From positions 1 to 63,432 of the forward strand of contig JAGGUZ010000015.1 of the NCBI GenBank assembly GCA_021158225.1: 63,432 nt of DNA, in the 5' to 3' direction. Both the position numbers and the translations under genes were made by a program. Below are positions 1-63,432 of this stretch, piece by piece. Source of the DNA: a bacterium (lineage in GTDB: Bacteria; Patescibacteriota; Gracilibacteria; UBA1369; PNNO01). The notes under the pieces are model-generated. The model was not told the origin of the DNA. It worked only from the letters and a program-made list of their open reading frames with translations, and ran no database searches. The stretch's first letter is position 1; the number at the start of each line of letters is the position of its first letter.

Positions 1-31
1 AATTAGAACCGAAATTAACGGTAGTAAGGAA

Positions 32-304
32 ATGAAAACTATTAGGAAGGCTCTTAAAGCCAAAAAAGAAGTTAGTGCTGTTGGTAGTTCAGTTAATAAT
101 GTTAGTGTAGATAATCCAACCGATAATTCGGTTAAGGAACTTAAGAAAAGTCTTGATGTTGCGGATAAAGCTTTAAAGCGTCAAGACGTTGATCCTGACT
201 CGCGAAAAAAACTACTTGGCGGAATTCTTAAAAAGAAATTTGGGGATAAAAGTCAAAAATTTCTTGGTGATCATAAAGAAATAGCAGATTTGGTTACCAT
301 CTAA
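32..304 (+). CDS. hypothetical Lys-rich small protein (90 aa)
   Basis: Intact ORF with an AAGGAA Shine-Dalgarno-like motif a few nt upstream of the ATG. No recognisable motif. First gene of a co-directional trio. Confidence 0.5.
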   Translation: MKTIRKALKAKKEVSAVGSSVNNVSVDNPTDNSVKELKKSLDVADKALKRQDVDPDSRKKLLGGILKKKFGDKSQKFLGDHKEIADLVTI

Positions 305-341
305 CCTTGACAAAAAATAAGAAAATAATATAATTATAAAA

Positions 342-3300
342 ATGTTTAAATTTTTATATTTAAAACCCGGACTAAATAAATCTTCTTATCCTCATGCGTG
401 TGTGGACGATATTTTGTGGACAGAAAGAAGAATAGTGTTTTTTGCAAATGGAAATGAGATTAATAATACCGAAGAATCGAATATAGAGTCTAAAGAAGTT
501 GAAGGGCAAACTTTTGATGATGAGCCAACTGACATTGAAAAAATAGCGATGCGTACATCAGAGAAAGCAAATAGTGTGCTTGATGTTTGGGAATATGAGT
601 TTCCTGCTGATATTGATCCTGAGAAAATAAAGGAAGCCAGAAATGTTGTTAATGAATATTATCCTGTACTTCAAAAACTTGAACAAAATGTAGACGGAAT
701 TGTTGGAGAATTGCTTGGAGAAATGGATAGTGTAGGTAATGTTGAAGCTCAAAATGTTTTATGGAAGGGTATTTACGAGGTTATTCCGGAATATACGCAA
801 AGTCAACTGCGTGGAAGTGAGTCTTTTGATTCTTCGATGGGTCCGTCTGATGCTGATAAAATTATTAAACGAAATATAATTGCAATTTGGAAAAAATACA
901 GTGATAAACCACCTTCTGTAAGCATTGTAAATGCTCAGACTGAGAAACTAACGCAAATTGTGGCAGATATTGCAAAGAATGAATTTAAGATGTTAAAAAC
1001 AATTGATAAAGTTAGAGAAGTCCTTTGGGATGTGCATGAAAAATTACAGAAACAATCGATTGAGGAAAGGCTTGTTAAAAGTGCTTCTCGTCAAGTGGGG
1101 ATCCCTTTGCGAGAAGGTCAGGAATTAGAGGGGGTTGGGATAAGATTGAAAAAAGGTTTTGAGGAAGAAAAGCCTTTTATTGATAAATTTACAAAACGTT
1201 GGAGAATTAAAGAGGTCTATGTGGATAAAATGAAACCGCCTGATCTTTCAAAAGAAGATATAAAAAAATACGGTAAAGATGAAATTCTTATGAGAGGTGT
1301 TTGGGTTGCTTTGGAAGAAAGAGGAAGTGGACGAGTTCATAGAATGTCTACTAATCGTCTGCGCGATTATATTAATATTCATGATATAAAGCCTGTAGTT
1401 CACAAGAAGAAGGAAGTCTCGAAAAATGTTCTTCATCTTAGCGAAATGGGGCTGGATGTTAAAGCGGGAGATACTTTGGAATGGGATGAAATGAAAATCA
1501 ATTCAAAAACCAATAAGCCTATTGCTGATACGCAAAAGGTTACTGTCTTATCTATTGATGACAATGGTGTTAAGTTGGATAAAAAAGTCTTGTATAGAGC
1601 TTTTTACGATAGTCCGGATCTTGCGGATCATGAATATAAAGATGATATGACTCTTGGTGAGTTTGTAAAATGGATGAATAAATACAGACCTTTGCCTTTA
1701 ATGAGACTTGAGCCTCTTCTTGAGAGATTAAATGATCATTACGAGTATATGAATAAAAAATATAAGCGTTCAAAGAATTGTCATGTTCCAATAAGTTTGG
1801 AAGTTGGAGAGATATTACATGCTGATGCTCCCGGAAATCCGTTGTTCGAGGTTGAGGAAGTTGATGAATTAAAAGGAGAGATAAAACTTAAGAAAAATAG
1901 AACTTTCACTTTTCCGCAATTTCTAAGATGGGTTTATGAAAATGATATAGAACCGTACGATCCTGAACTTGAAGCGGAAAAAATGAAAACTTACTTTAAA
2001 GCAGGTAAAAAATCTGTTAATCGTGCCAGGGAAGATGCAAAGGAAACGATAGATGGTTTCCAAAAAACCGGAATTTGGCGAGATACGCTTAAAAAACTTA
2101 GAGAAAAAGGAGTTAAAGGTATAGTTGAACCGGATGTCCCTCTTCGTGGAGATGAATCTGTTGGTGCAGAAAAACAAAGTTACAGCAGGATTGCTCAATG
2201 GCTTAGAGAGACTCAGTGGCTTAGATTGGACGATATATTTAAAATGTTTACAAGCGGATGGGAATATTTTGTTCGTAATTGGGAGAGAAGACAAAAATCA
2301 AGATATTCTTCGGTTGGTAAAAATGTTCCGTGGTTTGGAACGGAATTTGAACGTATTAATCAACAAGCGGAAACGGAGGAAGTAAGCCAGTTTAAAGAGG
2401 CAATGGACCAATGGGGTGTGCCTCAAATTGAAGAGACTCTTTATGAAACAGACAATCAAGATCAAGCAAAAGCATGTTTCAATGTGCTTGCGGAAAAAGG
2501 TATGCTTAGATGGGATGATAAACGATTATACAATGCTCTTAACAAGTTCACGGATATTAATCATAAGCTTCCTATTCCAACAGGTGATCCGTATGAAAAG
2601 TTCGGTCCCGGATCAGGTAAGTTTAATGGACAACCGATTGAAGGAAAAAATGTGATTGATTTTCTTCAAGATACTATTGATTCAATATGGGGGGAAGGGT
2701 CTTATATTGGATGGAAACGTCAGAATGACGGTTCCATAGAAAGTGCTATTCAGCAATCGTATAATAAAGCTGAAGAACTTGAAAATGATCCGAAAAATGT
2801 TGGAGGTATTGCGAAAGAACTTTCCAATCTACTTACAAGGCATATGAATGGTGAGTGGATAGATCCTACTGAATACGAAGGACTTTTAAGGTTTATTATT
2901 GAGTCCGGAAAAGCTGGAGGAGGGGATAAGATATATTATCTTCTTATGGGAGTAAATGCTCGAAATGATGATGGAAGAACAATTCTTGGATGGGAACGTG
3001 TTGGACGTTTTGTAAGTAAATATTCAAATCAATTTCCGGCACTTGATTATTTTAGTTCGTCAAATCATGACCCCAAAAGAGACTTTACTACCGGAGAAAT
3101 GTTTGATTCTTCCTTTGTAAGATCAGATTTTGATAGCCTTACTGATAGATGGAAGGCTAACGGAAAAGAAAAAGGGTTTTTTTCTTCGGAGTATACAGAT
3201 GCGACAGCCTTTTTAAAAAATAACATATTAACATCTGATACGGTGCAGCTTCGTCTTGAGAAAGCTATAAGAAATGCTCAGAATATGGATCATGATGATA

Positions 3301-3992
3301 CGCCATTTTATATTCCGGCTCTTAATGATTCCGAAATGGAATCCATATGTGATTCAACCGGTGGAGCTACAAAAAAGTTTACAATTCAGGGTTACAAAAA
3401 TGCATATGTCGGTTTTGGAATGAGAATGGATGCATTGGTTGATAGATATGATGAGGAAAAGCAATTTGAGGATAACGGTAAGGTTGGATATTCCGCATCT
3501 TATACCAGAAAATTAATAACATCATTTAAGTCGTATATGAATTATGATGGGATCTTAGATGGTCGTTTTAAAAAGAAAAGAGGAGCAAGTTTACAGAGGT
3601 TGGGGGCTAGTGATTATCAAACGGGATGTGTTTGGGATGGCAATAGACCTCTTAAAAGATATCAAGATGAGATGAAAGGACTTATTATTGAAATTGCTAA
3701 TGCATATGGGCGTGGGGATGACGCCAATTTGGTTGAATTACCGTTTAAAAAAGGTGCTCCGGAAACTGCGATTCAGTATTTCGGACCAAGATTTGAAAAA
3801 ATGATTATGGATGATGATCAAGGAGCAAAACTTATTGAAATTGTTAGAAAACATAAATTTCTTTCCGATGACTTGACCATTGAAGATGCCACTACGAGAT
3901 TTAGGAATAAGGCTAAAATGTATGAATATGATTCGAGTAGTCTTAACGAATGGTTGCCGGAAGGAGAAGGGCAAAGAGGAGATAATGAATAA
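342..3992 (+). CDS. hypothetical large protein (1216 aa), no signal peptide, no recognised catalytic motif
   Basis: Uninterrupted 3.65-kb ORF 37 nt after the previous gene. Charged, mixed composition typical of a real protein. All internal ORFs on other frames are short shadows. Confidence 0.75.
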   Translation: MFKFLYLKPGLNKSSYPHACVDDILWTERRIVFFANGNEINNTEESNIESKEVEGQTFDDEPTDIEKIAMRTSEKANSVLDVWEYEFPADIDPEKIKEARNVVNEYYPVLQKLEQNVDGIVGELLGEMDSVGNVEAQNVLWKGIYEVIPEYTQSQLRGSESFDSSMGPSDADKIIKRNIIAIWKKYSDKPPSVSIVNAQTEKLTQIVADIAKNEFKMLKTIDKVREVLWDVHEKLQKQSIEERLVKSASRQVGIPLREGQELEGVGIRLKKGFEEEKPFIDKFTKRWRIKEVYVDKMKPPDLSKEDIKKYGKDEILMRGVWVALEERGSGRVHRMSTNRLRDYINIHDIKPVVHKKKEVSKNVLHLSEMGLDVKAGDTLEWDEMKINSKTNKPIADTQKVTVLSIDDNGVKLDKKVLYRAFYDSPDLADHEYKDDMTLGEFVKWMNKYRPLPLMRLEPLLERLNDHYEYMNKKYKRSKNCHVPISLEVGEILHADAPGNPLFEVEEVDELKGEIKLKKNRTFTFPQFLRWVYENDIEPYDPELEAEKMKTYFKAGKKSVNRAREDAKETIDGFQKTGIWRDTLKKLREKGVKGIVEPDVPLRGDESVGAEKQSYSRIAQWLRETQWLRLDDIFKMFTSGWEYFVRNWERRQKSRYSSVGKNVPWFGTEFERINQQAETEEVSQFKEAMDQWGVPQIEETLYETDNQDQAKACFNVLAEKGMLRWDDKRLYNALNKFTDINHKLPIPTGDPYEKFGPGSGKFNGQPIEGKNVIDFLQDTIDSIWGEGSYIGWKRQNDGSIESAIQQSYNKAEELENDPKNVGGIAKELSNLLTRHMNGEWIDPTEYEGLLRFIIESGKAGGGDKIYYLLMGVNARNDDGRTILGWERVGRFVSKYSNQFPALDYFSSSNHDPKRDFTTGEMFDSSFVRSDFDSLTDRWKANGKEKGFFSSEYTDATAFLKNNILTSDTVQLRLEKAIRNAQNMDHDDTPFYIPALNDSEMESICDSTGGATKKFTIQGYKNAYVGFGMRMDALVDRYDEEKQFEDNGKVGYSASYTRKLITSFKSYMNYDGILDGRFKKKRGASLQRLGASDYQTGCVWDGNRPLKRYQDEMKGLIIEIANAYGRGDDANLVELPFKKGAPETAIQYFGPRFEKMIMDDDQGAKLIEIVRKHKFLSDDLTIEDATTRFRNKAKMYEYDSSSLNEWLPEGEGQRGDNE

Positions 3993-4075
3993 AGGATTAC
4001 TGCATAGCATAACAGGGGGCTTGACAAAAGCAATAAAGATGTTACAATGGGAGCCTTTAATTCATTGTAGTATTT

Positions 4076-6187
4076 ATGAGTGACAAAAAAAATGAATCTG
4101 ATATAATCGGCCAGGCTCAAGTTTCAGTAATATGTGATTCTGATGATATGTCTAGGGATTTGCCAATGCAAAGTGCTATAGATGTTGTTGCAAGGTCAAT
4201 GAGAAATGCCGAGAAAAAGCGTCAAGAAACTGCTGTAAATGCAGATATTTTTGCTAAATCATTAAGACGATTTCTTTTGAATCATGATTTGTTGAGCGAT
4301 GATGATGATCGTAAAGTATCTCGATCTTTCTTTAATGTTGTTCCTAGATTAGCGAAAGAAGCTTTTGTTAGATTAAGAGAGCAATCTCCGTCATATAAAG
4401 ATCTTTATGATGAATTGGATAAACTGATCTCTAATGTTTCCGTCACAATGAATAGAAATTGTCTTTATTCGGAAAACGAACTTAGTGATCTTACAGATGC
4501 ATTAATGGGTTATGTTTGGAAAACTCCGATTCGTCCATATATTAGAAATATGTTATTGAGAGAAACAGCTATAAAATCTATTGATTTGCTTGCTTTATGG
4601 CATAGCGCTGTTGATACGGAAGGTTTAACGCGGGAAGAGGCTATAAAACAGCTTGAGTATTGCGGTGAGAGGGCTAACGATGTCTCTAAAATATTTACAA
4701 GCAATAATACAACTTATTTTTGTGAAGAAGTTGAAGATATAAACGATATACAGCAATTACAAGAGATATGGAATAATGAAGATGGTTATAGTTCTGTAAG
4801 TTGGGAGAAAAAACATGGATCTTTTGTGAAATCCAGTTTGATGTATGCAATTCACATGATTGATGGGACTATAGATCGGAAGGAAACTAAAATGGTTATG
4901 CAGGAGATAAAGAGAAGGGTTAATGCAGTTTGTACCGACATAGATAGTGGCAGAATATTGATAAATCCTACAAATGAAGGGAAAATAGGTCCAAATAGCC
5001 TAGTTGTTGATAATATTGATTTTAATTCAAAAGACACTGTAAGTGAATATTTGAAATTTTTAACTAAATTATTAAGTGATAATATCCCGCCTGACGTTCA
5101 TACAACTTCCGATAGACACAGGTTTAGGGCTTACTTGCCTGAAGATCCAAGAGAATCTCATCCTTCATTTAAAAATCTTCCAAAAGAAGTTGCGGAAATT
5201 ACATCTGCAACAAAATGGATGGCTATTATAATGATGCTTTTTGGAACAACTGTTGATAAAAGAAATATAAGAAATTCAATTAATACGGGACATGGAATTA
5301 ATGGAAACAGTGGGAGAGTTCATAGAGCTCTTCAATGGAAGGGAGCTGTTTTTATTGATAAATATCCCGATGGAAGACTAAGAGAGAAAGCAAAAGCGTA
5401 TATGTATGAAGCTCAAGGGCTTTGTTTTGTACCTGAGGGAAGCTATGAAGCTGATATTGCTGAATATACGGAGAAAAAAAGGTTTAAAGTACGGGAGGTT
5501 CTTGGTGTTGGAGTAAGTTTTGCGGAAGATACATTAAATCTTTGTGATGTGTTTGCTAATCGATATAGATTTTTAAACGATAGTCCCGAGGCGAGAGAGC
5601 TTGCGGAAGCAACTTTTGGTTATAAGATGATAGGGGTTCCGTTTATGAAGGAGACTGTAGCAAATAAAATACTTGGTAGACTTACAAGTGATGATTCTAC
5701 TACTAAAGAGATCTTTAAAAATTTGTTTCAGGAACAATCTAATAGAAGAAAACTTATGCAAACTCTTTTGGAAATGGAATCTTATCTTTCTGGTCTAAAG
5801 AGACATTATTTGCTTATGAGGAGTCAACAATTGCTTCAGATAGCAAGTCGAATTATTGAGGATCAAAGTCTTGTATCAAAAATCGCCGAATTTAACAGGC
5901 GTTTAATAAGCGGACAGTTTGTTGAAAGGCTTGATGTAGATAATCGAATTCGAGCTTTACGAGAGGCATTTAGAGAATATTATATTCTTCGCGAATTTGA
6001 TGAACATGACAACGAGAATCGTGCTCACATGGAAAATCTTCTAAATGAACTTAGTCAAATTGCAAAAAATGGACCTTCTGGGCTAGATTTCAAATTAAGA
6101 CAAGTTAAACAGCTTTATTTAACGGAGAATACTGATAAGAATCAGGACTTAGCTAATCCCGATCAATTATCTCTTTTTGAAGATTAG
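4076..6187 (+). CDS. hypothetical protein (703 aa), no signal peptide, no recognised motif
   Basis: Uninterrupted 2.1-kb ORF 83 nt downstream of the 1216-aa gene. Its 3' end overlaps the 3' end of thrS by 35 nt. Confidence 0.7.
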   Translation: MSDKKNESDIIGQAQVSVICDSDDMSRDLPMQSAIDVVARSMRNAEKKRQETAVNADIFAKSLRRFLLNHDLLSDDDDRKVSRSFFNVVPRLAKEAFVRLREQSPSYKDLYDELDKLISNVSVTMNRNCLYSENELSDLTDALMGYVWKTPIRPYIRNMLLRETAIKSIDLLALWHSAVDTEGLTREEAIKQLEYCGERANDVSKIFTSNNTTYFCEEVEDINDIQQLQEIWNNEDGYSSVSWEKKHGSFVKSSLMYAIHMIDGTIDRKETKMVMQEIKRRVNAVCTDIDSGRILINPTNEGKIGPNSLVVDNIDFNSKDTVSEYLKFLTKLLSDNIPPDVHTTSDRHRFRAYLPEDPRESHPSFKNLPKEVAEITSATKWMAIIMMLFGTTVDKRNIRNSINTGHGINGNSGRVHRALQWKGAVFIDKYPDGRLREKAKAYMYEAQGLCFVPEGSYEADIAEYTEKKRFKVREVLGVGVSFAEDTLNLCDVFANRYRFLNDSPEARELAEATFGYKMIGVPFMKETVANKILGRLTSDDSTTKEIFKNLFQEQSNRRKLMQTLLEMESYLSGLKRHYLLMRSQQLLQIASRIIEDQSLVSKIAEFNRRLISGQFVERLDVDNRIRALREAFREYYILREFDEHDNENRAHMENLLNELSQIAKNGPSGLDFKLRQVKQLYLTENTDKNQDLANPDQLSLFED

Positions 6188-7934
6188 TTAGGAATTTCTC
6201 CGCTTTTACAGTCTCTTGTTTTTTGGTCTTATAGTTGCGAATAGCCAAACTTTTTGCCTTAACCTCCTTGTCTCCGACAACAGCCATATATGGGATTTTT
6301 TTCATTTCTGCGAGCCTGATTCTTTTCCCGAGAGTATCGGTTGAATTATAAAGTTTGGCTCGTATCCCTTTTTCTTTCAGTTTTTTCAAGATTTCTTCCG
6401 CATATTTCTCGTGTGCTTGTGCAACCGGAATTATTACAACAGGTATTGGAGCCAGCCAAGCCGGGAACGCTCCTCCGTAATGTTCTATTAAAACGCCTAT
6501 AAATCGTTCTAAAGAACCAAGTAGAGCCCTGTGAATCATAAACGGTGTATGATTTTTTCCATCTTCGCCAACATAAGCCATACCGAATCTGGTTGGTAAA
6601 TTAAAATCAAACTGAATTGTTGATAATTGCCATTTTCGTCCTATTGAATCAGCTACTTTTACATCAATTTTAGGCCCGTAAAATACAGCTCCTCCTATGT
6701 CATATATATAATCTTTAAATCCGGATGCCTCTAAGACTTCTTTTAAAGTATTTTCGGCTTGTTTCCATAATTTGTCTTCACCAATAAACTTGCTTTTGTT
6801 CTCCGGATCTCGCACGCTTACATTCATTTCAATATCTTTAAATCCAAATGTATTTAAGATGTAAAGCGTTAGTTTAAGAGCTTTTTCAAGTTCTTCTTTA
6901 AGCTGATCCGGTCTGCATATAATATGGGCATCATCTTGCGTGAATCCTCTAACTCTTGTTAGTCCATGTAAAGTCCCACTTCTTTCATATCTGTAAACTG
7001 TTCCCATTTCTGTCCATCTAAAAGGTAATTCTCGGTAACTTCTTGTTGATGAATTGTACATTTTCACATGCAATGGACAGTTCATCGGTTTAAGCTTGTA
7101 TTCTTCTTCGTCGATAGTTAACGATCCGTACATACTGTCACTATAGAAGTCCAAATGGCCTGAATGACTCCAAAGCGCGACATTTGCTATATGTGGAGTA
7201 CTTACAGGGTCATATCCATTTTCCAAGTATGTATTAAAAGCGAATTCCATTACTTTATGTCTTATATAGGCTCCATTTGGTAACCAAAGTGGCAAACCGG
7301 CTCCTACTTCTTCGTCGAACATAAATAAATCAAGATCTGTTCCAAGCCGTCTGTGGTCTCTCTTTTTTGCTTCCTCCATTTGTTTTAAGTAGTCGTCCAA
7401 TTCTTTTTGCGTTGTGAAACAAACAGCGTAAATTCTTTGTAACATAGGTCTTTTTTCATCTCCGCGCCAATATGCACCTGCCGTATGAGTAAGTTTAAAA
7501 GGTCCTATTTTAGAGGTTCCTTCCAAATGTGGACCTTCACACATGTCAACAAAAGTCATTTCACCTTTCTGGTTTATATTCTCGTAAAAAGTAATTTTAT
7601 CGAAACCCTCTTTTTTAAGATCATTTGAGGCTTCAACTTTGTAATCTTGATTTATTTTCTCCAAATAACTTATTGATTCATCAACATTTTTTTCCACCAA
7701 TTTAAATTTTTGATTTTGCTTTACGATATGTTTCATTTTCTTTTCCAAAATTGGTAAATCTTCCGGAATTAAGGTTCTTGGAAGATCAAAATCGTAATAA
7801 AATCCGTTCTCAATAGCAGGTCCGAACCCAAGTTTTGCTTCCGGAAACATCTCAAGAACGGCTTGTGCAAGTACATGAGCGCAAGAATGTCTCATTTTTT
7901 CCACATCCGGTGTTGCTGAAGTCTTTTTAGCCAT
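6153..7934 (-). CDS. thrS: threonine--tRNA ligase (short form lacking the N-terminal TGS domain)
   Basis: The HSCAHVLAQAV editing-domain motif sits at residue ~16. Class II core (FRWTEMGTVYRYERSG, RALLGSLERFIGVLIEHYGGAFPAWLAP) and a C-terminal anticodon-binding region are present. Confidence 0.93.
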   Translation of the reverse strand: MAKKTSATPDVEKMRHSCAHVLAQAVLEMFPEAKLGFGPAIENGFYYDFDLPRTLIPEDLPILEKKMKHIVKQNQKFKLVEKNVDESISYLEKINQDYKVEASNDLKKEGFDKITFYENINQKGEMTFVDMCEGPHLEGTSKIGPFKLTHTAGAYWRGDEKRPMLQRIYAVCFTTQKELDDYLKQMEEAKKRDHRRLGTDLDLFMFDEEVGAGLPLWLPNGAYIRHKVMEFAFNTYLENGYDPVSTPHIANVALWSHSGHLDFYSDSMYGSLTIDEEEYKLKPMNCPLHVKMYNSSTRSYRELPFRWTEMGTVYRYERSGTLHGLTRVRGFTQDDAHIICRPDQLKEELEKALKLTLYILNTFGFKDIEMNVSVRDPENKSKFIGEDKLWKQAENTLKEVLEASGFKDYIYDIGGAVFYGPKIDVKVADSIGRKWQLSTIQFDFNLPTRFGMAYVGEDGKNHTPFMIHRALLGSLERFIGVLIEHYGGAFPAWLAPIPVVIIPVAQAHEKYAEEILKKLKEKGIRAKLYNSTDTLGKRIRLAEMKKIPYMAVVGDKEVKAKSLAIRNYKTKKQETVKAEKFLTNLQKEIIDRD

Positions 7935-8039
7935 TTATATAAAGGTCAATAATATTATGTCATTATTGATAGTAGACAAATAGCCCTATTGAGTCAACAC
8001 GCTCCGTTTGTTATTATGCAGAAGATTAAAAGCGAAAAT

Positions 8040-9131
8040 ATGTGGCTTAAGACAATATCTCTGGAACACTTTCGTAATTACGAGAAATTAAAAATAGATT
8101 TTAATAAGGATGACAAAGTTCATCTTATTATTGGGGAAAATGCCCAAGGTAAGACGAATTTCCTTGAAGCTATTTTGCTTTTATCGATGGCAAAATCTTT
8201 TAGATCTATTCATTATAACGATCTTATTAAGTGGGATAGCGATTATATGAGAATTACCGGTAAAACAAAAATTGTAGATGAAGACTTATCACTCGAATTT
8301 TTTGTTAGCAAAAAACCCGTGGAAAAAAAGAATTTCAGAAAAAATGGTGTAGATATAAAAGTAAGAGAATTTATAGGACATCTGAATACTGTACTTTTTC
8401 ATCCGGAAGATTTAAATATGCTTTATTTAACACCGGCTCTTAGAAGAAAATATATAAATACCGTTTTGTCGCAGATAGATCCCCTTTATTTTGATGCAAT
8501 AATTAATTATAACAAGATTTTAAAACAAAGAAACAAGATATTAATGTTTATTTCAGAAGGACATACTAAAAATGATGAACTTTTTGTTTGGGATGAGAAA
8601 ATGGCTGAATATGGATCATATATTTACAAAAAACGGCAAGAATTTATAAATTATTACAATAATATGATTTCCGAACAATATGAGAATATTGCCGGAGAAG
8701 ATGAAAAAATTGAAATTAGAAATATTTGTAGTTTTGGTGATGTGCCTTTTTCCAAGGAAGATTATTTAAATGTCTTGGGGACTTGTCAGTCAAAGGATTT
8801 ACGTTATCAACAAACACAAAGTGGACCCCATAGAGATGATTTACGATTCTTTTTTAATGGAAAAAATGTTGATACTTTTGCTTCTAGAGGGGAAATGAGA
8901 ACACTTTTAATAGCAATAAAACTTGCGGAAATACAGTTCTTACAGGCGCAAACAGGTCATAGGCCTATTTTGTTGCTAGACGATGTTTTTTCCGAATTGG
9001 ATAAAAATAGGCAACAGTTGTTATTAAAGGCAATAAAAGGGTATCAATCTTTTGTTACAACAACTCATCATGATTTTTCAATTGATGAAGCGCGTATAAT
9101 GGAAATTAAATCTGGGGCATTATTAGATTAA
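8040..9131 (+). CDS. recF: DNA replication and repair protein RecF
   Basis: Walker A GENAQGKTNFLEAI and Walker B ILLLDDVFSELD. The RecF-typical N-terminus MWLKTISLEHFRNY favours ATG 8040 over the upstream TTG at 7989. Confidence 0.9.
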   Translation: MWLKTISLEHFRNYEKLKIDFNKDDKVHLIIGENAQGKTNFLEAILLLSMAKSFRSIHYNDLIKWDSDYMRITGKTKIVDEDLSLEFFVSKKPVEKKNFRKNGVDIKVREFIGHLNTVLFHPEDLNMLYLTPALRRKYINTVLSQIDPLYFDAIINYNKILKQRNKILMFISEGHTKNDELFVWDEKMAEYGSYIYKKRQEFINYYNNMISEQYENIAGEDEKIEIRNICSFGDVPFSKEDYLNVLGTCQSKDLRYQQTQSGPHRDDLRFFFNGKNVDTFASRGEMRTLLIAIKLAEIQFLQAQTGHRPILLLDDVFSELDKNRQQLLLKAIKGYQSFVTTTHHDFSIDEARIMEIKSGALLD

Positions 9132-9178
9132 TTGTATTTTAAAGATTACGCTTAATTCTAGCTGAAAAGTCAAGAATA

Positions 9179-9187
9179 TGTTATAAT
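9179..9187 (+). promoter_or_regulatory. extended -10 element (TGtTATAAT) upstream of the PrsW-like gene
   Basis: TGTTATAAT lies 26 nt upstream of the in-frame ATG at 9213. No good -35 was seen. Confidence 0.4.
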
Positions 9188-9212
9188 ACAGTTGTATATA
9201 GCATGTTTTTTT

Positions 9213-10061
9213 ATGGAAGATCTTATTGTAATAACAAAAATAGCAATAATTACTGTGGCTTCAATGCTTGCATTTGTGCCTATATTATTATGGGGGTATC
9301 ACTTTTATAAAAAGCACGCCGAAAAACAAAAGTATGTGGTTTTAACATTTGTTGCAGGGGCTTTATCGGTTATCCCGTTGCTTTCATATAGGCTTTTATG
9401 GAATTATTTTCCTTGGATAAATGCGTTTCTATGGACAAGAAATTTGAAGGCTGATTTAGTTGGTTTTTCAACTTTTGCATTGGTTCCCATATCGGTTATT
9501 GCAACTTTTATGCTTGTTGGAATTATAGAGGAAACATCAAAAATGCTTGCTGTACGGACTATAGATGTGAAGGTGTTTAAAAGTATCGATGATGTAATAG
9601 AGTTTGCAATAATAGCGGCTCTTGGGTTTTCGTTTATAGAAAATATTATTTATTTTTATAATATTATTAGTGTTCGTGGGTTTGAACAACTCTTATTTCC
9701 ATTTATTTTCAGATCACTCTTTTCTACTTTCGCACATATCATGTTTTCCGGTATTTTTGGCTATTATTACGGCATAGGCTATTTTGCGAATAAAGAACTT
9801 AAAAGTGAGATACGTAAAAACAGACATCCGTTTCTTAAATTTTTTCATAAATATTTCCATTTTAAAGAAAATATATTATTTAAAGATGAAAAAGTTCTTG
9901 AAGGGCTTTTTGTAGCTACAACATTACATGCCGTTTTTAATATTTTTCTTGAGATGGAATGGACGTTTCTTATAGTCCCATTCTTGTTTAGTGGGTATTT
10001 AATGCTTAATTATCTACTTAATCGAAAAGAATCTCTTAAAGAATACGGAAGAGTTTACTAA
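9213..10061 (+). CDS. PrsW-family intramembrane glutamic/metallo-protease-like membrane protein
   Basis: Polytopic membrane protein with PrsW signatures IIEETSKMLA, GFSFIENIIY and TLHAVFN. The ORF track starts at TTG 9192, but ATG 9213 fits the promoter better. Confidence 0.65.
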   Translation: MEDLIVITKIAIITVASMLAFVPILLWGYHFYKKHAEKQKYVVLTFVAGALSVIPLLSYRLLWNYFPWINAFLWTRNLKADLVGFSTFALVPISVIATFMLVGIIEETSKMLAVRTIDVKVFKSIDDVIEFAIIAALGFSFIENIIYFYNIISVRGFEQLLFPFIFRSLFSTFAHIMFSGIFGYYYGIGYFANKELKSEIRKNRHPFLKFFHKYFHFKENILFKDEKVLEGLFVATTLHAVFNIFLEMEWTFLIVPFLFSGYLMLNYLLNRKESLKEYGRVY

Positions 10062-10134
10062 AAACTTGATTTACTTGCGTCAATATGTTATTTTGACTGC
10101 TGCGCTTTTTTCTGTGTAAAATAAAATTTTATTA

Positions 10135-13026
10135 ATGATGGGAATAGACAAAATTGTTATTAAAGGTGCTAAAATTCACAATTTAAAGAATTTAAGTGTT
10201 GATGTGCCTAAAAATAAACTGGTTGTAATTACGGGACTTAGCGGATCCGGTAAATCTTCACTCGCCTTTGATACTATATATGCGGAAGGACAAAGACGTT
10301 ATGTGGAAAGTTTATCTACATACGCGCGTCAGTTTTTGCAGTTAATGGAAAAGCCCGATGTTGATTCTATCGATGGTCTTTCTCCGGCGATTTCAATAGA
10401 TCAAAAAACAGCGTCGAGAAATCCGCGTTCGACTGTTGGAACCGTTACGGAACTCTATGATTTTTTAAGACTTTTGTTTGCTAAAGTTGGGGAACCGCAC
10501 TGTCCAAATTGCGGGGCTCCGATTAGTAGACAAAGTGTGTCTCAAATTGTCGACATAATAGCCGAGATGCCCAAAGGGAAGAAGATACTGCTTCTTGCTC
10601 CTATCGTGCGTGACAAGAAAGGTATGCATCAAAAAGTATTTGAAAAAATCAAAAAAGACGGTTTTGTAAGAGTAAGAGTGGATGGTGAAGTTGTAAATGT
10701 CCTTCATATCCCGGATTTAGATGAAAACAAAAAACATTCGATTGAAATTGTTGTTGATCGTCTTGTTGTAAAGAATTTTAAAGAATTAAGCAGAGAACTT
10801 TCATCCGGAGAAAAAATAAAAATGCCAAATCCGGATAGGACTCGATTGGCAGATTCTGTAGAGATTGCGTTAAAGTACGGAGAGGGGCTTATGAAAGTTG
10901 TAGATAATGACACAGGGAAAGTGTCTATATACTCTGAACTTTTTGCTTGTACTAAATGTAATATCAGTATTCCGGAGATTTCTCCAAGGACTTTTTCGTT
11001 TAATAGTCCGCATGGGGCGTGTCCTGTTTGTCATGGTCTTGGGACTAAGCTTGAGATTGACCCGGATCTTGTTATGCCAAATAAAAAATTAACTCTTGCG
11101 GAGGGAGCTATAATTCCATGGTCGGCTACTACATCACATTTGTCGTGGTATAATCGTATTTTGGAAGCTGTAGCAAAGGCAAATAAATTTTCCATGAATG
11201 TTCCAATAGGCAAACTTGATGAAGAAACGATTGAAACTATTTTATACGGAACGGGTGATAGAAGATATAAAGTATCGATAAATAGACATGAAGATGGATC
11301 GGCTTTTCCCGGTGAATATAAAACGGTTTTTGAAGGGGTAATCCCTAACTTGGAGAGAAGATATAGAGAAACTGATTCGGATTACATAAGACGCAAAATA
11401 GAGCAATTTATGAGGATTTTAGAGTGTCCGTTGTGTCACGGGAATCGTCTGCGTCCGGAGGCTTTGTCTGTATTAATAGATAATAAGTCTATTATCGATA
11501 TAACGAAAATGTCTATTAAGGAAGCTATTAATTTCTTTCAAAATCTTACTTTCAGTAAGATGAAGGAGCAAATTGCCAAACAAATCTTGAAAGAGATTGA
11601 AAATAGATTGTCTTTTCTTGATAATGTTGGTTTGAATTATTTAACGCTTGATAGAACCGCAAACACTCTTTCCGGAGGGGAAGCCCAGCGTATTAGACTG
11701 GCAACACAAATAGGATCGCGTCTTTCAGGGGTTTTATATGTCCTTGACGAGCCATCTATCGGTTTGCATCAAAATGATAACAAAAAACTTATTAAAACGC
11801 TTGTTTCGTTAAGAGACTTGGGTAATACGGTAATTGTGGTTGAACATGATATAGATACTATGCTTGCAGCAGATTATATTCTGGATATTGGTCCGGGAGC
11901 TGGTAAGCAGGGAGGAGAAGTGATATCAAAAGGTACACCAACCGAGGTGATGAACGATCCGAATTCAATAACAGGACAATATTTAATTGGTAAAAAGGTG
12001 ATTCCTGTCCCAAAAGAAAGGAGAAAAGGGAATGGGAAGAAAATTTTTATAAAAAATGCACGAGAGCACAATTTGAAAAATTTAGATATTGAGATACCGC
12101 TTGGACTCTTTATTGGTGTTACTGGCGTATCGGGTTCCGGTAAATCAACTTTAATAAATGAAATTCTTGTAAAAGAAATATCCAGAGTTATAAATAGATC
12201 TAAGGCGCGTCCCGGACTACATGATTCAATAGAAAATATTAAGCATATTGATAAAATTATTAATATCGATCAATCTCCGATTGGAAGGACACCAAGATCG
12301 AATCCTGCGACTTATACGGGGGTATTTGTTGACATTAGAGATCTTTTTGCCAATACATCTGAAGCACGTATGCGAGGATATAAGGCCGGACGTTTTAGTT
12401 TCAATGTAAAGGGTGGAAGATGTGAAGCTTGTAACGGTGACGGTATGAAAAAGATCGAAATGCATTTTTTGCCTGATGTTTATGTTACATGTGATGTATG
12501 TAAAGGAAAAAGATATAACAAGGAAGTTCTTGAAGTAAAATATAGAGGAAAAAATATTGCTGAGGTTCTTGAGATGACGGTTGATGAAGCTCTTGAATTT
12601 TTCCAGGCGATCCCTTCTATTAAAATAAAGCTTAAAACGTTAAGTGAGGTTGGGCTTGGATATATTCATCTTGGACAACCGGCAACCACTCTTTCCGGTG
12701 GTGAGGCTCAACGTATAAAATTGGCTTCGGAGCTTTGTAAGCGTTCAACCGGAAAAACTTTCTATGTTTTGGATGAACCAACAACAGGTTTGCATTTTGA
12801 GGATATAAAAAGGTTGCTTGAAGTCCTAAAACGGCTTGTGGATAAAGGAAATACGGTTTTAACAATTGAACACAACTTAGATGTGATTAAGTCTGTGGAT
12901 TATGTTATAGACCTTGGTCCGCATGGTGGGGATGAAGGTGGAAAAATTATAGCCAAAGGGACTCCGGAAGAAGTTGCCAAAGTAAAAAATTCTTATACCG
13001 GAAAGTGGCTTAAAAAATATTTGTAG
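10135..13026 (+). CDS. uvrA: excinuclease ABC subunit A
   Basis: Two ABC modules ([12 protein letters not shown] and [11 protein letters not shown]), LSGGEAQR twice, Walker B VLDEPS/VLDEPT, and CxxC zinc-finger pairs. Length 963 aa. Confidence 0.97.
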
Positions 13027-13429
13027 GTAAAATTTTCATGTAATTTATTTTAGTGATTATATTTTTTTGCAAATTTATATTTTTCCTATACAAATATTGA
13101 TTAAGACAAAAAGCTAGACACGGACTTGGTGTTATAATTGGCTGTAAGCTTAATACTGGCTGTAAGACGACAAAATAATGCGTATATGTCCATATCTGTT
13201 CATTTGGCTTACAAATGCATGTGAATCGGTAAAGTTTAATCAAATTTAATAAAATTTAAATAAATTAAAATAAACTTGCCAAAACTATTGAAAAATTATT
13301 TAAGTTGTGATATATATAATAACGCTTCTTGAAATATAGGCATATTGTATAGAACTTGAAGAAACTTGCTAAAAGTGGTAAGATTTAGATAGAATTTGTT
13401 TATTTTGTCCAGAATTAAATCTTATTAAA

Positions 13430-13720
13430 TTGATCCCCGATAAATTACTTACCTCCGAGCAGGTTTCTAAAATACTCCAAGTACATCCATTCACCGTTTT
13501 AAAGTACATAAAAGCGGGAAAGCTTAAAGGAATCAAGCTGGGAAGGGTGTGGAGAATTCGTGAAAGTGATGTTGAAAGGTTCCTCGAAGAAAGATCCATG
13601 GCTTCTGCTGAACCAAACCAGACATTCAATCAAGAAAAGATCAAAGAGAAAGAAGAAAAAAATGAGGTTGAAAAACATATTATGCCGGATAATCAGAGCG
13701 ACCATTATATATTAGAGTGA
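13430..13720 (+). CDS. excisionase-family (HTH_17/MerR-like) helix-turn-helix DNA-binding protein
   Basis: N-terminal LLTSEQVSKILQVHPFTVLKYIKAGKLKGIKLGRVWRIRESDVERFLE is the classic excisionase-type winged HTH. TTG start, with no in-frame ATG upstream. Acidic/Lys-rich tail. Confidence 0.7.
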   Translation: MIPDKLLTSEQVSKILQVHPFTVLKYIKAGKLKGIKLGRVWRIRESDVERFLEERSMASAEPNQTFNQEKIKEKEEKNEVEKHIMPDNQSDHYILE

Positions 13721-13732
13721 TTATTAGTTACT

Positions 13733-13903
13733 ATGATCTTTAACTGCATCAGTTGCGGGAAGGCTGTGTCAAGCCATCGAGATATTTGCCCATACTGCAA
13801 AACAGATATTACCGAAATCAACGAGAAACTCAATAGACAACCGAGTAACCATATGATTAAGGGTAAATTAAAAGGAACAATACTTGCATTTGTGCATCGT
13901 TAA
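13733..13903 (+). CDS. small zinc-ribbon protein (56 aa), not in the supplied ORF track
   Basis: Own translation: MIFNCISCGKAVSSHRDICPYCKTDITEINEKLNRQPSNHMIKGKLKGTILAFVHR. It has CxxC-x10-CxxC and starts 12 nt after the HTH gene stop. Confidence 0.45.
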   Translation: MIFNCISCGKAVSSHRDICPYCKTDITEINEKLNRQPSNHMIKGKLKGTILAFVHR

Positions 13904-13968
13904 ATTAAAAAATGACTTCTTAAAAACAAACACAAGCCCTAGAAAGCCCTAGAAAAGCCTTAGCAAAG

Positions 13969-14000
13969 AACTCCCCAAAACATTCCCTCGGGGGTTTTTT
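13969..14000 (+). terminator. possible weak intrinsic terminator between convergent genes
   Basis: ACTCCCC...GGGGGT stem (about 6 bp including a G:U pair) with a long loop, followed by TTTTTT. It lies in the 100-nt gap between 13903 and 14004. Confidence 0.3.
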
Positions 14001-14003
14001 GTA

Positions 14004-15035
14004 TTATTTGCATTGTTTGTCGGCCGATTGCTTAGAGCATTGCTTAAGGCTATCAAGTGGTTTGTAGGAGTCCTCGATTGTTTTATTTAAATCAGATAAA
14101 AGCTTTTCGTATGTGTTTGCAAGGGAGTCTCCCCCATATTTGTAAAGAGCCTTGTATTTTGCCGTTAGAGTTGCTTTTTCAAGAGCAGCTTTATGTTCTT
14201 GGTCAGCTTTGCTACTTGCAAGTTGCAATGTATCCAAACTTGGACTATCTCCTGTTTTTTTTGCGAGATCGTTGAACAGTTCTTGAGTGTTTTTAATTCG
14301 ACTTACAAATTCTATTCCACTCTCTTTTAAATTGTTTATAAAATTTTTCATTCCGGTTGCCGGAAGGTTTATTGCATTATCAAAGTCTTCTTTAAGGCTT
14401 TTTGCGTCGGCTCCCATGCCTTTTATTGTATTAACAAGATGATCCCATTTTTTAATCAACATTTGTATGCTTGCATCTTGGCATTTTGAATAGCTGGAAG
14501 CTAATCTGCTTTTATATTTGGATTTATATTTATCGAATATTTTTTTAAATTCTTCTTCCGTAAATAATAATTTTTTATCAACATATTTTTCTTTTAATTG
14601 GCTATATACTTTTTCCTCCGGGATTAATCTACCGTTTTTATCTGCGAATGAAACAAAGTTTCTTAAATAATCCAGTTCTATTTCAAGTTTGTAATATTCT
14701 ATTTTCAAAAGGTTAACTTGATCGTCTTTACATCCGAGAATCGCCACTCTAAGCTGAGAACGAGTTGTATCAATTCGTCTAAGTATTGAATCTATATCCA
14801 TGTAATAACATGTATTTCGATTATATCTTATAAAAATATCTTTCCAATATTCATTAAAGTCGCTAATTGATATTGTTGAAGAAATAAAGGTATCCCATTC
14901 CGTAATACATGATGTGTTAATGCTCAAATCTGAGCCCGTTTGAGCTTTCGTCGAAAGTGGGGTTGCCATGAGTTGTAATATCAAAACAGCTACTAATAAG
15001 CTTATTCTCCCTCTTTGTATCGGTTTATTTTTCAT
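14004..15035 (-). CDS. secreted helical protein (343 aa) with C-terminal Cys pair; last gene of the giant-protein operon
   Basis: Sec-type signal peptide MKNKPIQRGRISLLVAVLILQLMATPLSTKAQ. Lys/Glu/Tyr-rich helical composition. Ends ...LKQCSKQSADKQCK. Only a 4-nt gap to the upstream gene. Confidence 0.7.
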   Translation of the reverse strand: MKNKPIQRGRISLLVAVLILQLMATPLSTKAQTGSDLSINTSCITEWDTFISSTISISDFNEYWKDIFIRYNRNTCYYMDIDSILRRIDTTRSQLRVAILGCKDDQVNLLKIEYYKLEIELDYLRNFVSFADKNGRLIPEEKVYSQLKEKYVDKKLLFTEEEFKKIFDKYKSKYKSRLASSYSKCQDASIQMLIKKWDHLVNTIKGMGADAKSLKEDFDNAINLPATGMKNFINNLKESGIEFVSRIKNTQELFNDLAKKTGDSPSLDTLQLASSKADQEHKAALEKATLTAKYKALYKYGGDSLANTYEKLLSDLNKTIEDSYKPLDSLKQCSKQSADKQCK

Positions 15036-15039
15036 GATT

Positions 15040-16578
15040 TTAAGAACAGTATGGTTTAGTTGACAAATCCGTACATGGTATTTTCATTTTGTTTAGTTGT
15101 TTTAGTATTGTGTTAAAAGCTTGATTCATAGCTTCAAGCTCTCCTGATGTCATTTGATATTGAGTATTGTTAAGCTCTGTTGTTGTTTCTTCTTTTGATT
15201 CAGTTACATTTTTTTCTACTTTCTTTCGAATGATTTGGGTTCTGTCTTGCGCTTTAACCGTTATCTCATCGATAGTTGCATTATTGGATGCACCTTGTAG
15301 AGTTTCTTTTATGCTTCTGTTTTCTACGGTTGCTTGTGGTGGTGGATTTTTTGTTTTATAAAAATATGCATTAAATGCTTCTTTTAATTTGTTCCAATCT
15401 TTTTCTATATTAAGTTTTATATATTTATCTTGATTCGATTGTCTTGGCGGAGCAACTGCGACTGTTATTATATTCATGTTCACAGGTAAATTTGTGAATG
15501 ACGATTTGCATTTTGGAACTTCAAACAGATTTCCTGACAATTTATTAGCCGATAAAGGCTTGCTTAGAAGCTTATCGAGGGCCTTATTTATATTTTGCAC
15601 ATGACATGCTATACAGTTGTCGGATTTTCCATATGCCTTAGCGCTTTTTATATCGAAGGAGATGTCTATGCAGTAAAAAGCTCCATCCGGACATAAATAT
15701 TTACTTGGCCATTCATCACTTTCGGCTTTTGGAAACTCAGGTTCATCCTTATTTCCATCCTCATTATTGTTATTGCCAGATTTATCATCTCCGTTTTGAT
15801 TCCGCTGTTGACTTTCATCAAAATCGGATATGGCATTATCAAGCACTGACTGCTTTGAAAAACAGTATAATGGTGAAAATTCAACACTGCTTGTTTGATT
15901 ATTCGTTTGAGATCCGGGGGTTTCATTTGTATTGTTGTTTTTGTCAAACAGGTCGTCTGTAAAGGCTTCATCTTCTTTATCGGAAAAATCAAAATCCGGT
16001 GTAGTAAATTTTCCACCAAACTCGCTTGTGGAAGACTCATTGAATAGAATTACTTCTATAACGGTAAGATCGCGCAGAATATCGAACTCTGAATTTGATG
16101 TATCTCCGTCCATGAATATTTCACTTGGTTTTGTTTGAAGTTCAAGTTCGCTACGTAGATTTTCCGTTTCCAATTCATTATTGTAATCGTTTAGGATCTT
16201 TGTATATTGAAACAGGATCTTACTAATATCAGCGTTTTCCTGTTTTTTTATCAATTGGCTCAGATCTCCGTTTACAACTATTGATCTTATTTGATCTTCA
16301 GTCATTGAATATTTCTTTGATATTGTTTTTGTAGCTCTATCTTTTGGGTCATTATTTATTTCTTTATATAATTTTAAATACATATCTTGATTTATGGCTG
16401 TTTTTGGCTTGTTTTTAACTTCATCCAATAATTCTTCCACAACAGTTTTATCTGTTGTTTCAGAAGGCTTTGTTTTCGCTTTATTTGTTTTAGCGCTTGC
16501 GATTTGCATGCTCGCAAGTATTAACAATGTTATGGCCGATATGTAAACAAGTTGTTTTCTCATGGTGTTTAGGTGCAT
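15040..16578 (-). CDS. secreted protein (512 aa) with Asn/Asp-rich low-complexity centre and C-terminal Cys pair
   Basis: Signal peptide (MHLNT)MRKQLVYISAITLLILASMQIASA, with an alternative start at ATG 16563. Cys cluster YLCPDGAFYCIDISF...NCIACHV. Ends ...LNKMKIPCTDLSTKPYCS. Confidence 0.7.
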   Translation of the reverse strand: MHLNTMRKQLVYISAITLLILASMQIASAKTNKAKTKPSETTDKTVVEELLDEVKNKPKTAINQDMYLKLYKEINNDPKDRATKTISKKYSMTEDQIRSIVVNGDLSQLIKKQENADISKILFQYTKILNDYNNELETENLRSELELQTKPSEIFMDGDTSNSEFDILRDLTVIEVILFNESSTSEFGGKFTTPDFDFSDKEDEAFTDDLFDKNNNTNETPGSQTNNQTSSVEFSPLYCFSKQSVLDNAISDFDESQQRNQNGDDKSGNNNNEDGNKDEPEFPKAESDEWPSKYLCPDGAFYCIDISFDIKSAKAYGKSDNCIACHVQNINKALDKLLSKPLSANKLSGNLFEVPKCKSSFTNLPVNMNIITVAVAPPRQSNQDKYIKLNIEKDWNKLKEAFNAYFYKTKNPPPQATVENRSIKETLQGASNNATIDEITVKAQDRTQIIRKKVEKNVTESKEETTTELNNTQYQMTSGELEAMNQAFNTILKQLNKMKIPCTDLSTKPYCS

Positions 16579-17243
16579 GCGGTTGTAGTTGCGTCAATGA
16601 ATTTCCCGGGTAATTTTTCCACTTCCTTTCTAAATTCACTGAATTTTTTGTTGTATTTTGTTAGGCTTTTTATAATTTTTTCGTATTGAAGATGCATTTT
16701 GTATTTAATAAGAAGCTCGTTATATGTCTTGATAGATATATCTAAAGCTTTTTTTGATCTGTCCAGTTCGTTTGTGATTTCATTATGTTGCTCGGCCATT
16801 GTTAACGAGGCTTGTCCAAGCGTGATGTTTTCATCTTGTATAGTGATGTATGTTCCTCGTTTGTTTAATGCTATGGAATATTGGTCGTATTCTTTTGCTA
16901 CGGCCATTGCTAAGCAATAAGTGCTGTAGTTGTTTTCATTGCATTCATCGTTTTTCGGAGGTTTTGTTGTGCCTCCGCCTTTTTCACCCTTTTTTAAAAG
17001 GGTGAGTTTTTCATTAAAAATATCATTTACTCTTTTTTGATAAGACTTCTCTACCTCTCGAAGGCTTAGGTTCTCTTTGTCGTACGGATTTACTGCGGAA
17101 CTTGCATATAGCATATTTGCTGAGAGAATAGCTGATATTGCAATAATCAGAATAACAATGGAGCTTTGGATTGTTTTTTGTTTTATGTGTTTCATAAACA
17201 TTGTTTTACAAAACAAGGAACACGATTTTTTAATGAATTCCAT
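16569..17243 (-). CDS. secreted helical protein (about 208-224 aa)
   Basis: The signal peptide reads best from MKHIKQKTIQSSIVILIIAISAILSA. That ATG (17195) forms an ATGA overlap with the upstream stop codon. The maximal ORF reaches 17243. Ends ...KLPGKFIDATTTACT. Confidence 0.65.
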   Translation of the reverse strand: MEFIKKSCSLFCKTMFMKHIKQKTIQSSIVILIIAISAILSANMLYASSAVNPYDKENLSLREVEKSYQKRVNDIFNEKLTLLKKGEKGGGTTKPPKNDECNENNYSTYCLAMAVAKEYDQYSIALNKRGTYITIQDENITLGQASLTMAEQHNEITNELDRSKKALDISIKTYNELLIKYKMHLQYEKIIKSLTKYNKKFSEFRKEVEKLPGKFIDATTTACT

Positions 17244-17734
17244 TTTCCTAGCATTTGAGTAATATTAAGAACCAATTGATCCAGTTTTTTATTTATTTGT
17301 TGTAGTTTTGTCATAAAAGCTGTTGTAGTTTTAATGTTGGATGTTTGTTTATAATATGTTTTTAAGAGCGCTTGCATTGTTTGGATCTCGTCATTCATTT
17401 GTTTTGAGCATGCAAGTGTATCTTTTGTCTCGGAATAAAGTTTAAAGCCTTCTTGAGGCAGATATGATTCGTATTTTGTCCTAAGGTCTTTTTTATATAA
17501 TGTAAAACGTTTAAGGGCTAGATCCAGCAGTGAAGTGTTTGTTTTCTTACTTTGAAAGTGTTGATTTAAATAAGTTCTAAATTCTTCACTTTTTTTATCT
17601 ATGTAAGGTTTCATTTCCTCGACACATTTAATATCTTTCTCTTTGGAATTGCTATTTTGCGCATTTGTAATATTTACATGCGGAAATGTTAACAATAAAA
17701 ACATGAATATTACGATGCTGATTTTATTCTTCAT
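17192..17734 (-). CDS. secreted helical protein (180 aa) with C-terminal Cys pair
   Basis: Signal peptide MKNKISIVIFMFLLLTFPHVNITNAQ. The start overlaps the giant gene stop by 11 nt. Ends ...LGKWNSLKNRVPCFVKQCL. Confidence 0.7.
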   Translation of the reverse strand: MKNKISIVIFMFLLLTFPHVNITNAQNSNSKEKDIKCVEEMKPYIDKKSEEFRTYLNQHFQSKKTNTSLLDLALKRFTLYKKDLRTKYESYLPQEGFKLYSETKDTLACSKQMNDEIQTMQALLKTYYKQTSNIKTTTAFMTKLQQINKKLDQLVLNITQMLGKWNSLKNRVPCFVKQCL

Positions 17735-20700
17735 ATTTCAGTTGGTTACTTTTTGCAAATATTGTAGATAAATCTTTTGTTCCAATTACGGCGAAGAAAT
17801 CATCTCCCGGAATAAGATCTGCTTTGTGGTCGAGAGCTGATATGCATGGACAAGAATTACATGTTGGCGTAACTATATATACCCCTTCTCCCAAGCCACT
17901 TCTTGGGTCTTTGTCTATGTTAGACAAGTCATCAGACTGGTTAAGAGGATCTGTCCCGCGTGATACTTCAAGCCCATCCATAATACCACCGTTGTCGGTG
18001 TCTGGGTCGTATGGGTCTGTCTTATATATTTCAATTTCGTCTTTTGTGGTCAGACCATCGTTATCGTCATCAAATGGATCGTCTGCAGGGAAGTTTACAG
18101 GATTTGTTCCATGTTCAACCTCGTCTTTATCATTTGTTCCGCCATGATCCGTATCGGGGTCAAATGGGTTTGTGCCAAATCTATATTCGTCAATATTGAT
18201 TAGACCTTCATGATCAGGATCTTTTGTTGCATCCGATGGGGCAAATGGGTCTAAGCCATTTTTAAGTTCCCAGACACTTGGCATACCATCATTATCATCA
18301 TCAATTAAGTAGCAGTCAAAGGCTTTTAATACTCTATCGGCAATTGCAACAAATTCAGCTCGAGTTATTTTTACATTTGGATTTCCAGCTTCTTCCGGAG
18401 TAAGTATATAAGTTTTATTTACTGCACTTTTTTTAAGTAGAACAGGAGATAGATCTTGTGCAACGGCAATATATGGAGCGTACCATGGATCATCATCTGT
18501 TTTCGTTATACCTCGTAGGCTTATAATTTTTTGTTTTTCCAAAGCTTCAAGTACTATTTTTACAGCTTCGGCACGTGATATTGAGGTATCCGGTTTAAAT
18601 GGTAAAAGCCCTGTAGCTCTATCTATTTCTCCGATATAACCGGATATAAAGCCTTGATATACTGCTTCTTTAATAATTGAGTAATAATAATCTTCTTTTG
18701 AATATTTAATATCCGAAAATAAACTTGGTTCTTTGTAGCTCTCCGGTCTTGGGATTATACAGAGCATTTTCAAGATAATATCAGTAAAATCTTTACGAGA
18801 AATAAATCCATTCGGATTAAAGTTTATTACTCCATCTTTAAATTCTCCTCGTAAAATATTTTTTTGCGAAAGATTAATTATTGAATTGTAATATGGGTCA
18901 TCTTTGTTTACATCATTAAATGGCGAAGTTGCTTTTTTTGTAGGATCTTTACCGAAGGCAATTTCTTGACTATCCGTAAATCCGTCACCATCGGAATCGT
19001 TGTTTAACGGATTTGTCTTCAATCTGTATTCCTCCAAGTTGGAAAGTCCGTCTTTATCACTATCTTTAAGTGCATCTCCCGGATTTCGTGCATTAAATCC
19101 GTACATAAATTCAAAATAATCCGGCATTCCATCGTTGTCTTGGTCGGACATCGTGTTCGCTTCAGGGGGGAGACCCAAAGCATCTCTATCCGTAATAGTA
19201 GCCGAGTTTCCATTATTAATTGCAATATAAGTTTGAGCTATAACTTTTCCATCATATAAAATTTCTATAACAAGAGGATCGTTTTCTTGAGATGGTTTTA
19301 GTTGTAAATCAAGATTGTCTACAAAAAAGTATATGTTCCCGCCGGCATCGACAATTGCTATTCTTTTGTCTACTGACGAGTCTTTTATCTCTGAGGCTCC
19401 GGTAAAATTAGGATCCGATGCCGGCAAATTGTCTATCGTAAATTGATCATTTGTGTCTTTGTCTTTAATATGTACTCCTTCAAACGATACAACCGAATCT
19501 GTTGTATATTCGGTATCCTGATTATCGATTACAACGTCCGTATTTTGATCCGGAATTAATAAAATAGTTAGCAAAATTGTTTCGGTGGATTTTTCTTTTA
19601 CCACAAGCCTTGTTGGCATTGTAGGAGGAACTGCTTCAAGTACATCCACATAATATCTATTGTCAATAATGGTAATTCGTCCGGTTTTGTCGTCTATTTC
19701 GGCAACGGTATCTCCATCGGAATTTTTTAAAATCAAAGTGTCTTCAAATTTAAGATTCTTAACTTTAAACAAACCTTCTTTATCTGTAGAGTACATGCCG
19801 TTTTTATCTGCTTCGTCTGTAATTAATTGTTTACTAAGACCTTCTCTTTCACGAATTAATGCAATTGGGATATCTTTGGCAGGAGGATTAATTGAACCAG
19901 TTATAGTTTTTTCATGACTCGAAGCTTCATCAAGAGTGATGGTTGGAATGACTATATTTATTGTTATTACTTGTTTGCCGTCATTTAGAGATTCATCAAT
20001 AGCGTTAAGTACAACAATTTTTTTGCCGATTTCTTCAAAAGGTCCAAGTTCAAATATAGGATTTGTTTTATCGCTATTTGTAATGTCTCGGTCGTTCATA
20101 GGCTCTCCATCGTTATTCGAGTCCGTTTCCGGATCATTATCTAAGTAGTATTCGGTAATATTTCCTTCAGTATCAAATGATGAAGATGCATCAAGTCTCA
20201 AAGTTTGATAAAGAATTACTGTTTTTTCAGAAGGTCCGGCTTGCGCATACGGAGGTTGTTTGTCCGAACATAGTTGAGGTGCAAGTAGCTCGGTTTCCGA
20301 AGGATTACTTCTGTTCCCATTTTCATCAAACGTATATATTTGAGCGTAATAATTCCCTTCATCCGTATCCAATGAAACAAACGGATTGTTTGGGTCTATT
20401 AATTCTTTCATAAGCAATGTGTCTTGAGGACCAAGATATGTTTGTGCCCCATTCATAAACTTAACGGATGTATATCCACTTGTCATTTCGATGTAATCTC
20501 CAAAATTAACGAGCATTCCTTCTTCAAGTTTTTCCTCTGTTTTTTCTTCGGATTTTGGGTCAAAAATTTCAACTTTTCCGCTTGCAACTTGCAATGTCAA
20601 ATCATCAAAATAATTTTCCGAAATTGGCATTAATACATTTTTACTAAGAGCCAAAGTTTGTTTGTTCTTATCCGGCGGAGTAATTACAATAATACTGTCT

Positions 20701-23700
20701 TCCATCATATGGATTACATCCCCTTTTTTTATTTGAGTTTTCCTAGTTCCCGGAGAGATTACTTGTCTTGGAGTTGTATTAATGGTTCCATCACCATTAA
20801 GATTTTCCAGGTAGCCAAGACCTTTGTCGTTATTTGATGCAAAGAAATAGCTGTTTGTATCCAATGAGATTAAGTCGCCGTTTTTGTATTCCAATTTAAC
20901 TTTGCCATTTTCATTTACAACTTTTGAACCTTCTTGAAGGAATAAGTTAGTGAAGAAATTACTTTTAAATTCGGCGGTTCCTTCGTTTATAATTATCTCA
21001 AAATTTCCTGGTTCATATTTGGGGAGAGAAATGGAAGAATTCGGACCAAGTATTAATTGACTACTATCCGAGAATGTTATTGTGATTTGCGTGGCGGGAT
21101 CGGAACTTGTTTCGATTGAGTCGCCAAATCCATAATATAAAGTATTTTCTCCATTAACAGTAAACGAACCGTTAACTGCGGTTATCTCAATATCATTATT
21201 TACACGTCCGATTGTTGTTTGAGTATTTGCATTTTCAAGTACTTCAATCTTGTGTGAAGGTGTATAGGTGTTTTTCCCAATATTATTTAGAGAATCTTTA
21301 TATACTATTTCATATCCGCCTATTATTCCGGAATTTGTTTCGTTCCAACTAAAGTCCGTTGAAGTTCCGGAATCGTAATTTGTTCCAAATCCATGAACAG
21401 ATGGACTTTTTGGAATAAATTCAGATAGATTATATACACTTGGGGCTGTTGTGTTGCGCTTTGTATATTTGCTGTTTTTTGGCTGTTTGAAGTTTTCTTT
21501 TAAGTAGACATTGCCACCATACGAGTAAATTATGTCTTCATCCGTGTCTTCGTCTATGTCTGTTATAATTGCGTGATTTTCAAGAGAGCTTTCCCCTTCG
21601 TACATTAATATTCGCTCATTTACTCCTTTATCAGCATTGTAGACATACAAACCTTTTATGGCAGGGGTTGTATTTGCTCCTGTGGCTGTATCTTCGTCTA
21701 CGATATCGCTTGATATTGCATTTGTATTTACAGCCAGTAGTTTTCTGTTTGGAGAAGGGATATAAGGAGTATTGCTTGCAAACTCAGCTTTTGCCAAGTA
21801 GTGCTTAAGTGGAGAAGTTTTGTAGATATTATTTATATCCTTATTTGAATTTTGATTTTTAACATAAGCTATTAACGCACTTCTTAGTCCAATCAATTTA
21901 TTGTTTTTCATTAGATTCGGAAAATCCTCTTGCATAATTGAATTTTCGATGTCATTAATTGTGCGATTTTTTATATTCTCCGGAGATATATATGTTTGTT
22001 TTGCTATTAGATTATAAGAATCCGGAATTGTTTTAATATATTCTTCTTGTTCTTTCGCAATGTTTTGTAATTTGGCTATGGCGTTTAAATATTCATTTGC
22101 AAGATTATATGTTATTGCGTCGGCTGTTTTATTAATACCTTTGACGACACCGTTTTCAACAGTGCTTTCAATTTTATCCAAGTTTGGAGTTGGAAGTTTT
22201 TGAGGTAAGTTTGTGATATCTGTTACTATCGAATTCCATACTTCGGCAATTTTATTAACTATGTCGTACATTTTTTCGGTTTCAACTCTAAAATCCACTT
22301 TACTGGTAACTTTTATTTTTTCAACAAAAGGATAACTTATGGATGGGGTTTGAAATTTGAAAGACATATCCATAGGGAATACAGTGCTAAGAGGTCTTGC
22401 GGATAAAGCTTCAATATGAGTTTTTAGATTATCTTGACTTATAGGTAGTATCGCTTTTTTTAGCATACATATTAATTTGATGATTTTTGCGATTACTGAA
22501 AGTACTGCTTTTATAGAATCTGCAATTGGCGGAATTTTAGGTGGTTTAGGTATGTCCGGTAATTGTGGCATTGGGATAGGAGGCAAATCCGGTAATTCCG
22601 GAAGATTTGGTAATTCGGGCAACATAGGGATTTTCGGTAAATTAATACCGGTTTCAACACCTATATTTATTTCCGGAAGGTCAGGAAGGTCAGGAAGTTT
22701 AAGAGGTGGAATGTCCGGAAGGATTATTGATTCTGTTTTGAATGTTACATCTGGCCAGATAATTTTGTATCCAAGCTGAACTTTTGAAAAATCAAAATAG
22801 AAATCCGGTAGTTTTGGGAATGGTATTATTGGAATTTCAGGTATGACCCCCGTTATTAGAGTTATAAGATTTTGAAATAAACTATATCTATCGGACGAAC
22901 AAGAGTCACAACCTTTCATATATTGTTCCATAATTTTGTTTATTTCTTCCCATATTTGCAGGATTTTTTTAATTTGTTTTATAAGATCCGTCCAACCTTT
23001 AATTCTTTGTACTTGTTTCTTAAAATATCCTCCCATGTAATTTATAATTGTGTCGATATAGCAAATTACTTGAAGAAGATATTTTGTTTCTATTTCTCTC
23101 CATTCAAGAATTTTTATTGGTAGTTTTTTATATTCTTCCAATATTTGTATATTTTTTTCTACACTTTTAATTGTCTCATCTATATTTGCGTATAATTTTA
23201 CACAAGTTTGTTGTTTTAATATTTCCGAGTCGCTTTTATTTTTAAGTTTATTAAGATTACATGGTAATTTTAGCTTGTATTTTTTCACTTCTCTTTTAGC
23301 GTTTGCCACCCAGTTTTTAAGTTTCGTTTGCATTTTGGCAATTTCCGCCTGTGATAAAGAAGGAATTTTAAATGTTATTGGTCTGGCTTCAATCTCTACA
23401 ATCGGAAGTTTGTTTATATATGTAAGCACATCGAATAAATTTTTAAACTTGGCTTTTGGAGGGACTCCGCTTACAAATGCATTCGGATCCGGATAAAGTA
23501 CATATAAATCCGGAAGATCGGCAAGTTTTGTAACTACTTCATCCAATTGTTTTGCAAACCATCCTGCTATTATGTTTACGAAACCCGGTACGCGACTGTT
23601 TGTTTTCCCGGAACCGCTAACTTGGTATTTCCCAAGAACTGAGCTCCCGTTTAATCCGCCACTGTCGGATCGACCGCTAACGGACAAAGATCCACTGCTT

Positions 23701-26700
23701 CCGCCTCCGCCACCAACAAGCATTGTTGCTGAGTTGATTGAACTAACAACATTTCCCGCCTTAGCAATTACACTGTTGACGGCTCCGGCGATTGCGTTAC
23801 ACGTATCTGGTGGAAGCATTGGTACAACAGTAGACCAACAGGCTCCTGCAACGCATACGGAATTTCCAAGACTTCCTGTTAAAGTTGGGCTTAAAAATAT
23901 ACCAACAGGACCAAAAACAAACACAGGGGTTCCAGCGTCGGTACCTACTACAATTCCCATATTATTTATTTTGCCGGGAGCTAAGAATGCCTTATTCGTT
24001 GGCATTGGGATACATCCGGCTCCGCCTTTACATATATATTTGTCTATAGTGTTTGATATAATGTTTTCTATATCGTCAAGGCTTCCGTTAACATCATCCC
24101 ATCCATTTGGGATTCCATCATTATCGTCATCTCCCTCGTTTTGTGATTTTGCTATATCTTCAAGTTGGTCAGGTATTCCGTTATTATTACTGTCAGTATC
24201 ATCAAAAGGGGATGGCGGACTGTCTGGTGGAACCGGATCCGCTATGTATTCGCCGTATGTTATTTTCCCCGTATCCGGATCTTTTGAAACGGAGTAAAAG
24301 AAAAGTTGTTTACCCGAATTGTTTTCTTTTGGTCTAACGGCAATATCGGGATATTCATCTTTAATAAACGGAGTATCATAATTTTTGTTTAAGTCGAGAT
24401 CTATTTCCGGGACAGAGATAACCGATGCGTTATATGTAATAATTCTTGATTTGCCTGCGGGTATGGACATGCCACTTATTACATATGGTCTTAATGTAAG
24501 GCCTGTATCAATAAGTTGTATGTTGTTTTCGCACTGTAGACATTTCATTGAATCTTTATCGAGTTCAAGCGAGTCCGGCAAAACATCGCTAATCATAATG
24601 TTGTCTATATCTGTCGTACTTGTGTTTGTTAATGTTATTGTGTAAGTAACCTTATCTCCAAGAGCTACTGATGAGCCGTTTATGTCTACAGCATGTTTTG
24701 AAGAATCACTTGTACCGAAAATCGGATCTGCATCTGCAAAAATAAATGGAACATCAACAGGGGTTAAAAAATCTTCCGACTTTGCTCCCATTCCAATAAG
24801 TTTATTTTGGAGAGAAGAGTCTACATCCGGGTTTGTTGAAGGATCTCCAATATTAAGTTTTAAGGTTTTAAAATTAAAGTCATCATCTAATGTAGTATTA
24901 TCGCTTGGGTCATAAGGTATTTCTGTTGGCATTCCGGCGTAATTTATCAGAACCTCTTCTTTAAGGTCTTTATTCATATCAATATTAAGTCCTACATTTC
25001 CAAGAAGTTGTCCTTCCGGATTTATTTGTCCATTTTCGTTATAAAATACTTTTATATCTCCGGAGAATTCAGCGGTTATTATATCCGGATAATTATCATT
25101 ATTTACATCTGCAATTTTTATTGTGCTTATCTTGTCATGTACATCAAGCGGAACATTTACTCTGTTTAAGACACCATTATTATTTTCAAATATATATATA
25201 CAAGCTTCTTCGCCTATGCAGCTTTCTTTTGTAGAGAATAAAAGATCGTCGTAACCGTCGTTGTTAAAGTCAGCAGCCGCACCGCTGTAAATTCCGTTTG
25301 CAAGATCCAATAACTTTCCTTTATCTTCATACGGTTGTGCCGACAATTGATGCTCGAGTAATCTGACTTGTCCATCTTCAAAGGCGAGGACTATATCTTT
25401 AAGACCATCGTTATTGTAATCTGCGAGCATTAATTCTTTAATGGTATCGTTTGAACTGTAAAGTGGTTTTCCTATATCTTTTGTAAATCCGGATCCGGAA
25501 GCAAGTTGTTTATTATCCAATCTTACGGTTGGATCTCCTAAGGTTATTTCCGCATCGGACACATATGGAATATTTGACTCTCCAACACTGTTGCCGGCTG
25601 CAAAAAACAATGAATGTTTATTGTCCCCATCAAATCCGACTCCTTGTTTATCATAAATATCTTCTAATGATGTATATGAAAATCCGGGAGATTTATCCGA
25701 TGAAATTTGATTGAGAGATGTGCTTATTAAAGCTCCTTTAGGGTCATTTGTTGATGAAGTGGTAATATAGGAATCAACTTTATAATCAGAGAAAGGTTTT
25801 AATTGTTTTATATAAATGCCATTTTCATATTGTAATTCCGGTTGATATTTAAAATCGTTATTGGTTATTGTTGTGTCATTTTGTATATTAACGGCAAAGA
25901 TTATTTTTGCTATATCAGAGTCGAGATATGTAACATTTAATACTAAAAATGGTCCCGGTGTTTGCGCAACTGAAATATCGAAAGAATTGTTTGTAAGATC
26001 GACATCTCCGTTATTGTGAACACTAAGCACTTCTATCCCATTTAGCGTAATGCTTGTCTTATTGTTTGTTTGTTTAAAATCAAAGTTATCATCATCCGTT
26101 TTTGGGATTATATAAATTCCGTTTCCAAGAACATTTGTGTTTTTTAGTATTTTTATCGGCAAGTCTGATGGATATTGATAATAGATTTTAGCGATATCTT
26201 CCTGTGTATCTGATGTGGAAACTAATATCCTGTTTGGTAAACCGCTTTGATTGGAAGGAATAAAAGTGGTTTTAATTTGATCTTCATTTGTTACATCAAT
26301 TCCTCCATATGGGGTTATTACTGTTAAAGGATCGTTAATTTTTGCAGGCACAGTCATAGATGTTACAGCTTGGACATTGCCTTTAAACAATAATTCACCT
26401 GCAAGATATTTGTTTTTGGTGGTATCTCCGTACGGACCGCCGAGCATTGTTCCATAAAGAACATCCGGATAATCTCCGATTAAATCTTCGCCGGTTGCTA
26501 TTTCTGTTGCTTGTATTTCAAGTGTTCCTGTCACAAGGTTGTCGGACGATGCTGTTATATGAACAGGTCCGGAGTTGCCGTTTCCTAAAATATAAGCTTT
26601 AGCTTGGCCGTCTTCTGTATTTATAGTATCTGTTCCTTCAATTTTGGCATAATTGCTTGTTGCCTCGGTAATTTTAAACTTAATTTCTGTCTCATCTGCG

Positions 26701-29700
26701 TTGTCCGCAAAGTTTCCATATTTATCATATAGTCTGGCTGTAATTTCAACCGGATCTTGTGTAGAAGCATCAAATTTTTTCTGAGCTGAATTTAATTTTA
26801 TTGTAACGGGTTTATTTGCAAGCGTTTTGATGTCCAGTATTCCTGGAGTTATTCCGGGAACTGTGGCGCTTATTTCAAGTTGTCCTGTTTGCAATGCGGA
26901 AACAAACTCAATTGAGGCGGATCCATTTTCGAGATTCAAAGATTTCTCTCCGACAAAATTACCAACATTGTCATTGCTTTGTGAAAACGTAATCGGTTGA
27001 TTGAATCCTTCAATCGTTTCGCCGTTTGAATCTTCGGCTGTCGCAGTAATTGTAATTAAATCTTCACCATTTTCTTGCAAGCCTTCTTTGTTTGCGGAAA
27101 GTACAAGATGAATGTCCGGTAGTGATTTTACAGTATTAAAATTGTAAATGTCATCGACTTTGGCATGAACTGTTATGTCACCGGGTTCTTCGGTTGAATA
27201 AAGGTCTACATTAAATAATCCTTCAAACGATTGTAATTGGATGCCATCTTCATCCGGCTGTGTATCTGTGGAAGTGTCAAGTTCACCTGGGCCGTCCGTC
27301 CAAACGGTTATCTCGTAGAAATCATTATTAACAAGATTTTTATATCTATCCATTAATGATATTTCTACCGGAGTTTTAGATAGACCGTCGGTTTTAATAA
27401 CAGAGGATTTCGGATTGACTGAGATTTGAACAGGTTCAAGAGGTTCAACAAAAACTTGATGAATGTCCGCCGGCAAAGGAGATTCGACTCGTCTTGCCGT
27501 TATATTCACAAGACCGGCTTTATGAGTTGAGGTTATTTGAGTTAGCGCAATTCCTTTGTCCACTTTTACCAATTTCTGATCAATATCAATAGTTGTTGAT
27601 GATGGATCTTTAATAATAAATTCTATAGTGCTACTTGAATCGTCTGTTTCTATGTTTCCATTTTCATCCAATTCTTCCGCAACAAGAAACAGTTTGGATT
27701 CTCCATCTGCCGGAAGATTGTCTATATAATTTTCAACTTGGCTGTTATCACCTTCTGTGATTGTTCTGTACGCAATATCTTGAACAATGTTTCCAAAAGC
27801 ATTTATACCCGCAGTAAGATTGTTGTCGATATAGTCATCATTGCTACTTAAAGGATCCGTTGCCTGAAGAAGAACTTCGTCTCCGTCGTTAATACCTCCG
27901 GAATCTGTGTCCGGATTTAAAGGATCCGTTTTGTTTTTAAATTCTTCGCTATTAATGAGCCCATCTTTATCATTGTCAAATTTGGCATCATCCGGATTGT
28001 AAGGGTCAAGTCCGTATTTTTCTTCCCATTCATTTGTCATCCCGTCTTCATCGTCGTCAACCAGAGCATCATCCGAGGGGTCAAGAGGATTTTTACCTCG
28101 GATTATTTCCGAAAGGTCATCCATTCCTCCTCCGTCTGTGTCTAAACTGTCCGGACTTGTATTGTATTGATAAATCTCAAAATTATTTGGAAGTCCGTCA
28201 GAATCATTATCCATAGCATAGCAATCGAATGTTTGCATTGCTTTGTCGACCATCATCGCAAATTCTGCGCGTGTAATCGGAGCTTGTATCCATTTATCAA
28301 AATCTTTTGTTGGGATTTGTTTAGGATATATGTCTTTCTCTTTCGCTGTCATGACATATTTGTAATACCAGGGCTTACCGTTATCCTCATATTTGTCGGA
28401 ATTAATGTTTGCTGCGTTTAGTATTACTTTTGTTGCTTCCGCTCTGCTTATAAAATATTCGGGTTTAAAGTATCCCGTATCGGTTCCACCTTTATATCCA
28501 CTAACAACTCCGGAGTTCTTTGCTTCTTTAACGCAGTATTTATAATTATCTGAAATATTCGTATCTGGGAATGGGTTTTGATTATATAAATTATCTACAG
28601 ATTCTTTTGTCTTGTCGGAGAACATACTGCAGTTCGTGCAGGTAATTCCAAGAACCATCTGTACAAATTCTTCGCGTGTAATATTGTCGTTTGGATGGAC
28701 TGAATTGTCCGGTGCTTTCTTAATAATTCCTCTTAGAATAAGATTTGTAAATGCTGAGTATGAAGGATCTTGAGGGTCAAGGTCGCTAAATAATCTTAAA
28801 TCTTTTTTAAGCGGATCATATCCGTATTTTATTTCTTCTCCGTCATTAAATTTGTCTCCGTCCGTATCTTTATTTAATCTGTCTGTTCCAAGAATCATTT
28901 CTTGAATGTCTGTTAAACTGTCTTTATCCGTATCATCTTTTTGGGTACTCTGAGCGTATGCTGTTTTAATTGATCTTAAAATTTTACCGAGTAAATTCTC
29001 ATGCGTTTCTATGGTTCCGAGTCTATAACCTATTGCGACTTTGGCGATGTCGTGTCCTGTGGCATCTTCTATTACAAACAAATAAGGTTCATTAGGTTTA
29101 TCTTGGTTTGCTACATTTAAGAAAAATTCGTCACCTAGATATACATTTCCTTTATCTGTTATTTTAGCTATTTTCTTTGAGTATTCTCCACGGTTGTCAA
29201 CTATGTAGACATTTGCATTGTCTTGATAAGTAGTTATATTGTCTTGCGAATTAACATCTTGTACATGAACTCCTTGTAATGTTGACAATACGGATTCCAG
29301 GTTTACATTTGAGTCTTCCAAGACAACTGATTCTTCTTTCTCCGGCAAAATGCTCACGCTTGCAAGCTCGTCTCCGGATTTAATTTTAACTATTGCAATT
29401 CGCATTGGTTTACTTGCTGTAGATTCAAAAACTTCAACTTCGTAGTTAGTATCTTTGATTGTTATTTTTCCGGTTTGGGAATCTATTTCTGCAATTGAAT
29501 TACCTTGATCGTCTTTTACGGAATAGTTTTGTAAGATTTCTTCATCGTATGTTGGAGCTTTAAAAACTTGGTTTTCGTAAGTTAATACTTTAATTTTCTT
29601 GGCCTCACTTGTTAAGTGTAATATGTTTGAAGTTATATTGTTTTGTGTATTAACGCTTACTGCGCGCACTGTAAAATCTCCCGAAATATCGGTTGCGTTA

Positions 29701-32700
29701 ATTTTGAATACAGCTTTTCCGTTAATAAGATTTATATGATCGGATCCATATATCTCCGCTTTTGGACTGTCGCTGTCGGAAATAACAAAATATACTTGAG
29801 TGTAAGAATCAAAATAGTTTTGTTTGTTTGCGTCATCCATTGCGCTAACAATAATTTCATAAGGTTTTATGCTCCCAGTTAGAATCATATTCGTATCGTC
29901 TTGAAATTTTATTGATAGATTAACCGTATTTTCGGCTCCGTCTGGGATCCCATTCCCATCCGAGTCCGATAACGCTTTTTTAATGTCATCTTCGCTAAGG
30001 CCCTCAATAAAGGATGCTATATCGTTATTTCCGTCGGAGCATGCCGGTTGAAAACTTAATCCCTTCGGAAGTTTTGCCAGATCTCCAAGATATTTAACCA
30101 AATAAGCTATCCATGCAGGCAGAATAATAGCTTCGGATTCAGCTTTACTCCCAGAATCTTCTTTTTCTTCTCCTTCAAGATTTCCTTTTGGATTTAACCA
30201 GTCCGGATCGTTATCTTTAACATCCGGATTTTTATCTACGGAAAAATTAATTTTGTCGGCTGTTCCATCGGCAGTAAAGTAAAAATACTCATAACCGTTT
30301 TTTGTTTCGCCGGTATAAGCATCTTTTTGCTTATCCAAGTAAGTCTTAAATACATATAGATGTTTCTTATCGATAGATGCATTCTTCCACCAAACGGTGT
30401 CGTCAACCATTTTATGTGTGGTTTTATCAAGTACTTGATTCAAATACTTGGTTTCATCGGATTGTATTGTTCCCGTAAGTTTACCTGTGATGTTGCTTGC
30501 ATTTGCTCCAGGTAAATTAATAAGCTCATCTTCCATATCTTTTAATTTCTTCTCATAATCGTCAGCATCTTTGGCTTCAAAAATATTCGGATAAATTATT
30601 TTGTGATAAACACCGTTTGTATCTACGAACGATACATATCTTGGATCGTCAATTGGCAATGTGTCTATTGTACCTTTTTTAAGTTGATGTCGGATTGTCT
30701 CCGGAGTTGGTTCTTTGTGGAACTCTAAACTGTTTATTCCTTGATTAAATACTGTTGGAGTTTTTGTGATATAAAGATCTATTTTTTTGATATTTGAAAA
30801 TGGCGGTTTTTGGATAATAAAATGATTTTTCCTGTTCCCTAAAATTTTGAGGCCTATTTCATATGGATCATCAGAATTTATTTTATAGTTTAAATTGTAT
30901 TCATCCGGTTCGTCAATTTCCCCATCATTGTCGTTATCGACTCCGTCGAATCCTCCATAGATATCAAAGATGTCCTTAAATGATATAGACGGATTTGCTA
31001 AAAGTAATATGTCTTCATTCGGTCTATACTTAGGTCCCGGCAATGGTATTGCGGCTTTTTGCTCTTCCGTATTTGTAGAATTAAGTGCCAATATATAATT
31101 TGCCACTTCCGCAAGATAATTGTTAAAGCGAGATTTTTCTCTAAAATCGTAACATCCTCCGATTCCAAGTGCGTATTTCGATATGTCTTTTTTTGCCATT
31201 GAGCCGTTCTCGTCGTATATCCATTTTGATGCTATATCGGGGAAACATCGGTCAGGAGTACCAATTTTATCTCCATCCGTAGTAATCATGTTGCCACTAT
31301 AACAGTACCCATATTTATCAGCATTTGCTTGATCATCTTTTGTATCGAAATCGTATAGTCTGTTTAATTCGCTGTCGCCTCTAAAAATTGTACATTCTTG
31401 CGCACTGTCTAAAGTTGTGGCCGGCTTCCCATAATAGTAAACCGTATTGTATGTCCCCAAATTAGGATCGTTATAACTTTTTACATTATTATTTACGAAA
31501 TCCCAAGAAGTTAAATTTGCTGTTGAATTATCGTCAAAAGTAACTTGACCGCTGAGTTTTACGCTATTTATTATTGGAATTGTTCCTTGCAGTGGAGCAA
31601 CTATTGCATCAATTTTTCTTTCTATCGCATCGTTTACCATTCTTAAGTATTCTTGTGTGTGTAAATCTTTTGTAGCAATTAAAGAAACAATCGAGTCGTA
31701 GGAATCGTATCTTCCCGTGCCCCTTATAAGGTCATTTGCTTTTTGGAGATAATTTTTATATAACTCATTAAATTTTGTTGTGTAGGAAAGAACTATATTT
31801 CTACTATAAGCATCCGGAAGTCCTTTAAACATATCGGTATTTACAAGACTTTCAAGATTTTTGCCTCCATCTTCATCAATAAATCCATCTCCGTCGTTAT
31901 CGATACCATCTTGTAAATCTTCATCTATATGTCCATCCATATCATCATCTATTCCATCTCCTTCCGGAGAGGGTGTACCAATAATTTTTTTAAGTAATTC
32001 TTTCGAGAATCTTTTGTATGCAAGATCTTCAAGAAATTTTGTATGGTTTTCATATCTTTTACCAAGCGTTTTGTCATACATTTCTTGTTCCCAAATTAAA
32101 TCTGCGTAAAGAAGTTTTTTATCGTGAATTGTAAAGTCACTATTCCCAGTATGAAAAAGATGATTTTTATCGAAATAATAAGCATAGCTTTCCGGTGTGT
32201 CTAAATCTTCGGTTGGAGCTTTTATTACTCCGTGCCACGCTTCAATCTTAGGATTCAGGCTGTCTGAATTATATTCAAAGTTACTTGTTGCTTTATTATA
32301 TACATAAACCGGATGTATGAAATCGATATATGGAAGTATGCTTGTAAACTTAAAACCGTTTTTACTTACAACAGGAAGTGGTACATCTCCTATAATAATT
32401 ATGCCATCAAGCCTGCTTTTTCCATTAATGCTTTTATCTCCTTTAAAATATAGAGTTTCAAGAGCCTCCGCTATTTTATTAGGCCGTTGGCTTTTATTAA
32501 CTTTGATTATTACAGAACGAGTAAAAGGATCTGAAAGCTGAGTATCTTTTGCAAATCTGTAAATTCGTTCTCTTAAAGTTTGTTCAGGCAGATCTGCAGG
32601 GTACTTTGTTTTTAATCCTTCATAAGGATTGTTGTCGTTAATTAAAGATTCATCAACAAGAATTGCAATAATAGATGTTACTTTTACGGGGTCGTTTTTT

Positions 32701-32825
32701 ATAGGAGGTGTTTGCGTTTGGGCAAATATAACAGGCGCGGTTAGAATTTGACCACCGAGTATAACCGAAATAAGTATTCCGGAGATAAGTTTTTGCAGTT
32801 TTATTTTAAGCTTTATTTTTTGCAT
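17724..32825 (-). CDS. giant mosaic cell-surface protein (5033 aa): SLH-anchored, Asp-repeat (TSP3-like), Ig-like, FG-GAP and PKD-like modules
   Basis: Single uninterrupted 15,102-nt ORF with Sec signal MQKIKLKIKLQKLISGILISVILGGQILTAPVIFAQ. Multiple recognisable extracellular modules are listed as sub-features below. Every ORF on other frames inside it is a short or low-complexity shadow. Confidence 0.9.
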   Translation of the reverse strand: MQKIKLKIKLQKLISGILISVILGGQILTAPVIFAQTQTPPIKNDPVKVTSIIAILVDESLINDNNPYEGLKTKYPADLPEQTLRERIYRFAKDTQLSDPFTRSVIIKVNKSQRPNKIAEALETLYFKGDKSINGKSRLDGIIIIGDVPLPVVSKNGFKFTSILPYIDFIHPVYVYNKATSNFEYNSDSLNPKIEAWHGVIKAPTEDLDTPESYAYYFDKNHLFHTGNSDFTIHDKKLLYADLIWEQEMYDKTLGKRYENHTKFLEDLAYKRFSKELLKKIIGTPSPEGDGIDDDMDGHIDEDLQDGIDNDGDGFIDEDGGKNLESLVNTDMFKGLPDAYSRNIVLSYTTKFNELYKNYLQKANDLIRGTGRYDSYDSIVSLIATKDLHTQEYLRMVNDAIERKIDAIVAPLQGTIPIINSVKLSGQVTFDDNSTANLTSWDFVNNNVKSYNDPNLGTYNTVYYYGKPATTLDSAQECTIFRGDSELNRLYDFDTKDDQANADKYGYCYSGNMITTDGDKIGTPDRCFPDIASKWIYDENGSMAKKDISKYALGIGGCYDFREKSRFNNYLAEVANYILALNSTNTEEQKAAIPLPGPKYRPNEDILLLANPSISFKDIFDIYGGFDGVDNDNDGEIDEPDEYNLNYKINSDDPYEIGLKILGNRKNHFIIQKPPFSNIKKIDLYITKTPTVFNQGINSLEFHKEPTPETIRHQLKKGTIDTLPIDDPRYVSFVDTNGVYHKIIYPNIFEAKDADDYEKKLKDMEDELINLPGANASNITGKLTGTIQSDETKYLNQVLDKTTHKMVDDTVWWKNASIDKKHLYVFKTYLDKQKDAYTGETKNGYEYFYFTADGTADKINFSVDKNPDVKDNDPDWLNPKGNLEGEEKEDSGSKAESEAIILPAWIAYLVKYLGDLAKLPKGLSFQPACSDGNNDIASFIEGLSEDDIKKALSDSDGNGIPDGAENTVNLSIKFQDDTNMILTGSIKPYEIIVSAMDDANKQNYFDSYTQVYFVISDSDSPKAEIYGSDHINLINGKAVFKINATDISGDFTVRAVSVNTQNNITSNILHLTSEAKKIKVLTYENQVFKAPTYDEEILQNYSVKDDQGNSIAEIDSQTGKITIKDTNYEVEVFESTASKPMRIAIVKIKSGDELASVSILPEKEESVVLEDSNVNLESVLSTLQGVHVQDVNSQDNITTYQDNANVYIVDNRGEYSKKIAKITDKGNVYLGDEFFLNVANQDKPNEPYLFVIEDATGHDIAKVAIGYRLGTIETHENLLGKILRSIKTAYAQSTQKDDTDKDSLTDIQEMILGTDRLNKDTDGDKFNDGEEIKYGYDPLKKDLRLFSDLDPQDPSYSAFTNLILRGIIKKAPDNSVHPNDNITREEFVQMVLGITCTNCSMFSDKTKESVDNLYNQNPFPDTNISDNYKYCVKEAKNSGVVSGYKGGTDTGYFKPEYFISRAEATKVILNAANINSDKYEDNGKPWYYKYVMTAKEKDIYPKQIPTKDFDKWIQAPITRAEFAMMVDKAMQTFDCYAMDNDSDGLPNNFEIYQYNTSPDSLDTDGGGMDDLSEIIRGKNPLDPSDDALVDDDEDGMTNEWEEKYGLDPYNPDDAKFDNDKDGLINSEEFKNKTDPLNPDTDSGGINDGDEVLLQATDPLSSNDDYIDNNLTAGINAFGNIVQDIAYRTITEGDNSQVENYIDNLPADGESKLFLVAEELDENGNIETDDSSSTIEFIIKDPSSTTIDIDQKLVKVDKGIALTQITSTHKAGLVNITARRVESPLPADIHQVFVEPLEPVQISVNPKSSVIKTDGLSKTPVEISLMDRYKNLVNNDFYEITVWTDGPGELDTSTDTQPDEDGIQLQSFEGLFNVDLYSTEEPGDITVHAKVDDIYNFNTVKSLPDIHLVLSANKEGLQENGEDLITITATAEDSNGETIEGFNQPITFSQSNDNVGNFVGEKSLNLENGSASIEFVSALQTGQLEISATVPGITPGILDIKTLANKPVTIKLNSAQKKFDASTQDPVEITARLYDKYGNFADNADETEIKFKITEATSNYAKIEGTDTINTEDGQAKAYILGNGNSGPVHITASSDNLVTGTLEIQATEIATGEDLIGDYPDVLYGTMLGGPYGDTTKNKYLAGELLFKGNVQAVTSMTVPAKINDPLTVITPYGGIDVTNEDQIKTTFIPSNQSGLPNRILVSTSDTQEDIAKIYYQYPSDLPIKILKNTNVLGNGIYIIPKTDDDNFDFKQTNNKTSITLNGIEVLSVHNNGDVDLTNNSFDISVAQTPGPFLVLNVTYLDSDIAKIIFAVNIQNDTTITNNDFKYQPELQYENGIYIKQLKPFSDYKVDSYITTSSTNDPKGALISTSLNQISSDKSPGFSYTSLEDIYDKQGVGFDGDNKHSLFFAAGNSVGESNIPYVSDAEITLGDPTVRLDNKQLASGSGFTKDIGKPLYSSNDTIKELMLADYNNDGLKDIVLAFEDGQVRLLEHQLSAQPYEDKGKLLDLANGIYSGAAADFNNDGYDDLLFSTKESCIGEEACIYIFENNNGVLNRVNVPLDVHDKISTIKIADVNNDNYPDIITAEFSGDIKVFYNENGQINPEGQLLGNVGLNIDMNKDLKEEVLINYAGMPTEIPYDPSDNTTLDDDFNFKTLKLNIGDPSTNPDVDSSLQNKLIGMGAKSEDFLTPVDVPFIFADADPIFGTSDSSKHAVDINGSSVALGDKVTYTITLTNTSTTDIDNIMISDVLPDSLELDKDSMKCLQCENNIQLIDTGLTLRPYVISGMSIPAGKSRIITYNASVISVPEIDLDLNKNYDTPFIKDEYPDIAVRPKENNSGKQLFFYSVSKDPDTGKITYGEYIADPVPPDSPPSPFDDTDSNNNGIPDQLEDIAKSQNEGDDDNDGIPNGWDDVNGSLDDIENIISNTIDKYICKGGAGCIPMPTNKAFLAPGKINNMGIVVGTDAGTPVFVFGPVGIFLSPTLTGSLGNSVCVAGACWSTVVPMLPPDTCNAIAGAVNSVIAKAGNVVSSINSATMLVGGGGGSSGSLSVSGRSDSGGLNGSSVLGKYQVSGSGKTNSRVPGFVNIIAGWFAKQLDEVVTKLADLPDLYVLYPDPNAFVSGVPPKAKFKNLFDVLTYINKLPIVEIEARPITFKIPSLSQAEIAKMQTKLKNWVANAKREVKKYKLKLPCNLNKLKNKSDSEILKQQTCVKLYANIDETIKSVEKNIQILEEYKKLPIKILEWREIETKYLLQVICYIDTIINYMGGYFKKQVQRIKGWTDLIKQIKKILQIWEEINKIMEQYMKGCDSCSSDRYSLFQNLITLITGVIPEIPIIPFPKLPDFYFDFSKVQLGYKIIWPDVTFKTESIILPDIPPLKLPDLPDLPEINIGVETGINLPKIPMLPELPNLPELPDLPPIPMPQLPDIPKPPKIPPIADSIKAVLSVIAKIIKLICMLKKAILPISQDNLKTHIEALSARPLSTVFPMDMSFKFQTPSISYPFVEKIKVTSKVDFRVETEKMYDIVNKIAEVWNSIVTDITNLPQKLPTPNLDKIESTVENGVVKGINKTADAITYNLANEYLNAIAKLQNIAKEQEEYIKTIPDSYNLIAKQTYISPENIKNRTINDIENSIMQEDFPNLMKNNKLIGLRSALIAYVKNQNSNKDINNIYKTSPLKHYLAKAEFASNTPYIPSPNRKLLAVNTNAISSDIVDEDTATGANTTPAIKGLYVYNADKGVNERILMYEGESSLENHAIITDIDEDTDEDIIYSYGGNVYLKENFKQPKNSKYTKRNTTAPSVYNLSEFIPKSPSVHGFGTNYDSGTSTDFSWNETNSGIIGGYEIVYKDSLNNIGKNTYTPSHKIEVLENANTQTTIGRVNNDIEITAVNGSFTVNGENTLYYGFGDSIETSSDPATQITITFSDSSQLILGPNSSISLPKYEPGNFEIIINEGTAEFKSNFFTNLFLQEGSKVVNENGKVKLEYKNGDLISLDTNSYFFASNNDKGLGYLENLNGDGTINTTPRQVISPGTRKTQIKKGDVIHMMEDSIIVITPPDKNKQTLALSKNVLMPISENYFDDLTLQVASGKVEIFDPKSEEKTEEKLEEGMLVNFGDYIEMTSGYTSVKFMNGAQTYLGPQDTLLMKELIDPNNPFVSLDTDEGNYYAQIYTFDENGNRSNPSETELLAPQLCSDKQPPYAQAGPSEKTVILYQTLRLDASSSFDTEGNITEYYLDNDPETDSNNDGEPMNDRDITNSDKTNPIFELGPFEEIGKKIVVLNAIDESLNDGKQVITINIVIPTITLDEASSHEKTITGSINPPAKDIPIALIREREGLSKQLITDEADKNGMYSTDKEGLFKVKNLKFEDTLILKNSDGDTVAEIDDKTGRITIIDNRYYVDVLEAVPPTMPTRLVVKEKSTETILLTILLIPDQNTDVVIDNQDTEYTTDSVVSFEGVHIKDKDTNDQFTIDNLPASDPNFTGASEIKDSSVDKRIAIVDAGGNIYFFVDNLDLQLKPSQENDPLVIEILYDGKVIAQTYIAINNGNSATITDRDALGLPPEANTMSDQDNDGMPDYFEFMYGFNARNPGDALKDSDKDGLSNLEEYRLKTNPLNNDSDGDGFTDSQEIAFGKDPTKKATSPFNDVNKDDPYYNSIINLSQKNILRGEFKDGVINFNPNGFISRKDFTDIILKMLCIIPRPESYKEPSLFSDIKYSKEDYYYSIIKEAVYQGFISGYIGEIDRATGLLPFKPDTSISRAEAVKIVLEALEKQKIISLRGITKTDDDPWYAPYIAVAQDLSPVLLKKSAVNKTYILTPEEAGNPNVKITRAEFVAIADRVLKAFDCYLIDDDNDGMPSVWELKNGLDPFAPSDATKDPDHEGLINIDEYRFGTNPFDPDTDHGGTNDKDEVEHGTNPVNFPADDPFDDDNDGLTTKDEIEIYKTDPYDPDTDNGGIMDGLEVSRGTDPLNQSDDLSNIDKDPRSGLGEGVYIVTPTCNSCPCISALDHKADLIPGDDFFAVIGTKDLSTIFAKSNQLKYEE
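17930..19735 (-). repeat. giant protein module B (C-proximal copy of a ~570-600-aa internal duplication): beta-rich region, TSP3-like repeats, SLH triplet (~18300-18930), TSP3-like repeats
   Basis: Colinear with module A. AEIDDKTGRITIIDNRYYVDV matches AEIDSQTGKITIKDTNYEVEV. Three SLH motifs end in ISRAEAVKIVLEAL and ITRAEFVAIADRVLKAFDCY. They are flanked by D-x-D-x-DG-x-x-D-x-x-E repeats (DSDGDGFTDSQE, DDDNDGLTTKDE, DPDTDNGGIMDGLE). Confidence 0.8.
22520..22730 (-). repeat. proline-rich LP(D/E/N)LP repeat tract within the giant protein
   Basis: Translated: PDIPPLKLPDLPDLPEINIGVETGINLPKIPMLPELPNLPELPDLPPIPMPQLPDIPKPPKIPP. The DNA shows the matching degenerate ccggaa/ggtaat periodicity. Confidence 0.85.
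23540..24040 (-). other. Gly/Ser/Val/Ala-rich, Cys-punctuated, almost uncharged hydrophobic segment in the centre of the giant protein
   Basis: ICKGGAGCIPMPTNKAFLAPGKINNMGIVVGTDAGTPVFVFGPVGIFLSPTLTGSLGNSVCVAGACWSTVVPMLPPDTCNAIAGAVNSVIAKAGNVVSSINSATMLVGGGGGSSGSLSVSG... It contains a run of about 39 aa without any charged residue. Confidence 0.8.
25040..25440 (-). other. three FG-GAP/VCBS-type repeats (integrin-alpha-like) in the giant protein
   Basis: ADYNNDGLKDIVLAFEDGQVRLL, AADFNNDGYDDLLFST and IADVNNDNYPDIITAEFSGDIKVFYN. A DUF11-like stretch GDKVTYTITLTNTSTTDIDNIMISDVLP follows at ~24560-24670. Confidence 0.75.
26510..27700 (-). repeat. array of about four bacterial Ig-like (Big_1/invasin-like) domains in the giant protein
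   Basis: ~90-aa units recur, each ending in patterns such as GLVNITARRVE, GDITVHAKVDD, GQLEISATVPG and GPVHITASSDNLVTGTLEIQA. Internal motifs such as PVEISLMDRYKNLV and PVEITARLYDKYGNF also recur. Confidence 0.7.
27840..29530 (-). repeat. giant protein module A (N-proximal copy of the internal duplication): beta-rich region, TSP3-like repeats, SLH triplet (~28215-28800), TSP3-like repeats
   Basis: The SLH-like motifs are FSDLDPQDPSYSAFTNLILRGII...ITREEFVQMVLGI, FPDTNISDNYKYCVKEAKNSGVVSGY...ISRAEATKVILNA and PWYYKYVMTA...ITRAEFAMMVDKAMQTFDCY. Flanking Asp repeats include DTDGDKFNDGEE, DNDKDGLINSEE and DPDTDSGGINDGDE. Confidence 0.8.
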
Positions 32826-32848
32826 GCAGTCCTTTTATTTGTCTATAT

Positions 32849-32859
32849 ATTTTAGCACA
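32849..32859 (-). promoter_or_regulatory. candidate extended -10 promoter (TGcTAAAAT) for the giant-protein operon
   Basis: The minus strand reads TGTGCTAAAAT about 24 nt upstream of the ATG at 32825, downstream of the pilin terminator. No convincing -35. Confidence 0.3.
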
Positions 32860-32983
32860 AATAAGCCAAAAAAGACAGATCAAGAGTCCGTATATATAAA
32901 ATAATATATTGCCAAATTTAGCAAATATTTAATGGCTTTTTATGGCGCAAATTAATCAATTCCGTTTTAGATATAATTTTTTA

Positions 32984-33028
32984 CATAAAAAAGTGGATTC
33001 TTCGTTCATGCAAGCGAAGAATCCACTT
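32984..33028 (-). terminator. rho-independent terminator after the pilin gene
   Basis: Perfect 14-bp stem AAGUGGAUUCUUCG/CGAAGAAUCCACUU with a 10-nt loop, followed by UUUUUUAU on the minus strand. It starts 16 nt after the pilin stop codon. Confidence 0.85.
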
Positions 33029-33043
33029 TAATAAATCTACGAA

Positions 33044-33568
33044 TTATTGAACAAGAATATAATAATCATTACCACTACCCGGATCTGGAGTTGTTGTGGC
33101 GCTTACATCCTTAGGGTTTACTTTAGTATTGTTATTGCCTGCTATTTCCATAACGGTTCCTATAACATATTCAGCGCTATCTACCGATCCTATATATTTA
33201 TAGTAATATTCTCCGTTCTTTACACAATCTCCCGGATCGGTTAATCCGGTTGCTATAGTTCGGCCGGCTCCCGATGGGTCTTTAGGAGCAATTCCACCGG
33301 AAAAATACGCTGTAAGTCCTGTATCAAATATTTTTCCTGTTCCGATGCATGTGCCATTTTTAGCATCAGTGCTGTTTGGATAATGTCCGTTATCGGAATT
33401 ATAAGCTTCCAATGCAGCTACAATTGAATTGATGTTTCCAAGTCTTGCGGCATCTCGACCACGCGCCGGTGCGTTAAGAATTGATGGCAGAAGTGCCGCA
33501 GAAAGCACACCGATGATTGCAATTACAATAAGTAATTCAATCAGAGTGAAACCTTTTTTGTTTCTCAT
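33044..33568 (-). CDS. type IV pilin (prepilin-type N-terminal cleavage/methylation domain)
   Basis: Class III signal MRNKKG|FTLIELLIVIAIIGVLSAALLP with Glu at +5. A C-terminal globular part carries one Cys pair (GTCIGTG...PGDCVKNG). Confidence 0.9.
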   Translation of the reverse strand: MRNKKGFTLIELLIVIAIIGVLSAALLPSILNAPARGRDAARLGNINSIVAALEAYNSDNGHYPNSTDAKNGTCIGTGKIFDTGLTAYFSGGIAPKDPSGAGRTIATGLTDPGDCVKNGEYYYKYIGSVDSAEYVIGTVMEIAGNNNTKVNPKDVSATTTPDPGSGNDYYILVQ

Positions 33569-33644
33569 GTGGAAAAGAGTTAAGAGATTAGATAATATTA
33601 ACCATTTATTAATTATACACTAAACATAACGAATATACCAGTTT

Positions 33645-34901
33645 TTACATATTACTGGCTACATCTGCCAATGACATTATAGGTAGCATAATAGCTGCTA
33701 CAAGTCCTCCTACGGCAAGTCCGACAAATACCATAATGATTGGTTCAATTATTTTTGTAAGACCTTTTACGGATTCATCAACTTGTTCATCATAAAAATC
33801 CGAAACTCGTTTACTAATGGTTTCTAATTGCGCTGTTTCCTCTCCGATTGCAATCATGTTTACGAACATAATAGGAAAGTAACTACTGTTTCTAAGTGTT
33901 TCTGCTAAAGGAATACCTCCTCTTATATCATCTCCGGCGAGTTTGATTTTTCGTTTGTATACCTCGTTATTCATTGCATTTGAAATAATGTTGAGGGACT
34001 GATTAATTGTTACCCCGGATCCCAGCAAATTTCCAAGAGTTCTTGCAAATTGAGCGAGTGTGGATTTCCGTATCAGCCCGCCGAAAATAGGTAAATGCAA
34101 AAGAAAAATATGCCATTGATATCGTCCATTTTTTGTTCGTTTCCAAAGAGTAAAGACTATTCCGAAAATTACGATTGCTCCAATAATTATATATGATTTT
34201 TCTCTCATAAAATTGCTCATTACTATAACAACCTTTGTTATTGTGGGCAACTTTGTCCCGGTTTGAATGAATAATTTGGTGATATTCGGAATAACCATTG
34301 TCATCATCAAAAACATAACCAAGAATAAAATTGCCAAAACAACTGTTGGATAAGTAAGAGCTCCTTTTACTTTAGATAAAGTTTGAGCGTTTTTCTCCGT
34401 TTGTTTGGCTAAATCTCGTAAAATATTGTTCAAATGTCCGGAAACTTCACCACTACGTATCATTCCTATTTCCGATTCGTTGAACACTTTTGGATGTTGT
34501 TCCATTGAACCGGATAAACTTTCCCCTTCTTCTATTTTTAGTGCCATATCCAATATAATCTTTGAAAATTTCGGATTTTTCTTATTTTGTTCGGATAGTG
34601 TTTGAAGTGACTTAATAATTGGGATTCCGGCATCTACCATTACCGCAAGAAGCCTAAAAAAAACGGCTTTCTCTTGCGTTTTAACTTTGTTTATGCTAAT
34701 AATCGCATTGTTCAGTTTTGCATATGTGTCAAAGAGAAAATTACCCGTATTTACAGTATTAGCTCCTTTTCTTAATTTAACTTTTTTTAAACTCTGTCCT
34801 ATGGATAGGACAATTCTTTCATCTTTGGAAAGTTTCGATTTTCCCTTTAGCTGAAAGGTTTCTCCAGTATCTTGTTGTGCAAAATCTTTAGCTTGTTTCA
34901 T
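33645..34901 (-). CDS. pilC: type IV pilus platform protein PilC (GspF family)
   Basis: 418 aa with duplicated GspF-type cytoplasmic domains separated by TM helices. Motifs include LSEQNKKNPKFSKIILDM...EGESLS and RGGIPLAETL...FPIMFVNMIAIGEETAQLE. Confidence 0.88.
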   Translation of the reverse strand: MKQAKDFAQQDTGETFQLKGKSKLSKDERIVLSIGQSLKKVKLRKGANTVNTGNFLFDTYAKLNNAIISINKVKTQEKAVFFRLLAVMVDAGIPIIKSLQTLSEQNKKNPKFSKIILDMALKIEEGESLSGSMEQHPKVFNESEIGMIRSGEVSGHLNNILRDLAKQTEKNAQTLSKVKGALTYPTVVLAILFLVMFLMMTMVIPNITKLFIQTGTKLPTITKVVIVMSNFMREKSYIIIGAIVIFGIVFTLWKRTKNGRYQWHIFLLHLPIFGGLIRKSTLAQFARTLGNLLGSGVTINQSLNIISNAMNNEVYKRKIKLAGDDIRGGIPLAETLRNSSYFPIMFVNMIAIGEETAQLETISKRVSDFYDEQVDESVKGLTKIIEPIIMVFVGLAVGGLVAAIMLPIMSLADVASNM

Positions 34902-34915
34902 AAAATATTAAAAAA

Positions 34916-36163
34916 TTAATCTTCCATTTTTCTTGACACTCTATATACCTCTTCTATTGTCGTAGTTCCTTTAAGAGCTTGAATAATACCTGCTTGTTCA
35001 AGTGTTACCATTCCTGATTGCATGGCTATATCTTCAATTTCAAGCGTATCGGCTCGTCTTAGAATAGCTTTACGCAGTTTATTATTCATTTTCATCACTT
35101 CATAAAGTCCTACTCTTCCTTTATAGCCCGTATTGTCGCATTGATCGCATCCTTTCCCTTTATAAAATTTCATGCCTTCTATGAGTGCAGGGTCTATATC
35201 TTCTCCGGGATGAATTTTTTTTGCTACGGTTTTTATATGTTCAACAAGTTCCGGATCAACATGGTCTTCAACTTTACAGTGTTCACATATTCTGCGTACC
35301 AAACGTTGAGCAATAACGCATTCGATTGTGGAAGCCATTAAGAATGGTTGTACGCCCATATTATCTATACGTGTAAGTGTCTCAACGGCACTGTTTGTGT
35401 GAATGGTTGAAAGTACAAGATGTCCTGTAAGCGAAGCTTCAATGGCAGTATCAACGGTTTCTTTATCACGAATCTCACCTACCATTATAATGTCTGGATC
35501 TTGACGAAGACCGGTACGCATACCGAATGCGAAAGTATAATTGATATCCGGATGTACCTGACTTTGATTTAATCCATCTACTTGAATTTCAACGGGATCT
35601 TCAATTGTCATTATATTTACATCTATTTTATTCAAACGATTAAGACATGAGTAAAGAGTTGTTGTTTTCCCGGAACCGGTAGGTCCTGTGTTTAAAATAA
35701 TTCCGTTTGGAGCTTTAATTGCGGATTCAATTGCTTTAAGACTGTTGCCTTCAAGTCCGAGTGCGGGTAAATCAGGGATTTTTCTTGATTTATCTTGAAT
35801 ACGCATTACAATCTTTTCCCCGTTTACTGTTGGCAGAGTGGAAATACGAAGATCCATTTCTCTGCCGTCTCTTGTTGTTACCGTGCTTCTTCCATCTTGG
35901 GGGATGCGTTGTTCGTCAATCTTTAAATTCGACATAATTTTAATTCTTGAAACAACCGCTGGATGAATATTGGTTGGGTATTCAACAATCTTTCGACATA
36001 CGCCGTCAATTCTGTATCTTATGCGTACTGTATTTTCCAGTGGCTCTATATGAATATCACTGGAGCGCAAATCAAGTGCATAGCTAATTGTGTTAAGCAC
36101 TAATTGCGGAATATTTCCTCCTAAGATCGCATTTTGTAATAATTGTAATTTTTCTGCCGGCAT
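34916..36163 (-). CDS. pilB: type IV pilus assembly ATPase PilB/GspE family (short form)
   Basis: Walker A GPTGSGKTTTLYS, Asp box, Walker B IIMVGEIRD, His box LVLSTIHTNSA, and the PilB/GspE-type tetracysteine CEHC...CDQC. The long N-terminal GSPII domain is absent. Confidence 0.9.
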   Translation of the reverse strand: MPAEKLQLLQNAILGGNIPQLVLNTISYALDLRSSDIHIEPLENTVRIRYRIDGVCRKIVEYPTNIHPAVVSRIKIMSNLKIDEQRIPQDGRSTVTTRDGREMDLRISTLPTVNGEKIVMRIQDKSRKIPDLPALGLEGNSLKAIESAIKAPNGIILNTGPTGSGKTTTLYSCLNRLNKIDVNIMTIEDPVEIQVDGLNQSQVHPDINYTFAFGMRTGLRQDPDIIMVGEIRDKETVDTAIEASLTGHLVLSTIHTNSAVETLTRIDNMGVQPFLMASTIECVIAQRLVRRICEHCKVEDHVDPELVEHIKTVAKKIHPGEDIDPALIEGMKFYKGKGCDQCDNTGYKGRVGLYEVMKMNNKLRKAILRRADTLEIEDIAMQSGMVTLEQAGIIQALKGTTTIEEVYRVSRKMED

Positions 36164-36179
36164 AAATTTATAAAGTTGA

Positions 36180-36815
36180 TTAACTTTTGATCTTAAAATA
36201 TGAATTCATTGCAACATTAAAATTTATCTCGTCTTTTCCGCTTGTGTTTTTTTGCGTTCCTTCAGGCGCTACAAAATTTATAACAATGGATTTAATATTT
36301 AAAAGTCTTGTTTTGTCGGTTAAAGTTCCGCTGTTTTCTATGTATTCCAAAAATTTTATAAAATTATCGTGTGAACTGTGAATTGTCATTGTAAATGGCA
36401 AAATCATTAAACTTTCATCTTCAGATTTAACTGGCTTTAAATACTGAAGATTACTGATTATAAAAGGATCTTTTGTTCTGTTTAAGTTGTTGGAAAATGA
36501 TTCTAAAGTTCTTGTTAAAAGTGTGTGTTTCTCTGTTTCCGGGAAAACATAATCGACTTCATCGGCAATTGCTTTCATAAGATCTTCATTTTCGGTTTTG
36601 GTTTTATTTACTTCATCATCAAGGCGTTTATCTGTTGTTGTAAGTGCGCCGTGCAGATTTTTAAGGGATGCAGTTTCATTTTTTATCTCTATGTAAGTTG
36701 TAATATTCGTGTATAAGTAATATGCAAGAAAAACTGCAACGATTATTGCAAGTCCGCTAAATATTTTTAATTGGAGTCCTTTATTGTTTTTTATCGATTT
36801 TTTTCCTTTTTTCAT
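36180..36815 (-). CDS. PilO-like bitopic pilus alignment protein
   Basis: Basic N-terminus, one TM (IFSGLAIIVAVFLAYYLY) and a coiled-coil. A C-terminal segment ILPFTMTIHSSHDNFIKFLEYIENSG...RLLNIKSIVINF follows the PilO pattern. It sits directly upstream of pilB. Confidence 0.5.
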   Translation of the reverse strand: MKKGKKSIKNNKGLQLKIFSGLAIIVAVFLAYYLYTNITTYIEIKNETASLKNLHGALTTTDKRLDDEVNKTKTENEDLMKAIADEVDYVFPETEKHTLLTRTLESFSNNLNRTKDPFIISNLQYLKPVKSEDESLMILPFTMTIHSSHDNFIKFLEYIENSGTLTDKTRLLNIKSIVINFVAPEGTQKNTSGKDEINFNVAMNSYFKIKS

Positions 36816-36823
36816 GGTTGTTT

Positions 36824-38026
36824 TTAAGTTATGGCATAGTTGTCTTCAAGCGAAAGCTCTATGCGGAAAGGGGAAGTGTAACCTGTTTTTTCCGATCCCG
36901 ATTTTGGATAAGTTCGATTGTCAACATCTTTAAATAAGGAAGAATCTTCCAGTGCATCTATTAAATTCACGATTAAAGTAAAAGTGGTTCCATCATCGCG
37001 TTTTGCGTGACCTGTAAGGATAATTCTGTTTGTCTCGGCATCAAAATCAAAATTTGAATACTTAATTCCTCCGAGTTCATCAAAGAATCCAGTATTATAC
37101 AATGTATCAATATTTTTTGTTACCCGTTCGATTTCTTTAATTATGATCGACCATTGAATTCTTTTTAATTTCAGGTCGCTTATCACACTGAAATCATTTT
37201 TTAGATTAGCAAGAACAGTCTGTGTAAGAGCAAAAAGCTTTGTGTCGTCTCGAGGGAGATCATTCTTTATATCGCTGGTGTTATATTGAAAAATTGTTCC
37301 AAGTTTGTTGTTTTCTATAAGATGCAAAGCGGTTGTGTAGTTTTTTATTTCAGCATTTACAGAAGGACTTCTTGTCTCTTTTTTAAGTTGATTGATTTCA
37401 TTTCTAAATACATTTTTTAGTTGTACTTTAAAAGTATTTTCGGGTATAGTTCCGGCTACAATAGGTTCTTTCCATTTTGTTAAAGCATTCTCATATGTAA
37501 GTATGATGTCATCTTGAACAGTTTTTTTGGTTTTCAAATTTGATGTGGATTTTCGTATCTTTGCATATCCATCTGACAAATAACTTAGTTTCTGCAGATA
37601 GTAGCTCATCAGCAAATAATTTTTTTGATTGATTGATGTTTGAGTCGTAATGACTGAATTTTTAATATTATTGAGTTGTTGTATGGTATTTGGGCCTCTT
37701 ACACTTGAGAGTAGGTCAAATTTCGGATTAAGTTCCGAATAGAAAAAGGTAACTGCCAAAAGTAAAGCTCCAACAAGCGATCCAAGGACTATTTTTACTA
37801 TCTTTAGATTTCTTGCTCTTGGATCAAATGAGCCAATGAGGTTCTTTTCAAGTTCCGGCACCGAACCGAGTATGTTTTCTTTACTTGATTTGTCTTCTTT
37901 TGCAAACACACCCGAGAGGACTTTACTATCATCATCCTCTTTTTTTTTGTCCTGCTTATCGAAAATATTAGTATATAAATTTTCTTCTTTTTTTGCAGGT
38001 TTTTTCTTGATATCAAAAAGTGGCAT
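36824..38026 (-). CDS. bitopic membrane protein, PilN-like C-terminus (putative pilus alignment component)
   Basis: ~75-aa Lys/Asp-rich cytoplasmic N-terminus, one TM (IVKIVLGSLVGALLLAVTFFY) and a ~300-aa external domain ending IILTGHAKRDDGTTFTLIVNLIDALEDSSLFKDVD. First gene of the pilus unit. Confidence 0.35.
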   Translation of the reverse strand: MPLFDIKKKPAKKEENLYTNIFDKQDKKKEDDDSKVLSGVFAKEDKSSKENILGSVPELEKNLIGSFDPRARNLKIVKIVLGSLVGALLLAVTFFYSELNPKFDLLSSVRGPNTIQQLNNIKNSVITTQTSINQKNYLLMSYYLQKLSYLSDGYAKIRKSTSNLKTKKTVQDDIILTYENALTKWKEPIVAGTIPENTFKVQLKNVFRNEINQLKKETRSPSVNAEIKNYTTALHLIENNKLGTIFQYNTSDIKNDLPRDDTKLFALTQTVLANLKNDFSVISDLKLKRIQWSIIIKEIERVTKNIDTLYNTGFFDELGGIKYSNFDFDAETNRIILTGHAKRDDGTTFTLIVNLIDALEDSSLFKDVDNRTYPKSGSEKTGYTSPFRIELSLEDNYAIT

Positions 38027-38064
38027 TTGTTTTGTTTTTTATTTTGCTTTTTTTATTTCCTTTA

Positions 38065-38093
38065 ATTTTATCAAAAATTGTGTGAAAAGTCAA
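38065..38093 (-). promoter_or_regulatory. sigma70-type promoter of the pilus unit (TTGACT-17 nt-TAAAAT with TGn extension)
   Basis: The minus strand reads TTGACTtttcacacaatttttgaTAAAAT. The -10 ends 38 nt upstream of ATG 38026, just downstream of the rplL terminator. Confidence 0.55.
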
Positions 38094-38137
38094 AGATATA
38101 GGGGAAAAAATAGAGTGTTCGTTTAAGTTTGTTTTGC

Positions 38138-38181
38138 ATAAAAAAAGACTACTCATATAAAAAATCTTATGGGTAGTCTTT
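38138..38181 (-). terminator. rho-independent terminator after rplL
   Basis: Minus-strand RNA AAAGACUACCCAUA-loop-UAUGAGUAGUCUUU (13 bp with one mismatch) followed by UUUUUAU. It starts 10 nt after the rplL stop. Confidence 0.75.
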
Positions 38182-38190
38182 TAAAAACGT

Positions 38191-38601
38191 TTACTTAAAT
38201 TCTACAGTTGCACCAGCTTCTTCAAGTTTTTTCTTAAGTTCTTCAGCTTCTGCTTTATCGCAATTTTCTTTGACAGGTTTTGGGGCTCCATCAACAAGGT
38301 CTTTTGATTCTTTAAGTCCAAGTCCTGTGATTTCACGTACAGCTTTAATAACAGCTATTTTTTGTCCACCTGCAGCAGTAAGTACAACGGAAACATTTGT
38401 GTTTTCTTCTTTTTCTTCTTCTTTACCTGCGGAAGTACCTCCTCCGGCCATCATTACAGGAGCTGCAGCAGATACACCGAATTTATCTTCCATTGCCTTT
38501 ACAAGGTTTGCAAGATCAAGTACAGAAAGTTTCTCAACCATGTCGAGAATTTTTTCTGCATCTTTGCTCAATTTAACTTCCTCTTTGGTTTCTTCAGCCA
38601 T
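38191..38601 (-). CDS. rplL: 50S ribosomal protein L7/L12
   Basis: N-terminal dimerisation helix [26 protein letters not shown], an Ala/Gly/Glu hinge, and the C-terminal domain [32 protein letters not shown]...[16 protein letters not shown]. Confidence 0.96.
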
Positions 38602-38642
38602 TTTAAATTTTGTTAAGGATAAGAGTAAGTATATTAAATGTA

Positions 38643-39368
38643 TTAATTCTCATCAGGATTTGTATCTGCCTCTTTGGCTGGGTTTTCTTCTGGAACTGTT
38701 TTCTCTTCGGCTGGGTTTTCTTCTGGAACTGTTTTCTCTTTGGCTGTGCTCTCTTCTGGAACTGTTTTCTCTTTCACTGTGCTCTCTTCTTCTTTCTTTG
38801 GTTTTTCAGTAGGGGTAACTTCCATCTCTTGAACAGGTCCTTCTTCCTCAAGTTTATCTTTGTATGCTTCAACAACACCTACAAAATTTCGTAGTAATGA
38901 ATAAAGAGTTCCATGGAATCCGCTGATCGGAGAGTTGAGTGATCCAACCAACTTTGCAAGAAGTTCTTCTTTTCCTGGGATTTTTGCCAGTTCCAATGTT
39001 TCTTCCTGAGAAAGGGATCTACCCTCCATAAGTGCTCCAAGCAATTTAATTGCATCGTGTTTTTTTGAAAATTCATATAGAGTTTTTGCCGCCATAACTT
39101 CATCACCCATGCCGAATGCGGCTCCAACTTGTCCCTCTAATACATTGTTAGGAAGATCTTTAAAACCTGCTTTTTCGGCGGCAATTTTAATAAGTGTTTT
39201 CTTTGCAACTTTAAAATTTACTTCGTTTTTACGAAGTTCGCTTCTAAGTGTCCCGAAATCTTTTACATTTATACCTTGATAATCGGAGAAAACGATTGAT
39301 TTTGCATTAGTGAAGAGATCTTGTAATTCAGCAACAACTTCTTCTTTTTTTTGCTTAGTTATAGCCAT
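38643..39368 (-). CDS. rplJ: 50S ribosomal protein L10 with a ~75-aa acidic repeat-containing C-terminal extension
   Basis: [19 protein letters not shown]...[24 protein letters not shown] is the canonical L10 N-terminus, so ATG 39368 is preferred over the ORF-track start at 39413. The tail contains EKTVPEE(S/N)(T/P)A(K/E) repeats. Confidence 0.9.
38676..38796. repeat. 33-nt tandem repeat, about 3.6 copies, in frame inside the rplJ 3' end
   Basis: Units at 38676-38708, 38709-38741 and 38742-38774, plus a partial unit. Consensus GGCTGGGTTTTCTTCTGGAACTGTTTTCTCTTC, with copies differing at a few positions. Confidence 0.9.
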
Positions 39369-39487
39369 ATTTAATGTAGTTAATAAAAACGACCGTTTAT
39401 CAGAGACGGTCATCGTAAGAAAAATCTTGGATGTTTGTCTCGGCGGGTTTTACACACATATACAAGTGCTACCAGCTGTCTCTGACA
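39369..39487 (-). promoter_or_regulatory. structured 5' leader of rplJ (candidate L10/L12 autoregulatory leader)
   Basis: A local hairpin GACCGU-loop-ACGGUC (39391-39411) lies next to the start codon. An 8-nt segment GUCUCUGA inside it is complementary to UCAGAGAC near the 5' end (39479-39486). The two structures are mutually exclusive. Confidence 0.35.
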
Positions 39488-39493
39488 AAGGCA

Positions 39494-39521
39494 AGTTTAC
39501 TTGAATGTACTATAAAGTCAA
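39494..39521 (-). promoter_or_regulatory. candidate promoter for rplJL (TTGACT-16 nt-TAAACT)
   Basis: The minus strand reads TTGACTttatagtacattcaagTAAACT, in the divergent rplJ/miaA intergenic region. Confidence 0.4.
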
Positions 39522-39563
39522 ATAAAAATTGCTAAAGCTGAGTTTTTCTGATATCAACAAACT

Positions 39564-40496
39564 ATGGATATAGATCAAACAATATCGGAGTTTCTGGAAG
39601 AGTCATATAAAAGTAGGCAAAAGCCACTTTTGGTTATTCTTGGAGGAACGGCTTCCGGAAAAACAGCTCTTAGTATCCAAATCGCCAAAAAATTCAATGG
39701 GGAAGTTGTGTCTACCGATTCTCGTCAAGTGTATAAATATATGGATATAGCTACTGCAAAGGTTACTTATAACGAAATGCAGGGGATTCCTCATTATATG
39801 ATTGATATTGTTGAACCGGATAGTGGATTTACTTTGGCTGACTTTGTTAATAAGGCAAAAATTCATATAGAAGATATTTTGCGAAGAGGAAAACTTCCCA
39901 TTTTAGCCGGAGGGACAGGTCTTTATGCTCGTGCAATATGTGAAAATTATCAAATTACGCATATACCGCCAAATAATGAACTTCGTTTAAAACTTCAAAA
40001 TGAGTTGGATGAAAAGGGGGAAGATTATATGTACAAAAAATTGCAAGAATTAGATCCGCAGGCTGCGGGGAAAATCCATCCTCATAATCATCGGTATGTT
40101 ATTAGAGCTCTGGAAATAGTGTCTGCCGGCAAAAAGAAATCAAATTTAAAATCTAAAAGCGAATATAATTTGCTTAAATTCGGAATAGAGTGGAATAGAG
40201 ATAAACTTTACGAAAGAATTAATGCTCGTGCGGCCAATCAAATAGAAGATGGACTTATAAATGAAACAAAGATGCTTCTTCAAAGGGGATATGATTTATC
40301 TTTGCCATCGATGTCATCGCTTGGATATCCGGAAATGATTAAATATATGGAAGGTGAATTATCGCTTGACCAAGCACTTGAGTTACTTCAGAAAAATACT
40401 AGGAATTATGCAAAAAGACAGTTAACATGGTTCAGAAGAGAACCTGATGTTATGTGGATTTCCGGAGAAGAACTTTTTAACAAAAACGAGCGTTAA
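39564..40496 (+). CDS. miaA: tRNA dimethylallyltransferase
   Basis: P-loop GGTASGKTALS, SRQVYKYMDIATAKV, IPHYMIDIVEP and ILAGGTGLYARA are all canonical MiaA motifs. Confidence 0.93.
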   Translation: MDIDQTISEFLEESYKSRQKPLLVILGGTASGKTALSIQIAKKFNGEVVSTDSRQVYKYMDIATAKVTYNEMQGIPHYMIDIVEPDSGFTLADFVNKAKIHIEDILRRGKLPILAGGTGLYARAICENYQITHIPPNNELRLKLQNELDEKGEDYMYKKLQELDPQAAGKIHPHNHRYVIRALEIVSAGKKKSNLKSKSEYNLLKFGIEWNRDKLYERINARAANQIEDGLINETKMLLQRGYDLSLPSMSSLGYPEMIKYMEGELSLDQALELLQKNTRNYAKRQLTWFRREPDVMWISGEELFNKNER

Positions 40497-40513
40497 CGAT
40501 TAAAAACTAAGAT

Positions 40514-42172
40514 ATGTCTGTACGTGAGAAAAAATGGAAAATTTTAAATAAGGCTACCGGTAGTGTAGTAGATAAAATACTGGAAAATAGAGGTCTTGCA
40601 AATCCGGACGATCTTGCTCGTTTTGTAAAACCGGATTTTAAAAAAGGCTTTTATGATCCGTTTTTATTTGCTGGAATGGATAAAATAGTTAATAGAATTA
40701 AAACTGCTATTTCCGGGGGAGAGCGAATAATTGTTTACGGTGATTATGATGTTGATGGTATTAGCGGAGCTGCGATTATGGTGTTAACGCTTGAACACTT
40801 GGGAGGAAAAGTTTCTTACAGACTTCCGCATAGGCTTAATGATGGATATGGAATTAATGAAAAGTATATTGATGAGTTTGAAAAAGCTGATGTAAAACTT
40901 GTAGTTACCGTTGATTGTGGTATCTCAAATGCTAAAGAAATCTCGATAGCGAAACAAAAAGGTATTGATGTTATTGTTACGGATCATCATAAAATCCCCG
41001 AAAATTACCCGGATGATGCTTATGAGGTTTTGCATCCTATGCGTAAAGATCAAAATTATCCGTTTAAGAATTTAGCTGGAGCTGGAGTGGCTTTTAAGCT
41101 TTCTCAAGCTCTTTTGGGGGATGATCCCTTCGTATGGTCGCTTTTGGATCTTGCCAGTCTTGGGACAGTTGCCGATTGTGTTCCGATAAACGGAGAAAAC
41201 AGATTGATTGTAAAAAAAGGACTTGAGATTCTTCCTCGGACAAAGTGGGAAGGTCTTAAATTTTTACAAGAGCTTGCCGGTGTTAATTTTGATAAACCTT
41301 TAAATACTCATACAATAGGTTTTCAAATAGCTCCGCGTATAAATGCTGCAGGCAGGATTGATTCTCCATATTATGCTCTTCAGCTTCTTATTAATGGAAA
41401 ACAGACGGATAAAGCCAGAAAACTTGCAAATCAACTTGAAAATTTAAATAAAAAAAGGCAAACCATGCTTCGTAGTGCTCTTGTTGAAGCTGAAAATAGC
41501 TTTTTGCAACATATAAACAACCCGATTATTATAGAATATAATCAAAAATGGCATGTTGGGATTATAGGTCTTGTTGCGGGAAGACTTTCCGAGAAATATT
41601 CTCGTCCCGCTATTATTTTGCAAGAGTTTGATGATTATTTGGTAGCTTCCGCCAGAAGTCCGGAATTTTTTAATATTATAGAGGCATTAACAGAGCATTC
41701 TGATTTATTAGATCATTATGGCGGTCATGCTCAGGCCGCCGGATTTAATATCTCAAAAGAAAATCTCTCGAAGTTTATTAAAGAAATGAACAGTTACACG
41801 GAGAAGAAACTTAAAAATTGCGATGTAACACCGAAGCTTTCCATAGAATGCGAAATCAAGCCTCAAGAAATTAATTGGGATACTATTGAATTCATAAAAT
41901 CATTGGAACCTTTTGGAATAGGGAACGATCGTCCAAAATTTTTACTTCGTGGCGCCGAAGTGGAAAATGCAAGAACTGTAGGGAAGAGTGATGATCATCT
42001 TTCTCTTACCTTTGATTTAAATGGTCAGCAGATTAAGGGTATTGCTTTTAATTTTGGGGAATTTATAGATTATGCAAGAAAACATCGAAATCTTAACATT
42101 GTTTTCCAACTTGAAGAAAATGAATGGAAAGGTCGAAAAAGTATTCAAATGAAATTGATTGATTTCGAGTGA
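40514..42172 (+). CDS. recJ: single-stranded-DNA-specific exonuclease RecJ
   Basis: DHH motifs I-IV (VYGDYDVDGISG, VTVDCG, VTDHH) and DHHA1 GGHAQAAG. Length 552 aa. Confidence 0.92.
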   Translation: MSVREKKWKILNKATGSVVDKILENRGLANPDDLARFVKPDFKKGFYDPFLFAGMDKIVNRIKTAISGGERIIVYGDYDVDGISGAAIMVLTLEHLGGKVSYRLPHRLNDGYGINEKYIDEFEKADVKLVVTVDCGISNAKEISIAKQKGIDVIVTDHHKIPENYPDDAYEVLHPMRKDQNYPFKNLAGAGVAFKLSQALLGDDPFVWSLLDLASLGTVADCVPINGENRLIVKKGLEILPRTKWEGLKFLQELAGVNFDKPLNTHTIGFQIAPRINAAGRIDSPYYALQLLINGKQTDKARKLANQLENLNKKRQTMLRSALVEAENSFLQHINNPIIIEYNQKWHVGIIGLVAGRLSEKYSRPAIILQEFDDYLVASARSPEFFNIIEALTEHSDLLDHYGGHAQAAGFNISKENLSKFIKEMNSYTEKKLKNCDVTPKLSIECEIKPQEINWDTIEFIKSLEPFGIGNDRPKFLLRGAEVENARTVGKSDDHLSLTFDLNGQQIKGIAFNFGEFIDYARKHRNLNIVFQLEENEWKGRKSIQMKLIDFE

Positions 42173-42176
42173 TTTT

Positions 42177-43706
42177 TTATGGAGCTAAAGCTGTGTGTTG
42201 CCAACCGCCTCCTGCGGCTCCCGTGCAAACATACAGATAGCTCTTGTCTAAGCTGTATATCATTCTTCCAGCTTCTTTGTCTTCATCACAGTCTTCTGGA
42301 GGAGGTAAACCTTTTATAGAATCGATTTGCATATATTGTGGAGTGTCGGTTGGTTCTTCTGTGAATGGTAAACCAACCTGCAGTGTCGATACGGGTGCAA
42401 CATTTACTCCTCCCCCAACTTTTACACGTTCATTGCTTGGTTCAATAAGTGTTGTTGTTCCACCAACATAGACGAAATCGTTCGCACTTTTAACTCCGCC
42501 TATTAGGTAGTTGATGTTGTGTGTAGTTGGGTTATAGAACGCAAAGCCAAGGTCATCTCCGATGTAATCGCTAACTAACCTAATTACTCCCATTTCCGAA
42601 ATAAATCTGGCTATGGTGCCATTGCTGTCTCCACTGTTACCAAAAACATTCATGAGTATGCCATCTGTCAATCCCTTCTTGTCTCCTATGTTAAGTAGTG
42701 GAGTTGAAGTTATGAAGGTGTCTTCTCCAATATCTACTGTGCCGGTATTTTTTATATTCATTCTTTCGGTTCCGGCTGTATCAAATCTGATAACATCTTC
42801 ATCGGGAGATTTTTCAACTTGTATTCCCGTATCTGTATCTCCATCCCAAAGTGATTTACTGACATGGGCATCAACATAAGATTTGATGCTTTGTTGAGTT
42901 GCTAAGGCGGTATCGCTATTTGAAGCAAAATTATCTTCGTCAAGGAAACTATTTATCCTTGAGCCGGACATGAATGCTAAACCGGATGGTGTTAAATCCA
43001 TAAAGTTACTTGGAGTTGTATATCCACCGCCAAGTTGAAAAAGGATTCTAGGGGTGGGATTCGGATTTGTGGCATCTGTAGATCCGGCTGAAGTAAGTAT
43101 TAAATCTTGATCCGTGGCCATAACTCCGTTTCCAGCCCAACTCGAGACATAATAGCTATCACTATATTTTCCAAAATACATGTTGTTTGTATAATCAGGT
43201 CCGCTTCCTTTAACTTCAACTACGGCTCCGGCATAATTATGGGTATCATTCGTGTTTACAGCTTGAAATCCAGTAAGTGTGTTATCTGAATTATTTTCAA
43301 TTCTGGCTCTGTATGTGTTTGAATCTACAGGTGATAATATATTTGTAATTTGTTGCCATGGGCTACTTTGGGTCATACTTCCCCATTCCGGGAGTCCACC
43401 TGCTCCGGTTATAAGAGCTTGTCCAACGGCACCGCCCGCCAAATCAACCCAGTTTGTGCCGTTAAAATAGAACAAATCTCCTGTTACAGCTGTAACTGCT
43501 GAAATATCATCCAGATAATTATGATGAGTCTGTGGAGGTATAACTGTACAATTGACATCTCCCGGAGCACAATCTGGAGACAAAGTTTCTCCCAAATTGT
43601 ATGGAGAAACCGGAGGAGTTGCGTAAACAACTCTAAATGACATTACTATAATAATTGCGATAACGCTTGAAAAACGAAGTAAAGGAAAATGCATAATTCT
43701 AATCAT
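42177..43706 (-). CDS. secreted Gly/Thr/Asn-rich fibre-like protein (509 aa), tail-fibre-like motifs
   Basis: N-terminal signal/anchor FSSVIAIIIVMSFRVVYA. Motifs include GDLFYFNGTNWVDLAGGAVGQALITGAGGLPEWGS and ALATQQSIKSYVDAHV. The C-terminal Cys pair is CDEDKEAGRMIYSLDKSYLYVCTGAAGGGW. Confidence 0.7.
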   Translation of the reverse strand: MIRIMHFPLLRFSSVIAIIIVMSFRVVYATPPVSPYNLGETLSPDCAPGDVNCTVIPPQTHHNYLDDISAVTAVTGDLFYFNGTNWVDLAGGAVGQALITGAGGLPEWGSMTQSSPWQQITNILSPVDSNTYRARIENNSDNTLTGFQAVNTNDTHNYAGAVVEVKGSGPDYTNNMYFGKYSDSYYVSSWAGNGVMATDQDLILTSAGSTDATNPNPTPRILFQLGGGYTTPSNFMDLTPSGLAFMSGSRINSFLDEDNFASNSDTALATQQSIKSYVDAHVSKSLWDGDTDTGIQVEKSPDEDVIRFDTAGTERMNIKNTGTVDIGEDTFITSTPLLNIGDKKGLTDGILMNVFGNSGDSNGTIARFISEMGVIRLVSDYIGDDLGFAFYNPTTHNINYLIGGVKSANDFVYVGGTTTLIEPSNERVKVGGGVNVAPVSTLQVGLPFTEEPTDTPQYMQIDSIKGLPPPEDCDEDKEAGRMIYSLDKSYLYVCTGAAGGGWQHTALAP

Positions 43707-43917
43707 CTAGATATAGTATAACAATAAGTATAAAATTTATATCACATCACCAAGAATTGTAACATATGTCGGTATCAATATTAATATTCCAACATAATAT
43801 AAGGTTGTACACATTTTCTATTTATGTTATTTTTACATCTCGCATTTGTTATACTATCTATGATTGACACAGAGAGAAAAAGATTTTATAATACCTAGAA
43901 CACATAAATACATATTA

Positions 43918-45372
43918 ATGGCTGAGAATCAGATCCAAACTCAAGTAATACAGTTAATCCGGAAAAGTCAAAGAATTCTGATACTTCCTTCGTCTCCGCC
44001 TGATGGGGATTCAATAGGCTCGGCTTTGGCTTTGTATTTGATACTCAGAAAACTGGGAAAGGAAGCTACGGTTGTTTGTACGGATGCAATTCCGGAAGTT
44101 TACAGGTTTCTTCCGATAACAAATGTTATTGATAACAATCTTGTTACTTCGAATGACTTTATCGTTACGCTTGATTGTTCTAAGTCTAAAATAGATACAA
44201 TAAAAACTGATTTGGAAGATAATAAAGTTAATATAATTATAACTCCAAAACAGGGCTCAATCGGAGAGAAGGAAGTGTCTTTTCATTACGGAGCTACAAA
44301 ATATGATCTTATTATAGTTGTTGATGCTGGTGATTTATCTCAGCTGGGAAAACTTTATGAGGAGAATGCGGGTTTGTTTACTCAAATTCCGGTTATTAAT
44401 ATAGATCATCATGTAAGTAATAACCATTTTGGGAAAGTGAATTTTATAGATATAATGGCTTCTTCAACGACAGAACTTTTAATATCTATTATTGAAGAAT
44501 ATGGAAGAATCGAAGGTAAAGATCTTATTAATGAAGATGTCGCTACTCTTCTTTTGGCTGGAATTATCACCGATACCGGAAGTTTTCAGAATGCAAATAC
44601 AAGTCCCAAAGCATTTGCTTCCGCATCTCATCTTTTGGGATATGGAGCTCGTCAACAAGAGATAATTCAACATATTTATAAGACAAAGAATCTTACTATG
44701 CTTAAACTTTGGGGTAGGGTATTAACCAAGATTCAATTTGATTCTTTATATAGAATTGTTTGGTCAACAATAAGCAAGGAAGATTTTCAGCAAACTAAAA
44801 GTAATGCCGATGAAACCGGCGATATTATTGATGAATTAATGACAAACGCTCCCGGAGCGGATGTTGTATTGCTTATTAAAGAAAAAGAGGATGGTATTGT
44901 TTCTTGCAGTGTTCGTACAACAAGCCAATCTGTTGATGCGAGTGCTATAGCGGAAATGTTTGATGGGGGTGGGCATGTTCAGGCCGCCGGATTTAAGGTT
45001 CAAAGTTCCGATTTAAAATCTACAGAATATAAAATTATTGAAAATATAAGGAAGTTTCAGGCTAGAAGACTTCATATTCATCCTGATGAAAAACCGGAAG
45101 TTTTACAAGGTAAGCAGGTCGTCAATATGGAACAAAAGGCTGAATCTGTTTGGGAGAAGGATGAGAAGGAGGTTAAGGAAAATTCATCTAATAGCTTGGA
45201 TTTAAAAGTTAAGCCGAATAAAGAGGTGAAGAATGTTAAGAAAAATTTGTCGAAAAAGAAATTCAATAAACAACCAGATAAAGTTAAACCGGATAAAGTT
45301 GTAGAAAATATATCAAAGAATGAAGATGAAGTGGATTTAGAACCGGGAGTTACTTATAAATTCGAGCAATAA
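43918..45372 (+). CDS. DHH/DHHA1 phosphoesterase (NrnA-like oligoribonuclease/pAp phosphatase) with Lys-rich C-terminal tail
   Basis: Motifs PSSPPDGDSIGSALAL, VVDAGD, NIDHHVSN and DHHA1 GGGHVQAAG. ATG 43918 (MAENQIQ...) is preferred to TTG 43864. The last ~110 aa are a KEVK-rich extension. Confidence 0.8.
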   Translation: MAENQIQTQVIQLIRKSQRILILPSSPPDGDSIGSALALYLILRKLGKEATVVCTDAIPEVYRFLPITNVIDNNLVTSNDFIVTLDCSKSKIDTIKTDLEDNKVNIIITPKQGSIGEKEVSFHYGATKYDLIIVVDAGDLSQLGKLYEENAGLFTQIPVINIDHHVSNNHFGKVNFIDIMASSTTELLISIIEEYGRIEGKDLINEDVATLLLAGIITDTGSFQNANTSPKAFASASHLLGYGARQQEIIQHIYKTKNLTMLKLWGRVLTKIQFDSLYRIVWSTISKEDFQQTKSNADETGDIIDELMTNAPGADVVLLIKEKEDGIVSCSVRTTSQSVDASAIAEMFDGGGHVQAAGFKVQSSDLKSTEYKIIENIRKFQARRLHIHPDEKPEVLQGKQVVNMEQKAESVWEKDEKEVKENSSNSLDLKVKPNKEVKNVKKNLSKKKFNKQPDKVKPDKVVENISKNEDEVDLEPGVTYKFEQ

Positions 45373-45373
45373 A

Positions 45374-46129
45374 TTATTCTTCCAGTTTTTTTATTATCTC
45401 TTCGGGTATATCAAAGTTACTGTAAACATTTGTGACATCATCGTCTTCTTCTAGTGCGTCCATGAATTTTAAAACTTTTCTCGCTTTCGTTTCGTCATCA
45501 ATTTTAATTTCGTTTTCCGGAATAAATGTTATTTCAGCTGATTCAACAGCAATGTCGGCTTCTTCCAATTTCCGTTTTACTTCATGAAGATTTTTTGGAT
45601 CTGTATAAATTTCCACATTATTTTCGTCGATTTTAATATCTTCCGCTCCTGCATCTATTGCGCTAAGTTCAATTTCTTCATGCTTGTCCGGCTCTGCTAC
45701 AAGTGAAATTAGGCCTTTTTTATGAAAAAGATATGCTACACTTCCGGCTGTTCCCATATTTCCGCCATTTTTTGTTAAGATGCTTTTAACGCTGGCAACT
45801 GTACGGTTTTTGTTGTCTGTAAGGGTTTGAATATAAACGGCAATTCCGGCTGGACCATATCCTTCATACATATTTTCTGTAATCTCAGCTTGGTCTTTTA
45901 ATTCTCCGGTACCTCTTTTTATTGCTCTCTCTATATTTGTATTTGGTACATTTGCCGTTTTTGCGTTATCTATTGCGGTTCTAAGAGATGAGTTGGTTTC
46001 CGGATCTCCTCCGCCTTCGCGTGTTGCGATTGTAATAAGCTTTGAATGTATGGTGAAAATCTTTCCGCGTTTTGCGTCGGCTAAACCTTTTTTATGTTTA
46101 ATCGAATGCCATTTGCTGTGTCCGGACAT
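45374..46129 (-). CDS. yebC: YebC/PmpR-family DNA-binding transcriptional regulator
   Basis: MSGHSKWHSIKHKKGLADAKRGKIFT... is the invariant family N-terminus. Length 251 aa. Confidence 0.93.
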   Translation of the reverse strand: MSGHSKWHSIKHKKGLADAKRGKIFTIHSKLITIATREGGGDPETNSSLRTAIDNAKTANVPNTNIERAIKRGTGELKDQAEITENMYEGYGPAGIAVYIQTLTDNKNRTVASVKSILTKNGGNMGTAGSVAYLFHKKGLISLVAEPDKHEEIELSAIDAGAEDIKIDENNVEIYTDPKNLHEVKRKLEEADIAVESAEITFIPENEIKIDDETKARKVLKFMDALEEDDDVTNVYSNFDIPEEIIKKLEE

Positions 46130-46295
46130 ATAAAAAATGAGTTATATATTTTCTGCAAATGTATTATAAAGGATTAAAAATTACCCTGCAAGATTGCAAG
46201 TTTGTTAAGTATGAATTTCTTATTTTTCTTGCTCGGGCAAAGCGAAACTTTTATGCTAGAAAAATATTCTTTGGCATAAATGTTGATTAATTATA

Positions 46296-46457
46296 TTAAT
46301 TTCTTGGCATTTCACTTGGGCCGTTAGAAAATGGTTGTACGGTAGGGCCGACATGAGTTTTTGAAAGTTCTTCGGCGATTGGATCTGCAGGCTTATTCTG
46401 TCCACATCCGGCAATAAGAAATAGAGTGATAAATAGTAATGCTATTATTTTTTTCAT
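46296..46457 (-). CDS. small lipoprotein (53 aa), not in the supplied ORF track
   Basis: Own translation: MKKIIALLFITLFLIAGCGQNKPADPIAEELSKTHVGPTVQPFSNGPSEMPRN. It has a textbook lipobox LIAG|C and lies two genes downstream of lgt on the same strand. Confidence 0.5.
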   Translation of the reverse strand: MKKIIALLFITLFLIAGCGQNKPADPIAEELSKTHVGPTVQPFSNGPSEMPRN

Positions 46458-46470
46458 TTTTTACTGAGGA

Positions 46471-47823
46471 TTAAAAAGCTGAGGTTTTTCCATTTTGCAT
46501 ATCTAAAATAGTGTCCGTGGATCGTTCGTATTTTAATGTAACATCATATTGAGCACTATAAAAATAATCTATCGGTCCGGTGCCGACACCTATCGTATCA
46601 GTTTCGATATTCAATAGATTGCTAAACAAATCCATTGTTTCTTGCCCAATGTCTTCAACCAAAATTCTATCTCGAACGGTTGAAAGAATGTCAGGTGCTA
46701 CTGTTTGTTGGTATGGAACATATTCTATATTTTTTAGAACTCTGTTAATTTCTTCGTTTAAATAATCCGTAAGGTCTGACCAACCGTAAGATGTGTAAAT
46801 ATGTAGAACCATGTTTTCCGGAAGAAATACAAAATAATCGTTATGATTAAGGTTTGCGTTTAAATTAACTGCGGGATAGCCGGAAAGTTTTAATGTTTTT
46901 TCTTGAAAAGATCCAAAATCACTTTTATAAATCGATTCCAAGTTTTCCGTATAATCTGAGTTAGAAATGCCTTCTTCATTTTGGTCCAGATGGAAAGTCA
47001 TACTTGCCGAAAAAGGGAAGGCGACTTCATAAGAGCTTTGATTATTAATCTTGTCTTGTTTCCAGAAAACAATCTCATCTTTATTGTTAATTACTTGCCA
47101 ATCGAAAGGTCTTTTAGTTTTAAAAGCATAATTTGCATGGATTTCTTCCGGCCAATTTGTTGATATATCAAACGGAGTTTCATTATTATTTTTTACAATT
47201 TCCATTCTATACATAATTTCTATTAATTCACCGCGTGTAATTGAACGTCCGGCATTTAGTTTACCATCATTCTGAGGCTTAATGATGTGCTTTTCCTTGG
47301 AATAATATGCATAAGGAGCATACCATGCATCGTTTGGTACATCCGGGAAAATTAGCGTGTTTTCCTCTAAAGTTGGAAGATCAACATTATTTGTGGATAG
47401 AATCATTTTTAAAGTTTCCGCAATATTTTGAATTTGCTCCGGTTTAAAAGTTCCATCGTCATAACCTTTTACTATGTTGAGTTTTTTCGCCTTTTTAATA
47501 TAAGGATAGAACCAGTCTTTAGCTGTAACATCGGGAAAAACAGCTTCTCCACTTTCGTATCCAGATGTGTCGATTGAAGATGCCAGTAGAATTATTTTTA
47601 GAGCTTCTGCTCTGTTTGCTTCTTTATCCGGCCTAAAAGTCCCGTCGAGATATCCTTGTATTACGCCTTCTTGTCTAAAATGTTCAATTGCTACGAAATA
47701 AGGAGAATTACTCTCTACATCCGGAAAAGATTCTTGCTTAATAGCTTGCGCAAAAACAGTTTGGTTTCCAAGTACTAGCAAACAGGTAATTAATAATGTA
47801 TTAATATATGATTTTATATTCAC
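46471..47823 (-). CDS. secreted SLH-domain protein (three N-terminal SLH repeats plus an unknown C-terminal domain)
   Basis: GTG start sharing 1 nt with the lgt stop. Signal peptide LLITCLLVLGNQTVFAQA. SLH motifs are FPDVESNSPYFVAIEHFRQEGVIQGY...NRAEALKIILLA, FPDVTAKDWFYPYIKKAKKLNIVKGY and FPDVPNDAWYAPYAYY...ITRGELIEIMYRM. Confidence 0.8.
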   Translation of the reverse strand: MNIKSYINTLLITCLLVLGNQTVFAQAIKQESFPDVESNSPYFVAIEHFRQEGVIQGYLDGTFRPDKEANRAEALKIILLASSIDTSGYESGEAVFPDVTAKDWFYPYIKKAKKLNIVKGYDDGTFKPEQIQNIAETLKMILSTNNVDLPTLEENTLIFPDVPNDAWYAPYAYYSKEKHIIKPQNDGKLNAGRSITRGELIEIMYRMEIVKNNNETPFDISTNWPEEIHANYAFKTKRPFDWQVINNKDEIVFWKQDKINNQSSYEVAFPFSASMTFHLDQNEEGISNSDYTENLESIYKSDFGSFQEKTLKLSGYPAVNLNANLNHNDYFVFLPENMVLHIYTSYGWSDLTDYLNEEINRVLKNIEYVPYQQTVAPDILSTVRDRILVEDIGQETMDLFSNLLNIETDTIGVGTGPIDYFYSAQYDVTLKYERSTDTILDMQNGKTSAF

Positions 47824-48581
47824 TATTTTTTTCCTTTAGCAATTTTAAGGCTGAGGAGCGGGACAAAAATTATAAACAGTCCAATACATATCCACTGTGT
47901 AATTGTAAGTCCGACATATCTTGGATCAGAAAGAGTATCCAAGTCAATTGACCTTGTAAAGTCTATTAAAAATCTTGCAATTGCATACCAAACTATAAAT
48001 ATATAAGCCATCAAACCCTCTCTTTTAACGAAAGGTTTTAAAAGAATCAAGAAAAGAAAAAGTATTAACGCATTAATTGCAAGATATAAAGAAGGCTCGT
48101 TTCTTAAATCTCCTTGATAGTATGAACCCAGAAAAAATGAAGTTCTGCTTCCGATATTACTTCCAATTAAATAATCACCTATTCGTCCGATTGCAATAGC
48201 AAGTGCGGCGCCCGGGGCAATAATGTCAAAAGATTTCCAGAATGAAAGTTTTTTAAGTTTTGTGTAAGCCAAAACAGAAACAGATGCAAGGAGGGCGCCT
48301 CCTATAAAAACGAGTCCTCCATAATTCAATTTTATAATGCCAAGCCAATCATCTTTAAACATATCCCAGTGTTCACCTACATAAAACAGACGGCTCCCTA
48401 TAATTGCTGCAATAAATATTATGATGAAAATATCAATAAAATTTTCTGAATTCATTTTCTTCTTTTTTGCTTCTTTAACTGCCAGAAGTAATGCAAACAG
48501 CATTCCAACAGCAACCAAGAGGCCCCAGATTTGAATATTTACCGGGCCAATCCCAATACTTGAAAATTTTGAGAAGTCCAT
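47823..48581 (-). CDS. lgt: prolipoprotein diacylglyceryl transferase
   Basis: Polytopic membrane protein with Lgt patterns IQIWGLLVAVGMLFA, GSRLFYV, GGLVFIGGALLA and AIGRIGDYLIGSNIG. Confidence 0.75.
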   Translation of the reverse strand: MDFSKFSSIGIGPVNIQIWGLLVAVGMLFALLLAVKEAKKKKMNSENFIDIFIIIFIAAIIGSRLFYVGEHWDMFKDDWLGIIKLNYGGLVFIGGALLASVSVLAYTKLKKLSFWKSFDIIAPGAALAIAIGRIGDYLIGSNIGSRTSFFLGSYYQGDLRNEPSLYLAINALILFLFLILLKPFVKREGLMAYIFIVWYAIARFLIDFTRSIDLDTLSDPRYVGLTITQWICIGLFIIFVPLLSLKIAKGKK

Positions 48582-48605
48582 ATTACTTTTTATGTTATAG
48601 GATTG

Positions 48606-49580
48606 TTATTGAAGAAAACTATCTATTACACTTTTCATTTTTTCGTACGGCACGGCTCCTCCTATAAAGTTATCGTTTACGAAGAATCCGGGAGTTCCGT
48701 TTACGCCGAACTCAAGAGCTTCATCTGTTTGAGCTTTTATTTTGTCTGCATACTTGTTTTCGCTTATACAAGTGTCGAAACTCTTATTTTTAATACCCAG
48801 TTTTTTTGCTCCATCATCTATAAAATCAGGAACTTTCTTATCTTTTAAATCAGCTTGATTATCCATTAAGTAAGCGTTCATCTCCCAGAATTTATCATGT
48901 TCACCCGCACATTCCGCAGCATTGGAAAGCATTTCGTCAGGTCCGCCTCTGTCGAAGTTCTTATATACATAACTTACTTTATCCGGATATTCTTCCATAA
49001 CTTTGTTCATAACATCTTTCATGTCTGCACAATGAGGGCATGTAAAACTGCTGTACTCAATTATGGTAACGGGAGCTTCTCCGGGGGTTGCACCTTCGTG
49101 TTGAGCATCGCCTGCTGTTGGAATTTGAAGATATTTATAAGGTTGTAATTTAACCATATATGTATCGCCTTCTTCCGTAAAAAATGAAGCTGACTTTGTA
49201 TAAAAATCCGTCTCGTCTATTTCTTTATCGAAAAATAAAACTGGGAGTGTTTTTAAGTCATAATCTTTAACATATTTTTTACCTTCATCGCTACTAATAT
49301 CTACATCCTTTATTTTTAACTCACGACCGATTTCATCTTGAAGTTTGTCCATATTCTTTGCAATATCATACGGAGGGTTTTCTATTGATGAATCTTCAAG
49401 AATTGCAACTCCTATTTTACTTGGACCTGTTTCTATGCCGAAAGTATTGTTAACGAAAGTCTTAAACGAAACGCTTTTGTCATATGCTATAAAAAGTCCA
49501 AGAATAATAACAAGAACAATCGAAGTTATCATCCAAGGATTTAATTTAAACTTCTTTGAGGTTTTTCTTTTTTTCGCCAT
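48606..49580 (-). CDS. membrane-anchored DsbA-family thiol:disulfide oxidoreductase
   Basis: N-terminal TM (WMITSIVLVIILGLFIAY) and a thioredoxin-fold active site FTCPHCADM. The C-terminal GVNGTPGFFVND is the typical cis-Pro loop region. Confidence 0.75.
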   Translation of the reverse strand: MAKKRKTSKKFKLNPWMITSIVLVIILGLFIAYDKSVSFKTFVNNTFGIETGPSKIGVAILEDSSIENPPYDIAKNMDKLQDEIGRELKIKDVDISSDEGKKYVKDYDLKTLPVLFFDKEIDETDFYTKSASFFTEEGDTYMVKLQPYKYLQIPTAGDAQHEGATPGEAPVTIIEYSSFTCPHCADMKDVMNKVMEEYPDKVSYVYKNFDRGGPDEMLSNAAECAGEHDKFWEMNAYLMDNQADLKDKKVPDFIDDGAKKLGIKNKSFDTCISENKYADKIKAQTDEALEFGVNGTPGFFVNDNFIGGAVPYEKMKSVIDSFLQ

Positions 49581-49647
49581 TTTTCAAAAGTTAAGATTGA
49601 TGCAATTGCACCTAATCTATAATATATCACTGCGCTCAATAGTCAAA

Positions 49648-51000
49648 TTAATACAACAATTCTCCGGGTGAGTATTTATCAAGATTTTTTTCGCCTATTT
49701 TACTTATTAGTTCATCTATTACTTGGTCGAATTTAACTATTTCTTGAGTTCCTTTTTCCATATTGCGAATAATAATTGTGCCTTCTCTTACCTCTGTAAT
49801 TCCGAGTATAAGAGTATATGGAACATTAAATTTATCAGCTAATTTTAATTGCTGTCTCATTGATCCTTTGCCAAGAGCTCCTATTGTTCTAATGCCATAT
49901 TCTCTCATTTCATCAATAAGTTTTAGGCATTTTTTCTTGGCTTCTTTTCCAAGTTGGGCGACAAAAACATGTATATTATCTTTATGCGGAACTCTAACTT
50001 TTTCACGTTTCATGTGTGCGATAATCCGTTCTATACCAGCGGCATATCCAACTGCCGGGGTAGGAAGTCCTCCCATTTTTTCAATTAAACCGTCGTAACG
50101 ACCTCCTCCTCCAATAGCGTTTTGAGCTCCTTCTTTTGCATCCCAGAATTCAAAAACGGTGTTGGAATAGTAATCAAGACCTCTAACTAGTTTTGGATTC
50201 TCTGTAAATGGAATATCTAGCTCGTTTAAATATGATTTTACATCCTCATAATATTCCAAGCTTTCTTTCGAAAGATAATCTGTCATTTTTGGGGCAAGTT
50301 CAGCCAAAATCATGCAATCTTCGTTTTTACAATCAAGCAGTCTTAATGGATTTTTTTGAAGTCTCACTTTGCAATGTTCGCAAAGAGAACGTTCTTTGTC
50401 ATAATAGTAATCTTTAAGAGCTTGGATATAACTTTTTCTGTCTTCAAGAGATCCGATTGTATTTAATTGAATATCAAAAAGTTTTTCAATTCCAAGATCT
50501 TCGTTAATCTTATTTGCGAGAAGAATTACTTGTGCGTCCAATGCCGCATCAAGTTCTCCAATAATTTCAAATCCGAGTTGCCAAAACTGCCTGTATCTTC
50601 CTTTCTGCGGGCGATCGTATCTAAAGTGAGGTTCTATATAATATAATTCTACAGGTTGCGGAAGCTGTTTCATGCCGTGTTCTATGTAGGCACGAACGAC
50701 TCCGGCTGTTCCTTCGGGTTTTAATGTTAAATTTCGTCCTTTTTTGTCCTCAAAAGTGTACATTTCTTTTTCAACGATATCTGTTGCGTCTCCTATGCTT
50801 CTTGCGAAAACATTTGTATATTCAAAAATTGGAGTTGAGATTCTTTTAAAGCCGGCTTGCCTAAGCCTGTGCCTGACAACCTTCTTGATGTAAGTGTAAT
50901 ACTCGTGATCGTAAGGAAGTATGTCGTGAACACCTTTTGGAGTTTGAAATGGTTTGATTTTAGATGGTAGAGAGGCTTTTTGATTTTTATCTCTTGTCAT
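49648..51000 (-). CDS. hisS: histidine--tRNA ligase
   Basis: Class II motifs include RYDRPQKGRYRQFWQ, the HisA/HisB boxes and GGGRYDGL, plus an anticodon-binding C-terminal domain. Confidence 0.93.
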   Translation of the reverse strand: MTRDKNQKASLPSKIKPFQTPKGVHDILPYDHEYYTYIKKVVRHRLRQAGFKRISTPIFEYTNVFARSIGDATDIVEKEMYTFEDKKGRNLTLKPEGTAGVVRAYIEHGMKQLPQPVELYYIEPHFRYDRPQKGRYRQFWQLGFEIIGELDAALDAQVILLANKINEDLGIEKLFDIQLNTIGSLEDRKSYIQALKDYYYDKERSLCEHCKVRLQKNPLRLLDCKNEDCMILAELAPKMTDYLSKESLEYYEDVKSYLNELDIPFTENPKLVRGLDYYSNTVFEFWDAKEGAQNAIGGGGRYDGLIEKMGGLPTPAVGYAAGIERIIAHMKREKVRVPHKDNIHVFVAQLGKEAKKKCLKLIDEMREYGIRTIGALGKGSMRQQLKLADKFNVPYTLILGITEVREGTIIIRNMEKGTQEIVKFDQVIDELISKIGEKNLDKYSPGELLY

Positions 51001-51050
51001 TGTCGTTGATTAATGAGTTAGCTCATATAATATACTTTATTGTGATTAAA

Positions 51051-52079
51051 TCAAGTTTTGTAGGTCCTCTGTTTATTTTTCCCTCGAGTGGAACGGTAAA
51101 TCATTCGAATGCCATGTCTTGATGCGTGTGCAAGTCCGATTGAAATAAACACAAGGTCTCGGATTCTTATAATAAGGACAAAAACAAAAACATTTATTGA
51201 GACACCAAGCAGTGCGAATATTCCCGCGTGACTTCCTTCAAGCATTCCAAGTGCTCCGGGTACTGGAATTATATAAGAGATTCCCGGGATGGTTGCACTT
51301 ATAAAAGATTGTAAAAATGTTAATTTAACTCCAAGAAAAAGAGCAATTAAAAAATGTTCCAAAACCATAAAAAATACCGTACAAAATGATATAAACAGCA
51401 AAAATATGAACCTTTTTGCGTTTTGAGTGTAGAATTTCGCCATTTGTTTTTCGATATGTGCAATTGTCTTTTCGTTTTTTTTAATCCATTTTAATTTGTT
51501 CAGTCTTAAAAATTTTAGAATTGAGCTAAAAAAACCTATGTGTTTCATGGTTGCGTAATAAAACCAAAATATTATTCCACCAAAGAATATCAAGAATCCT
51601 ATTAACATAAGTTCCGCTTTCCCGCTAAAAATAGAACCTTCTATAATGGAAGCTATAATTCCCGAAAAAATAAATAGTATAAGAGCTGTGTATTCAAAGA
51701 CCTTGTCTATTACAGTAGATGATATTGCCGCTTTTGCTTCGACTCCTTCTTCTTGTAAAAAGAAGATTCTAACCGGTTCTCCGCCTGTTGTTGCGGCGGG
51801 GGTTAAATAACTTACCGCATAAGCTGCCATTCTATGAAGAAATAATCTGTAAAAAGGCACTTTATGTTTTTTGTCTTGATGACGTAAGATGATGTGCCAT
51901 CTTAAAGTAAATAAAGCAAAATTAAGAAGGGATAAAACAAGGAATATTATAAAATTTGCAAGGGAAAATGTAGATAGGCTTTTCCCGATTGAATCAAGTC
52001 CTGTGTTAAAAAGAACAGATAGAAAAAGTAATATGCCGGTTACCAAAAATAACAAGAAAAAGAATGTTCGTTTTATCAT
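51051..52079 (-). CDS. polytopic membrane protein, UPF0104/lysyl-phosphatidylglycerol-synthase-TM-like (flippase-like) family
   Basis: About 8 TM helices. Family-like features include WHIILRHQ, LTPAATTGGEPVRIFFL and PGALGMLEGS. The assignment rests on pattern memory only. Confidence 0.45.
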   Translation of the reverse strand: MIKRTFFFLLFLVTGILLFLSVLFNTGLDSIGKSLSTFSLANFIIFLVLSLLNFALFTLRWHIILRHQDKKHKVPFYRLFLHRMAAYAVSYLTPAATTGGEPVRIFFLQEEGVEAKAAISSTVIDKVFEYTALILFIFSGIIASIIEGSIFSGKAELMLIGFLIFFGGIIFWFYYATMKHIGFFSSILKFLRLNKLKWIKKNEKTIAHIEKQMAKFYTQNAKRFIFLLFISFCTVFFMVLEHFLIALFLGVKLTFLQSFISATIPGISYIIPVPGALGMLEGSHAGIFALLGVSINVFVFVLIIRIRDLVFISIGLAHASRHGIRMIYRSTRGKNKQRTYKT

Positions 52080-52129
52080 AATATTACATTGAGCATTTTA
52101 GAAAAGCTTTACAAGTTTACCTAAAAATT

Positions 52130-53161
52130 CTAAAAAGTAAAATTCGCACTTGGTATAAGATTGCGAATTTTTTTATATCTTTCCTTGTTTTTTAAATACA
52201 TGAAGTATCCGCAAGATGCTATCATTGCACCATTGTCGGTACAAAATTCAATACTTTTCGGATATTTTATAGGGACTTTGTAGGGTTTAAAAGTTTCTTG
52301 TGTATATTTTCTTAAAAAAAGATTTGCGGATACACCTCCTGCAAGGTGAATTTCTTTTGGTCTATATGTATCGTAAGCTTTTAGTAAATTAGCTACAAGA
52401 GTTTCAGTAACTGTTTTCTGGAATGTAGCCGACATATTTGCAACGAACTCTTTACTTAAATCTGTAGGATTAAAATCTTTCCCGGCATGTGCTTGCACCT
52501 CGTAAAGTACGGCTGTTTTTAAACCGGAAAAACTAAAGTCATACGGACTATCCAGCTTTGCCTTCGGTAGTAAGAAACTTTCCGGGTCGCCGTTTTTAGC
52601 CACTTTCTGAATTGCGGGACCTCCCGGATATTCAAGACCCAGTAATTTTGCCACTTTATCAAAAGCTTCGCCGGCGGAATCATCGTGCGATTGGCCAAGT
52701 AATTCAAATGAGCCGTGGTCTTTCATAAGGATGAGGTCGTTGTGTCCTCCGGAAACTGTAAGAACTAATATCGGGAACTTGAAATCTTCATTTCTGTTGC
52801 ACCAATTTCCGTAAATATGTCCAAGAATATGATTAACTGGGATTAACGGTTTTTTCTTAATTAGCGCAAGCGTGGATGCGGTGAGTGATCCGGTTATAAG
52901 TGCGCTTATAAGCCCCGGACCTGGGACTCCGGCAATTGCGTCTATGTTGTTCCAACCGGTGTTTGCCTCTTTTAGAGTCTGCTCGATTACGGGAATTATT
53001 TTTAGAATATGTTCGCGTGCGGCAACCTCCGGTACAACTCCTCCGGTTTTTTTGTGAATGTTGATTTGTGAAGCTATCACGTTTGAAAGCACTTTATGGC
53101 CGTCTTCTACTACGGCAACAGCTGTTTCATCGCATGATGTTTCAATTCCGAGTATTCGCAT
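52130..53161 (-). CDS. tsaD: tRNA N6-adenosine threonylcarbamoyltransferase TsaD
   Basis: MRILGIETSCDETAVAVV, HILGHIY, SGGHN and GGVSAN are ASKHA-fold Kae1/TsaD signatures. Confidence 0.93.
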   Translation of the reverse strand: MRILGIETSCDETAVAVVEDGHKVLSNVIASQINIHKKTGGVVPEVAAREHILKIIPVIEQTLKEANTGWNNIDAIAGVPGPGLISALITGSLTASTLALIKKKPLIPVNHILGHIYGNWCNRNEDFKFPILVLTVSGGHNDLILMKDHGSFELLGQSHDDSAGEAFDKVAKLLGLEYPGGPAIQKVAKNGDPESFLLPKAKLDSPYDFSFSGLKTAVLYEVQAHAGKDFNPTDLSKEFVANMSATFQKTVTETLVANLLKAYDTYRPKEIHLAGGVSANLFLRKYTQETFKPYKVPIKYPKSIEFCTDNGAMIASCGYFMYLKNKERYKKIRNLIPSANFTF

Positions 53162-53293
53162 ATATCTTATAAAAAAGTGCAGTTTGTAGTATAATCAATA
53201 GTAAGGTAAAAACACAATAATGAGTTTGCTTTGCTCACGACTTCGCTCGCAATAGCATTTTGCTTGCAAAGAGACTCGCTAACTCCTCGCTGA

Positions 53294-54607
53294 ATGAAAC
53301 CGACCTCCATTAAAATTATTGAGAAGTTGCGTGCGCACGGGCATCAAGCCTATTGGGCGGGTGGTTGCGTGCGTGATATTTTGCTTGGGTATGAGCCAAA
53401 CGACTATGATATAGCTACTTCTGCCAAACCTAATGAAATTGAGAAGATTCTTGAAAATACGAAATCTGTTGGTAAAGAGTTTGGCGTTATTTTGGTTATA
53501 GAGGGTAAGCATTCTTTTGAAGTTGCAACCTTTAGGAGTGATTCAGGTTATTCCGATGGTCGTCGTCCCGATGCTATTTTGTTTACCGACGCAAAAGAAG
53601 ATGCGTTAAGGCGTGATTTTACAATAAACGGAATGTTTTACGATCCGCTAACCGATGAGATTTTGGATTATGTTGGAGGGCAAAAAGATCTTGATGCCGG
53701 GCTTATTCGTTTTATTGGCAATCCTCATAAAAGAATTTTGGAAGACCACTTAAGAATTCTTCGTGCTGTTAGATTTAAAAATCAGTTTGATTTCCAGTAT
53801 CATCCGAACACTTACAAGGCTTTAAAAAATCATGCGGTACTGGTTGAGAATGTTGTGGCTGAACGTGTTCAGTACGAATTAAACAGAATGATAGAGGGTA
53901 AAAATCGTACTCAGGCTTTCGAGGATTTAAGCGAGATTGGCATTTTAGGGCATGTCATTCCCGAACTTGAGGATCTCCATGGCGTTCCACAGCCAAAACA
54001 GTATCATCAGGAAGGGGATGTTTGGGATCATAGTTTGCGTGCTTTAAAAGAGTGTGACGATAACGCCTCGCGTGATGTTAAGTGGGCGAGTTTATTACAC
54101 GATATAGGTAAGCCTGACACTTTTAAACTAAAAAAGAGGATTAGATACGATCATCATGTTGAGAGGAGTAAAGAGATTGTTCATGATATTTTTACACGTC
54201 TCAAATTTCCCAAAAAGGATAGAAAGGAAGTGGAGTGGCTTGTCCTTCATCATATGATAATGGTTCCATTGGTAGAAATGCCGGATGGAAAGGCAAGGAA
54301 ATGGTTTTTAAAGGAGAATTTTCTTAATTTAATGCAGGTGTTTGAAGCCGATGCAAAAGGAATTATTCCCACAGATATGTCGCTTTACGATAAAATACTT
54401 GCTCGTTACAGAGCAGTTGTTAAGGATATGCCTGTTAAACCAAAACCGCTTATAACCGGGCGCGATGTGATGAAAATTTTACAAATTCCCCCGAGTGAAA
54501 AAGTCGGTAAGATTTTGGATGAAATATATGAAAAGCAACTCGCAAAAGAAATTAAAACAAGAGCTCAGGCGCTTTCTTTTTTAAAGACTAAATCTTTTGC
54601 AGATTAA
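53294..54607 (+). CDS. cca: CCA-adding tRNA nucleotidyltransferase with HD domain
   Basis: Class II nucleotidyltransferase head YWAGGCVRDILLG...DYDIAT, RRDFTINGMFYD and LRILRAVRF, followed by an HD region LLHDIGK. Confidence 0.85.
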   Translation: MKPTSIKIIEKLRAHGHQAYWAGGCVRDILLGYEPNDYDIATSAKPNEIEKILENTKSVGKEFGVILVIEGKHSFEVATFRSDSGYSDGRRPDAILFTDAKEDALRRDFTINGMFYDPLTDEILDYVGGQKDLDAGLIRFIGNPHKRILEDHLRILRAVRFKNQFDFQYHPNTYKALKNHAVLVENVVAERVQYELNRMIEGKNRTQAFEDLSEIGILGHVIPELEDLHGVPQPKQYHQEGDVWDHSLRALKECDDNASRDVKWASLLHDIGKPDTFKLKKRIRYDHHVERSKEIVHDIFTRLKFPKKDRKEVEWLVLHHMIMVPLVEMPDGKARKWFLKENFLNLMQVFEADAKGIIPTDMSLYDKILARYRAVVKDMPVKPKPLITGRDVMKILQIPPSEKVGKILDEIYEKQLAKEIKTRAQALSFLKTKSFAD

Positions 54608-55748
54608 GTTCTTTGTATAAAGATTTTTTATAAGTCCAAAGGGCGCCAAATCCTATAAATACAGTTAGAATAGCAATAAGACCTCCGACAAGCGGAACTA
54701 AGCTTACTATCTCGATAATAAATATTCCAAGGGCACCGATACCGAATAATTTTCCTTTGGTCATTTTTTTTGGATTTATTAAAAGTCGTCCTATAAAAAT
54801 TCCGGCATAAATTTTTGCGAGATATATTGTAACAAGAAAAACGGCAAGTAATATGCCTGCAAGCGGAAGCCCGATGAGGGTTACTCCAAGCACTATTACG
54901 GATGCGATTGTACTTAAAGCTATTACAAGTCCAAGCCCCATGCTTCTCCAGGGATTAGATTTCGCAATATCGGCAGTTTTAATAAGTGTTTTAGGAAACA
55001 GCATTGTAAGTACAAACGCAATAATGACCATTGATAAATATCCGATAAATTTAAGGATAAAATATGCTTTATAGAAAAAATCTTTTATATTGCCTCCAAT
55101 ATCGGTTTGTTTTTTAACTATCTTGTTGTATTCGATAAATCCTTCTACTTGATCTTCGTGAAATTCGGCTTTTCGCAGTCCGTTATATATAAAATTCCCG
55201 TTAATTTTAGCTTTTTCCGTTAAAGCTATTGTGTCTTGCACTGTAACATCCACATCTCCGTAAACGCTACCGCCGAGTATAATTCTACCGCCTCCTCCTT
55301 TTATGTCTTCATTGATTGTACCGAGAATATTTGAGAATCTGTTGCCTAAAATAAGCGATCCACCTATAAGACTATCTGATGAGACATTTAACTGACCTCC
55401 TGTTGCAATTAAATCGTCTCCTATGTTTCCGTTTACAAAAATAGACCCGCCACCGATTCTTGCATCATCGATTACATCTCCATTTATTGTTATTTGCCCT
55501 CCGGCTACTACTAAATCGCCGTTTATGTTTCCATTTATTGTGGTTTGTCCCCCAACTACAAACAAGTCTCCGTCAATATTATTGTTTATTGTTATTACTC
55601 CACCGGCGATGTAAGCATCATCAAGAATTTCTTCGTCGGATGATAGCTCGTTATCGGCCAGAAATGTAACGGCTAAAGTTGTCGGAGTGCCGAAGGCAAT
55701 AAAAATACCGCACGAAATGAGTGTTATTAACAGGTTGCGTTTAATCAT
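54588..55748 (-). CDS. membrane protein with extracytoplasmic bactofilin-like (polymer-forming beta-helix) repeats and a polytopic C-terminal domain
   Basis: Signal peptide, then repeats GGVITINNNIDGDLFVVGGQTTINGNINGDLVVAGGQITINGDVIDDARIGGGSIFVNGNIGDDLIATGGQLNV, then about 4-5 TM helices. Confidence 0.55.
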   Translation of the reverse strand: MIKRNLLITLISCGIFIAFGTPTTLAVTFLADNELSSDEEILDDAYIAGGVITINNNIDGDLFVVGGQTTINGNINGDLVVAGGQITINGDVIDDARIGGGSIFVNGNIGDDLIATGGQLNVSSDSLIGGSLILGNRFSNILGTINEDIKGGGGRIILGGSVYGDVDVTVQDTIALTEKAKINGNFIYNGLRKAEFHEDQVEGFIEYNKIVKKQTDIGGNIKDFFYKAYFILKFIGYLSMVIIAFVLTMLFPKTLIKTADIAKSNPWRSMGLGLVIALSTIASVIVLGVTLIGLPLAGILLAVFLVTIYLAKIYAGIFIGRLLINPKKMTKGKLFGIGALGIFIIEIVSLVPLVGGLIAILTVFIGFGALWTYKKSLYKELNLQKI

Positions 55749-55781
55749 AGAGAAATTTAAGTTAGATTTATTTTATTATAG

Positions 55782-57158
55782 TTAGCGTATTTCCAGCTTG
55801 CAAATAATTTCTATATGATAAGTTTGTGGAAACATGTCAACAGGTTGGACTTCTTTTAACGAGTACTTGTTTTCGCAAAGTATTTTTAAATCACGGGCGA
55901 GTGTTCCCGGATTACACGAAACATAGATAATTCGTTTTGCTTTAATCTTTAACAAATGGTTGCAAAGTGCTTCTGTAAGGCCTGCTCTTGGAGGGTCGAT
56001 GATGACGATGTCAGGATTATCCTCTCTGCCTTCGATTATTTTAAAAGCGTCGCCAGCTTGATATTCAGCATTGGAAATATTATTTAAAAGTGCGTTTTGT
56101 TTTGCGTTTTCAATTGCGTTTTTGTTTAAATCTACACCAAAAATTAGCTTAGCTTTATGTGCGCAAAAAAGCCCAATTGTTCCTGTTCCGCAAAAAAGAT
56201 CGTAAACCGTGTCTGTGTGGCTTATTTCTCCAAGAGCAAGTACATGGTTATATAAAATCTCTGCTTGAAAAGTGTTTGTTTGGAAGAAGGCATCTGGCAG
56301 AATATGAAAAGATAATTTTTGATTATTGTTTATGTGTAATTCTTCAGTTAAATATGGTTTTCCATAGATATTTTCCCTTGTAAAAGTTGTCTTTGCGCCT
56401 TTTTTGGATATGTGTTTTGTAATGTAAATTGAAGTTGGATGTTGAATGTGCGAACTTCCTGTTAGAAGTTTTACAAAATCGTTTTTATATTCGAATTCTT
56501 CATGAGATGTTGTTAGGTTTATCAGCCTTTCTCCTGTCCTTTTCCCTTCACGGACGGTTAATGTTCTAAGTAATCCGGAGTTTGTTTTAAAATTATATGC
56601 CTTAAGATTTTTTTCGTCGGCAAAATTTTGAACAAGCTTAATTAATTCACCAATATCTTCACTTTCCAAATAGCACTCCTTTAAGTCAAAAACATCATAT
56701 CTGTACCCTTTTGGATGAAGTCCGAGATGAATCTTATTATCTTTGTTCATACTAAAAGTAAATTCCATTTTATTTCGATAATGCCATGGAGTTTTACATT
56801 CAATAATTTTTTTAACATGTGTGTCTGAAAAATTTCCGATGTGTTCAAGAGACTCTTTAACCTGTAATTCCTTAAATTCAAGCTGGTTTTTATAATCCAA
56901 GTATTGCATTGAACAACCTCCACATTCATTAAAATGTTTGCACCTTGGCTTAATTCTAATATCCCCAGGAGTTTGGATTTCTTCCATTTTTGCCTCTAGA
57001 AAATTTTGCTTTATTTTAGTAAGTTTGGCTAAAATTTTATCACCTGGAACAGTATTTTCTACGAATACAACTCGGTTGTCATAGTGTCCGATTCCGGCTC
57101 CACCAAATGCTATCTTGGTTATTTCGATCGATATTAGTTCGCCTTTCTTAAGTTGCAT
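55782..57158 (-). CDS. rlmD: 23S rRNA (uracil-5-)-methyltransferase RlmD/RumA family
   Basis: N-terminal TRAM domain, Fe-S cluster cysteines CKHFNECGGCSMQ, SAM motif DLFCGTGTIG, DPPRAG, and catalytic VSCNP. Confidence 0.87.
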   Translation of the reverse strand: MQLKKGELISIEITKIAFGGAGIGHYDNRVVFVENTVPGDKILAKLTKIKQNFLEAKMEEIQTPGDIRIKPRCKHFNECGGCSMQYLDYKNQLEFKELQVKESLEHIGNFSDTHVKKIIECKTPWHYRNKMEFTFSMNKDNKIHLGLHPKGYRYDVFDLKECYLESEDIGELIKLVQNFADEKNLKAYNFKTNSGLLRTLTVREGKRTGERLINLTTSHEEFEYKNDFVKLLTGSSHIQHPTSIYITKHISKKGAKTTFTRENIYGKPYLTEELHINNNQKLSFHILPDAFFQTNTFQAEILYNHVLALGEISHTDTVYDLFCGTGTIGLFCAHKAKLIFGVDLNKNAIENAKQNALLNNISNAEYQAGDAFKIIEGREDNPDIVIIDPPRAGLTEALCNHLLKIKAKRIIYVSCNPGTLARDLKILCENKYSLKEVQPVDMFPQTYHIEIICKLEIR

Positions 57159-57205
57159 ATATGGCGTTACAATAAAGTGCGTATATACTACATTAATTAT
57201 TTCGT

Positions 57206-57625
57206 ATGCTCCATATACAGATTATACAAGTTGGGAAAACGAAGGATTCATATTTTAGGCAAGCGGAGCAAGAGTATGTAAAGAGGCTTGGCAGGTATGG
57301 GAAAATCACTATTGATACGGTTGATAATGATGAGAAAATTCTTTCACGCATAAATAAAGACTCTTATGTAATTGCTTTGGTTATTAATGGCAAAGAATTT
57401 TCCTCTGAGGATTTTGCAGAGAAGTTGCGCCAAATTGAAAGAACCGGCCACATAAGTTTTCTCATAGGCGGGCCACATGGACTATCGGCAAATGTAATTG
57501 ATTCAAGCGATTTTTCGCTTTCTTTTTCCAAAATGACTTTTACGCATCAAATGATCCGCATTATTTTATTGGAACAGATCTATCGTGCAGGCACAATAAT
57601 TGAAGGGAAGAAATATCACTATTAG
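57206..57625 (+). CDS. rlmH: 23S rRNA (pseudouridine1915-N3)-methyltransferase RlmH (SPOUT)
   Basis: 139 aa. VGKTKD..., FLIGGPHGLS and LSFSKMTFTHQMIRIILLEQIYRA match the RlmH knot region. Confidence 0.85.
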   Translation: MLHIQIIQVGKTKDSYFRQAEQEYVKRLGRYGKITIDTVDNDEKILSRINKDSYVIALVINGKEFSSEDFAEKLRQIERTGHISFLIGGPHGLSANVIDSSDFSLSFSKMTFTHQMIRIILLEQIYRAGTIIEGKKYHY

Positions 57626-57716
57626 ACTACCCGATTTTATGAGTATTCTACTGGTGAACTAGGTATGGACATATGCTAATGGAAGCAAATTCTTAAGCTT
57701 TAAAGGATATAAACTC

Positions 57717-57746
57717 TTGACAAAAACGGTTAAACTTGTTTTAATA
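57717..57746 (+). promoter_or_regulatory. candidate promoter (perfect -35 TTGACA, A/T-rich -10 TTAATA/TTTAAT) for the SLH gene pair
   Basis: TTGACA at 57717-57722 with -10-like hexamers 17-18 nt downstream, about 30 nt upstream of ATG 57776. Confidence 0.35.
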
Positions 57747-57775
57747 ATATTCTTTGTTAAATAATTAAGATAACT

Positions 57776-58747
57776 ATGCGTATATTATTATCGAAAATTT
57801 TCTCAAGTTTGGTTGTTGCAACACTTCTTGCTACGAGTTTAATTGCAACGGTTTACGCCTCAAGCTCATATGAATATATTGATGGTTACGGAATGGTTGA
57901 AGTTGAAAATATGAATACATATCCAACTCAATCTGTTGATAACAGCGGAACTTTTGGATTAAGCGTAGATGGTTTTAGGCATATGTGTACTACTACCGGT
58001 GGTGATTGGGATGTCGTAAGTGGAAGGCATGTTTGTTATTGTCCGGCTGGTGGTGAATTTAATTATCCGTTTGGATGTCCTAAAGTTGATCCACAGCCAA
58101 CTTATCCGCAAGATCCTGTTCCACAAGCACCAAGTTACCCACAAGCACCAACCCCACAAGCACCAACTTACCCGGGGAACGAAGATTACGAATATCATGG
58201 TTTTTCGGATATACAAGGGCATAAATACGAATGGTATATAGAACAACTTGCAGATCTTGGAATTATTAAAGGTTATGGAGATGGAAGTTTTCGTCCGGAT
58301 GCTCCTGTATCAAGAGCGGAAATGGCAAAAATGGTTTTAATGGCAGCAAAATTGGAAACTTTACCTTGTGATAATGATAGAAGTAGATTTTTTGCGGATC
58401 TTGATGGATGGGAAGCTCCATGGGTTAATGCAGGTTACAGAATGGACATTATTGAGGGATATAGCGGTGCAAGTGATGGCATACGTTTATTTAAGCCAAA
58501 TAATTATGTCAATCGTGTTGAAGGTGTAAAGCTTGTTTTGGCGGCATTTGGGAGGGAACCTCTTGATATCTGGAAGACTTCATATGCCGATGTCTTTGAT
58601 TGGATGATTCCTTGGGTTGAAGATGCCTACAGAATCGGTTTAATCGATAAACCTTCAAATGGACGATTCTACCCCGGAGATATGATGACTCGCGGTATGG
58701 CGTCGAAAGTTATCGTAAAGATGCTTCAATATTCCGGAGATATTTAG
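57776..58747 (+). CDS. secreted SLH-domain protein (N-terminal Cys module, PQAP linker, three C-terminal SLH repeats)
   Basis: Signal peptide LVVATLLATSLIATVYA, linker PQPTYPQDPVPQAPSYPQAPTPQAPTYP, and SLH motifs FSDIQGHKYEWYIEQLADLGIIKGY...SRAEMAKMVLMA and following. Confidence 0.8.
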   Translation: MRILLSKIFSSLVVATLLATSLIATVYASSSYEYIDGYGMVEVENMNTYPTQSVDNSGTFGLSVDGFRHMCTTTGGDWDVVSGRHVCYCPAGGEFNYPFGCPKVDPQPTYPQDPVPQAPSYPQAPTPQAPTYPGNEDYEYHGFSDIQGHKYEWYIEQLADLGIIKGYGDGSFRPDAPVSRAEMAKMVLMAAKLETLPCDNDRSRFFADLDGWEAPWVNAGYRMDIIEGYSGASDGIRLFKPNNYVNRVEGVKLVLAAFGREPLDIWKTSYADVFDWMIPWVEDAYRIGLIDKPSNGRFYPGDMMTRGMASKVIVKMLQYSGDI

Positions 58748-58837
58748 TAAACATTTCAAGGTGTAAGATTCCGCGCTTAAATTTGTTATAAATAGCAGAA
58801 TCATTTCACTATTTGTCATTTTTTGATATAGTGAAGA

Positions 58838-60148
58838 TTGGCGCGCTTCGATAACCTTATAAATATGTTCTCAAAAAAGACTAATTTGCTCTCTATTATA
58901 AAGAAAGCTGGGTTTGTGATTTTTGATATTCTTATACTTCTATCGCTTATTTTCCTTGCGACAATAGCTGCACGAGCTGACGACACAGGTGTAGAACTTC
59001 TTACAACTACGGACGATGTTTTATATGCTTCCGGCGATGATATTACAGTAACTTTTCAATTGGAAAATTATACGGGAGAAAATATTGCATTGCAGTTTGA
59101 TAACGGATGTCAACTTGGTGTTGAGATTTTTAAATTTTCCGTGGATTCAAACGGTTATACTGTGCCGATTTACAATGAAATTCTTTATAAAAGAAATTGT
59201 ACATTAAATAAAACTACCGTAAATATTCCGGATGGGAAAAAGGCAATTTGGAATAGAACAATAAAAGGTCTTAATTTGCCTTCCGGAGATTATGTGGTGC
59301 ATGCTTATGTTGTCGGATACGAAAATGCAGATTGGGAATTGCAAGATTCCGCTTTTGCTCAAATTAGTGTTGATATTCCCAATGGGGATACGGAGCCGGA
59401 ATACAATGAGAAAAGTTTGCTTTGCAAGGGAATGGGAGGAACTTATGATATGAATGAATGCAGTTGTCCGTCCGATTATGATTGGAGCGAAATTGTTGGT
59501 TGTCAAAAAGATATTGCTACTTTGGAACAATGTGTTTCCGATGGTAAATTTATAGGTTTTTCAACGCAAGATATGTCTTGTATAGAGATGGAAGATATAA
59601 CAAAGCCTCTTAAAAAAACTCCTTTTAGTGATATAGATAATCATTGGGCAAAGCAGTATATAGAAAATCTTTATTCAAGAGGAATTGTTAGCGGTTATGA
59701 AGATGGAACTTTTAGACCGGATTCCTATATTAACAGAGTTGAGTTAACTAAAATGGCACTTTCCGCTGCAGGAATTAAGTCTGAAGATCCAAGCGGTGAC
59801 GATGCTTTTAAATTTAACGATGTTGAAGGATGGGAAACCGAGTGGGTTTATCCGGCTTGGAAGAAAGGGATTGTAAAGGGATATACTGAAACCACTTTTG
59901 CTCCGGGAAAAAACATTACAAGAGCGGAAGCTTTAAAAATTGCTATGCTTGCGTTTGGCGTGGATGTGCCGGATACAAGCAAAAAATGGGCGTTTTCCGA
60001 TACTGTTGGGCATTGGGCTCTCTCGTATATTAATCAAGCTTATTTAGATTTTATTATTGAGGGGAAGACCAAAGATCTTTTTTATCCGGATGACCCGATT
60101 ACAAGGGCGGAATCATCAAAAATTATTAACAATCTTTTAAGTAAATAA
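58838..60148 (+). CDS. secreted/anchored SLH-domain protein (unknown N-terminal domain, Cys module, three C-terminal SLH repeats)
   Basis: The TTG ORF start is at 58838. ATG 58865 (MFSKKTNLLSIIKKAGFVIFDILILLSLIFLATIAARA) is the likelier start. SLH motifs are FSDIDNHWAKQYIENLYSRGIVSGY, FNDVEGWETEWVYPAWKKGIVKGY and FSDTVGHWALSYINQAY. Confidence 0.8.
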   Translation: MARFDNLINMFSKKTNLLSIIKKAGFVIFDILILLSLIFLATIAARADDTGVELLTTTDDVLYASGDDITVTFQLENYTGENIALQFDNGCQLGVEIFKFSVDSNGYTVPIYNEILYKRNCTLNKTTVNIPDGKKAIWNRTIKGLNLPSGDYVVHAYVVGYENADWELQDSAFAQISVDIPNGDTEPEYNEKSLLCKGMGGTYDMNECSCPSDYDWSEIVGCQKDIATLEQCVSDGKFIGFSTQDMSCIEMEDITKPLKKTPFSDIDNHWAKQYIENLYSRGIVSGYEDGTFRPDSYINRVELTKMALSAAGIKSEDPSGDDAFKFNDVEGWETEWVYPAWKKGIVKGYTETTFAPGKNITRAEALKIAMLAFGVDVPDTSKKWAFSDTVGHWALSYINQAYLDFIIEGKTKDLFYPDDPITRAESSKIINNLLSK

Positions 60149-60203
60149 AAGTAAAATATCCGAAATCTTAGTTGTTGTTTTTGGTCTTATCTTAACATCT
60201 GTT

Positions 60204-61784
60204 ATGTTCGTTTTCGGGTCATTTATGAATTCGATACATGCCAATGTTCTGCAAGTTGGAATATCCGTTGATATGCGAGGGATTCTATTTAATTCTAATA
60301 TGGATATTCCTGTTTTTACGGATAAAACTCCTGATGTTGTTGTCTTGTTGTCGTCGGTTAACAAAGAATACAACGGAGCCGGAGTTTTAACTGTGGATCC
60401 GGATTCAACCGATATTCTTCCTCAAAAAGATCTTTATAGAAAATTTATACTCGATTTAATTAAGAATAATGTTGTTGGTGTAAATGAAGATGCTTTTTTA
60501 CATAACAATGATTTCTTTAAAAGAGTTGAGAAAATCAAAAAAGCCTATCCTTCGGCTCGTATTGTGCCTCTTTTGTTTCAGAAAAATTATAATAAAATAG
60601 ATCCGTATTTGTTATCTAGAGCTATTGCTTCGGATAACCAAAATGTTTGGATAATGGCTGATTTTACAGAAATCTCATCTTCGGAAAAAGCTATTAACAA
60701 TCTTAGAAATGCAATGCTTATGCGTGTAATTAAAAACAAAGAGATATTAAATATAGACAAATTAGCGGTAGATAACACAGCTCCTTTGAAGACATTTATC
60801 TATGCTATGCATTTTTTCGGAGCAAATATTGTAGATACAAAACCAAATTATGTTGTCTTTAAACCTGAAGAATCTTCTAAAGTTGATGGAATAATAACTT
60901 TTATCGGGTTTGGAGACATTATGCTGGATAGGTCGGTAAGAAAATTAATGGATACAAACGGACTTGATTATCCGTTTAGAAATATTACGAGTGAACTTAA
61001 GGGTGTTGATTATGTTTTTGCTAATTTTGAAGGTCCTATTAAAGAGCATGAAGTTCATACAAGTAAATCTATATCATTTAGATTTAAACCGGATGTGTCT
61101 TCCGTAGTTAAGAATGCTGGAATAAATATTGTAAGCATTGCCAACAACCATGCGCTTGATCAAGGATGGGGTGGCAGATCCGACACAATGAAATTTTTAA
61201 AAGAGGCAGGTGTGCGTTATTTTGGTAATCCTAAAAACGAAGCCGAAGGGAATACTTATATAGGCCAAATAGGAGATAAAACGATTGCTTTTATCGGTTT
61301 TGACGATACTATTTTTAAAATTGACGGAAATAAAGCGCGTGAAATGATAGAGAAACTTAAAAAAGTCTCGGATTACGTTATTGTTTCCGTTCACTGGGGG
61401 GTTGAGTATGTTCATCGTCCTACGGAAAGAAAACAATGGCTTGCCCATTTGTTTATAGATTCCGGTGCGGATGCGGTTATCGGTCATCATCCTCATGTGG
61501 TGCAGACTATGGAAATTTATAACGGGAAGCCGATTTTTTATTCGCTTGGGAATTTTGTTTTCGATCAGTATTTTTCGCAAGATACACAGGAGGGACTTGG
61601 AGTAGGCATGATAATAAATAATAATAAAATGAGTATTTATTTGCTTCCATATGCTATAATTAAAAGTCAGCCAGTGTTCATGGAGGATGATGCAAAGACA
61701 GAATTTTTAGAAAAATTTATTCTATGGGGAAATTATGATGAAGACATGGAAAATCTTATAAGAAAAGGAGAGTTTATGTTATAA
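60204..61784 (+). CDS. CapA-family (poly-gamma-glutamate/metallophosphatase-like) protein with an extra ~230-aa N-terminal region
   Basis: The C-terminal half has CapA patterns FIGFGDIMLDRSV, ANFEGP, SIANNHALDQG, VSVHWGVEY, GHHPHVVQ and YSLGNFVFDQ. The N-terminal half is unassigned. Confidence 0.65.
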   Translation: MFVFGSFMNSIHANVLQVGISVDMRGILFNSNMDIPVFTDKTPDVVVLLSSVNKEYNGAGVLTVDPDSTDILPQKDLYRKFILDLIKNNVVGVNEDAFLHNNDFFKRVEKIKKAYPSARIVPLLFQKNYNKIDPYLLSRAIASDNQNVWIMADFTEISSSEKAINNLRNAMLMRVIKNKEILNIDKLAVDNTAPLKTFIYAMHFFGANIVDTKPNYVVFKPEESSKVDGIITFIGFGDIMLDRSVRKLMDTNGLDYPFRNITSELKGVDYVFANFEGPIKEHEVHTSKSISFRFKPDVSSVVKNAGINIVSIANNHALDQGWGGRSDTMKFLKEAGVRYFGNPKNEAEGNTYIGQIGDKTIAFIGFDDTIFKIDGNKAREMIEKLKKVSDYVIVSVHWGVEYVHRPTERKQWLAHLFIDSGADAVIGHHPHVVQTMEIYNGKPIFYSLGNFVFDQYFSQDTQEGLGVGMIINNNKMSIYLLPYAIIKSQPVFMEDDAKTEFLEKFILWGNYDEDMENLIRKGEFML

Positions 61785-61849
61785 TAAACTAGAAAAGCCC
61801 TTTAATTTATGCTAAAATTAAAAGAAATATAAATAAACAAATTTTTAAT

Positions 61850-63253
61850 ATGAAAATAGAATTCATTGGAGCGGCCCAAGAAGTAACAGGGTCAAAACAT
61901 TTACTTCATCTTAATGGAAAAAAAATTCTTTTAGATTGTGGGATGTTTCAAGGAAGGCGTAAAAAAGCTGAAGAGAAGAACTCTCATTTCCCGTTCGATC
62001 CAAAAGAGATCGATGCCGTTATTCTTTCGCACGCACATATTGATCATAGCGGTTTACTTCCTTTACTCGTAAAAGAGGGTTTCTCGGGACCGATTTATTG
62101 TACTCATGCAACGAGGGATTTGTGCCAGTATATGTTGCTTGACAGTGCGTATATACAGGAGCGTGAAGCTGAATATATTAACAGGAAAAAACTTAAAAAA
62201 GGTGAACCGCCGATAAAACCTCTTTATAATACGGAAGATGCAAAGAAGGCACTTAATCAATTTTATGGGATTGGGTACGAGAGAACATTTGTTGTGGAAG
62301 AAGGTCTTGTGGCTTGTTTTTATGATGCCGGTCACATTTTGGGGTCTGCGTTGGTTCATTTAATAGCATATGAGAAAGATAAAGATAAAAGGACAAATAT
62401 CGGATTTACCGGAGATCTTGGGCGGAAAAATATCCCTCTCTTAAGGGATCCTCAGCGAATACCGAAATGTGATTATTTCTTAAGTGAATGTACTTATGGA
62501 GACAGACTTCATGAGTCTATTACAGATGCTGAAGATGAGCTGATTAAGATTGTCAATGATACATATAAAAGGGGAGGGAAACTTATTATCCCGGCATTTT
62601 CGGTGGGAAGAACTCAGGAAATTGTTTATAGATTAAATGTTGCTATAAAGCACGGTTATATTCCGAGAGACTTTCCGATTTTTGTTGATAGTCCTCTATC
62701 CGGAAATGTTACGGAAGTTTTCTCCGCTCATCCGGAATGTTTTGATAAAGATACTTACAAAGAGTTTATCGATCATCGTTTGAATCCGTTTGGATTTGGA
62801 AAATTGAAATACATTAGTGATGTTGAGGAGTCAAAGAAATTAAACAATTATCAAGGGCCTTGTATTATTATCTCAGCTTCCGGAATGTGTGAGTTTGGAC
62901 GAATTTTGCATCATTTAAAGAATAATGTTGATGATCCTAAAAACTCTGTTTTGATTGTTGGATATCAGGCCGAGCATACTCTTGGAAGAAGGCTTCAAGA
63001 AGGGAAAAAGATAGTAAATATATTTGGAGAGCCGTACAATGTGCGTGCAAGTATACATTCTATTCGTGCTTTCTCTGCTCATGCTGACAGAAGTGATTTG
63101 CTTGATTACATAAGCCATGTTGAAGGTGTAAAGAAAGTCTTTCTTGTCCATGGAGAAAAAGAGCAGGCCTTTAAATTTAAGGAGTTTCTTGGCGAGAACG
63201 GATTTAAAGATGTTGTTGTTCCCGCTCCCGGAGATATCTTTGAGCTGGAGTAG
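61850..63253 (+). CDS. metallo-beta-lactamase/beta-CASP family RNA-processing nuclease
   Basis: HAHIDHSG motif, then beta-CASP motifs (ECTYG, PAFSVGRTQE) and a C-terminal SAHADRSDL. Length 467 aa. Confidence 0.85.
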   Translation: MKIEFIGAAQEVTGSKHLLHLNGKKILLDCGMFQGRRKKAEEKNSHFPFDPKEIDAVILSHAHIDHSGLLPLLVKEGFSGPIYCTHATRDLCQYMLLDSAYIQEREAEYINRKKLKKGEPPIKPLYNTEDAKKALNQFYGIGYERTFVVEEGLVACFYDAGHILGSALVHLIAYEKDKDKRTNIGFTGDLGRKNIPLLRDPQRIPKCDYFLSECTYGDRLHESITDAEDELIKIVNDTYKRGGKLIIPAFSVGRTQEIVYRLNVAIKHGYIPRDFPIFVDSPLSGNVTEVFSAHPECFDKDTYKEFIDHRLNPFGFGKLKYISDVEESKKLNNYQGPCIIISASGMCEFGRILHHLKNNVDDPKNSVLIVGYQAEHTLGRRLQEGKKIVNIFGEPYNVRASIHSIRAFSAHADRSDLLDYISHVEGVKKVFLVHGEKEQAFKFKEFLGENGFKDVVVPAPGDIFELE

Positions 63254-63273
63254 ATGACTTGCACAAAAAAGTT

Positions 63274-63301
63274 TTGAATTTTCATGTGGATTGTTTATAA
63301 T
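63274..63301 (+). promoter_or_regulatory. candidate promoter TTGAAT-16 nt-TATAAT upstream of tRNA-Gly
   Basis: Both hexamers were read directly. The -10 ends 47 nt upstream of the mature tRNA 5' end. Confidence 0.45.
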
Positions 63302-63348
63302 GCTTCTTGCATTTAAACATTTAAAGATGCAATTCTAAATTTAGACGT

Positions 63349-63423
<75 letters not shown>

Positions 63424-63432
63424 AACAAAAAA

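What the first reader, a model, noticed from the sequence alone, without database searches (positions are those of the whole stretch)
14004..38093. Candidate cell-contact island: an insulated type IV pilus unit directly followed by the giant adhesin operon
All ten minus-strand genes between 38093 and 14004 encode envelope or secreted products, arranged as two back-to-back transcription units.
- Unit 1 (38093 to 32984) has a near-consensus promoter, PilN-like, PilO-like, PilB, PilC, one pilin, and a perfect 14-bp terminator.
- Unit 2 (32825 to 14004) is the giant protein plus four secreted proteins. Its gene junctions are an 11-nt overlap, an ATGA overlap, a 10-nt overlap or 5-nt gap, and a 4-nt gap.

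The island is wedged between rplJL and a uvrA/HTH region. It therefore interrupts otherwise housekeeping context. Physical linkage of a pilus machine to a giant SLH-anchored multi-adhesin and a private set of small secreted partners is not a described system. It could be a dedicated attachment or host-interaction apparatus.
Basis: partly seen in the sequence, partly recalled or inferred. Interest (0 to 1): 0.75.

Follow-up and report, generated by a model that had tools for sequence, protein, structure and literature searches.

The report
Conserved pilus–giant surface protein gene block
This is a vertically inherited 24-kb block in uncultured Peregrinibacteria (a type IV pilus unit, then a 5,033-residue wall-anchored protein and four unknown secreted proteins) that keeps the same gene order in every one of about 40 distant relatives where the sequence reaches far enough to show it, which makes it the best candidate for the cell-contact machinery of this group, although a working link between pilus and giant protein is not proven.

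Summary
Ten minus-strand genes form two units. Unit 1 is a PilN-like gene, a PilO-like gene, PilB, PilC and one pilin, followed by a perfect 15-bp terminator. Unit 2 is a 5,033-aa SLH/Ig/FG-GAP/TSP3 protein plus four tightly packed secreted proteins.

- All 8 related loci fetched through the giant's N-terminus show the same pilus genes directly upstream of the giant gene, and 7 further loci show pilin(s) there.
- All 29 non-redundant metagenomic loci that extend past the giant's stop codon carry homologues of the four small genes in the same order (GC 34-53%, 20-35% identity).
- The giant protein is collinear over its whole length. Its central region has 406 matches among clusters of proteins at 50% identity, nearly all 3,500-6,000 aa.

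The block is not an inserted island. GC matches the flanks, and rplJL and HTH/uvrA stay adjacent in most relatives. Synteny alone therefore cannot prove that pilus and giant operon work together. The terminator and a separate promoter between them recur in relatives.

The four small families and the giant's best-conserved regions match no Pfam family or solved structure. Looser precedents for the linkage exist (Omnitrophota giant genes beside T2SS/T4P-like loci, tapirins, PilY1), so it is a new variant of a known kind.

The parts
38065..38093 (-). Sigma-70-like promoter of the pilus unit (TTGACT, 17 nt, TG-n-TAAAAT)
   Evidence: (10 of 12 matches, TG present). It lies between the rplL terminator hairpin and the p400 start codon. 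This is a consensus match only.
36824..38026 (-). p400: PilN-like bitopic protein (cytoplasmic N-terminus, TM 76-94, long coiled coil, C-terminal alpha/beta domain)
   Evidence: No direct Pfam, NCBIfam or PDB-profile hit. 3 of 8 orthologues hit Pfam PilN, best E=6.9e-5. Topology. Conserved in this position in 8 of 8 related loci.
36180..36815 (-). p211: PilO-like bitopic protein (TM 16-34, coiled coil, C-terminal alpha/beta domain)
   Evidence: 4 of 8 orthologues hit Pfam PilO, best E=1.7e-5. Conserved position in 8 of 8 related loci.
34916..36163 (-). PilB-type assembly ATPase (short form, 415 aa; CxxC...CxxC cysteines present)
   Evidence: Pfam T2SSE E=5e-128. Sequence. Orthologues are 65-74% identical.
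33645..34901 (-). PilC platform protein
   Evidence: Pfam T2SSF, two stretches, E=4e-57. Orthologues are 42-49% identical.
33044..33568 (-). Type IV pilin with class III leader (MRNKKG|FTLIE)
   Evidence: Pfam N_methyl E=1e-10. NCBIfam GspG/PilA-type N-terminal matches. Sequence.
32990..33029 (-). Intrinsic terminator after the pilin gene (15-bp perfect stem, 10-nt loop, T-run)
   Evidence: RNAfold gives -19.8 kcal/mol. An equivalent hairpin plus T-run lies 12-28 nt after the last pilin gene in 9 of 14 relatives (10 of 15 with the window).
32849..32857 (-). Extended -10 element (TGCTAAAAT), 23 nt upstream of the giant gene's ATG; putative own promoter of unit 2
   Evidence: Read. A similar TGnTAnnnT element occurs upstream of the giant gene in 7 of 15 relatives (8 of 16 with the window). 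This is inference, not a measured start site.
17724..32825 (-). Giant surface protein, 5,033 aa. Order along the protein: signal peptide; conserved N-terminal region of unknown fold; two SLH triplets (~1346-1530 and ~4635-4850); Ig-like Big_1/GH2_C5 domains; FG-GAP; DUF11; TSP3 Ca-binding repeats; Cys/Pro-rich central region 2920-3480; conserved 55-aa C-terminal domain
   Evidence: Pfam. Collinear orthologues with HSPs up to 4,111 aa at ~30% identity. The central region has 406 hits among clusters at 50% identity, nearly all 3,500-6,000 aa. C-terminal domain conserved in 30 of 30.
17192..17734 (-). g180: secreted helical protein with conserved cysteines; first of the four partner genes; overlaps the giant gene by 11 nt
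   Evidence: Homologue directly after the giant gene in 28 of 29 metagenomic loci by BLAST; the 29th has a 290-aa ORF in its place. Conserved Cys37/109/179. Possible paralogue of g224 (hhalign 87%). No Pfam, NCBIfam or PDB-profile match at a meaningful score.
16569..17195 (-). g224: secreted protein (true start probably Met17 at 17195, giving an ATGA overlap with g180); conserved C-x8-C and a C-terminal FIDATTTxC motif
   Evidence: No Pfam, NCBIfam or PDB-profile match at a meaningful score.
15040..16578 (-). g512: secreted protein with conserved acidic motif (EIFxDGDxSNSxFDxLxDLxxIE), a conserved CxxC and 8 cysteines invariant among its closer relatives
   Evidence: 42 homologues in the protein database, all unnamed, no Pfam. 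No credible PDB-profile match. AF2 model poor, mostly helical (pLDDT 57.6).
14004..15035 (-). g343: secreted helical protein with six conserved cysteines; last gene of the operon
   Evidence: No Pfam or PDB match.
13973..13993 (-). Terminator-like hairpin 10 nt after the g343 stop codon (8-bp stem, weak T-run)
   Evidence: Weak; consensus match only.
13430..13720 (+). HTH_17 small DNA-binding protein, convergent neighbour retained next to the operon in most relatives. Its membership of the system is unproven.
   Evidence: Pfam HTH_17 E=1e-15. HTH_17 and/or uvrA present after the fourth small gene in 13 of 18 loci with enough sequence; both present in L068 and L070.

Best explanation
[quoted passage not shown] Peribacteria, Peregrinibacteria or 'Gracilibacteria'). 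It has two transcription units.

Unit 1 builds the inner-membrane core of a type IV pilus. It encodes PilN-like and PilO-like alignment proteins, the PilB assembly ATPase, the PilC platform and a major pilin. It ends in a strong terminator, as is common after major pilin genes (general knowledge, not tested here).

Unit 2 has its own promoter and makes, in fixed proportion through overlapping or near-touching genes, five Sec-exported proteins. One is a 5,033-residue protein tied to the cell wall at two points by SLH triplets. It displays Ig-like, FG-GAP, DUF11 and Ca-binding TSP3 modules. The other four are cysteine-containing, mostly helical secreted proteins that most likely assemble with it.

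The proposed working model is a contact apparatus. The pilus reaches and pulls. The giant protein with its four partners forms the wall-anchored contact or adhesion structure.

Shown: the gene identities, the two-unit signal architecture, and the lineage-wide conservation of content and order.

Inferred: that the four small proteins bind the giant protein, that the complex mediates cell contact, and that it cooperates with this pilus.
For: - Domain assignments.
- Signals. The terminator after the last pilin gene is found in 10 of 15 intergenic regions examined, window included. An extended -10 before the giant gene is found in 8 of 16, window included.
- Pilus genes upstream of the giant gene: all 8 related genome loci have p400-p211-PilB-PilC-pilin(s)-giant on one strand. 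8 of 9 metagenomic loci with a visible upstream side have pilin or PilC there; one of these 8 is the same contig as a genome locus, so 7 are additional.
- Small genes downstream: 29 of 29 non-redundant metagenomic loci that pass the giant's stop codon carry the small genes in the same order. 25 carry all four. L068 and L070 do too.
- Breadth: GC 34-53%. Small proteins 20-35% identical, PilB ~70%, uvrA 72-80%.
- The giant protein is collinear along its whole length and belongs to a family with 348 matches at E<=1e-10 among clusters at 50% identity, almost all 3,500-6,000 aa.
- Conserved cysteines in all four small families. A DsbA-like gene lies in the same window.
- The pilus-giant adjacency survives where a flank differs: L010 has a different upstream side, and 5 of 18 loci lack HTH/uvrA downstream.
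- Genes inserted between PilC and the giant gene include extra pilins and SLH proteins; others are of unknown function.
- Context from papers: type IV pili drive host attachment in cultured CPR bacteria (titles and abstracts listed). Peribacteria genomes are noted for large exported proteins thought to act in attachment (PMC4736985). Peregrinibacteria are among the bacterial phyla most enriched in proteins longer than 5,000 aa, with no function assigned (PMC11573180).
Against: - No experimental or expression data were available.
- The conserved terminator and separate promoter show that the two units can be expressed independently.
- rplJL and HTH_17-uvrA-PrsW, which cannot be part of a contact apparatus, are retained next to the block in most relatives (15 of 20 loci for HTH/uvrA). 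Conserved adjacency in this slowly rearranging lineage is therefore weak evidence of function.
- The giant protein's strict collinearity over 5,000 residues fits a conserved structural envelope component better than a fast-evolving host-specific adhesin.
- No PilM, PilD, PilT or minor pilins are in the window.
- Both structure predictions failed (pLDDT 57.6 and 37.9). No fold-level clue to function exists for the small proteins or for the giant protein's best-conserved regions.
Confidence: 0.5

Rival explanations
1. Frozen synteny without functional coupling. The pilus unit and the giant operon are two independent surface systems. For example, the pilus could serve DNA uptake or twitching, and the giant protein with its partners could be an S-layer-associated envelope scaffold. 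On this reading they sit side by side only because this part of the chromosome rarely rearranges in the lineage.
For: - A strong terminator and a separate promoter between the units, both recurring in relatives.
- The clearly unrelated neighbours HTH_17-uvrA-PrsW and rplJL-miaA-recJ are also retained, even where g512 is only 25% identical.
- Unrelated genes of unknown function sit between the pilin and the giant gene in L012 and L048.
Against: - Pilus-giant adjacency was seen in every locus where it could be judged: 15 clear cases and one ambiguous (L035). The uvrA flank is lost in 5 of 18, and the rplJL flank is replaced in L010.
- The identifiable insertions into the gap are pilins or SLH proteins; the remaining inserted ORFs are of unknown function.
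- Linkage of large adhesins or giant genes to T4P/T2SS-like loci recurs in unrelated phyla.
Confidence: 0.33
2. Direct mechanical dependence. Either the giant protein is a client of the pilus machine, pushed or threaded through wall and S-layer by a pseudopilus in T2SS fashion. Or it is a PilY1-like pilus-associated adhesin. Or the giant protein and its four partners form the wall and S-layer conduit through which the pilus exits in a cell that has no secretin.
For: - The giant gene follows the pilin gene or genes in 15 of the 16 loci where the upstream side can be judged; the 16th (L035) is ambiguous, and in L012 and L048 ORFs of unknown function lie between them.
- No secretin is present, as expected for a cell without an outer membrane (general knowledge).
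- In Omnitrophota, giant genes are preceded by a conserved T2SS/T4P-like secretion locus.
- The FG-GAP beta-propeller region is among the best-conserved parts, and PilY1 is also a propeller protein with a Sec signal (general knowledge, not tested here).
Against: - The giant protein has a Sec-type signal, not a class III leader.
- It carries two SLH triplets, which argues for fixation to the wall rather than travel on a pilus tip.
- No PilY1/PilC-adhesin domain was detected.
- No minor pilins lie next to it in the window.
- T2SS-like export is not established in monoderm bacteria (general knowledge).
Confidence: 0.12
3. A horizontally acquired or mobile 'island' inserted between housekeeping genes.
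For: Only its position between rplJL and uvrA.
Against: - GC is 0.33-0.37 throughout, the same as the flanks.
- There are no integrase, transposase or tRNA borders.
- There are no direct-repeat borders among the tandem repeats found.
- The same block with the same flanks occurs in many distant relatives.
- There are no homologues on plasmids or phages.
Confidence: 0.02

Closest known systems
Type IV pilus loci of Candidate Phyla Radiation bacteria (for example the Saccharibacteria pili that drive episymbiosis)
   Same: PilB, PilC, a pilin with a class III leader, PilN/PilO-like proteins and no secretin. The organism is an ultrasmall, probably host-dependent bacterium.
   Different: Here the pilus unit is fixed next to a 5,033-aa wall-anchored protein and four orphan secreted proteins. 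No PilM, PilT or PilD lies in the window. No experimental link to attachment exists for Peregrinibacteria.
Omnitrophota giant-gene loci preceded by a T2SS/T4P-like secretion system (West-Roberts et al., bioRxiv 10.1101/2023.11.21.568195)
   Same: A giant surface protein gene directly downstream of GspE/GspF-type genes and small genes with class III signal peptides. Conserved small genes follow the giant gene. The arrangement is conserved across a phylum.
   Different: - The Omnitrophota locus is described with GspD (the T2SS secretin, by general knowledge) and more than 10 secretion subunits.
- Its downstream genes are PilZ homologues, solute-binding proteins and hydrolases.
- Here there is no secretin. 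The downstream genes are four secreted cysteine-containing proteins with no known domain, and the giant protein is anchored by SLH domains.
- Homology between the two sets of giant proteins was not tested.
[quoted passage not shown]
   Same: Surface adhesins with no known domain, encoded proximate to a T4P locus. The host genus has SLH-domain surface proteins (PMC3723904).
   Different: By recollection, tapirins are single proteins of moderate size that bind cellulose. No giant protein, no four-gene partner set and no sequence relationship were detected or tested.
PilY1/PilC pilus-associated adhesins of Gram-negative T4P (recalled from general knowledge)
   Same: A large Sec-exported protein with a beta-propeller and calcium-binding sites, encoded beside pilin genes.
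   Different: PilY1 is about 1,000-1,200 aa, lies inside a minor-pilin operon and has a specific C-terminal domain. That domain was not detected here. The giant protein here is wall-anchored by SLH domains.
SLH-anchored S-layer-associated giant proteins of monoderm bacteria
   Same: SLH triplets, Ig-like repeats and extracellular display.
   Different: There are two separated SLH triplets. The order of 5,000 residues is strictly conserved across a phylum-level lineage. The four partner genes and the pilus neighbour are fixed.

Membership tests
Type IV pilus / type IV filament machinery | PilB/GspE-family assembly ATPase | tested here: met
   Pfam T2SSE E=5e-128, covering 18-408 of 415 aa. CxxC...CxxC cysteines are visible in the sequence.
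Type IV pilus / type IV filament machinery | PilC/GspF polytopic platform protein | tested here: met
   Pfam T2SSF, two stretches, E=4e-57.
Type IV pilus / type IV filament machinery | Pilin with class III signal peptide (G|F-x-x-x-E) and hydrophobic N-terminal helix | tested here: met
   Pfam N_methyl E=1e-10. TIGR02532 E=3e-9. Sequence MRNKKGFTLIELLIVIAIIG.
Type IV pilus / type IV filament machinery | PilN and PilO bitopic alignment proteins | tested here: inconclusive
   The window proteins themselves give no hit. Orthologues hit PilN in 3 of 8 (6.9e-5) and PilO in 4 of 8 (1.7e-5), with E-values that were not compared with the Pfam gathering scores. Topology and position fit.
Type IV pilus / type IV filament machinery | PilM, prepilin peptidase PilD, retraction ATPase PilT, minor pilins | tested here: not met
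   None is among the ORFs of at least 120 aa that were scanned against Pfam, together with two shorter ORFs at the uvrA flank. ORFs under 120 aa elsewhere, where minor pilins could lie, were not scanned. These genes may be elsewhere in the genome, which cannot be tested with a 63-kb window.
SLH-anchored cell-wall proteins | S-layer homology domains | tested here: met
   Pfam SLH E=1.9e-14 in the first half (two stretches, ~1346-1530) and E=6e-8 in the second half (~4635-4680). The duplicated module 1100-1660 / 4360-4970 is seen in cross-matches of orthologues.
SLH-anchored cell-wall proteins | Pyruvylated secondary cell-wall polymer as ligand (CsaB) | not tested
   No csaB search was made. It cannot be judged from a 63-kb window.
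Omnitrophota-type giant gene plus secretion-system locus | Giant gene preceded by GspE/GspF and class III signal peptide genes, conserved across the phylum | tested here: met
   compared with the description read. This is met as an analogy of layout only.
Omnitrophota-type giant gene plus secretion-system locus | Secretin GspD, more than 10 secretion subunits, downstream PilZ genes | tested here: not met
   No secretin or PilZ domain occurs in any gene of the block. Only five pilus genes are present.
PilY1/PilC-type pilus adhesin | PilY1 C-terminal propeller domain (Pfam Neisseria_PilC) and location in a minor-pilin operon | tested here: not met
   That domain is not among the Pfam or NCBIfam hits of the giant protein. 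No minor pilins are adjacent in the window.
c-type cytochrome (considered for g512 because of CIACH) | Conserved CxxCH haem-binding motif | tested here: not met
   CxxC is conserved in 93% of sequences. The following residue is His in 16 of 27 aligned sequences, Glu in 9 and Met or Ala in 2; L067 also lacks the cysteines.
Mobile genomic island | Atypical composition, integrase or tRNA borders, patchy distribution | tested here: not met

The most novel reading that the evidence does not exclude
The giant protein and its four disulfide-bonded partners form a previously unrecognised envelope organelle of Peregrinibacteria that is mechanically integrated with the adjacent type IV pilus. One form of this reading is a wall- and S-layer-spanning collar or conduit that replaces the secretin complex in a cell without an outer membrane. 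Another is a contact-dependent docking or feeding structure that the pilus pulls onto the host. On this reading the five unit-2 genes would define a new multi-protein surface machine built from families with no known relatives.
Probability: 0.12. Interest if true: 0.85.

Novelty: new variant of a known kind. Interest (0 to 1): 0.6.

Why it matters
Peregrinibacteria are uncultured, have reduced genomes and are presumed to live on other cells. How they attach is unknown. A survey of huge proteins lists this phylum among the bacterial phyla most enriched in proteins longer than 5,000 aa, with no function assigned (PMC11573180).

This analysis shows that at least one such giant protein is a single, collinear, lineage-wide orthologue. 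Its position is fixed between a type IV pilus unit and four orphan secreted proteins. That turns a statistical oddity into a defined 10-gene target. It yields five protein families of unknown fold with enough homologues for co-evolution and complex modelling. It also gives a clear place to look in tomograms and metatranscriptomes.

There is a general caution as well. In this lineage even uvrA and rplJL stay adjacent to the block, so conserved synteny is not sufficient evidence of functional coupling.

Tried and rejected
1. Homologue search with the almost complete giant protein failed: too long, then timed out. A search with the central region alone found nothing, probably because Pro/Leu low-complexity words filled the candidate list. 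The exhaustive representative search later found 406 relatives.
2. AlphaFold2 of g512 with 42 homologues gave pLDDT 57.6. AlphaFold2 of the giant N-terminus (aa 36-900) with 5 sequences gave pLDDT 37.9. Both are too poor for fold comparison, so no fold search was run.
3. Pfam, NCBIfam and PDB-profile searches of the four small families, the giant N-terminus and the central region gave only noise.
4. g512 as a c-type cytochrome (CIACH motif) is rejected because the His is not conserved.
5. The small proteins as fragments or paralogues of the giant's helical central part are rejected: hhalign probabilities are below 1%. Only g180 and g224 look related to each other (87%).
6. p400 and p211 as detectable paralogues of each other is not supported (hhalign 6%).
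7. The palindrome TTGCTAAATTTGGCAA upstream of the giant promoter as a conserved operator is rejected: it is absent from all 15 relatives examined.
8. A mobile island is rejected.
9. The reverse test could not be done. It would ask whether related pilus units exist without a giant gene, and whether these genomes have a second T4P locus.

Full report
**1. What is in the sequence**

Between 14004 and 38093 there are ten consecutive minus-strand genes.

Unit 1 runs in this order:
- A 400-aa bitopic protein at 36824-38026.
- A 211-aa bitopic protein at 36180-36815.
- PilB (T2SSE, E=5e-128).
- PilC (T2SSF, E=4e-57).
- A pilin with a textbook class III leader, MRNKKG|FTLIE (N_methyl, E=1e-10).

The two bitopic proteins give no direct family hit. 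When their orthologues from relatives are scanned, 3 of 8 hit Pfam PilN (best 6.9e-5) and 4 of 8 hit PilO (best 1.7e-5). Their topology also fits: one TM helix, a coiled coil and a C-terminal alpha/beta domain.

Signals around unit 1:
- rplL has its own hairpin terminator (read from the sequence).
- A TTGACT-17-TG-n-TAAAAT promoter follows at 38093-38065. It is one of six 10-of-12 matches in that scan, and the only one of the six with the upstream TG.
- After the pilin gene there is a perfect 15-bp stem with a 10-nt loop and a T-run at 32990-33029. The consensus scanner missed it only because of its loop limit.

Unit 2 starts with an extended -10 element (TGCTAAAAT, 32857-32849), 23 nt before the ATG of a 5,033-aa ORF. 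Pfam finds these domains in the giant protein:
- Two groups of SLH domains (~1346-1530 and ~4635-4850).
- Big_1/Invasin_D3 and three GH2_C5 Ig-like domains (1900-2100).
- FG-GAP (~2470-2530).
- DUF11 (~2716-2802).
- TSP3 calcium-binding repeats.

- An 11-nt overlap.
- An ATGA overlap, if g224 starts at Met17, which the family alignment supports.
- A 10-nt overlap or 5-nt gap.
- A 4-nt gap.

Each of the five unit-2 products has a single N-terminal signal-like hydrophobic segment. A weak hairpin follows the last gene.

**2. Where it comes from**

Identical proteins occur on a 126-kb ENA scaffold and on JGI and Logan contigs. Relatives found through the giant protein are MAGs labelled Candidatus Peribacteria, Peregrinibacteria or 'Gracilibacteria'. 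NCBI places Peribacteria in the phylum Peregrinibacteriota. The window is 33-38% GC throughout, with no shift at the borders of the block. The rest of the window is housekeeping genes, plus three more SLH proteins, Lgt and a DsbA-like protein.

**3. The comparative test**

The N-terminal 1,300 residues of the giant protein had only four clear database relatives. The two whose contigs could be fetched showed p400-like, p211-like, PilB, PilC and pilin genes immediately upstream.

A profile of that region pulled six more loci from species-representative genomes. My ORF and BLASTP annotation showed the same order in all eight loci. Identities to the window were:
- PilB 65-74%.
- PilC 42-49%.
- Pilin 32-52%.
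- p400 and p211 25-35%.
- Giant protein ~30%.

Extra genes are sometimes inserted between PilC and the giant gene. Some are additional pilins or SLH proteins; others have no recognisable function.

A profile of the giant protein's central region (aa 2920-3480) then fetched 35 metagenomic loci with GC from 34 to 53%. After removing duplicates, the counts are:
- 29 of 29 loci that continue past the giant's stop codon carry genes of about 200, 215-335, 540-640 and 340-450 codons, tightly packed.
- These are homologous in that order to g180, g224, g512 and g343, at 20-35% identity.
- 25 loci show all four. The others are cut by contig ends.

Two further contigs reached through g512 homologues show the same arrangement. 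One is a 1.37-Mb contig; the other has g512 at only 25% identity.

On the upstream side, 8 of 9 metagenomic loci with enough sequence have pilin or PilC. The ninth has only the non-conserved C-terminal part of a truncated gene.

**4. Nature of the giant protein**

It is not a shuffled repeat adhesin. Orthologues align collinearly over up to 4,111 residues at ~30% identity. Conservation is spread along the whole length, with these peaks:
- Residues 100-400.
- Residues 2400-2600 (FG-GAP).
- Residues 2900-3500.
- Residues 4200-4500.

The central region carries invariant cysteines and proline-rich motifs:
- C-GG-GCIPMPxNxAFLAPG.
- LADLPDLYxLYPD.
- SCDxCxSxRFSL...IPxPPIIPFPKWPDI.
- LPDLPPLPLPxLPDIPPPPKIP.

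The last ~55 residues (GiYiv..eC..CPC.S...AD..GD..f..Is..ifskSNe) are conserved in all 30 C-termini examined.

An exhaustive HMMER scan of 1.84 billion cluster representatives with the central region found 406 proteins: 348 at E<=1e-10 and 233 at E<=1e-30. Almost all are 3,500-6,000 aa, with the region at a similar relative position. The only names attached to sampled members are generic: 'S-layer homology domain-containing' and 'FG-GAP-like repeat-containing'.

Neither the N-terminal nor the central region matches Pfam or any solved structure by profile. The AlphaFold2 model of the N-terminus was unusable (pLDDT 37.9).

**5. The four small proteins**

All four families have conserved cysteines:
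- g180: C37, C109, C179.
- g224: C101, C110, C223.
- g512: eight cysteines invariant among its closer relatives, including a CxxC.
- g343: six.

All four are predicted to be largely helical. g180 and g224 may be paralogues (hhalign 87% over their full length). No other pair is related, and none resembles part of the giant protein.

None matches Pfam or NCBIfam at a meaningful score, and none has a credible PDB-profile match. The 42 database homologues of g512 are all unnamed. Its AF2 model is poor (pLDDT 57.6).

The CIACH sequence in g512 is not a haem motif, because the His is replaced by Glu in a third of the family.

Overlapping or near-touching reading frames, together with invariant co-occurrence with the giant gene, make a stoichiometric complex with the giant protein the most economical reading. 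This is inference.

**6. Is it an island, and does adjacency mean function?**

The block is not an insertion:
- Composition is uniform.
- There are no mobility genes.
- There are no plasmid or phage homologues.
- The flanks are conserved too. rplJ-rplL (with miaA and recJ) precede the pilus unit in L009 and L012, as in the window.
- HTH_17 and/or uvrA follow the fourth small gene in 13 of 18 loci with enough sequence. HTH_17, uvrA and PrsW follow it in both L068 and L070.

This cuts both ways. It shows vertical inheritance across a deep lineage. It also shows that clearly unrelated genes stay adjacent here, so synteny alone cannot prove that the pilus and the giant operon cooperate.

Points in favour of a specific link:
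- The pilus-giant adjacency held in every judgeable case, while the uvrA flank is lost in 5 of 18 loci and the rplJL flank is replaced in L010.
- Several of the genes inserted between PilC and the giant gene are pilins or SLH proteins.
- Similar linkages recur in unrelated bacteria (see section 7).

Points against:
- A strong hairpin plus T-run follows the last pilin gene in 10 of 15 intergenic regions examined, window included.
- A TGnTAnnnT element precedes the giant gene in 8 of 16, window included.
- The two-unit design is therefore itself conserved and allows independent expression.

**7. Literature**

- The first Peribacteria genomes were noted for large exported proteins and type IV pili. 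No linkage was described (PMC4736985).
- A survey of proteins longer than 5,000 aa lists Peregrinibacteria among the bacterial phyla most enriched in them, with no function assigned (PMC11573180). The family described here probably contributes to that enrichment; this is inference.
- Vampirococcus and Gracilibacteria papers mention giant or adhesion-type surface proteins and pili but not this module.
- The closest precedent for the layout is in Omnitrophota. [quoted passage not shown]
- Tapirin adhesins lie next to the T4P locus in Caldicellulosiruptor (10.1101/359786).
- PilY1 is a further analogue, recalled from general knowledge.

The claim 'not a described system' is therefore true for this particular module, as far as the searchable library shows. 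It is not true for the general idea.

**8. Verdict**

It is a ~24-kb, ten-gene surface block. Wherever the sequence allows a check, its content and order hold across the ~40 related loci fetched here. The giant family has 348 matches at E<=1e-10 among clusters at 50% identity.

My estimates:
- The best-supported function is a cell-contact apparatus, made of a pilus plus a wall-anchored giant complex (about 0.5).
- The main rival is independent systems held together by frozen synteny (about 0.33).
- A direct mechanical dependence between pilus and giant complex is possible but unsupported (about 0.12).

It is a new variant of a known kind. Interest is 0.6.

Noticed in passing
window 38670-38790 (inside rplJ, 38643-39413, minus strand): A 33-nt tandem repeat (3.2-3.7 copies, 92-93% matches) lies in the 3' part of the L10 gene. 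It gives an 11-residue repeat in a C-terminal extension. The longest ORF is 256 aa, whereas gene callers on identical contigs give 219-230 aa.
   Followed up: no
window 13430-13720 (+): A 96-aa HTH_17 (excisionase/MerR-like) gene lies convergent to the last gene of the giant operon. HTH_17 and/or uvrA are retained there in 13 of 18 relatives with enough sequence; both are present in L068 and L070. It could be a local regulator or just another frozen neighbour.
   Followed up: partly
window 32909-32924: Near-perfect palindrome TTGCTAAATTTGGCAA, about 60 nt upstream of the giant gene's extended -10 element. Only two TTGC-N8-GCAA sites exist in the whole window. It is not present in the equivalent spacer of 15 relatives.
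   Followed up: yes
window 46471-47823 (-), 57776-58747 (+), 58838-60148 (+): Three further SLH-domain proteins. ORFs similar to two of them (46471-47823 and 58838-60148) are inserted between PilC and the pilins, or lie just upstream of the pilins, in L007, L008/L053 and L065. This suggests a shared surface-protein pool around the pilus locus.
   Followed up: partly
window 47823-48581 (-) and 48606-49580 (-): Lgt (prolipoprotein diacylglyceryl transferase) and a 324-aa DsbA/thioredoxin-like protein sit side by side. The latter fits the many conserved cysteines in the secreted proteins of the block.
   Followed up: no
window 342-3992 (+) and 4076-6187 (+): Two large ORFs (1,216 and 703 aa) with no Pfam match at E<=0.001. 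A 1,227-aa gene occupies the corresponding position beyond thrS in L068, so at least the first is probably a conserved unknown protein.
   Followed up: no
window 42177-43706 (-): A 509-aa ORF without any Pfam match, lying between two DHH/DHHA1 (RecJ-like) genes (40514-42172 and 43864-45372).
   Followed up: no
window 17724-17890 (last ~55 codons of the giant gene): The extreme C-terminus of the giant protein (GVYIVTPTCNSCPCISALDHKADLIPGDDFFAVIG...SNQ) is conserved in all 30 orthologues examined, with a CxxCPC motif. It looks like a dedicated C-terminal domain, possibly an assembly or sorting tag.
   Followed up: partly
window 23572-24297 (+) and 22477-22779 (+): Antisense ORFs inside the giant gene (241 and 100 aa) find 'homologues' on the antisense strand of the giant gene in relatives (L007, L010). 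This is most simply a by-product of conservation of the sense strand, not evidence of genes.
   Followed up: no
L045 2-5836 and L046 3-16630: In two relatives the giant gene is split into two ORFs (a 420-nt gap in L045, abutting frames in L046). These are possible frameshifts, assembly errors or real pseudogenisation.
   Followed up: no

What the first reader, a model, noticed from the sequence alone, without database searches (positions are those of the whole stretch)
17724..32825. 15.1-kb gene encoding a 5033-aa mosaic surface protein, about a quarter of the whole window
One uninterrupted ORF begins with a Sec signal peptide and strings together modules that rarely co-occur.
- DxDxDG Asp clusters (EGDGIDDDMDGHIDEDLQDGIDNDGDGFIDEDGG at ~31865-31970, and GVDNDNDGEIDEPDE at ~30900-30960).
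- Thrombospondin-type-3-like repeats and two separate SLH triplets.
- About four Big_1-like Ig domains and three FG-GAP repeats.
- A DUF11-like segment and a PKD-like segment (LRLDASSSFDTEGNITEYYLDNDPETDSNNDGEP, ~20090-20290).
- FecR-like beta segments (~20400-21100).
- A central hydrophobic plus proline-rich core with no family I can name.

I recognised no enzymatic motif. In a small streamlined genome, spending 15 kb on one secreted protein argues for a central role. A plausible role is a Ca-dependent, wall-anchored adhesin or host-contact fibre of an episymbiont.
Basis: partly seen in the sequence, partly recalled or inferred. Interest (0 to 1): 0.8.

Follow-up and report, generated by a model that had tools for sequence, protein, structure and literature searches.

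The report
Giant surface protein of pilus operon
The 15-kb gene is real and encodes one member of a previously undescribed, conserved family of 4,000-6,000-residue wall-anchored surface proteins that candidate-phyla bacteria (Peregrinibacteria and relatives) encode inside a type IV pilus operon, probably as the part of the pilus apparatus that contacts host cells.

Summary
The ORF (window 17724-32825, minus strand, 5,033 aa) is intact. The same 5,033-aa gene is called on three contigs from two samples, and it contains no DNA repeats.

Pfam confirms SLH, bacterial TSP3, Big_1/invasin-like Ig, FG-GAP and DUF11. PKD is not supported and FecR is below threshold. About half of the protein matches nothing in Pfam, NCBIfam or PDB.

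It is not an ad hoc mosaic.
- An exhaustive search with the central core finds 419 cluster representatives, nearly all 3.7-6.1 kaa.
- Forty full-length members align end to end with the window protein.
- Two members show the UGA=Gly recoding signature.
- At least 142 species genomes, almost all Peregrinibacteria, Peribacteria or Gracilibacteria, encode the N-terminal domain.

The gene sits in a conserved operon: rplJ-rplL, two bitopic proteins, PilB/GspE ATPase, PilC/GspF, GspG-like pilin, GIANT, then four small secreted Cys-bearing proteins. A pilin lies within 2.5 kb upstream in 61 of 68 loci. The four downstream genes keep their order in most of the 21 metagenome loci that match the C-terminal region.

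Best reading, which is an inference: a Ca-binding, SLH-anchored host-contact module of a type IV filament machine. The family and operon link appear undescribed in the literature I could search.

The parts
17724..32825 (-). Giant gene, 5,033 aa
   Evidence: ORF list and translation. The same 5,033-aa gene is called on 3 contigs from 2 samples.
32721..32825 (-). Sec-type signal peptide (aa 1-35)
   Evidence: Read from the translation. It is the most hydrophobic segment of the protein.
32001..32693 (-). Family-defining N-terminal alpha/beta domain (aa 45-275). Near-invariant motifs: GDVPLPVV(N)K, PYTDF, (E)IWHGVI, YFDKNHL.
   Evidence: Alignments A1, A2 and A5. No Pfam or PDB match. In the AF2 model only the first ~110 aa are confident and Rossmann-like. 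Foldseek gives nothing significant.
29826..31967 (-). Conserved N-terminal region of unknown fold (aa 287-1000). It holds two DxDxDG-type Asp clusters (aa 287-320, 627-641) and four near-invariant Cys (478, 508, 527, 558).
   Evidence: No Pfam hit.
27831..29519 (-). Duplicated block, copy 1 (aa 1103-1665): beta module, TSP3, SLH triplet (aa ~1340-1535, nt 28221-28808), TSP3. This copy is present in only about one third of family members.
   Evidence: Self-BLAST, Pfam SLH and TSP3, occupancy about 0.3 in A2.
26511..27728 (-). Array of Ig-like domains (Big_1, Invasin_D3, Glyco_hydro2_C5-like; aa ~1700-2105)
   Evidence: Pfam.
25026..26198 (-). Most conserved block of the family (aa ~2210-2600): NKHxLLFAAGNSVGESN...LGDP, followed by FG-GAP/VCBS repeats with DxNxDGxxD loops. 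Probably an integrin-alpha-like Ca-binding beta-propeller.
   Evidence: Pfam FG-GAP_3 and FG-GAP. Conservation profile. 91% identity to P0012 over aa 2501-2600.
24417..24698 (-). DUF11-type beta-sandwich (aa ~2710-2803)
   Evidence: Pfam DUF11 and TIGR01451.
22146..24053 (-). Family-defining central core (aa 2925-3560), in order: a Cys-knotted hydrophobic Gly/Pro-rich segment (CxGGxC..AFLAPG..SPTLTGxLG); a G/S linker; a long-helix bundle; the CDxC motif; IPFPKxPD; a Pro-rich PDLPxLP stretch; an amphipathic helix with a conserved Cys.
   Evidence: Exhaustive phmmer finds 419 representatives. Alignments A2 and A3. No Pfam or PDB match. The AF2 model is mostly low confidence, with helices at pLDDT 70-87. 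Foldseek gives nothing significant.
17856..19730 (-). Duplicated block, copy 2 (aa 4366-4990): beta module, TSP3, SLH triplet (aa ~4630-4835, nt 18321-18938), TSP3 repeats. Most of this copy is conserved across the family; the TSP3 stretches are less so.
17727..17903 (-). Conserved C-terminal mini-domain (aa 4975-5033): G.Y....C..CPC....AD...GD..FA.I....KSN
   Evidence: Alignments A2 and A6.
33044..33568 (-). Prepilin-type pilin (KKG|FTLIELLIVIAIIG), GspG-like, directly upstream of the giant gene
   Evidence: Pfam N_methyl. NCBIfam GspG at 1e-12. A pilin homologue lies within 2.5 kb upstream in 61 of 68 related loci.
33645..34901 (-). PilC/GspF platform protein
   Evidence: Pfam T2SSF at 3.6e-57 and NCBIfam. 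Present in 42 of 46 loci.
34916..36163 (-). PilB/GspE-type assembly ATPase. Short form, 415 aa, lacking the N-terminal domain.
   Evidence: Pfam T2SSE at 5e-128. NCBIfam PilB and GspE at ~500 bits against PilT at 173 bits. Present in 40 of 46 loci.
36180..38026 (-). Two conserved bitopic membrane proteins (211 aa and 400 aa) in the position of PilN/PilO-type alignment proteins, directly downstream of rplJ-rplL
   Evidence: Translations show one N-terminal TM segment followed by coiled coil. Conserved in 39 to 40 of 46 loci. There is no significant family match; PilN scores E=1.1 and FtsB 0.005. The PilN/PilO role is an inference.
14004..17734 (-). Four conserved partner genes: 180 aa (17192-17734), 208 to 224 aa (16569-17243), 507 to 512 aa (15040-16578) and 343 aa (14004-15035). 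All have signal peptides, are helical, and carry conserved Cys; three of the four have one at the penultimate residue. Their reading frames overlap or abut the giant gene.
   Evidence: The same order is kept downstream of the giant gene in most of 21 metagenome loci (14 to 20 per gene) at 20-35% identity. Conserved Cys. An 11-nt overlap and an ATGA overlap. No family match.

Best explanation
**What is shown.** The gene encodes a Sec-exported surface protein of about 550 kDa with no detectable enzyme domain. It belongs to a collinear family of 3.7-6.1 kaa proteins that appears to be single-copy per genome. The family occurs in Peregrinibacteria/Peribacteria and reaches the UGA-recoded Gracilibacteria/Absconditabacteria-type lineages.

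The gene is a fixed element of one operon. In order, the operon holds two bitopic PilN/O-position proteins, a PilB/GspE ATPase, a PilC/GspF platform, GspG-like pilin(s), the giant protein, and four small secreted Cys-bearing proteins.

**What I infer about how it works.**
- The conserved C-terminal SLH triplet pins the protein non-covalently to the cell-wall polymer. In this organism a second, duplicated triplet does the same.
- The flanking TSP3 repeats and the FG-GAP propeller bind Ca2+ and stiffen the molecule.
- The Ig-like array, the propeller, the DUF11 domain and the two family-specific domains (N-terminal alpha/beta domain and central core) project from the wall.
- The four partner proteins assemble onto the giant protein, possibly through disulfides. 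They carry odd numbers of conserved Cys and near-terminal Cys, and a DsbA-like protein is encoded nearby.
- Together they form the host-contact or adhesion module that works with the type IV filament built by the upstream genes. The pilus reaches and pulls, and the giant complex holds the contact.
For: **The gene is real.**
- Intact ORF.
- No DNA repeats.
- Reproduced at 5,033 aa on three contigs from two samples.
- In 76 of 80 related loci the ORF stays open to the end of the locus, up to about 3,560 codons.

**It belongs to a family.**
- 419 representatives at E<1e-3 and 250 at E<1e-30, almost all giant, with the core at a matching position.
- End-to-end collinear alignment of 40 full-length members plus the window protein.
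- Uniform 50-90% identity to P0012 with almost no gaps.
- 142 GTDB species genomes encode a relative. The 80 loci kept each come from a different assembly.
- Recoded lineages are included: two members have W at 30 to 31 of about 65 Gly-conserved columns.

**It is linked to the operon.**
- Window context.
- Three independent relatives show the same context.
- A pilin lies within 2.5 kb upstream in 61 of 68 loci. PilC is present in 42 and PilB in 40 of 46 loci.
- The four downstream genes keep their order in most of 21 loci, 14 to 20 per gene.
- Overlapping reading frames suggest translational coupling.

**Anchoring and Ca binding.** SLH, TSP3 and FG-GAP profile hits above cut-off. TRAE and SRAE motifs are read directly.

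**Partners.** Conserved Cys pattern and a DsbA-like gene in the window.

**Background.** Giant surface proteins are proposed as host-attachment factors in the sister lineage (Vampirococcus, PMC8080830).
Against: - There is no direct evidence of adhesion, of Ca binding, or of physical association with the pilus.
- The protein has no pilin-like N-terminus, and the partners are not minor pilins.
- It evolves evenly along its length with no hypervariable tip. That is unlike many host-specificity adhesins and fits a structural machine part equally well.
- About half of the residues, including the two most family-specific domains, have no assignable fold. The AF2 models have mean pLDDT of 47 and 50, and Foldseek finds nothing significant.
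- No PilT is present in the operon, so retraction is not shown.
- The organism's lifestyle is inferred from its relatives only.
Confidence: 0.5

Rival explanations
1. Dedicated export. The upstream PilB/GspE, PilC/GspF and GspG-like pilin form a T2SS-like pseudopilus. Its job would be to push the Sec-exported giant protein and its four partners through the peptidoglycan and S-layer and assemble them on the surface. On this reading the giant protein is cargo, not a co-worker of a long pilus.
For: - The pilin's best NCBIfam match is the T2SS major pseudopilin GspG, and its AALEAYNSDNGHYP segment is GspG-like. The ATPase scores equally as PilB and as GspE.
- The window operon has a single pilin and no PilT.
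- There is a precedent: giant genes of Omnitrophota are generally preceded by T2SS/T4P-like loci, which the authors interpret as their secretion system (bioRxiv 10.1101/2023.11.21.568195).
Against: - There is no secretin and no outer membrane to cross.
- Many relatives carry two or three pilin genes upstream.
- GspG-like folds are common among true T4 pilins of monoderms and CPR bacteria (my knowledge).
- PilT may be encoded elsewhere in the genome.
Confidence: 0.22
2. Machine part. The giant protein and its partners are a structural component of the filament apparatus itself. They would form an SLH-anchored collar, conduit or basal scaffold that guides the pilus through the wall and S-layer, taking the place of the secretin complex of diderm bacteria.
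For: - The gene has a fixed position in the operon and appears to be single-copy, since the 80 loci kept come from 80 different assemblies.
- Conservation is uniform and nearly gapless over 5,000 aa. The FG-GAP block and the core are the most conserved parts.
- Wall attachment at two points in this protein.
- No secretin is encoded in the operon.
Against: - An oligomeric ring built from a 550-kDa subunit would be extraordinarily large.
- The domain set (Ig array, integrin-like propeller, DUF11, TSP3) is typical of outward-facing adhesins.
- No transmembrane segment lies beyond the signal peptide.
Confidence: 0.15
3. Stand-alone mosaic adhesin or S-layer protein. The giant protein would have no functional tie to the pilus, and the synteny would be historical accident.
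For: Three other, smaller SLH proteins in the window show that SLH display is the organism's general strategy for surface proteins. No physical link to the pilus has been shown.
Against: - The synteny holds across relatives whose N-terminal domain is only 36-71% identical, in about 90% of loci (61 of 68).
- It extends to four downstream partner genes and includes overlapping reading frames.
- The architecture is collinear across the family, not mosaic.
Confidence: 0.08
4. Assembly artefact, chimera or pseudogene.
For: None found.
Against:: independent contigs give the same gene, orthologues carry intact ORFs, the alignment to a 5,011-aa orthologue is nearly gapless, and the gene holds no repeats.
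Confidence: 0.01

Closest known systems
Giant proteins of Omnitrophota encoded next to T2SS/T4P-like loci (West-Roberts et al. 2023, bioRxiv 10.1101/2023.11.21.568195)
   Same: Ultra-small, host-dependent or predatory bacteria. A very large gene is conserved directly downstream of GspE/GspF/pilin-type genes. Small conserved genes follow it. The proposed role is prey or host adhesion.
   Different: - Those proteins exceed 30,000 aa, have numerous TM regions and mostly carry SecA DEAD-like domains. Their loci include a secretin (gspD), and PilZ genes follow.
- Here the protein is 5,033 aa with only a signal peptide. No SecA hit appears in the Pfam or NCBIfam scans, the locus has no secretin, and the four Cys-bearing coiled-coil partners are different.
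- The lineage is different (CPR).
PilY1 / PilC type IV pilus-associated adhesins (Pseudomonas, Neisseria, Myxococcus)
   Same: A large, non-pilin, Sec-exported protein encoded next to pilin genes. It contains a Ca-binding beta-propeller-type module. This makes it a plausible functional analogue that couples the pilus to adhesion. The PilY1 features are from my knowledge.
   Different: - No sequence match to the PilY1/PilC family in Pfam or NCBIfam.
- About five times larger.
- Wall-anchored by SLH rather than carried by minor pilins.
- The partner genes have no prepilin signal.
Giant surface proteins noted in Vampirococcus lugosii and 'Ca. Peribacter riflensis' (PMC8080830, PMC4736985)
   Same: The same CPR clade. 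Very large, exported, Cys-containing proteins with DUF11, integrin and PKD-type domains, proposed to mediate host attachment. The largest Vampirococcus protein (VAMP_16_20, 4,163 aa, 'hypothetical') is the same size as the recoded family member P0154 (4,164 aa).
   Different: Those papers list such proteins only in general terms. In the passages I searched they define no family, no conserved core and no link to the pilus operon. The identity of VAMP_16_20 with this family is unconfirmed.
SLH-anchored S-layer and surface proteins of monoderm bacteria
   Same: SLH triplets with TRAE-type motifs, which bind pyruvylated secondary cell-wall polymer (established for Bacillus and Paenibacillus; my knowledge).
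   Different: The size, the second internal SLH triplet, and the pilus-operon context. Three smaller SLH proteins in the window are better candidates for the S-layer itself.
Repeat-rich giant adhesins (LapA, SiiE, MpIBP, Bap)
   Same: A Ca-binding, Ig-domain-containing, extended surface protein with no enzymatic domain.
   Different: There are no long arrays of near-identical repeats. The pfam and ncbifam scans reported no RTX or T1SS family, and none of the neighbouring genes scanned is a T1SS gene. Export is Sec-dependent, and most of the length is unique sequence.

Membership tests
SLH-domain wall-anchored proteins (PF00395) | Profile match to the SLH domain above the curated threshold | tested here: met
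   55.8 bits (aa 1346-1387 and one more stretch) and 35.5 to 40 bits (aa 4635-4680) against a cut-off of 20.8.
SLH-domain wall-anchored proteins (PF00395) | Three tandem SLH repeats with TRAE-type motifs forming one binding unit | tested here: met
   Read. The first triplet has TREE, SRAE and TRAE. The second has SRKD, SRAE and TRAE. The two triplets align with each other. Only 3 of the 6 repeats pass the HMM on their own.
SLH-domain wall-anchored proteins (PF00395) | The organism makes a pyruvylated secondary cell-wall polymer (CsaB) | not tested
   No Pfam match suggestive of a pyruvyl transferase among the roughly 30 window ORFs scanned. A few ORFs were not scanned and the rest of the genome was not available.
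PilY1/PilC pilus tip adhesins (PF05567) | Sequence homology to the PilY1/PilC C-terminal propeller | tested here: not met
   No such hit in the Pfam or NCBIfam scans of the whole protein in segments. The propeller-like region matches FG-GAP instead.
PilY1/PilC pilus tip adhesins (PF05567) | Encoded within a pilin gene cluster | tested here: met
   A pilin gene lies 218 bp upstream. A pilin homologue lies within 2.5 kb upstream in 61 of 68 related loci.
PilY1/PilC pilus tip adhesins (PF05567) | Physical association with the pilus through minor pilins | not testable with these tools
   The four partner proteins have Sec signals, not prepilin signals.
Omnitrophota-type giant proteins (West-Roberts 2023) | Longer than 30,000 aa, numerous TM regions, SecA DEAD-like domain | tested here: not met
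   5,033 aa. The only other hydrophobic window is an amphipathic helix that is not conserved as a TM segment. No SecA or DEAD hit appears.
Omnitrophota-type giant proteins (West-Roberts 2023) | Conserved T2SS/T4P-like locus immediately upstream | tested here: met
   No secretin is present here.
RTX/Bap-type repeat adhesins | Long tandem arrays of near-identical repeats, a C-terminal T1SS signal and adjacent T1SS genes | tested here: not met
   - No DNA repeats.
- No RTX or T1SS family is among the hits the pfam and ncbifam scans reported for the protein.
- The protein has a Sec signal peptide.
- The neighbouring genes are type IV filament genes.
New family proposed here: pilus-operon giant protein of Peregrinibacteria and relatives | N-terminal domain motifs GDVPLPVV(N)K, PYTDF, IWHGVI, YFDKNHL | tested here: met
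   GDVPLPVVSK, PYIDF, AWHGVI and YFDKNHLF are present at aa 147-224.
New family proposed here: pilus-operon giant protein of Peregrinibacteria and relatives | Central core motifs: CxGGxC..AFLAPG, SPTLTGxLG, DLPDxYxxYP, CDxC, IPFPKxPD, then the Pro-rich stretch | tested here: met
   (phmmer E down to 0; 64% identity to P0012) and the alignments.
New family proposed here: pilus-operon giant protein of Peregrinibacteria and relatives | Operon position between pilin gene(s) and the four Cys-bearing partner genes | tested here: met

The most novel reading that the evidence does not exclude
The giant protein and its four disulfide-linked partners would be the conserved host-attachment or attack organelle of the whole Peregrinibacteria-Gracilibacteria-Absconditabacteria clade. 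A dedicated type IV filament machine would deploy it. It would correspond to the fibrous material that bridges the ~100-nm gap between Vampirococcus and its prey.

The two family-specific domains would carry new activities. The N-terminal alpha/beta domain has a near-invariant Ser/Asp/His set (S162, D168, H198) and a non-significant best PDB match to caspase. The hydrophobic Cys-knotted core could be a protease-like or membrane-active element.
Probability: 0.25. Interest if true: 0.85.

Novelty: new variant of a known kind. Interest (0 to 1): 0.62.

Why it matters
How CPR episymbionts and predators recognise, hold and exploit their hosts is a central open question. Type IV pili are the only broadly implicated structure so far.

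This result points to a single, near-universal, very large unknown component. It is genetically tied to a pilus operon across an entire class-level lineage. That lineage includes the recoded groups, which have cultivated predatory representatives (Vampirococcus, Absconditicoccus).

The result gives a concrete target for cryo-ET, proteomics and antibody work: about 550 kDa, with defined conserved motifs and four partner proteins. It also defines two large domains with no known fold.

There is a practical lesson too. Word-index homology searches miss this family entirely, and MAG fragmentation hides it.

Tried and rejected
**Word-index protein searches.**
- The search with the core found only one partial homologue.
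- The search with a 13-sequence core alignment found nothing. The candidate lists filled to their 8,000 limit, probably with unrelated low-complexity matches. The exhaustive phmmer search was what revealed the family.

**AlphaFold2.**
- The N-terminal 964 aa with 9 sequences gave mean pLDDT 47.
- The core, aa 2925-3335 with 13 sequences, gave mean pLDDT 49.7.
- Both are too poor for fold assignment. Foldseek against PDB gave no match with E<0.3.

**Sequence and profile searches against PDB.**
- Nothing was significant for the N-terminus, the core or the 211-aa upstream protein.
- The best N-terminal hits were caspase-3 p17 at E~0.4. I keep this only as a lead.
- The best match for the 211-aa protein was FtsB at E=0.005, with PilN at E=1.1. 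Its PilN/PilO assignment therefore rests on topology and gene position only.

**Pfam on every member of the core and N-terminal alignments.** No recurrent family.

**The search for related loci.**
- Smaller, closer alignments worked.

**Promoter and terminator scans.**
- The counts were no higher than in shuffled sequence.
- I note only a promoter-like site between rplL and the 400-aa gene, and a hairpin just after the last partner gene.

**Paralogy among the four partner proteins.** hhalign probabilities were 22% or lower. Paralogy is not shown.

**Transmembrane hairpin topology.** I rejected it for the core. The only hydrophobic window (aa 3434-3462) is amphipathic and carries charged residues in homologues.

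**Literature.** Four of the ten permitted full-text searches, and reading within six papers, found only general mentions of giant surface proteins in this clade. None described this family or its operon.
Full report
**1. The observation**

The window contains one uninterrupted ORF on the minus strand, 17724-32825. It starts with ATG and encodes 5,033 codons. At 35% GC roughly 7% of random codons are stops, so an open frame of this length cannot be chance.

The N-terminus is a classical Sec signal peptide. It has a K-rich n-region, a hydrophobic core and a VIFA|QT cleavage site, with no lipobox and no prepilin motif. Apart from it, the only hydrophobic window is an amphipathic helix at aa 3434-3462. 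That helix carries charged residues in homologues, so the mature protein is predicted to be entirely extracytoplasmic.

Pfam and NCBIfam scans gave the following.
- Above the curated cut-offs: SLH, bacterial TSP3 repeats, four to five Ig-like domains (Big_1, Invasin_D3, Glyco_hydro2_C5), FG-GAP/FG-GAP_3 repeats and DUF11.
- PKD gets no hit at E<=0.1.
- FecR scores 22.9 bits, below its cut-off of 24.
- No enzymatic family is hit.
- Roughly half of the protein matches nothing. This covers aa 1-1000, ~2210-2460, ~2830-3900 and ~3960-4550.

The 'two separate SLH triplets' are explained by an ancient internal duplication. Residues 1103-1660 align with 4366-4990 at 28-36% identity. Each copy consists of a beta module, TSP3, three SLH repeats and TSP3.

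The assembly concern is answered in four ways.
- The gene has no tandem or dispersed DNA repeats.
- A gene of exactly 5,033 aa is called upstream of the identical 180-aa neighbour on three contigs from two samples (ENA ERZ23499183; JGI 3300017593, two contigs).
- The closest relative, P0012 (5,011 aa), aligns almost without gaps at 50-90% identity along the whole length.
- In 76 of 80 related genome loci the orthologous frame stays open to the end of the retrieved DNA.

**2. It is a family, not a mosaic**

A word-index search with the central core (aa 2901-3800) found only one partial Peregrinibacteria protein. An exhaustive phmmer search of 1.84 billion cluster representatives gave a very different picture.
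- 419 hits had E<1e-3.
- 250 hits had E<1e-30.
- Almost all were 3,700 to 6,100 aa long, with the match at a corresponding internal position.

A MAFFT alignment of the window protein with 40 full-length representatives is collinear from signal peptide to C-terminus.

The best-conserved blocks are these.
- The N-terminal alpha/beta domain (GDVPLPVVNK, PYTDF, EIWHGVI, YFDKNHLY).
- A block just before and within the FG-GAP repeats (NKHxLLFAAGNSVGESN...LGDP).
- The core (CxGGxCLPxPxNxAFLAPG; FRxYLSPTLTGGLG; PGFPSVITNW..DLPDxYFIYP; YQxSCDxC; IPFPKWPDI; a Pro-rich stretch; KIxCLxKKG).
- The region at aa 4150-4550.
- The C-terminal SLH triplet.
- A terminal CxxCPC...AD..GD..FA.I...KSN mini-domain.

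Only two segments are lineage-variable insertions.
- The first duplicated block with the extra SLH triplet, with occupancy about 0.3.
- The FecR-like stretch, with occupancy about 0.25.

Two members (P0154 and P0158) have Trp at 30 to 31 of about 65 otherwise Gly-conserved columns. Their Trp content is 6.1-6.5%, against a median of 0.65%. This is the signature of UGA=Gly lineages translated with the wrong code. The family therefore extends to Gracilibacteria/Absconditabacteria-type organisms.

A scan of one genome per GTDB species with the N-terminal domain found 142 genomes encoding a relative. The 80 loci kept each come from a different assembly. They are labelled almost exclusively Peregrinibacteria, Peribacteria, Gracilibacteria or Patescibacteria.

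**3. Genomic context**

On the same strand, reading in the direction of transcription, the window holds these genes.
1. rplJ, then rplL.
2. A 400-aa bitopic protein, then a 211-aa bitopic coiled-coil protein.
3. A 415-aa PilB/GspE-type ATPase. It scores about 500 bits as PilB and as GspE, against 173 bits as PilT.
4. PilC/GspF.
5. A prepilin-type, GspG-like pilin (KKG|FTLIELL).
6. The giant gene.
7. Four genes for secreted helical proteins of 180, 208 to 224, 507 to 512 and 343 aa.

The giant gene's stop overlaps the next start by 11 nt, and the following pair overlaps by ATGA.

This arrangement is conserved.
- Three homologue contigs found by exact-protein look-up show pilin gene(s) directly upstream. 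One of them shows the full set of the two bitopic-protein genes, T2SSE, T2SSF and pilin.
- Of 68 genome loci with at least 1.2 kb of upstream DNA, 61 have a pilin homologue within 2.5 kb on the same strand, and 65 have one within 6 kb.
- Of 46 loci with at least 7 kb upstream, 42 have PilC, 40 have PilB, 40 have the 211-aa gene and 39 have the 400-aa gene. These are usually preceded by rplJ-rplL.

A metagenome scan with the C-terminal region returned 21 loci that match it; 19 match nearly its whole length and two are contig-end fragments. The four downstream genes recur in the same order in most of them, 14 to 20 loci per gene, at 20-35% identity.

Each partner family has conserved cysteines, and three of the four have an odd number. 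These include a Cys at the penultimate residue in three of the four. The window also encodes a DsbA-like oxidoreductase and three smaller SLH proteins.

**4. Attempts to assign the unknown parts**

Neither the N-terminal domain nor the core matches any Pfam family. This holds even when every member of the alignments is scanned. Neither matches any PDB sequence or profile significantly.
- The best N-terminal hits are caspase-3 p17 at E~0.4.
- Together with near-invariant S162, D168 and H198-G199, this is a lead worth testing. It is not evidence.

AlphaFold2 models with shallow alignments were poor.
- The N-terminal model has mean pLDDT 47. Only a Rossmann-like beta-alpha-beta unit in the first ~110 residues is confident.
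- The core model has mean pLDDT 49.7. It shows beta-hairpins in the hydrophobic Cys-rich segment and long helices at pLDDT 70-87.
- Foldseek found nothing significant for either.

**5. Most likely function**

*Shown.* The protein is a real, conserved, exported giant protein with no detectable enzyme domain. It carries wall-binding SLH triplets and Ca-type motifs. It is genetically locked into a type IV filament operon together with four secreted partners.

*Inferred.*
- The conserved C-terminal SLH triplet fixes it to the wall polymer.
- TSP3 repeats and the FG-GAP propeller bind Ca2+.
- The Ig array and the unknown domains project outward.
- The partners assemble on it, possibly by disulfides.
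- The complex provides the durable host contact for a pilus that reaches and pulls.

I give this reading about 0.5.

*Rivals.*
- The operon is a T2SS-like pseudopilus that exports and assembles the giant protein (0.22). This is supported by the GspG-like pilin, by the absence of PilT in the operon, and by the Omnitrophota precedent, where giant genes follow T2SS/T4P-like loci.
- The protein is a structural collar or conduit of the pilus machine (0.15). The uniform conservation and apparent single-copy status favour this. The adhesin-like domain set and the size of the subunit argue against it.
- The protein is an unrelated stand-alone adhesin or S-layer protein (0.08).
- The ORF is an artefact (0.01).

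**6. Comparison with what is known**

The closest analogue in genome organisation is the set of Omnitrophota giant proteins (West-Roberts et al. 2023). This protein fails their defining features: more than 30 kaa, many TM regions, a SecA-like domain and a secretin in the locus.

The closest functional analogue is PilY1/PilC. That is a large non-pilin protein in a pilin cluster with a Ca-binding propeller (my knowledge). There is no sequence homology.

Papers on Vampirococcus and Peribacter mention giant exported proteins as likely attachment factors. In the passages I searched they do not define this family or its operon. The largest Vampirococcus protein, a 'hypothetical' of 4,163 aa, matches the length of recoded family member P0154 (4,164 aa). 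I could not confirm that they are the same protein.

I found no description of the family or its operon in four full-text searches and six papers read. The search covers open-access papers only.

**7. Verdict**

I rate the finding a new variant of a known kind, namely a giant surface or adhesion protein coupled to a type IV filament system. Two large domains have unknown fold. Interest is 0.62.

Noticed in passing
window 46471-47823 (-), 57776-58747 (+), 58838-60148 (+), 60204-61784 (+): Three further, much smaller SLH-domain proteins (450, 323 and 436 aa). Two of them lie next to a PGA_cap-family gene. They are better candidates for the S-layer proper and show that SLH display is this organism's general strategy.
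   Followed up: partly
window 47823-49580 (-): An Lgt (prolipoprotein diacylglyceryl transferase) gene and a DsbA-like thioredoxin gene lie side by side. An extracytoplasmic disulfide oxidoreductase fits the many conserved cysteines in the giant protein and its four partners.
   Followed up: no
window 342-3992 (+) and 4076-6187 (+): Two adjacent large ORFs (1,216 and 703 aa) with no Pfam or NCBIfam match at all.
   Followed up: no
window 38643-39413 (-): Ribosomal protein L10 (rplJ) carries a repetitive acidic C-terminal tail. The unit KEKTVPEE recurs about three times and is not part of standard L10.
   Followed up: no
window 13430-13720 (+): A small HTH_17 (excisionase/MerR-like) ORF and a Cys-rich 56-aa ORF (13733-13903) sit just beyond the end of the operon, before uvrA.
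   Followed up: no
P0154 and P0158 (alignment A2): Two family members have Trp at Gly-conserved positions (LWDP, IWHW) and about 6% Trp overall. They come from UGA=Gly recoded lineages but were translated with a code that reads UGA as Trp.
   Followed up: yes
L055 (JAUVQE010000014.1): A contig labelled as a Nitrospirota MAG carries the Peregrinibacteria-type PilB-PilC-pilin-giant locus. It is probably a mis-binned contig.
   Followed up: no
L079 (CAIOIA010000081.1): In this one relative the rplJ to PilC block is inverted relative to the giant gene, while a pilin gene remains upstream on the giant's strand. This looks like a local rearrangement.
   Followed up: no
L002 and L003 (relatives of the giant gene): In two relatives the N-terminal giant ORF ends after 1,567 and 1,327 aa, well before the contig end. 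These may be frameshifts or assembly errors, or genuinely split genes. L003 also has a PBECR3-domain gene between the pilins and the giant gene.
   Followed up: no
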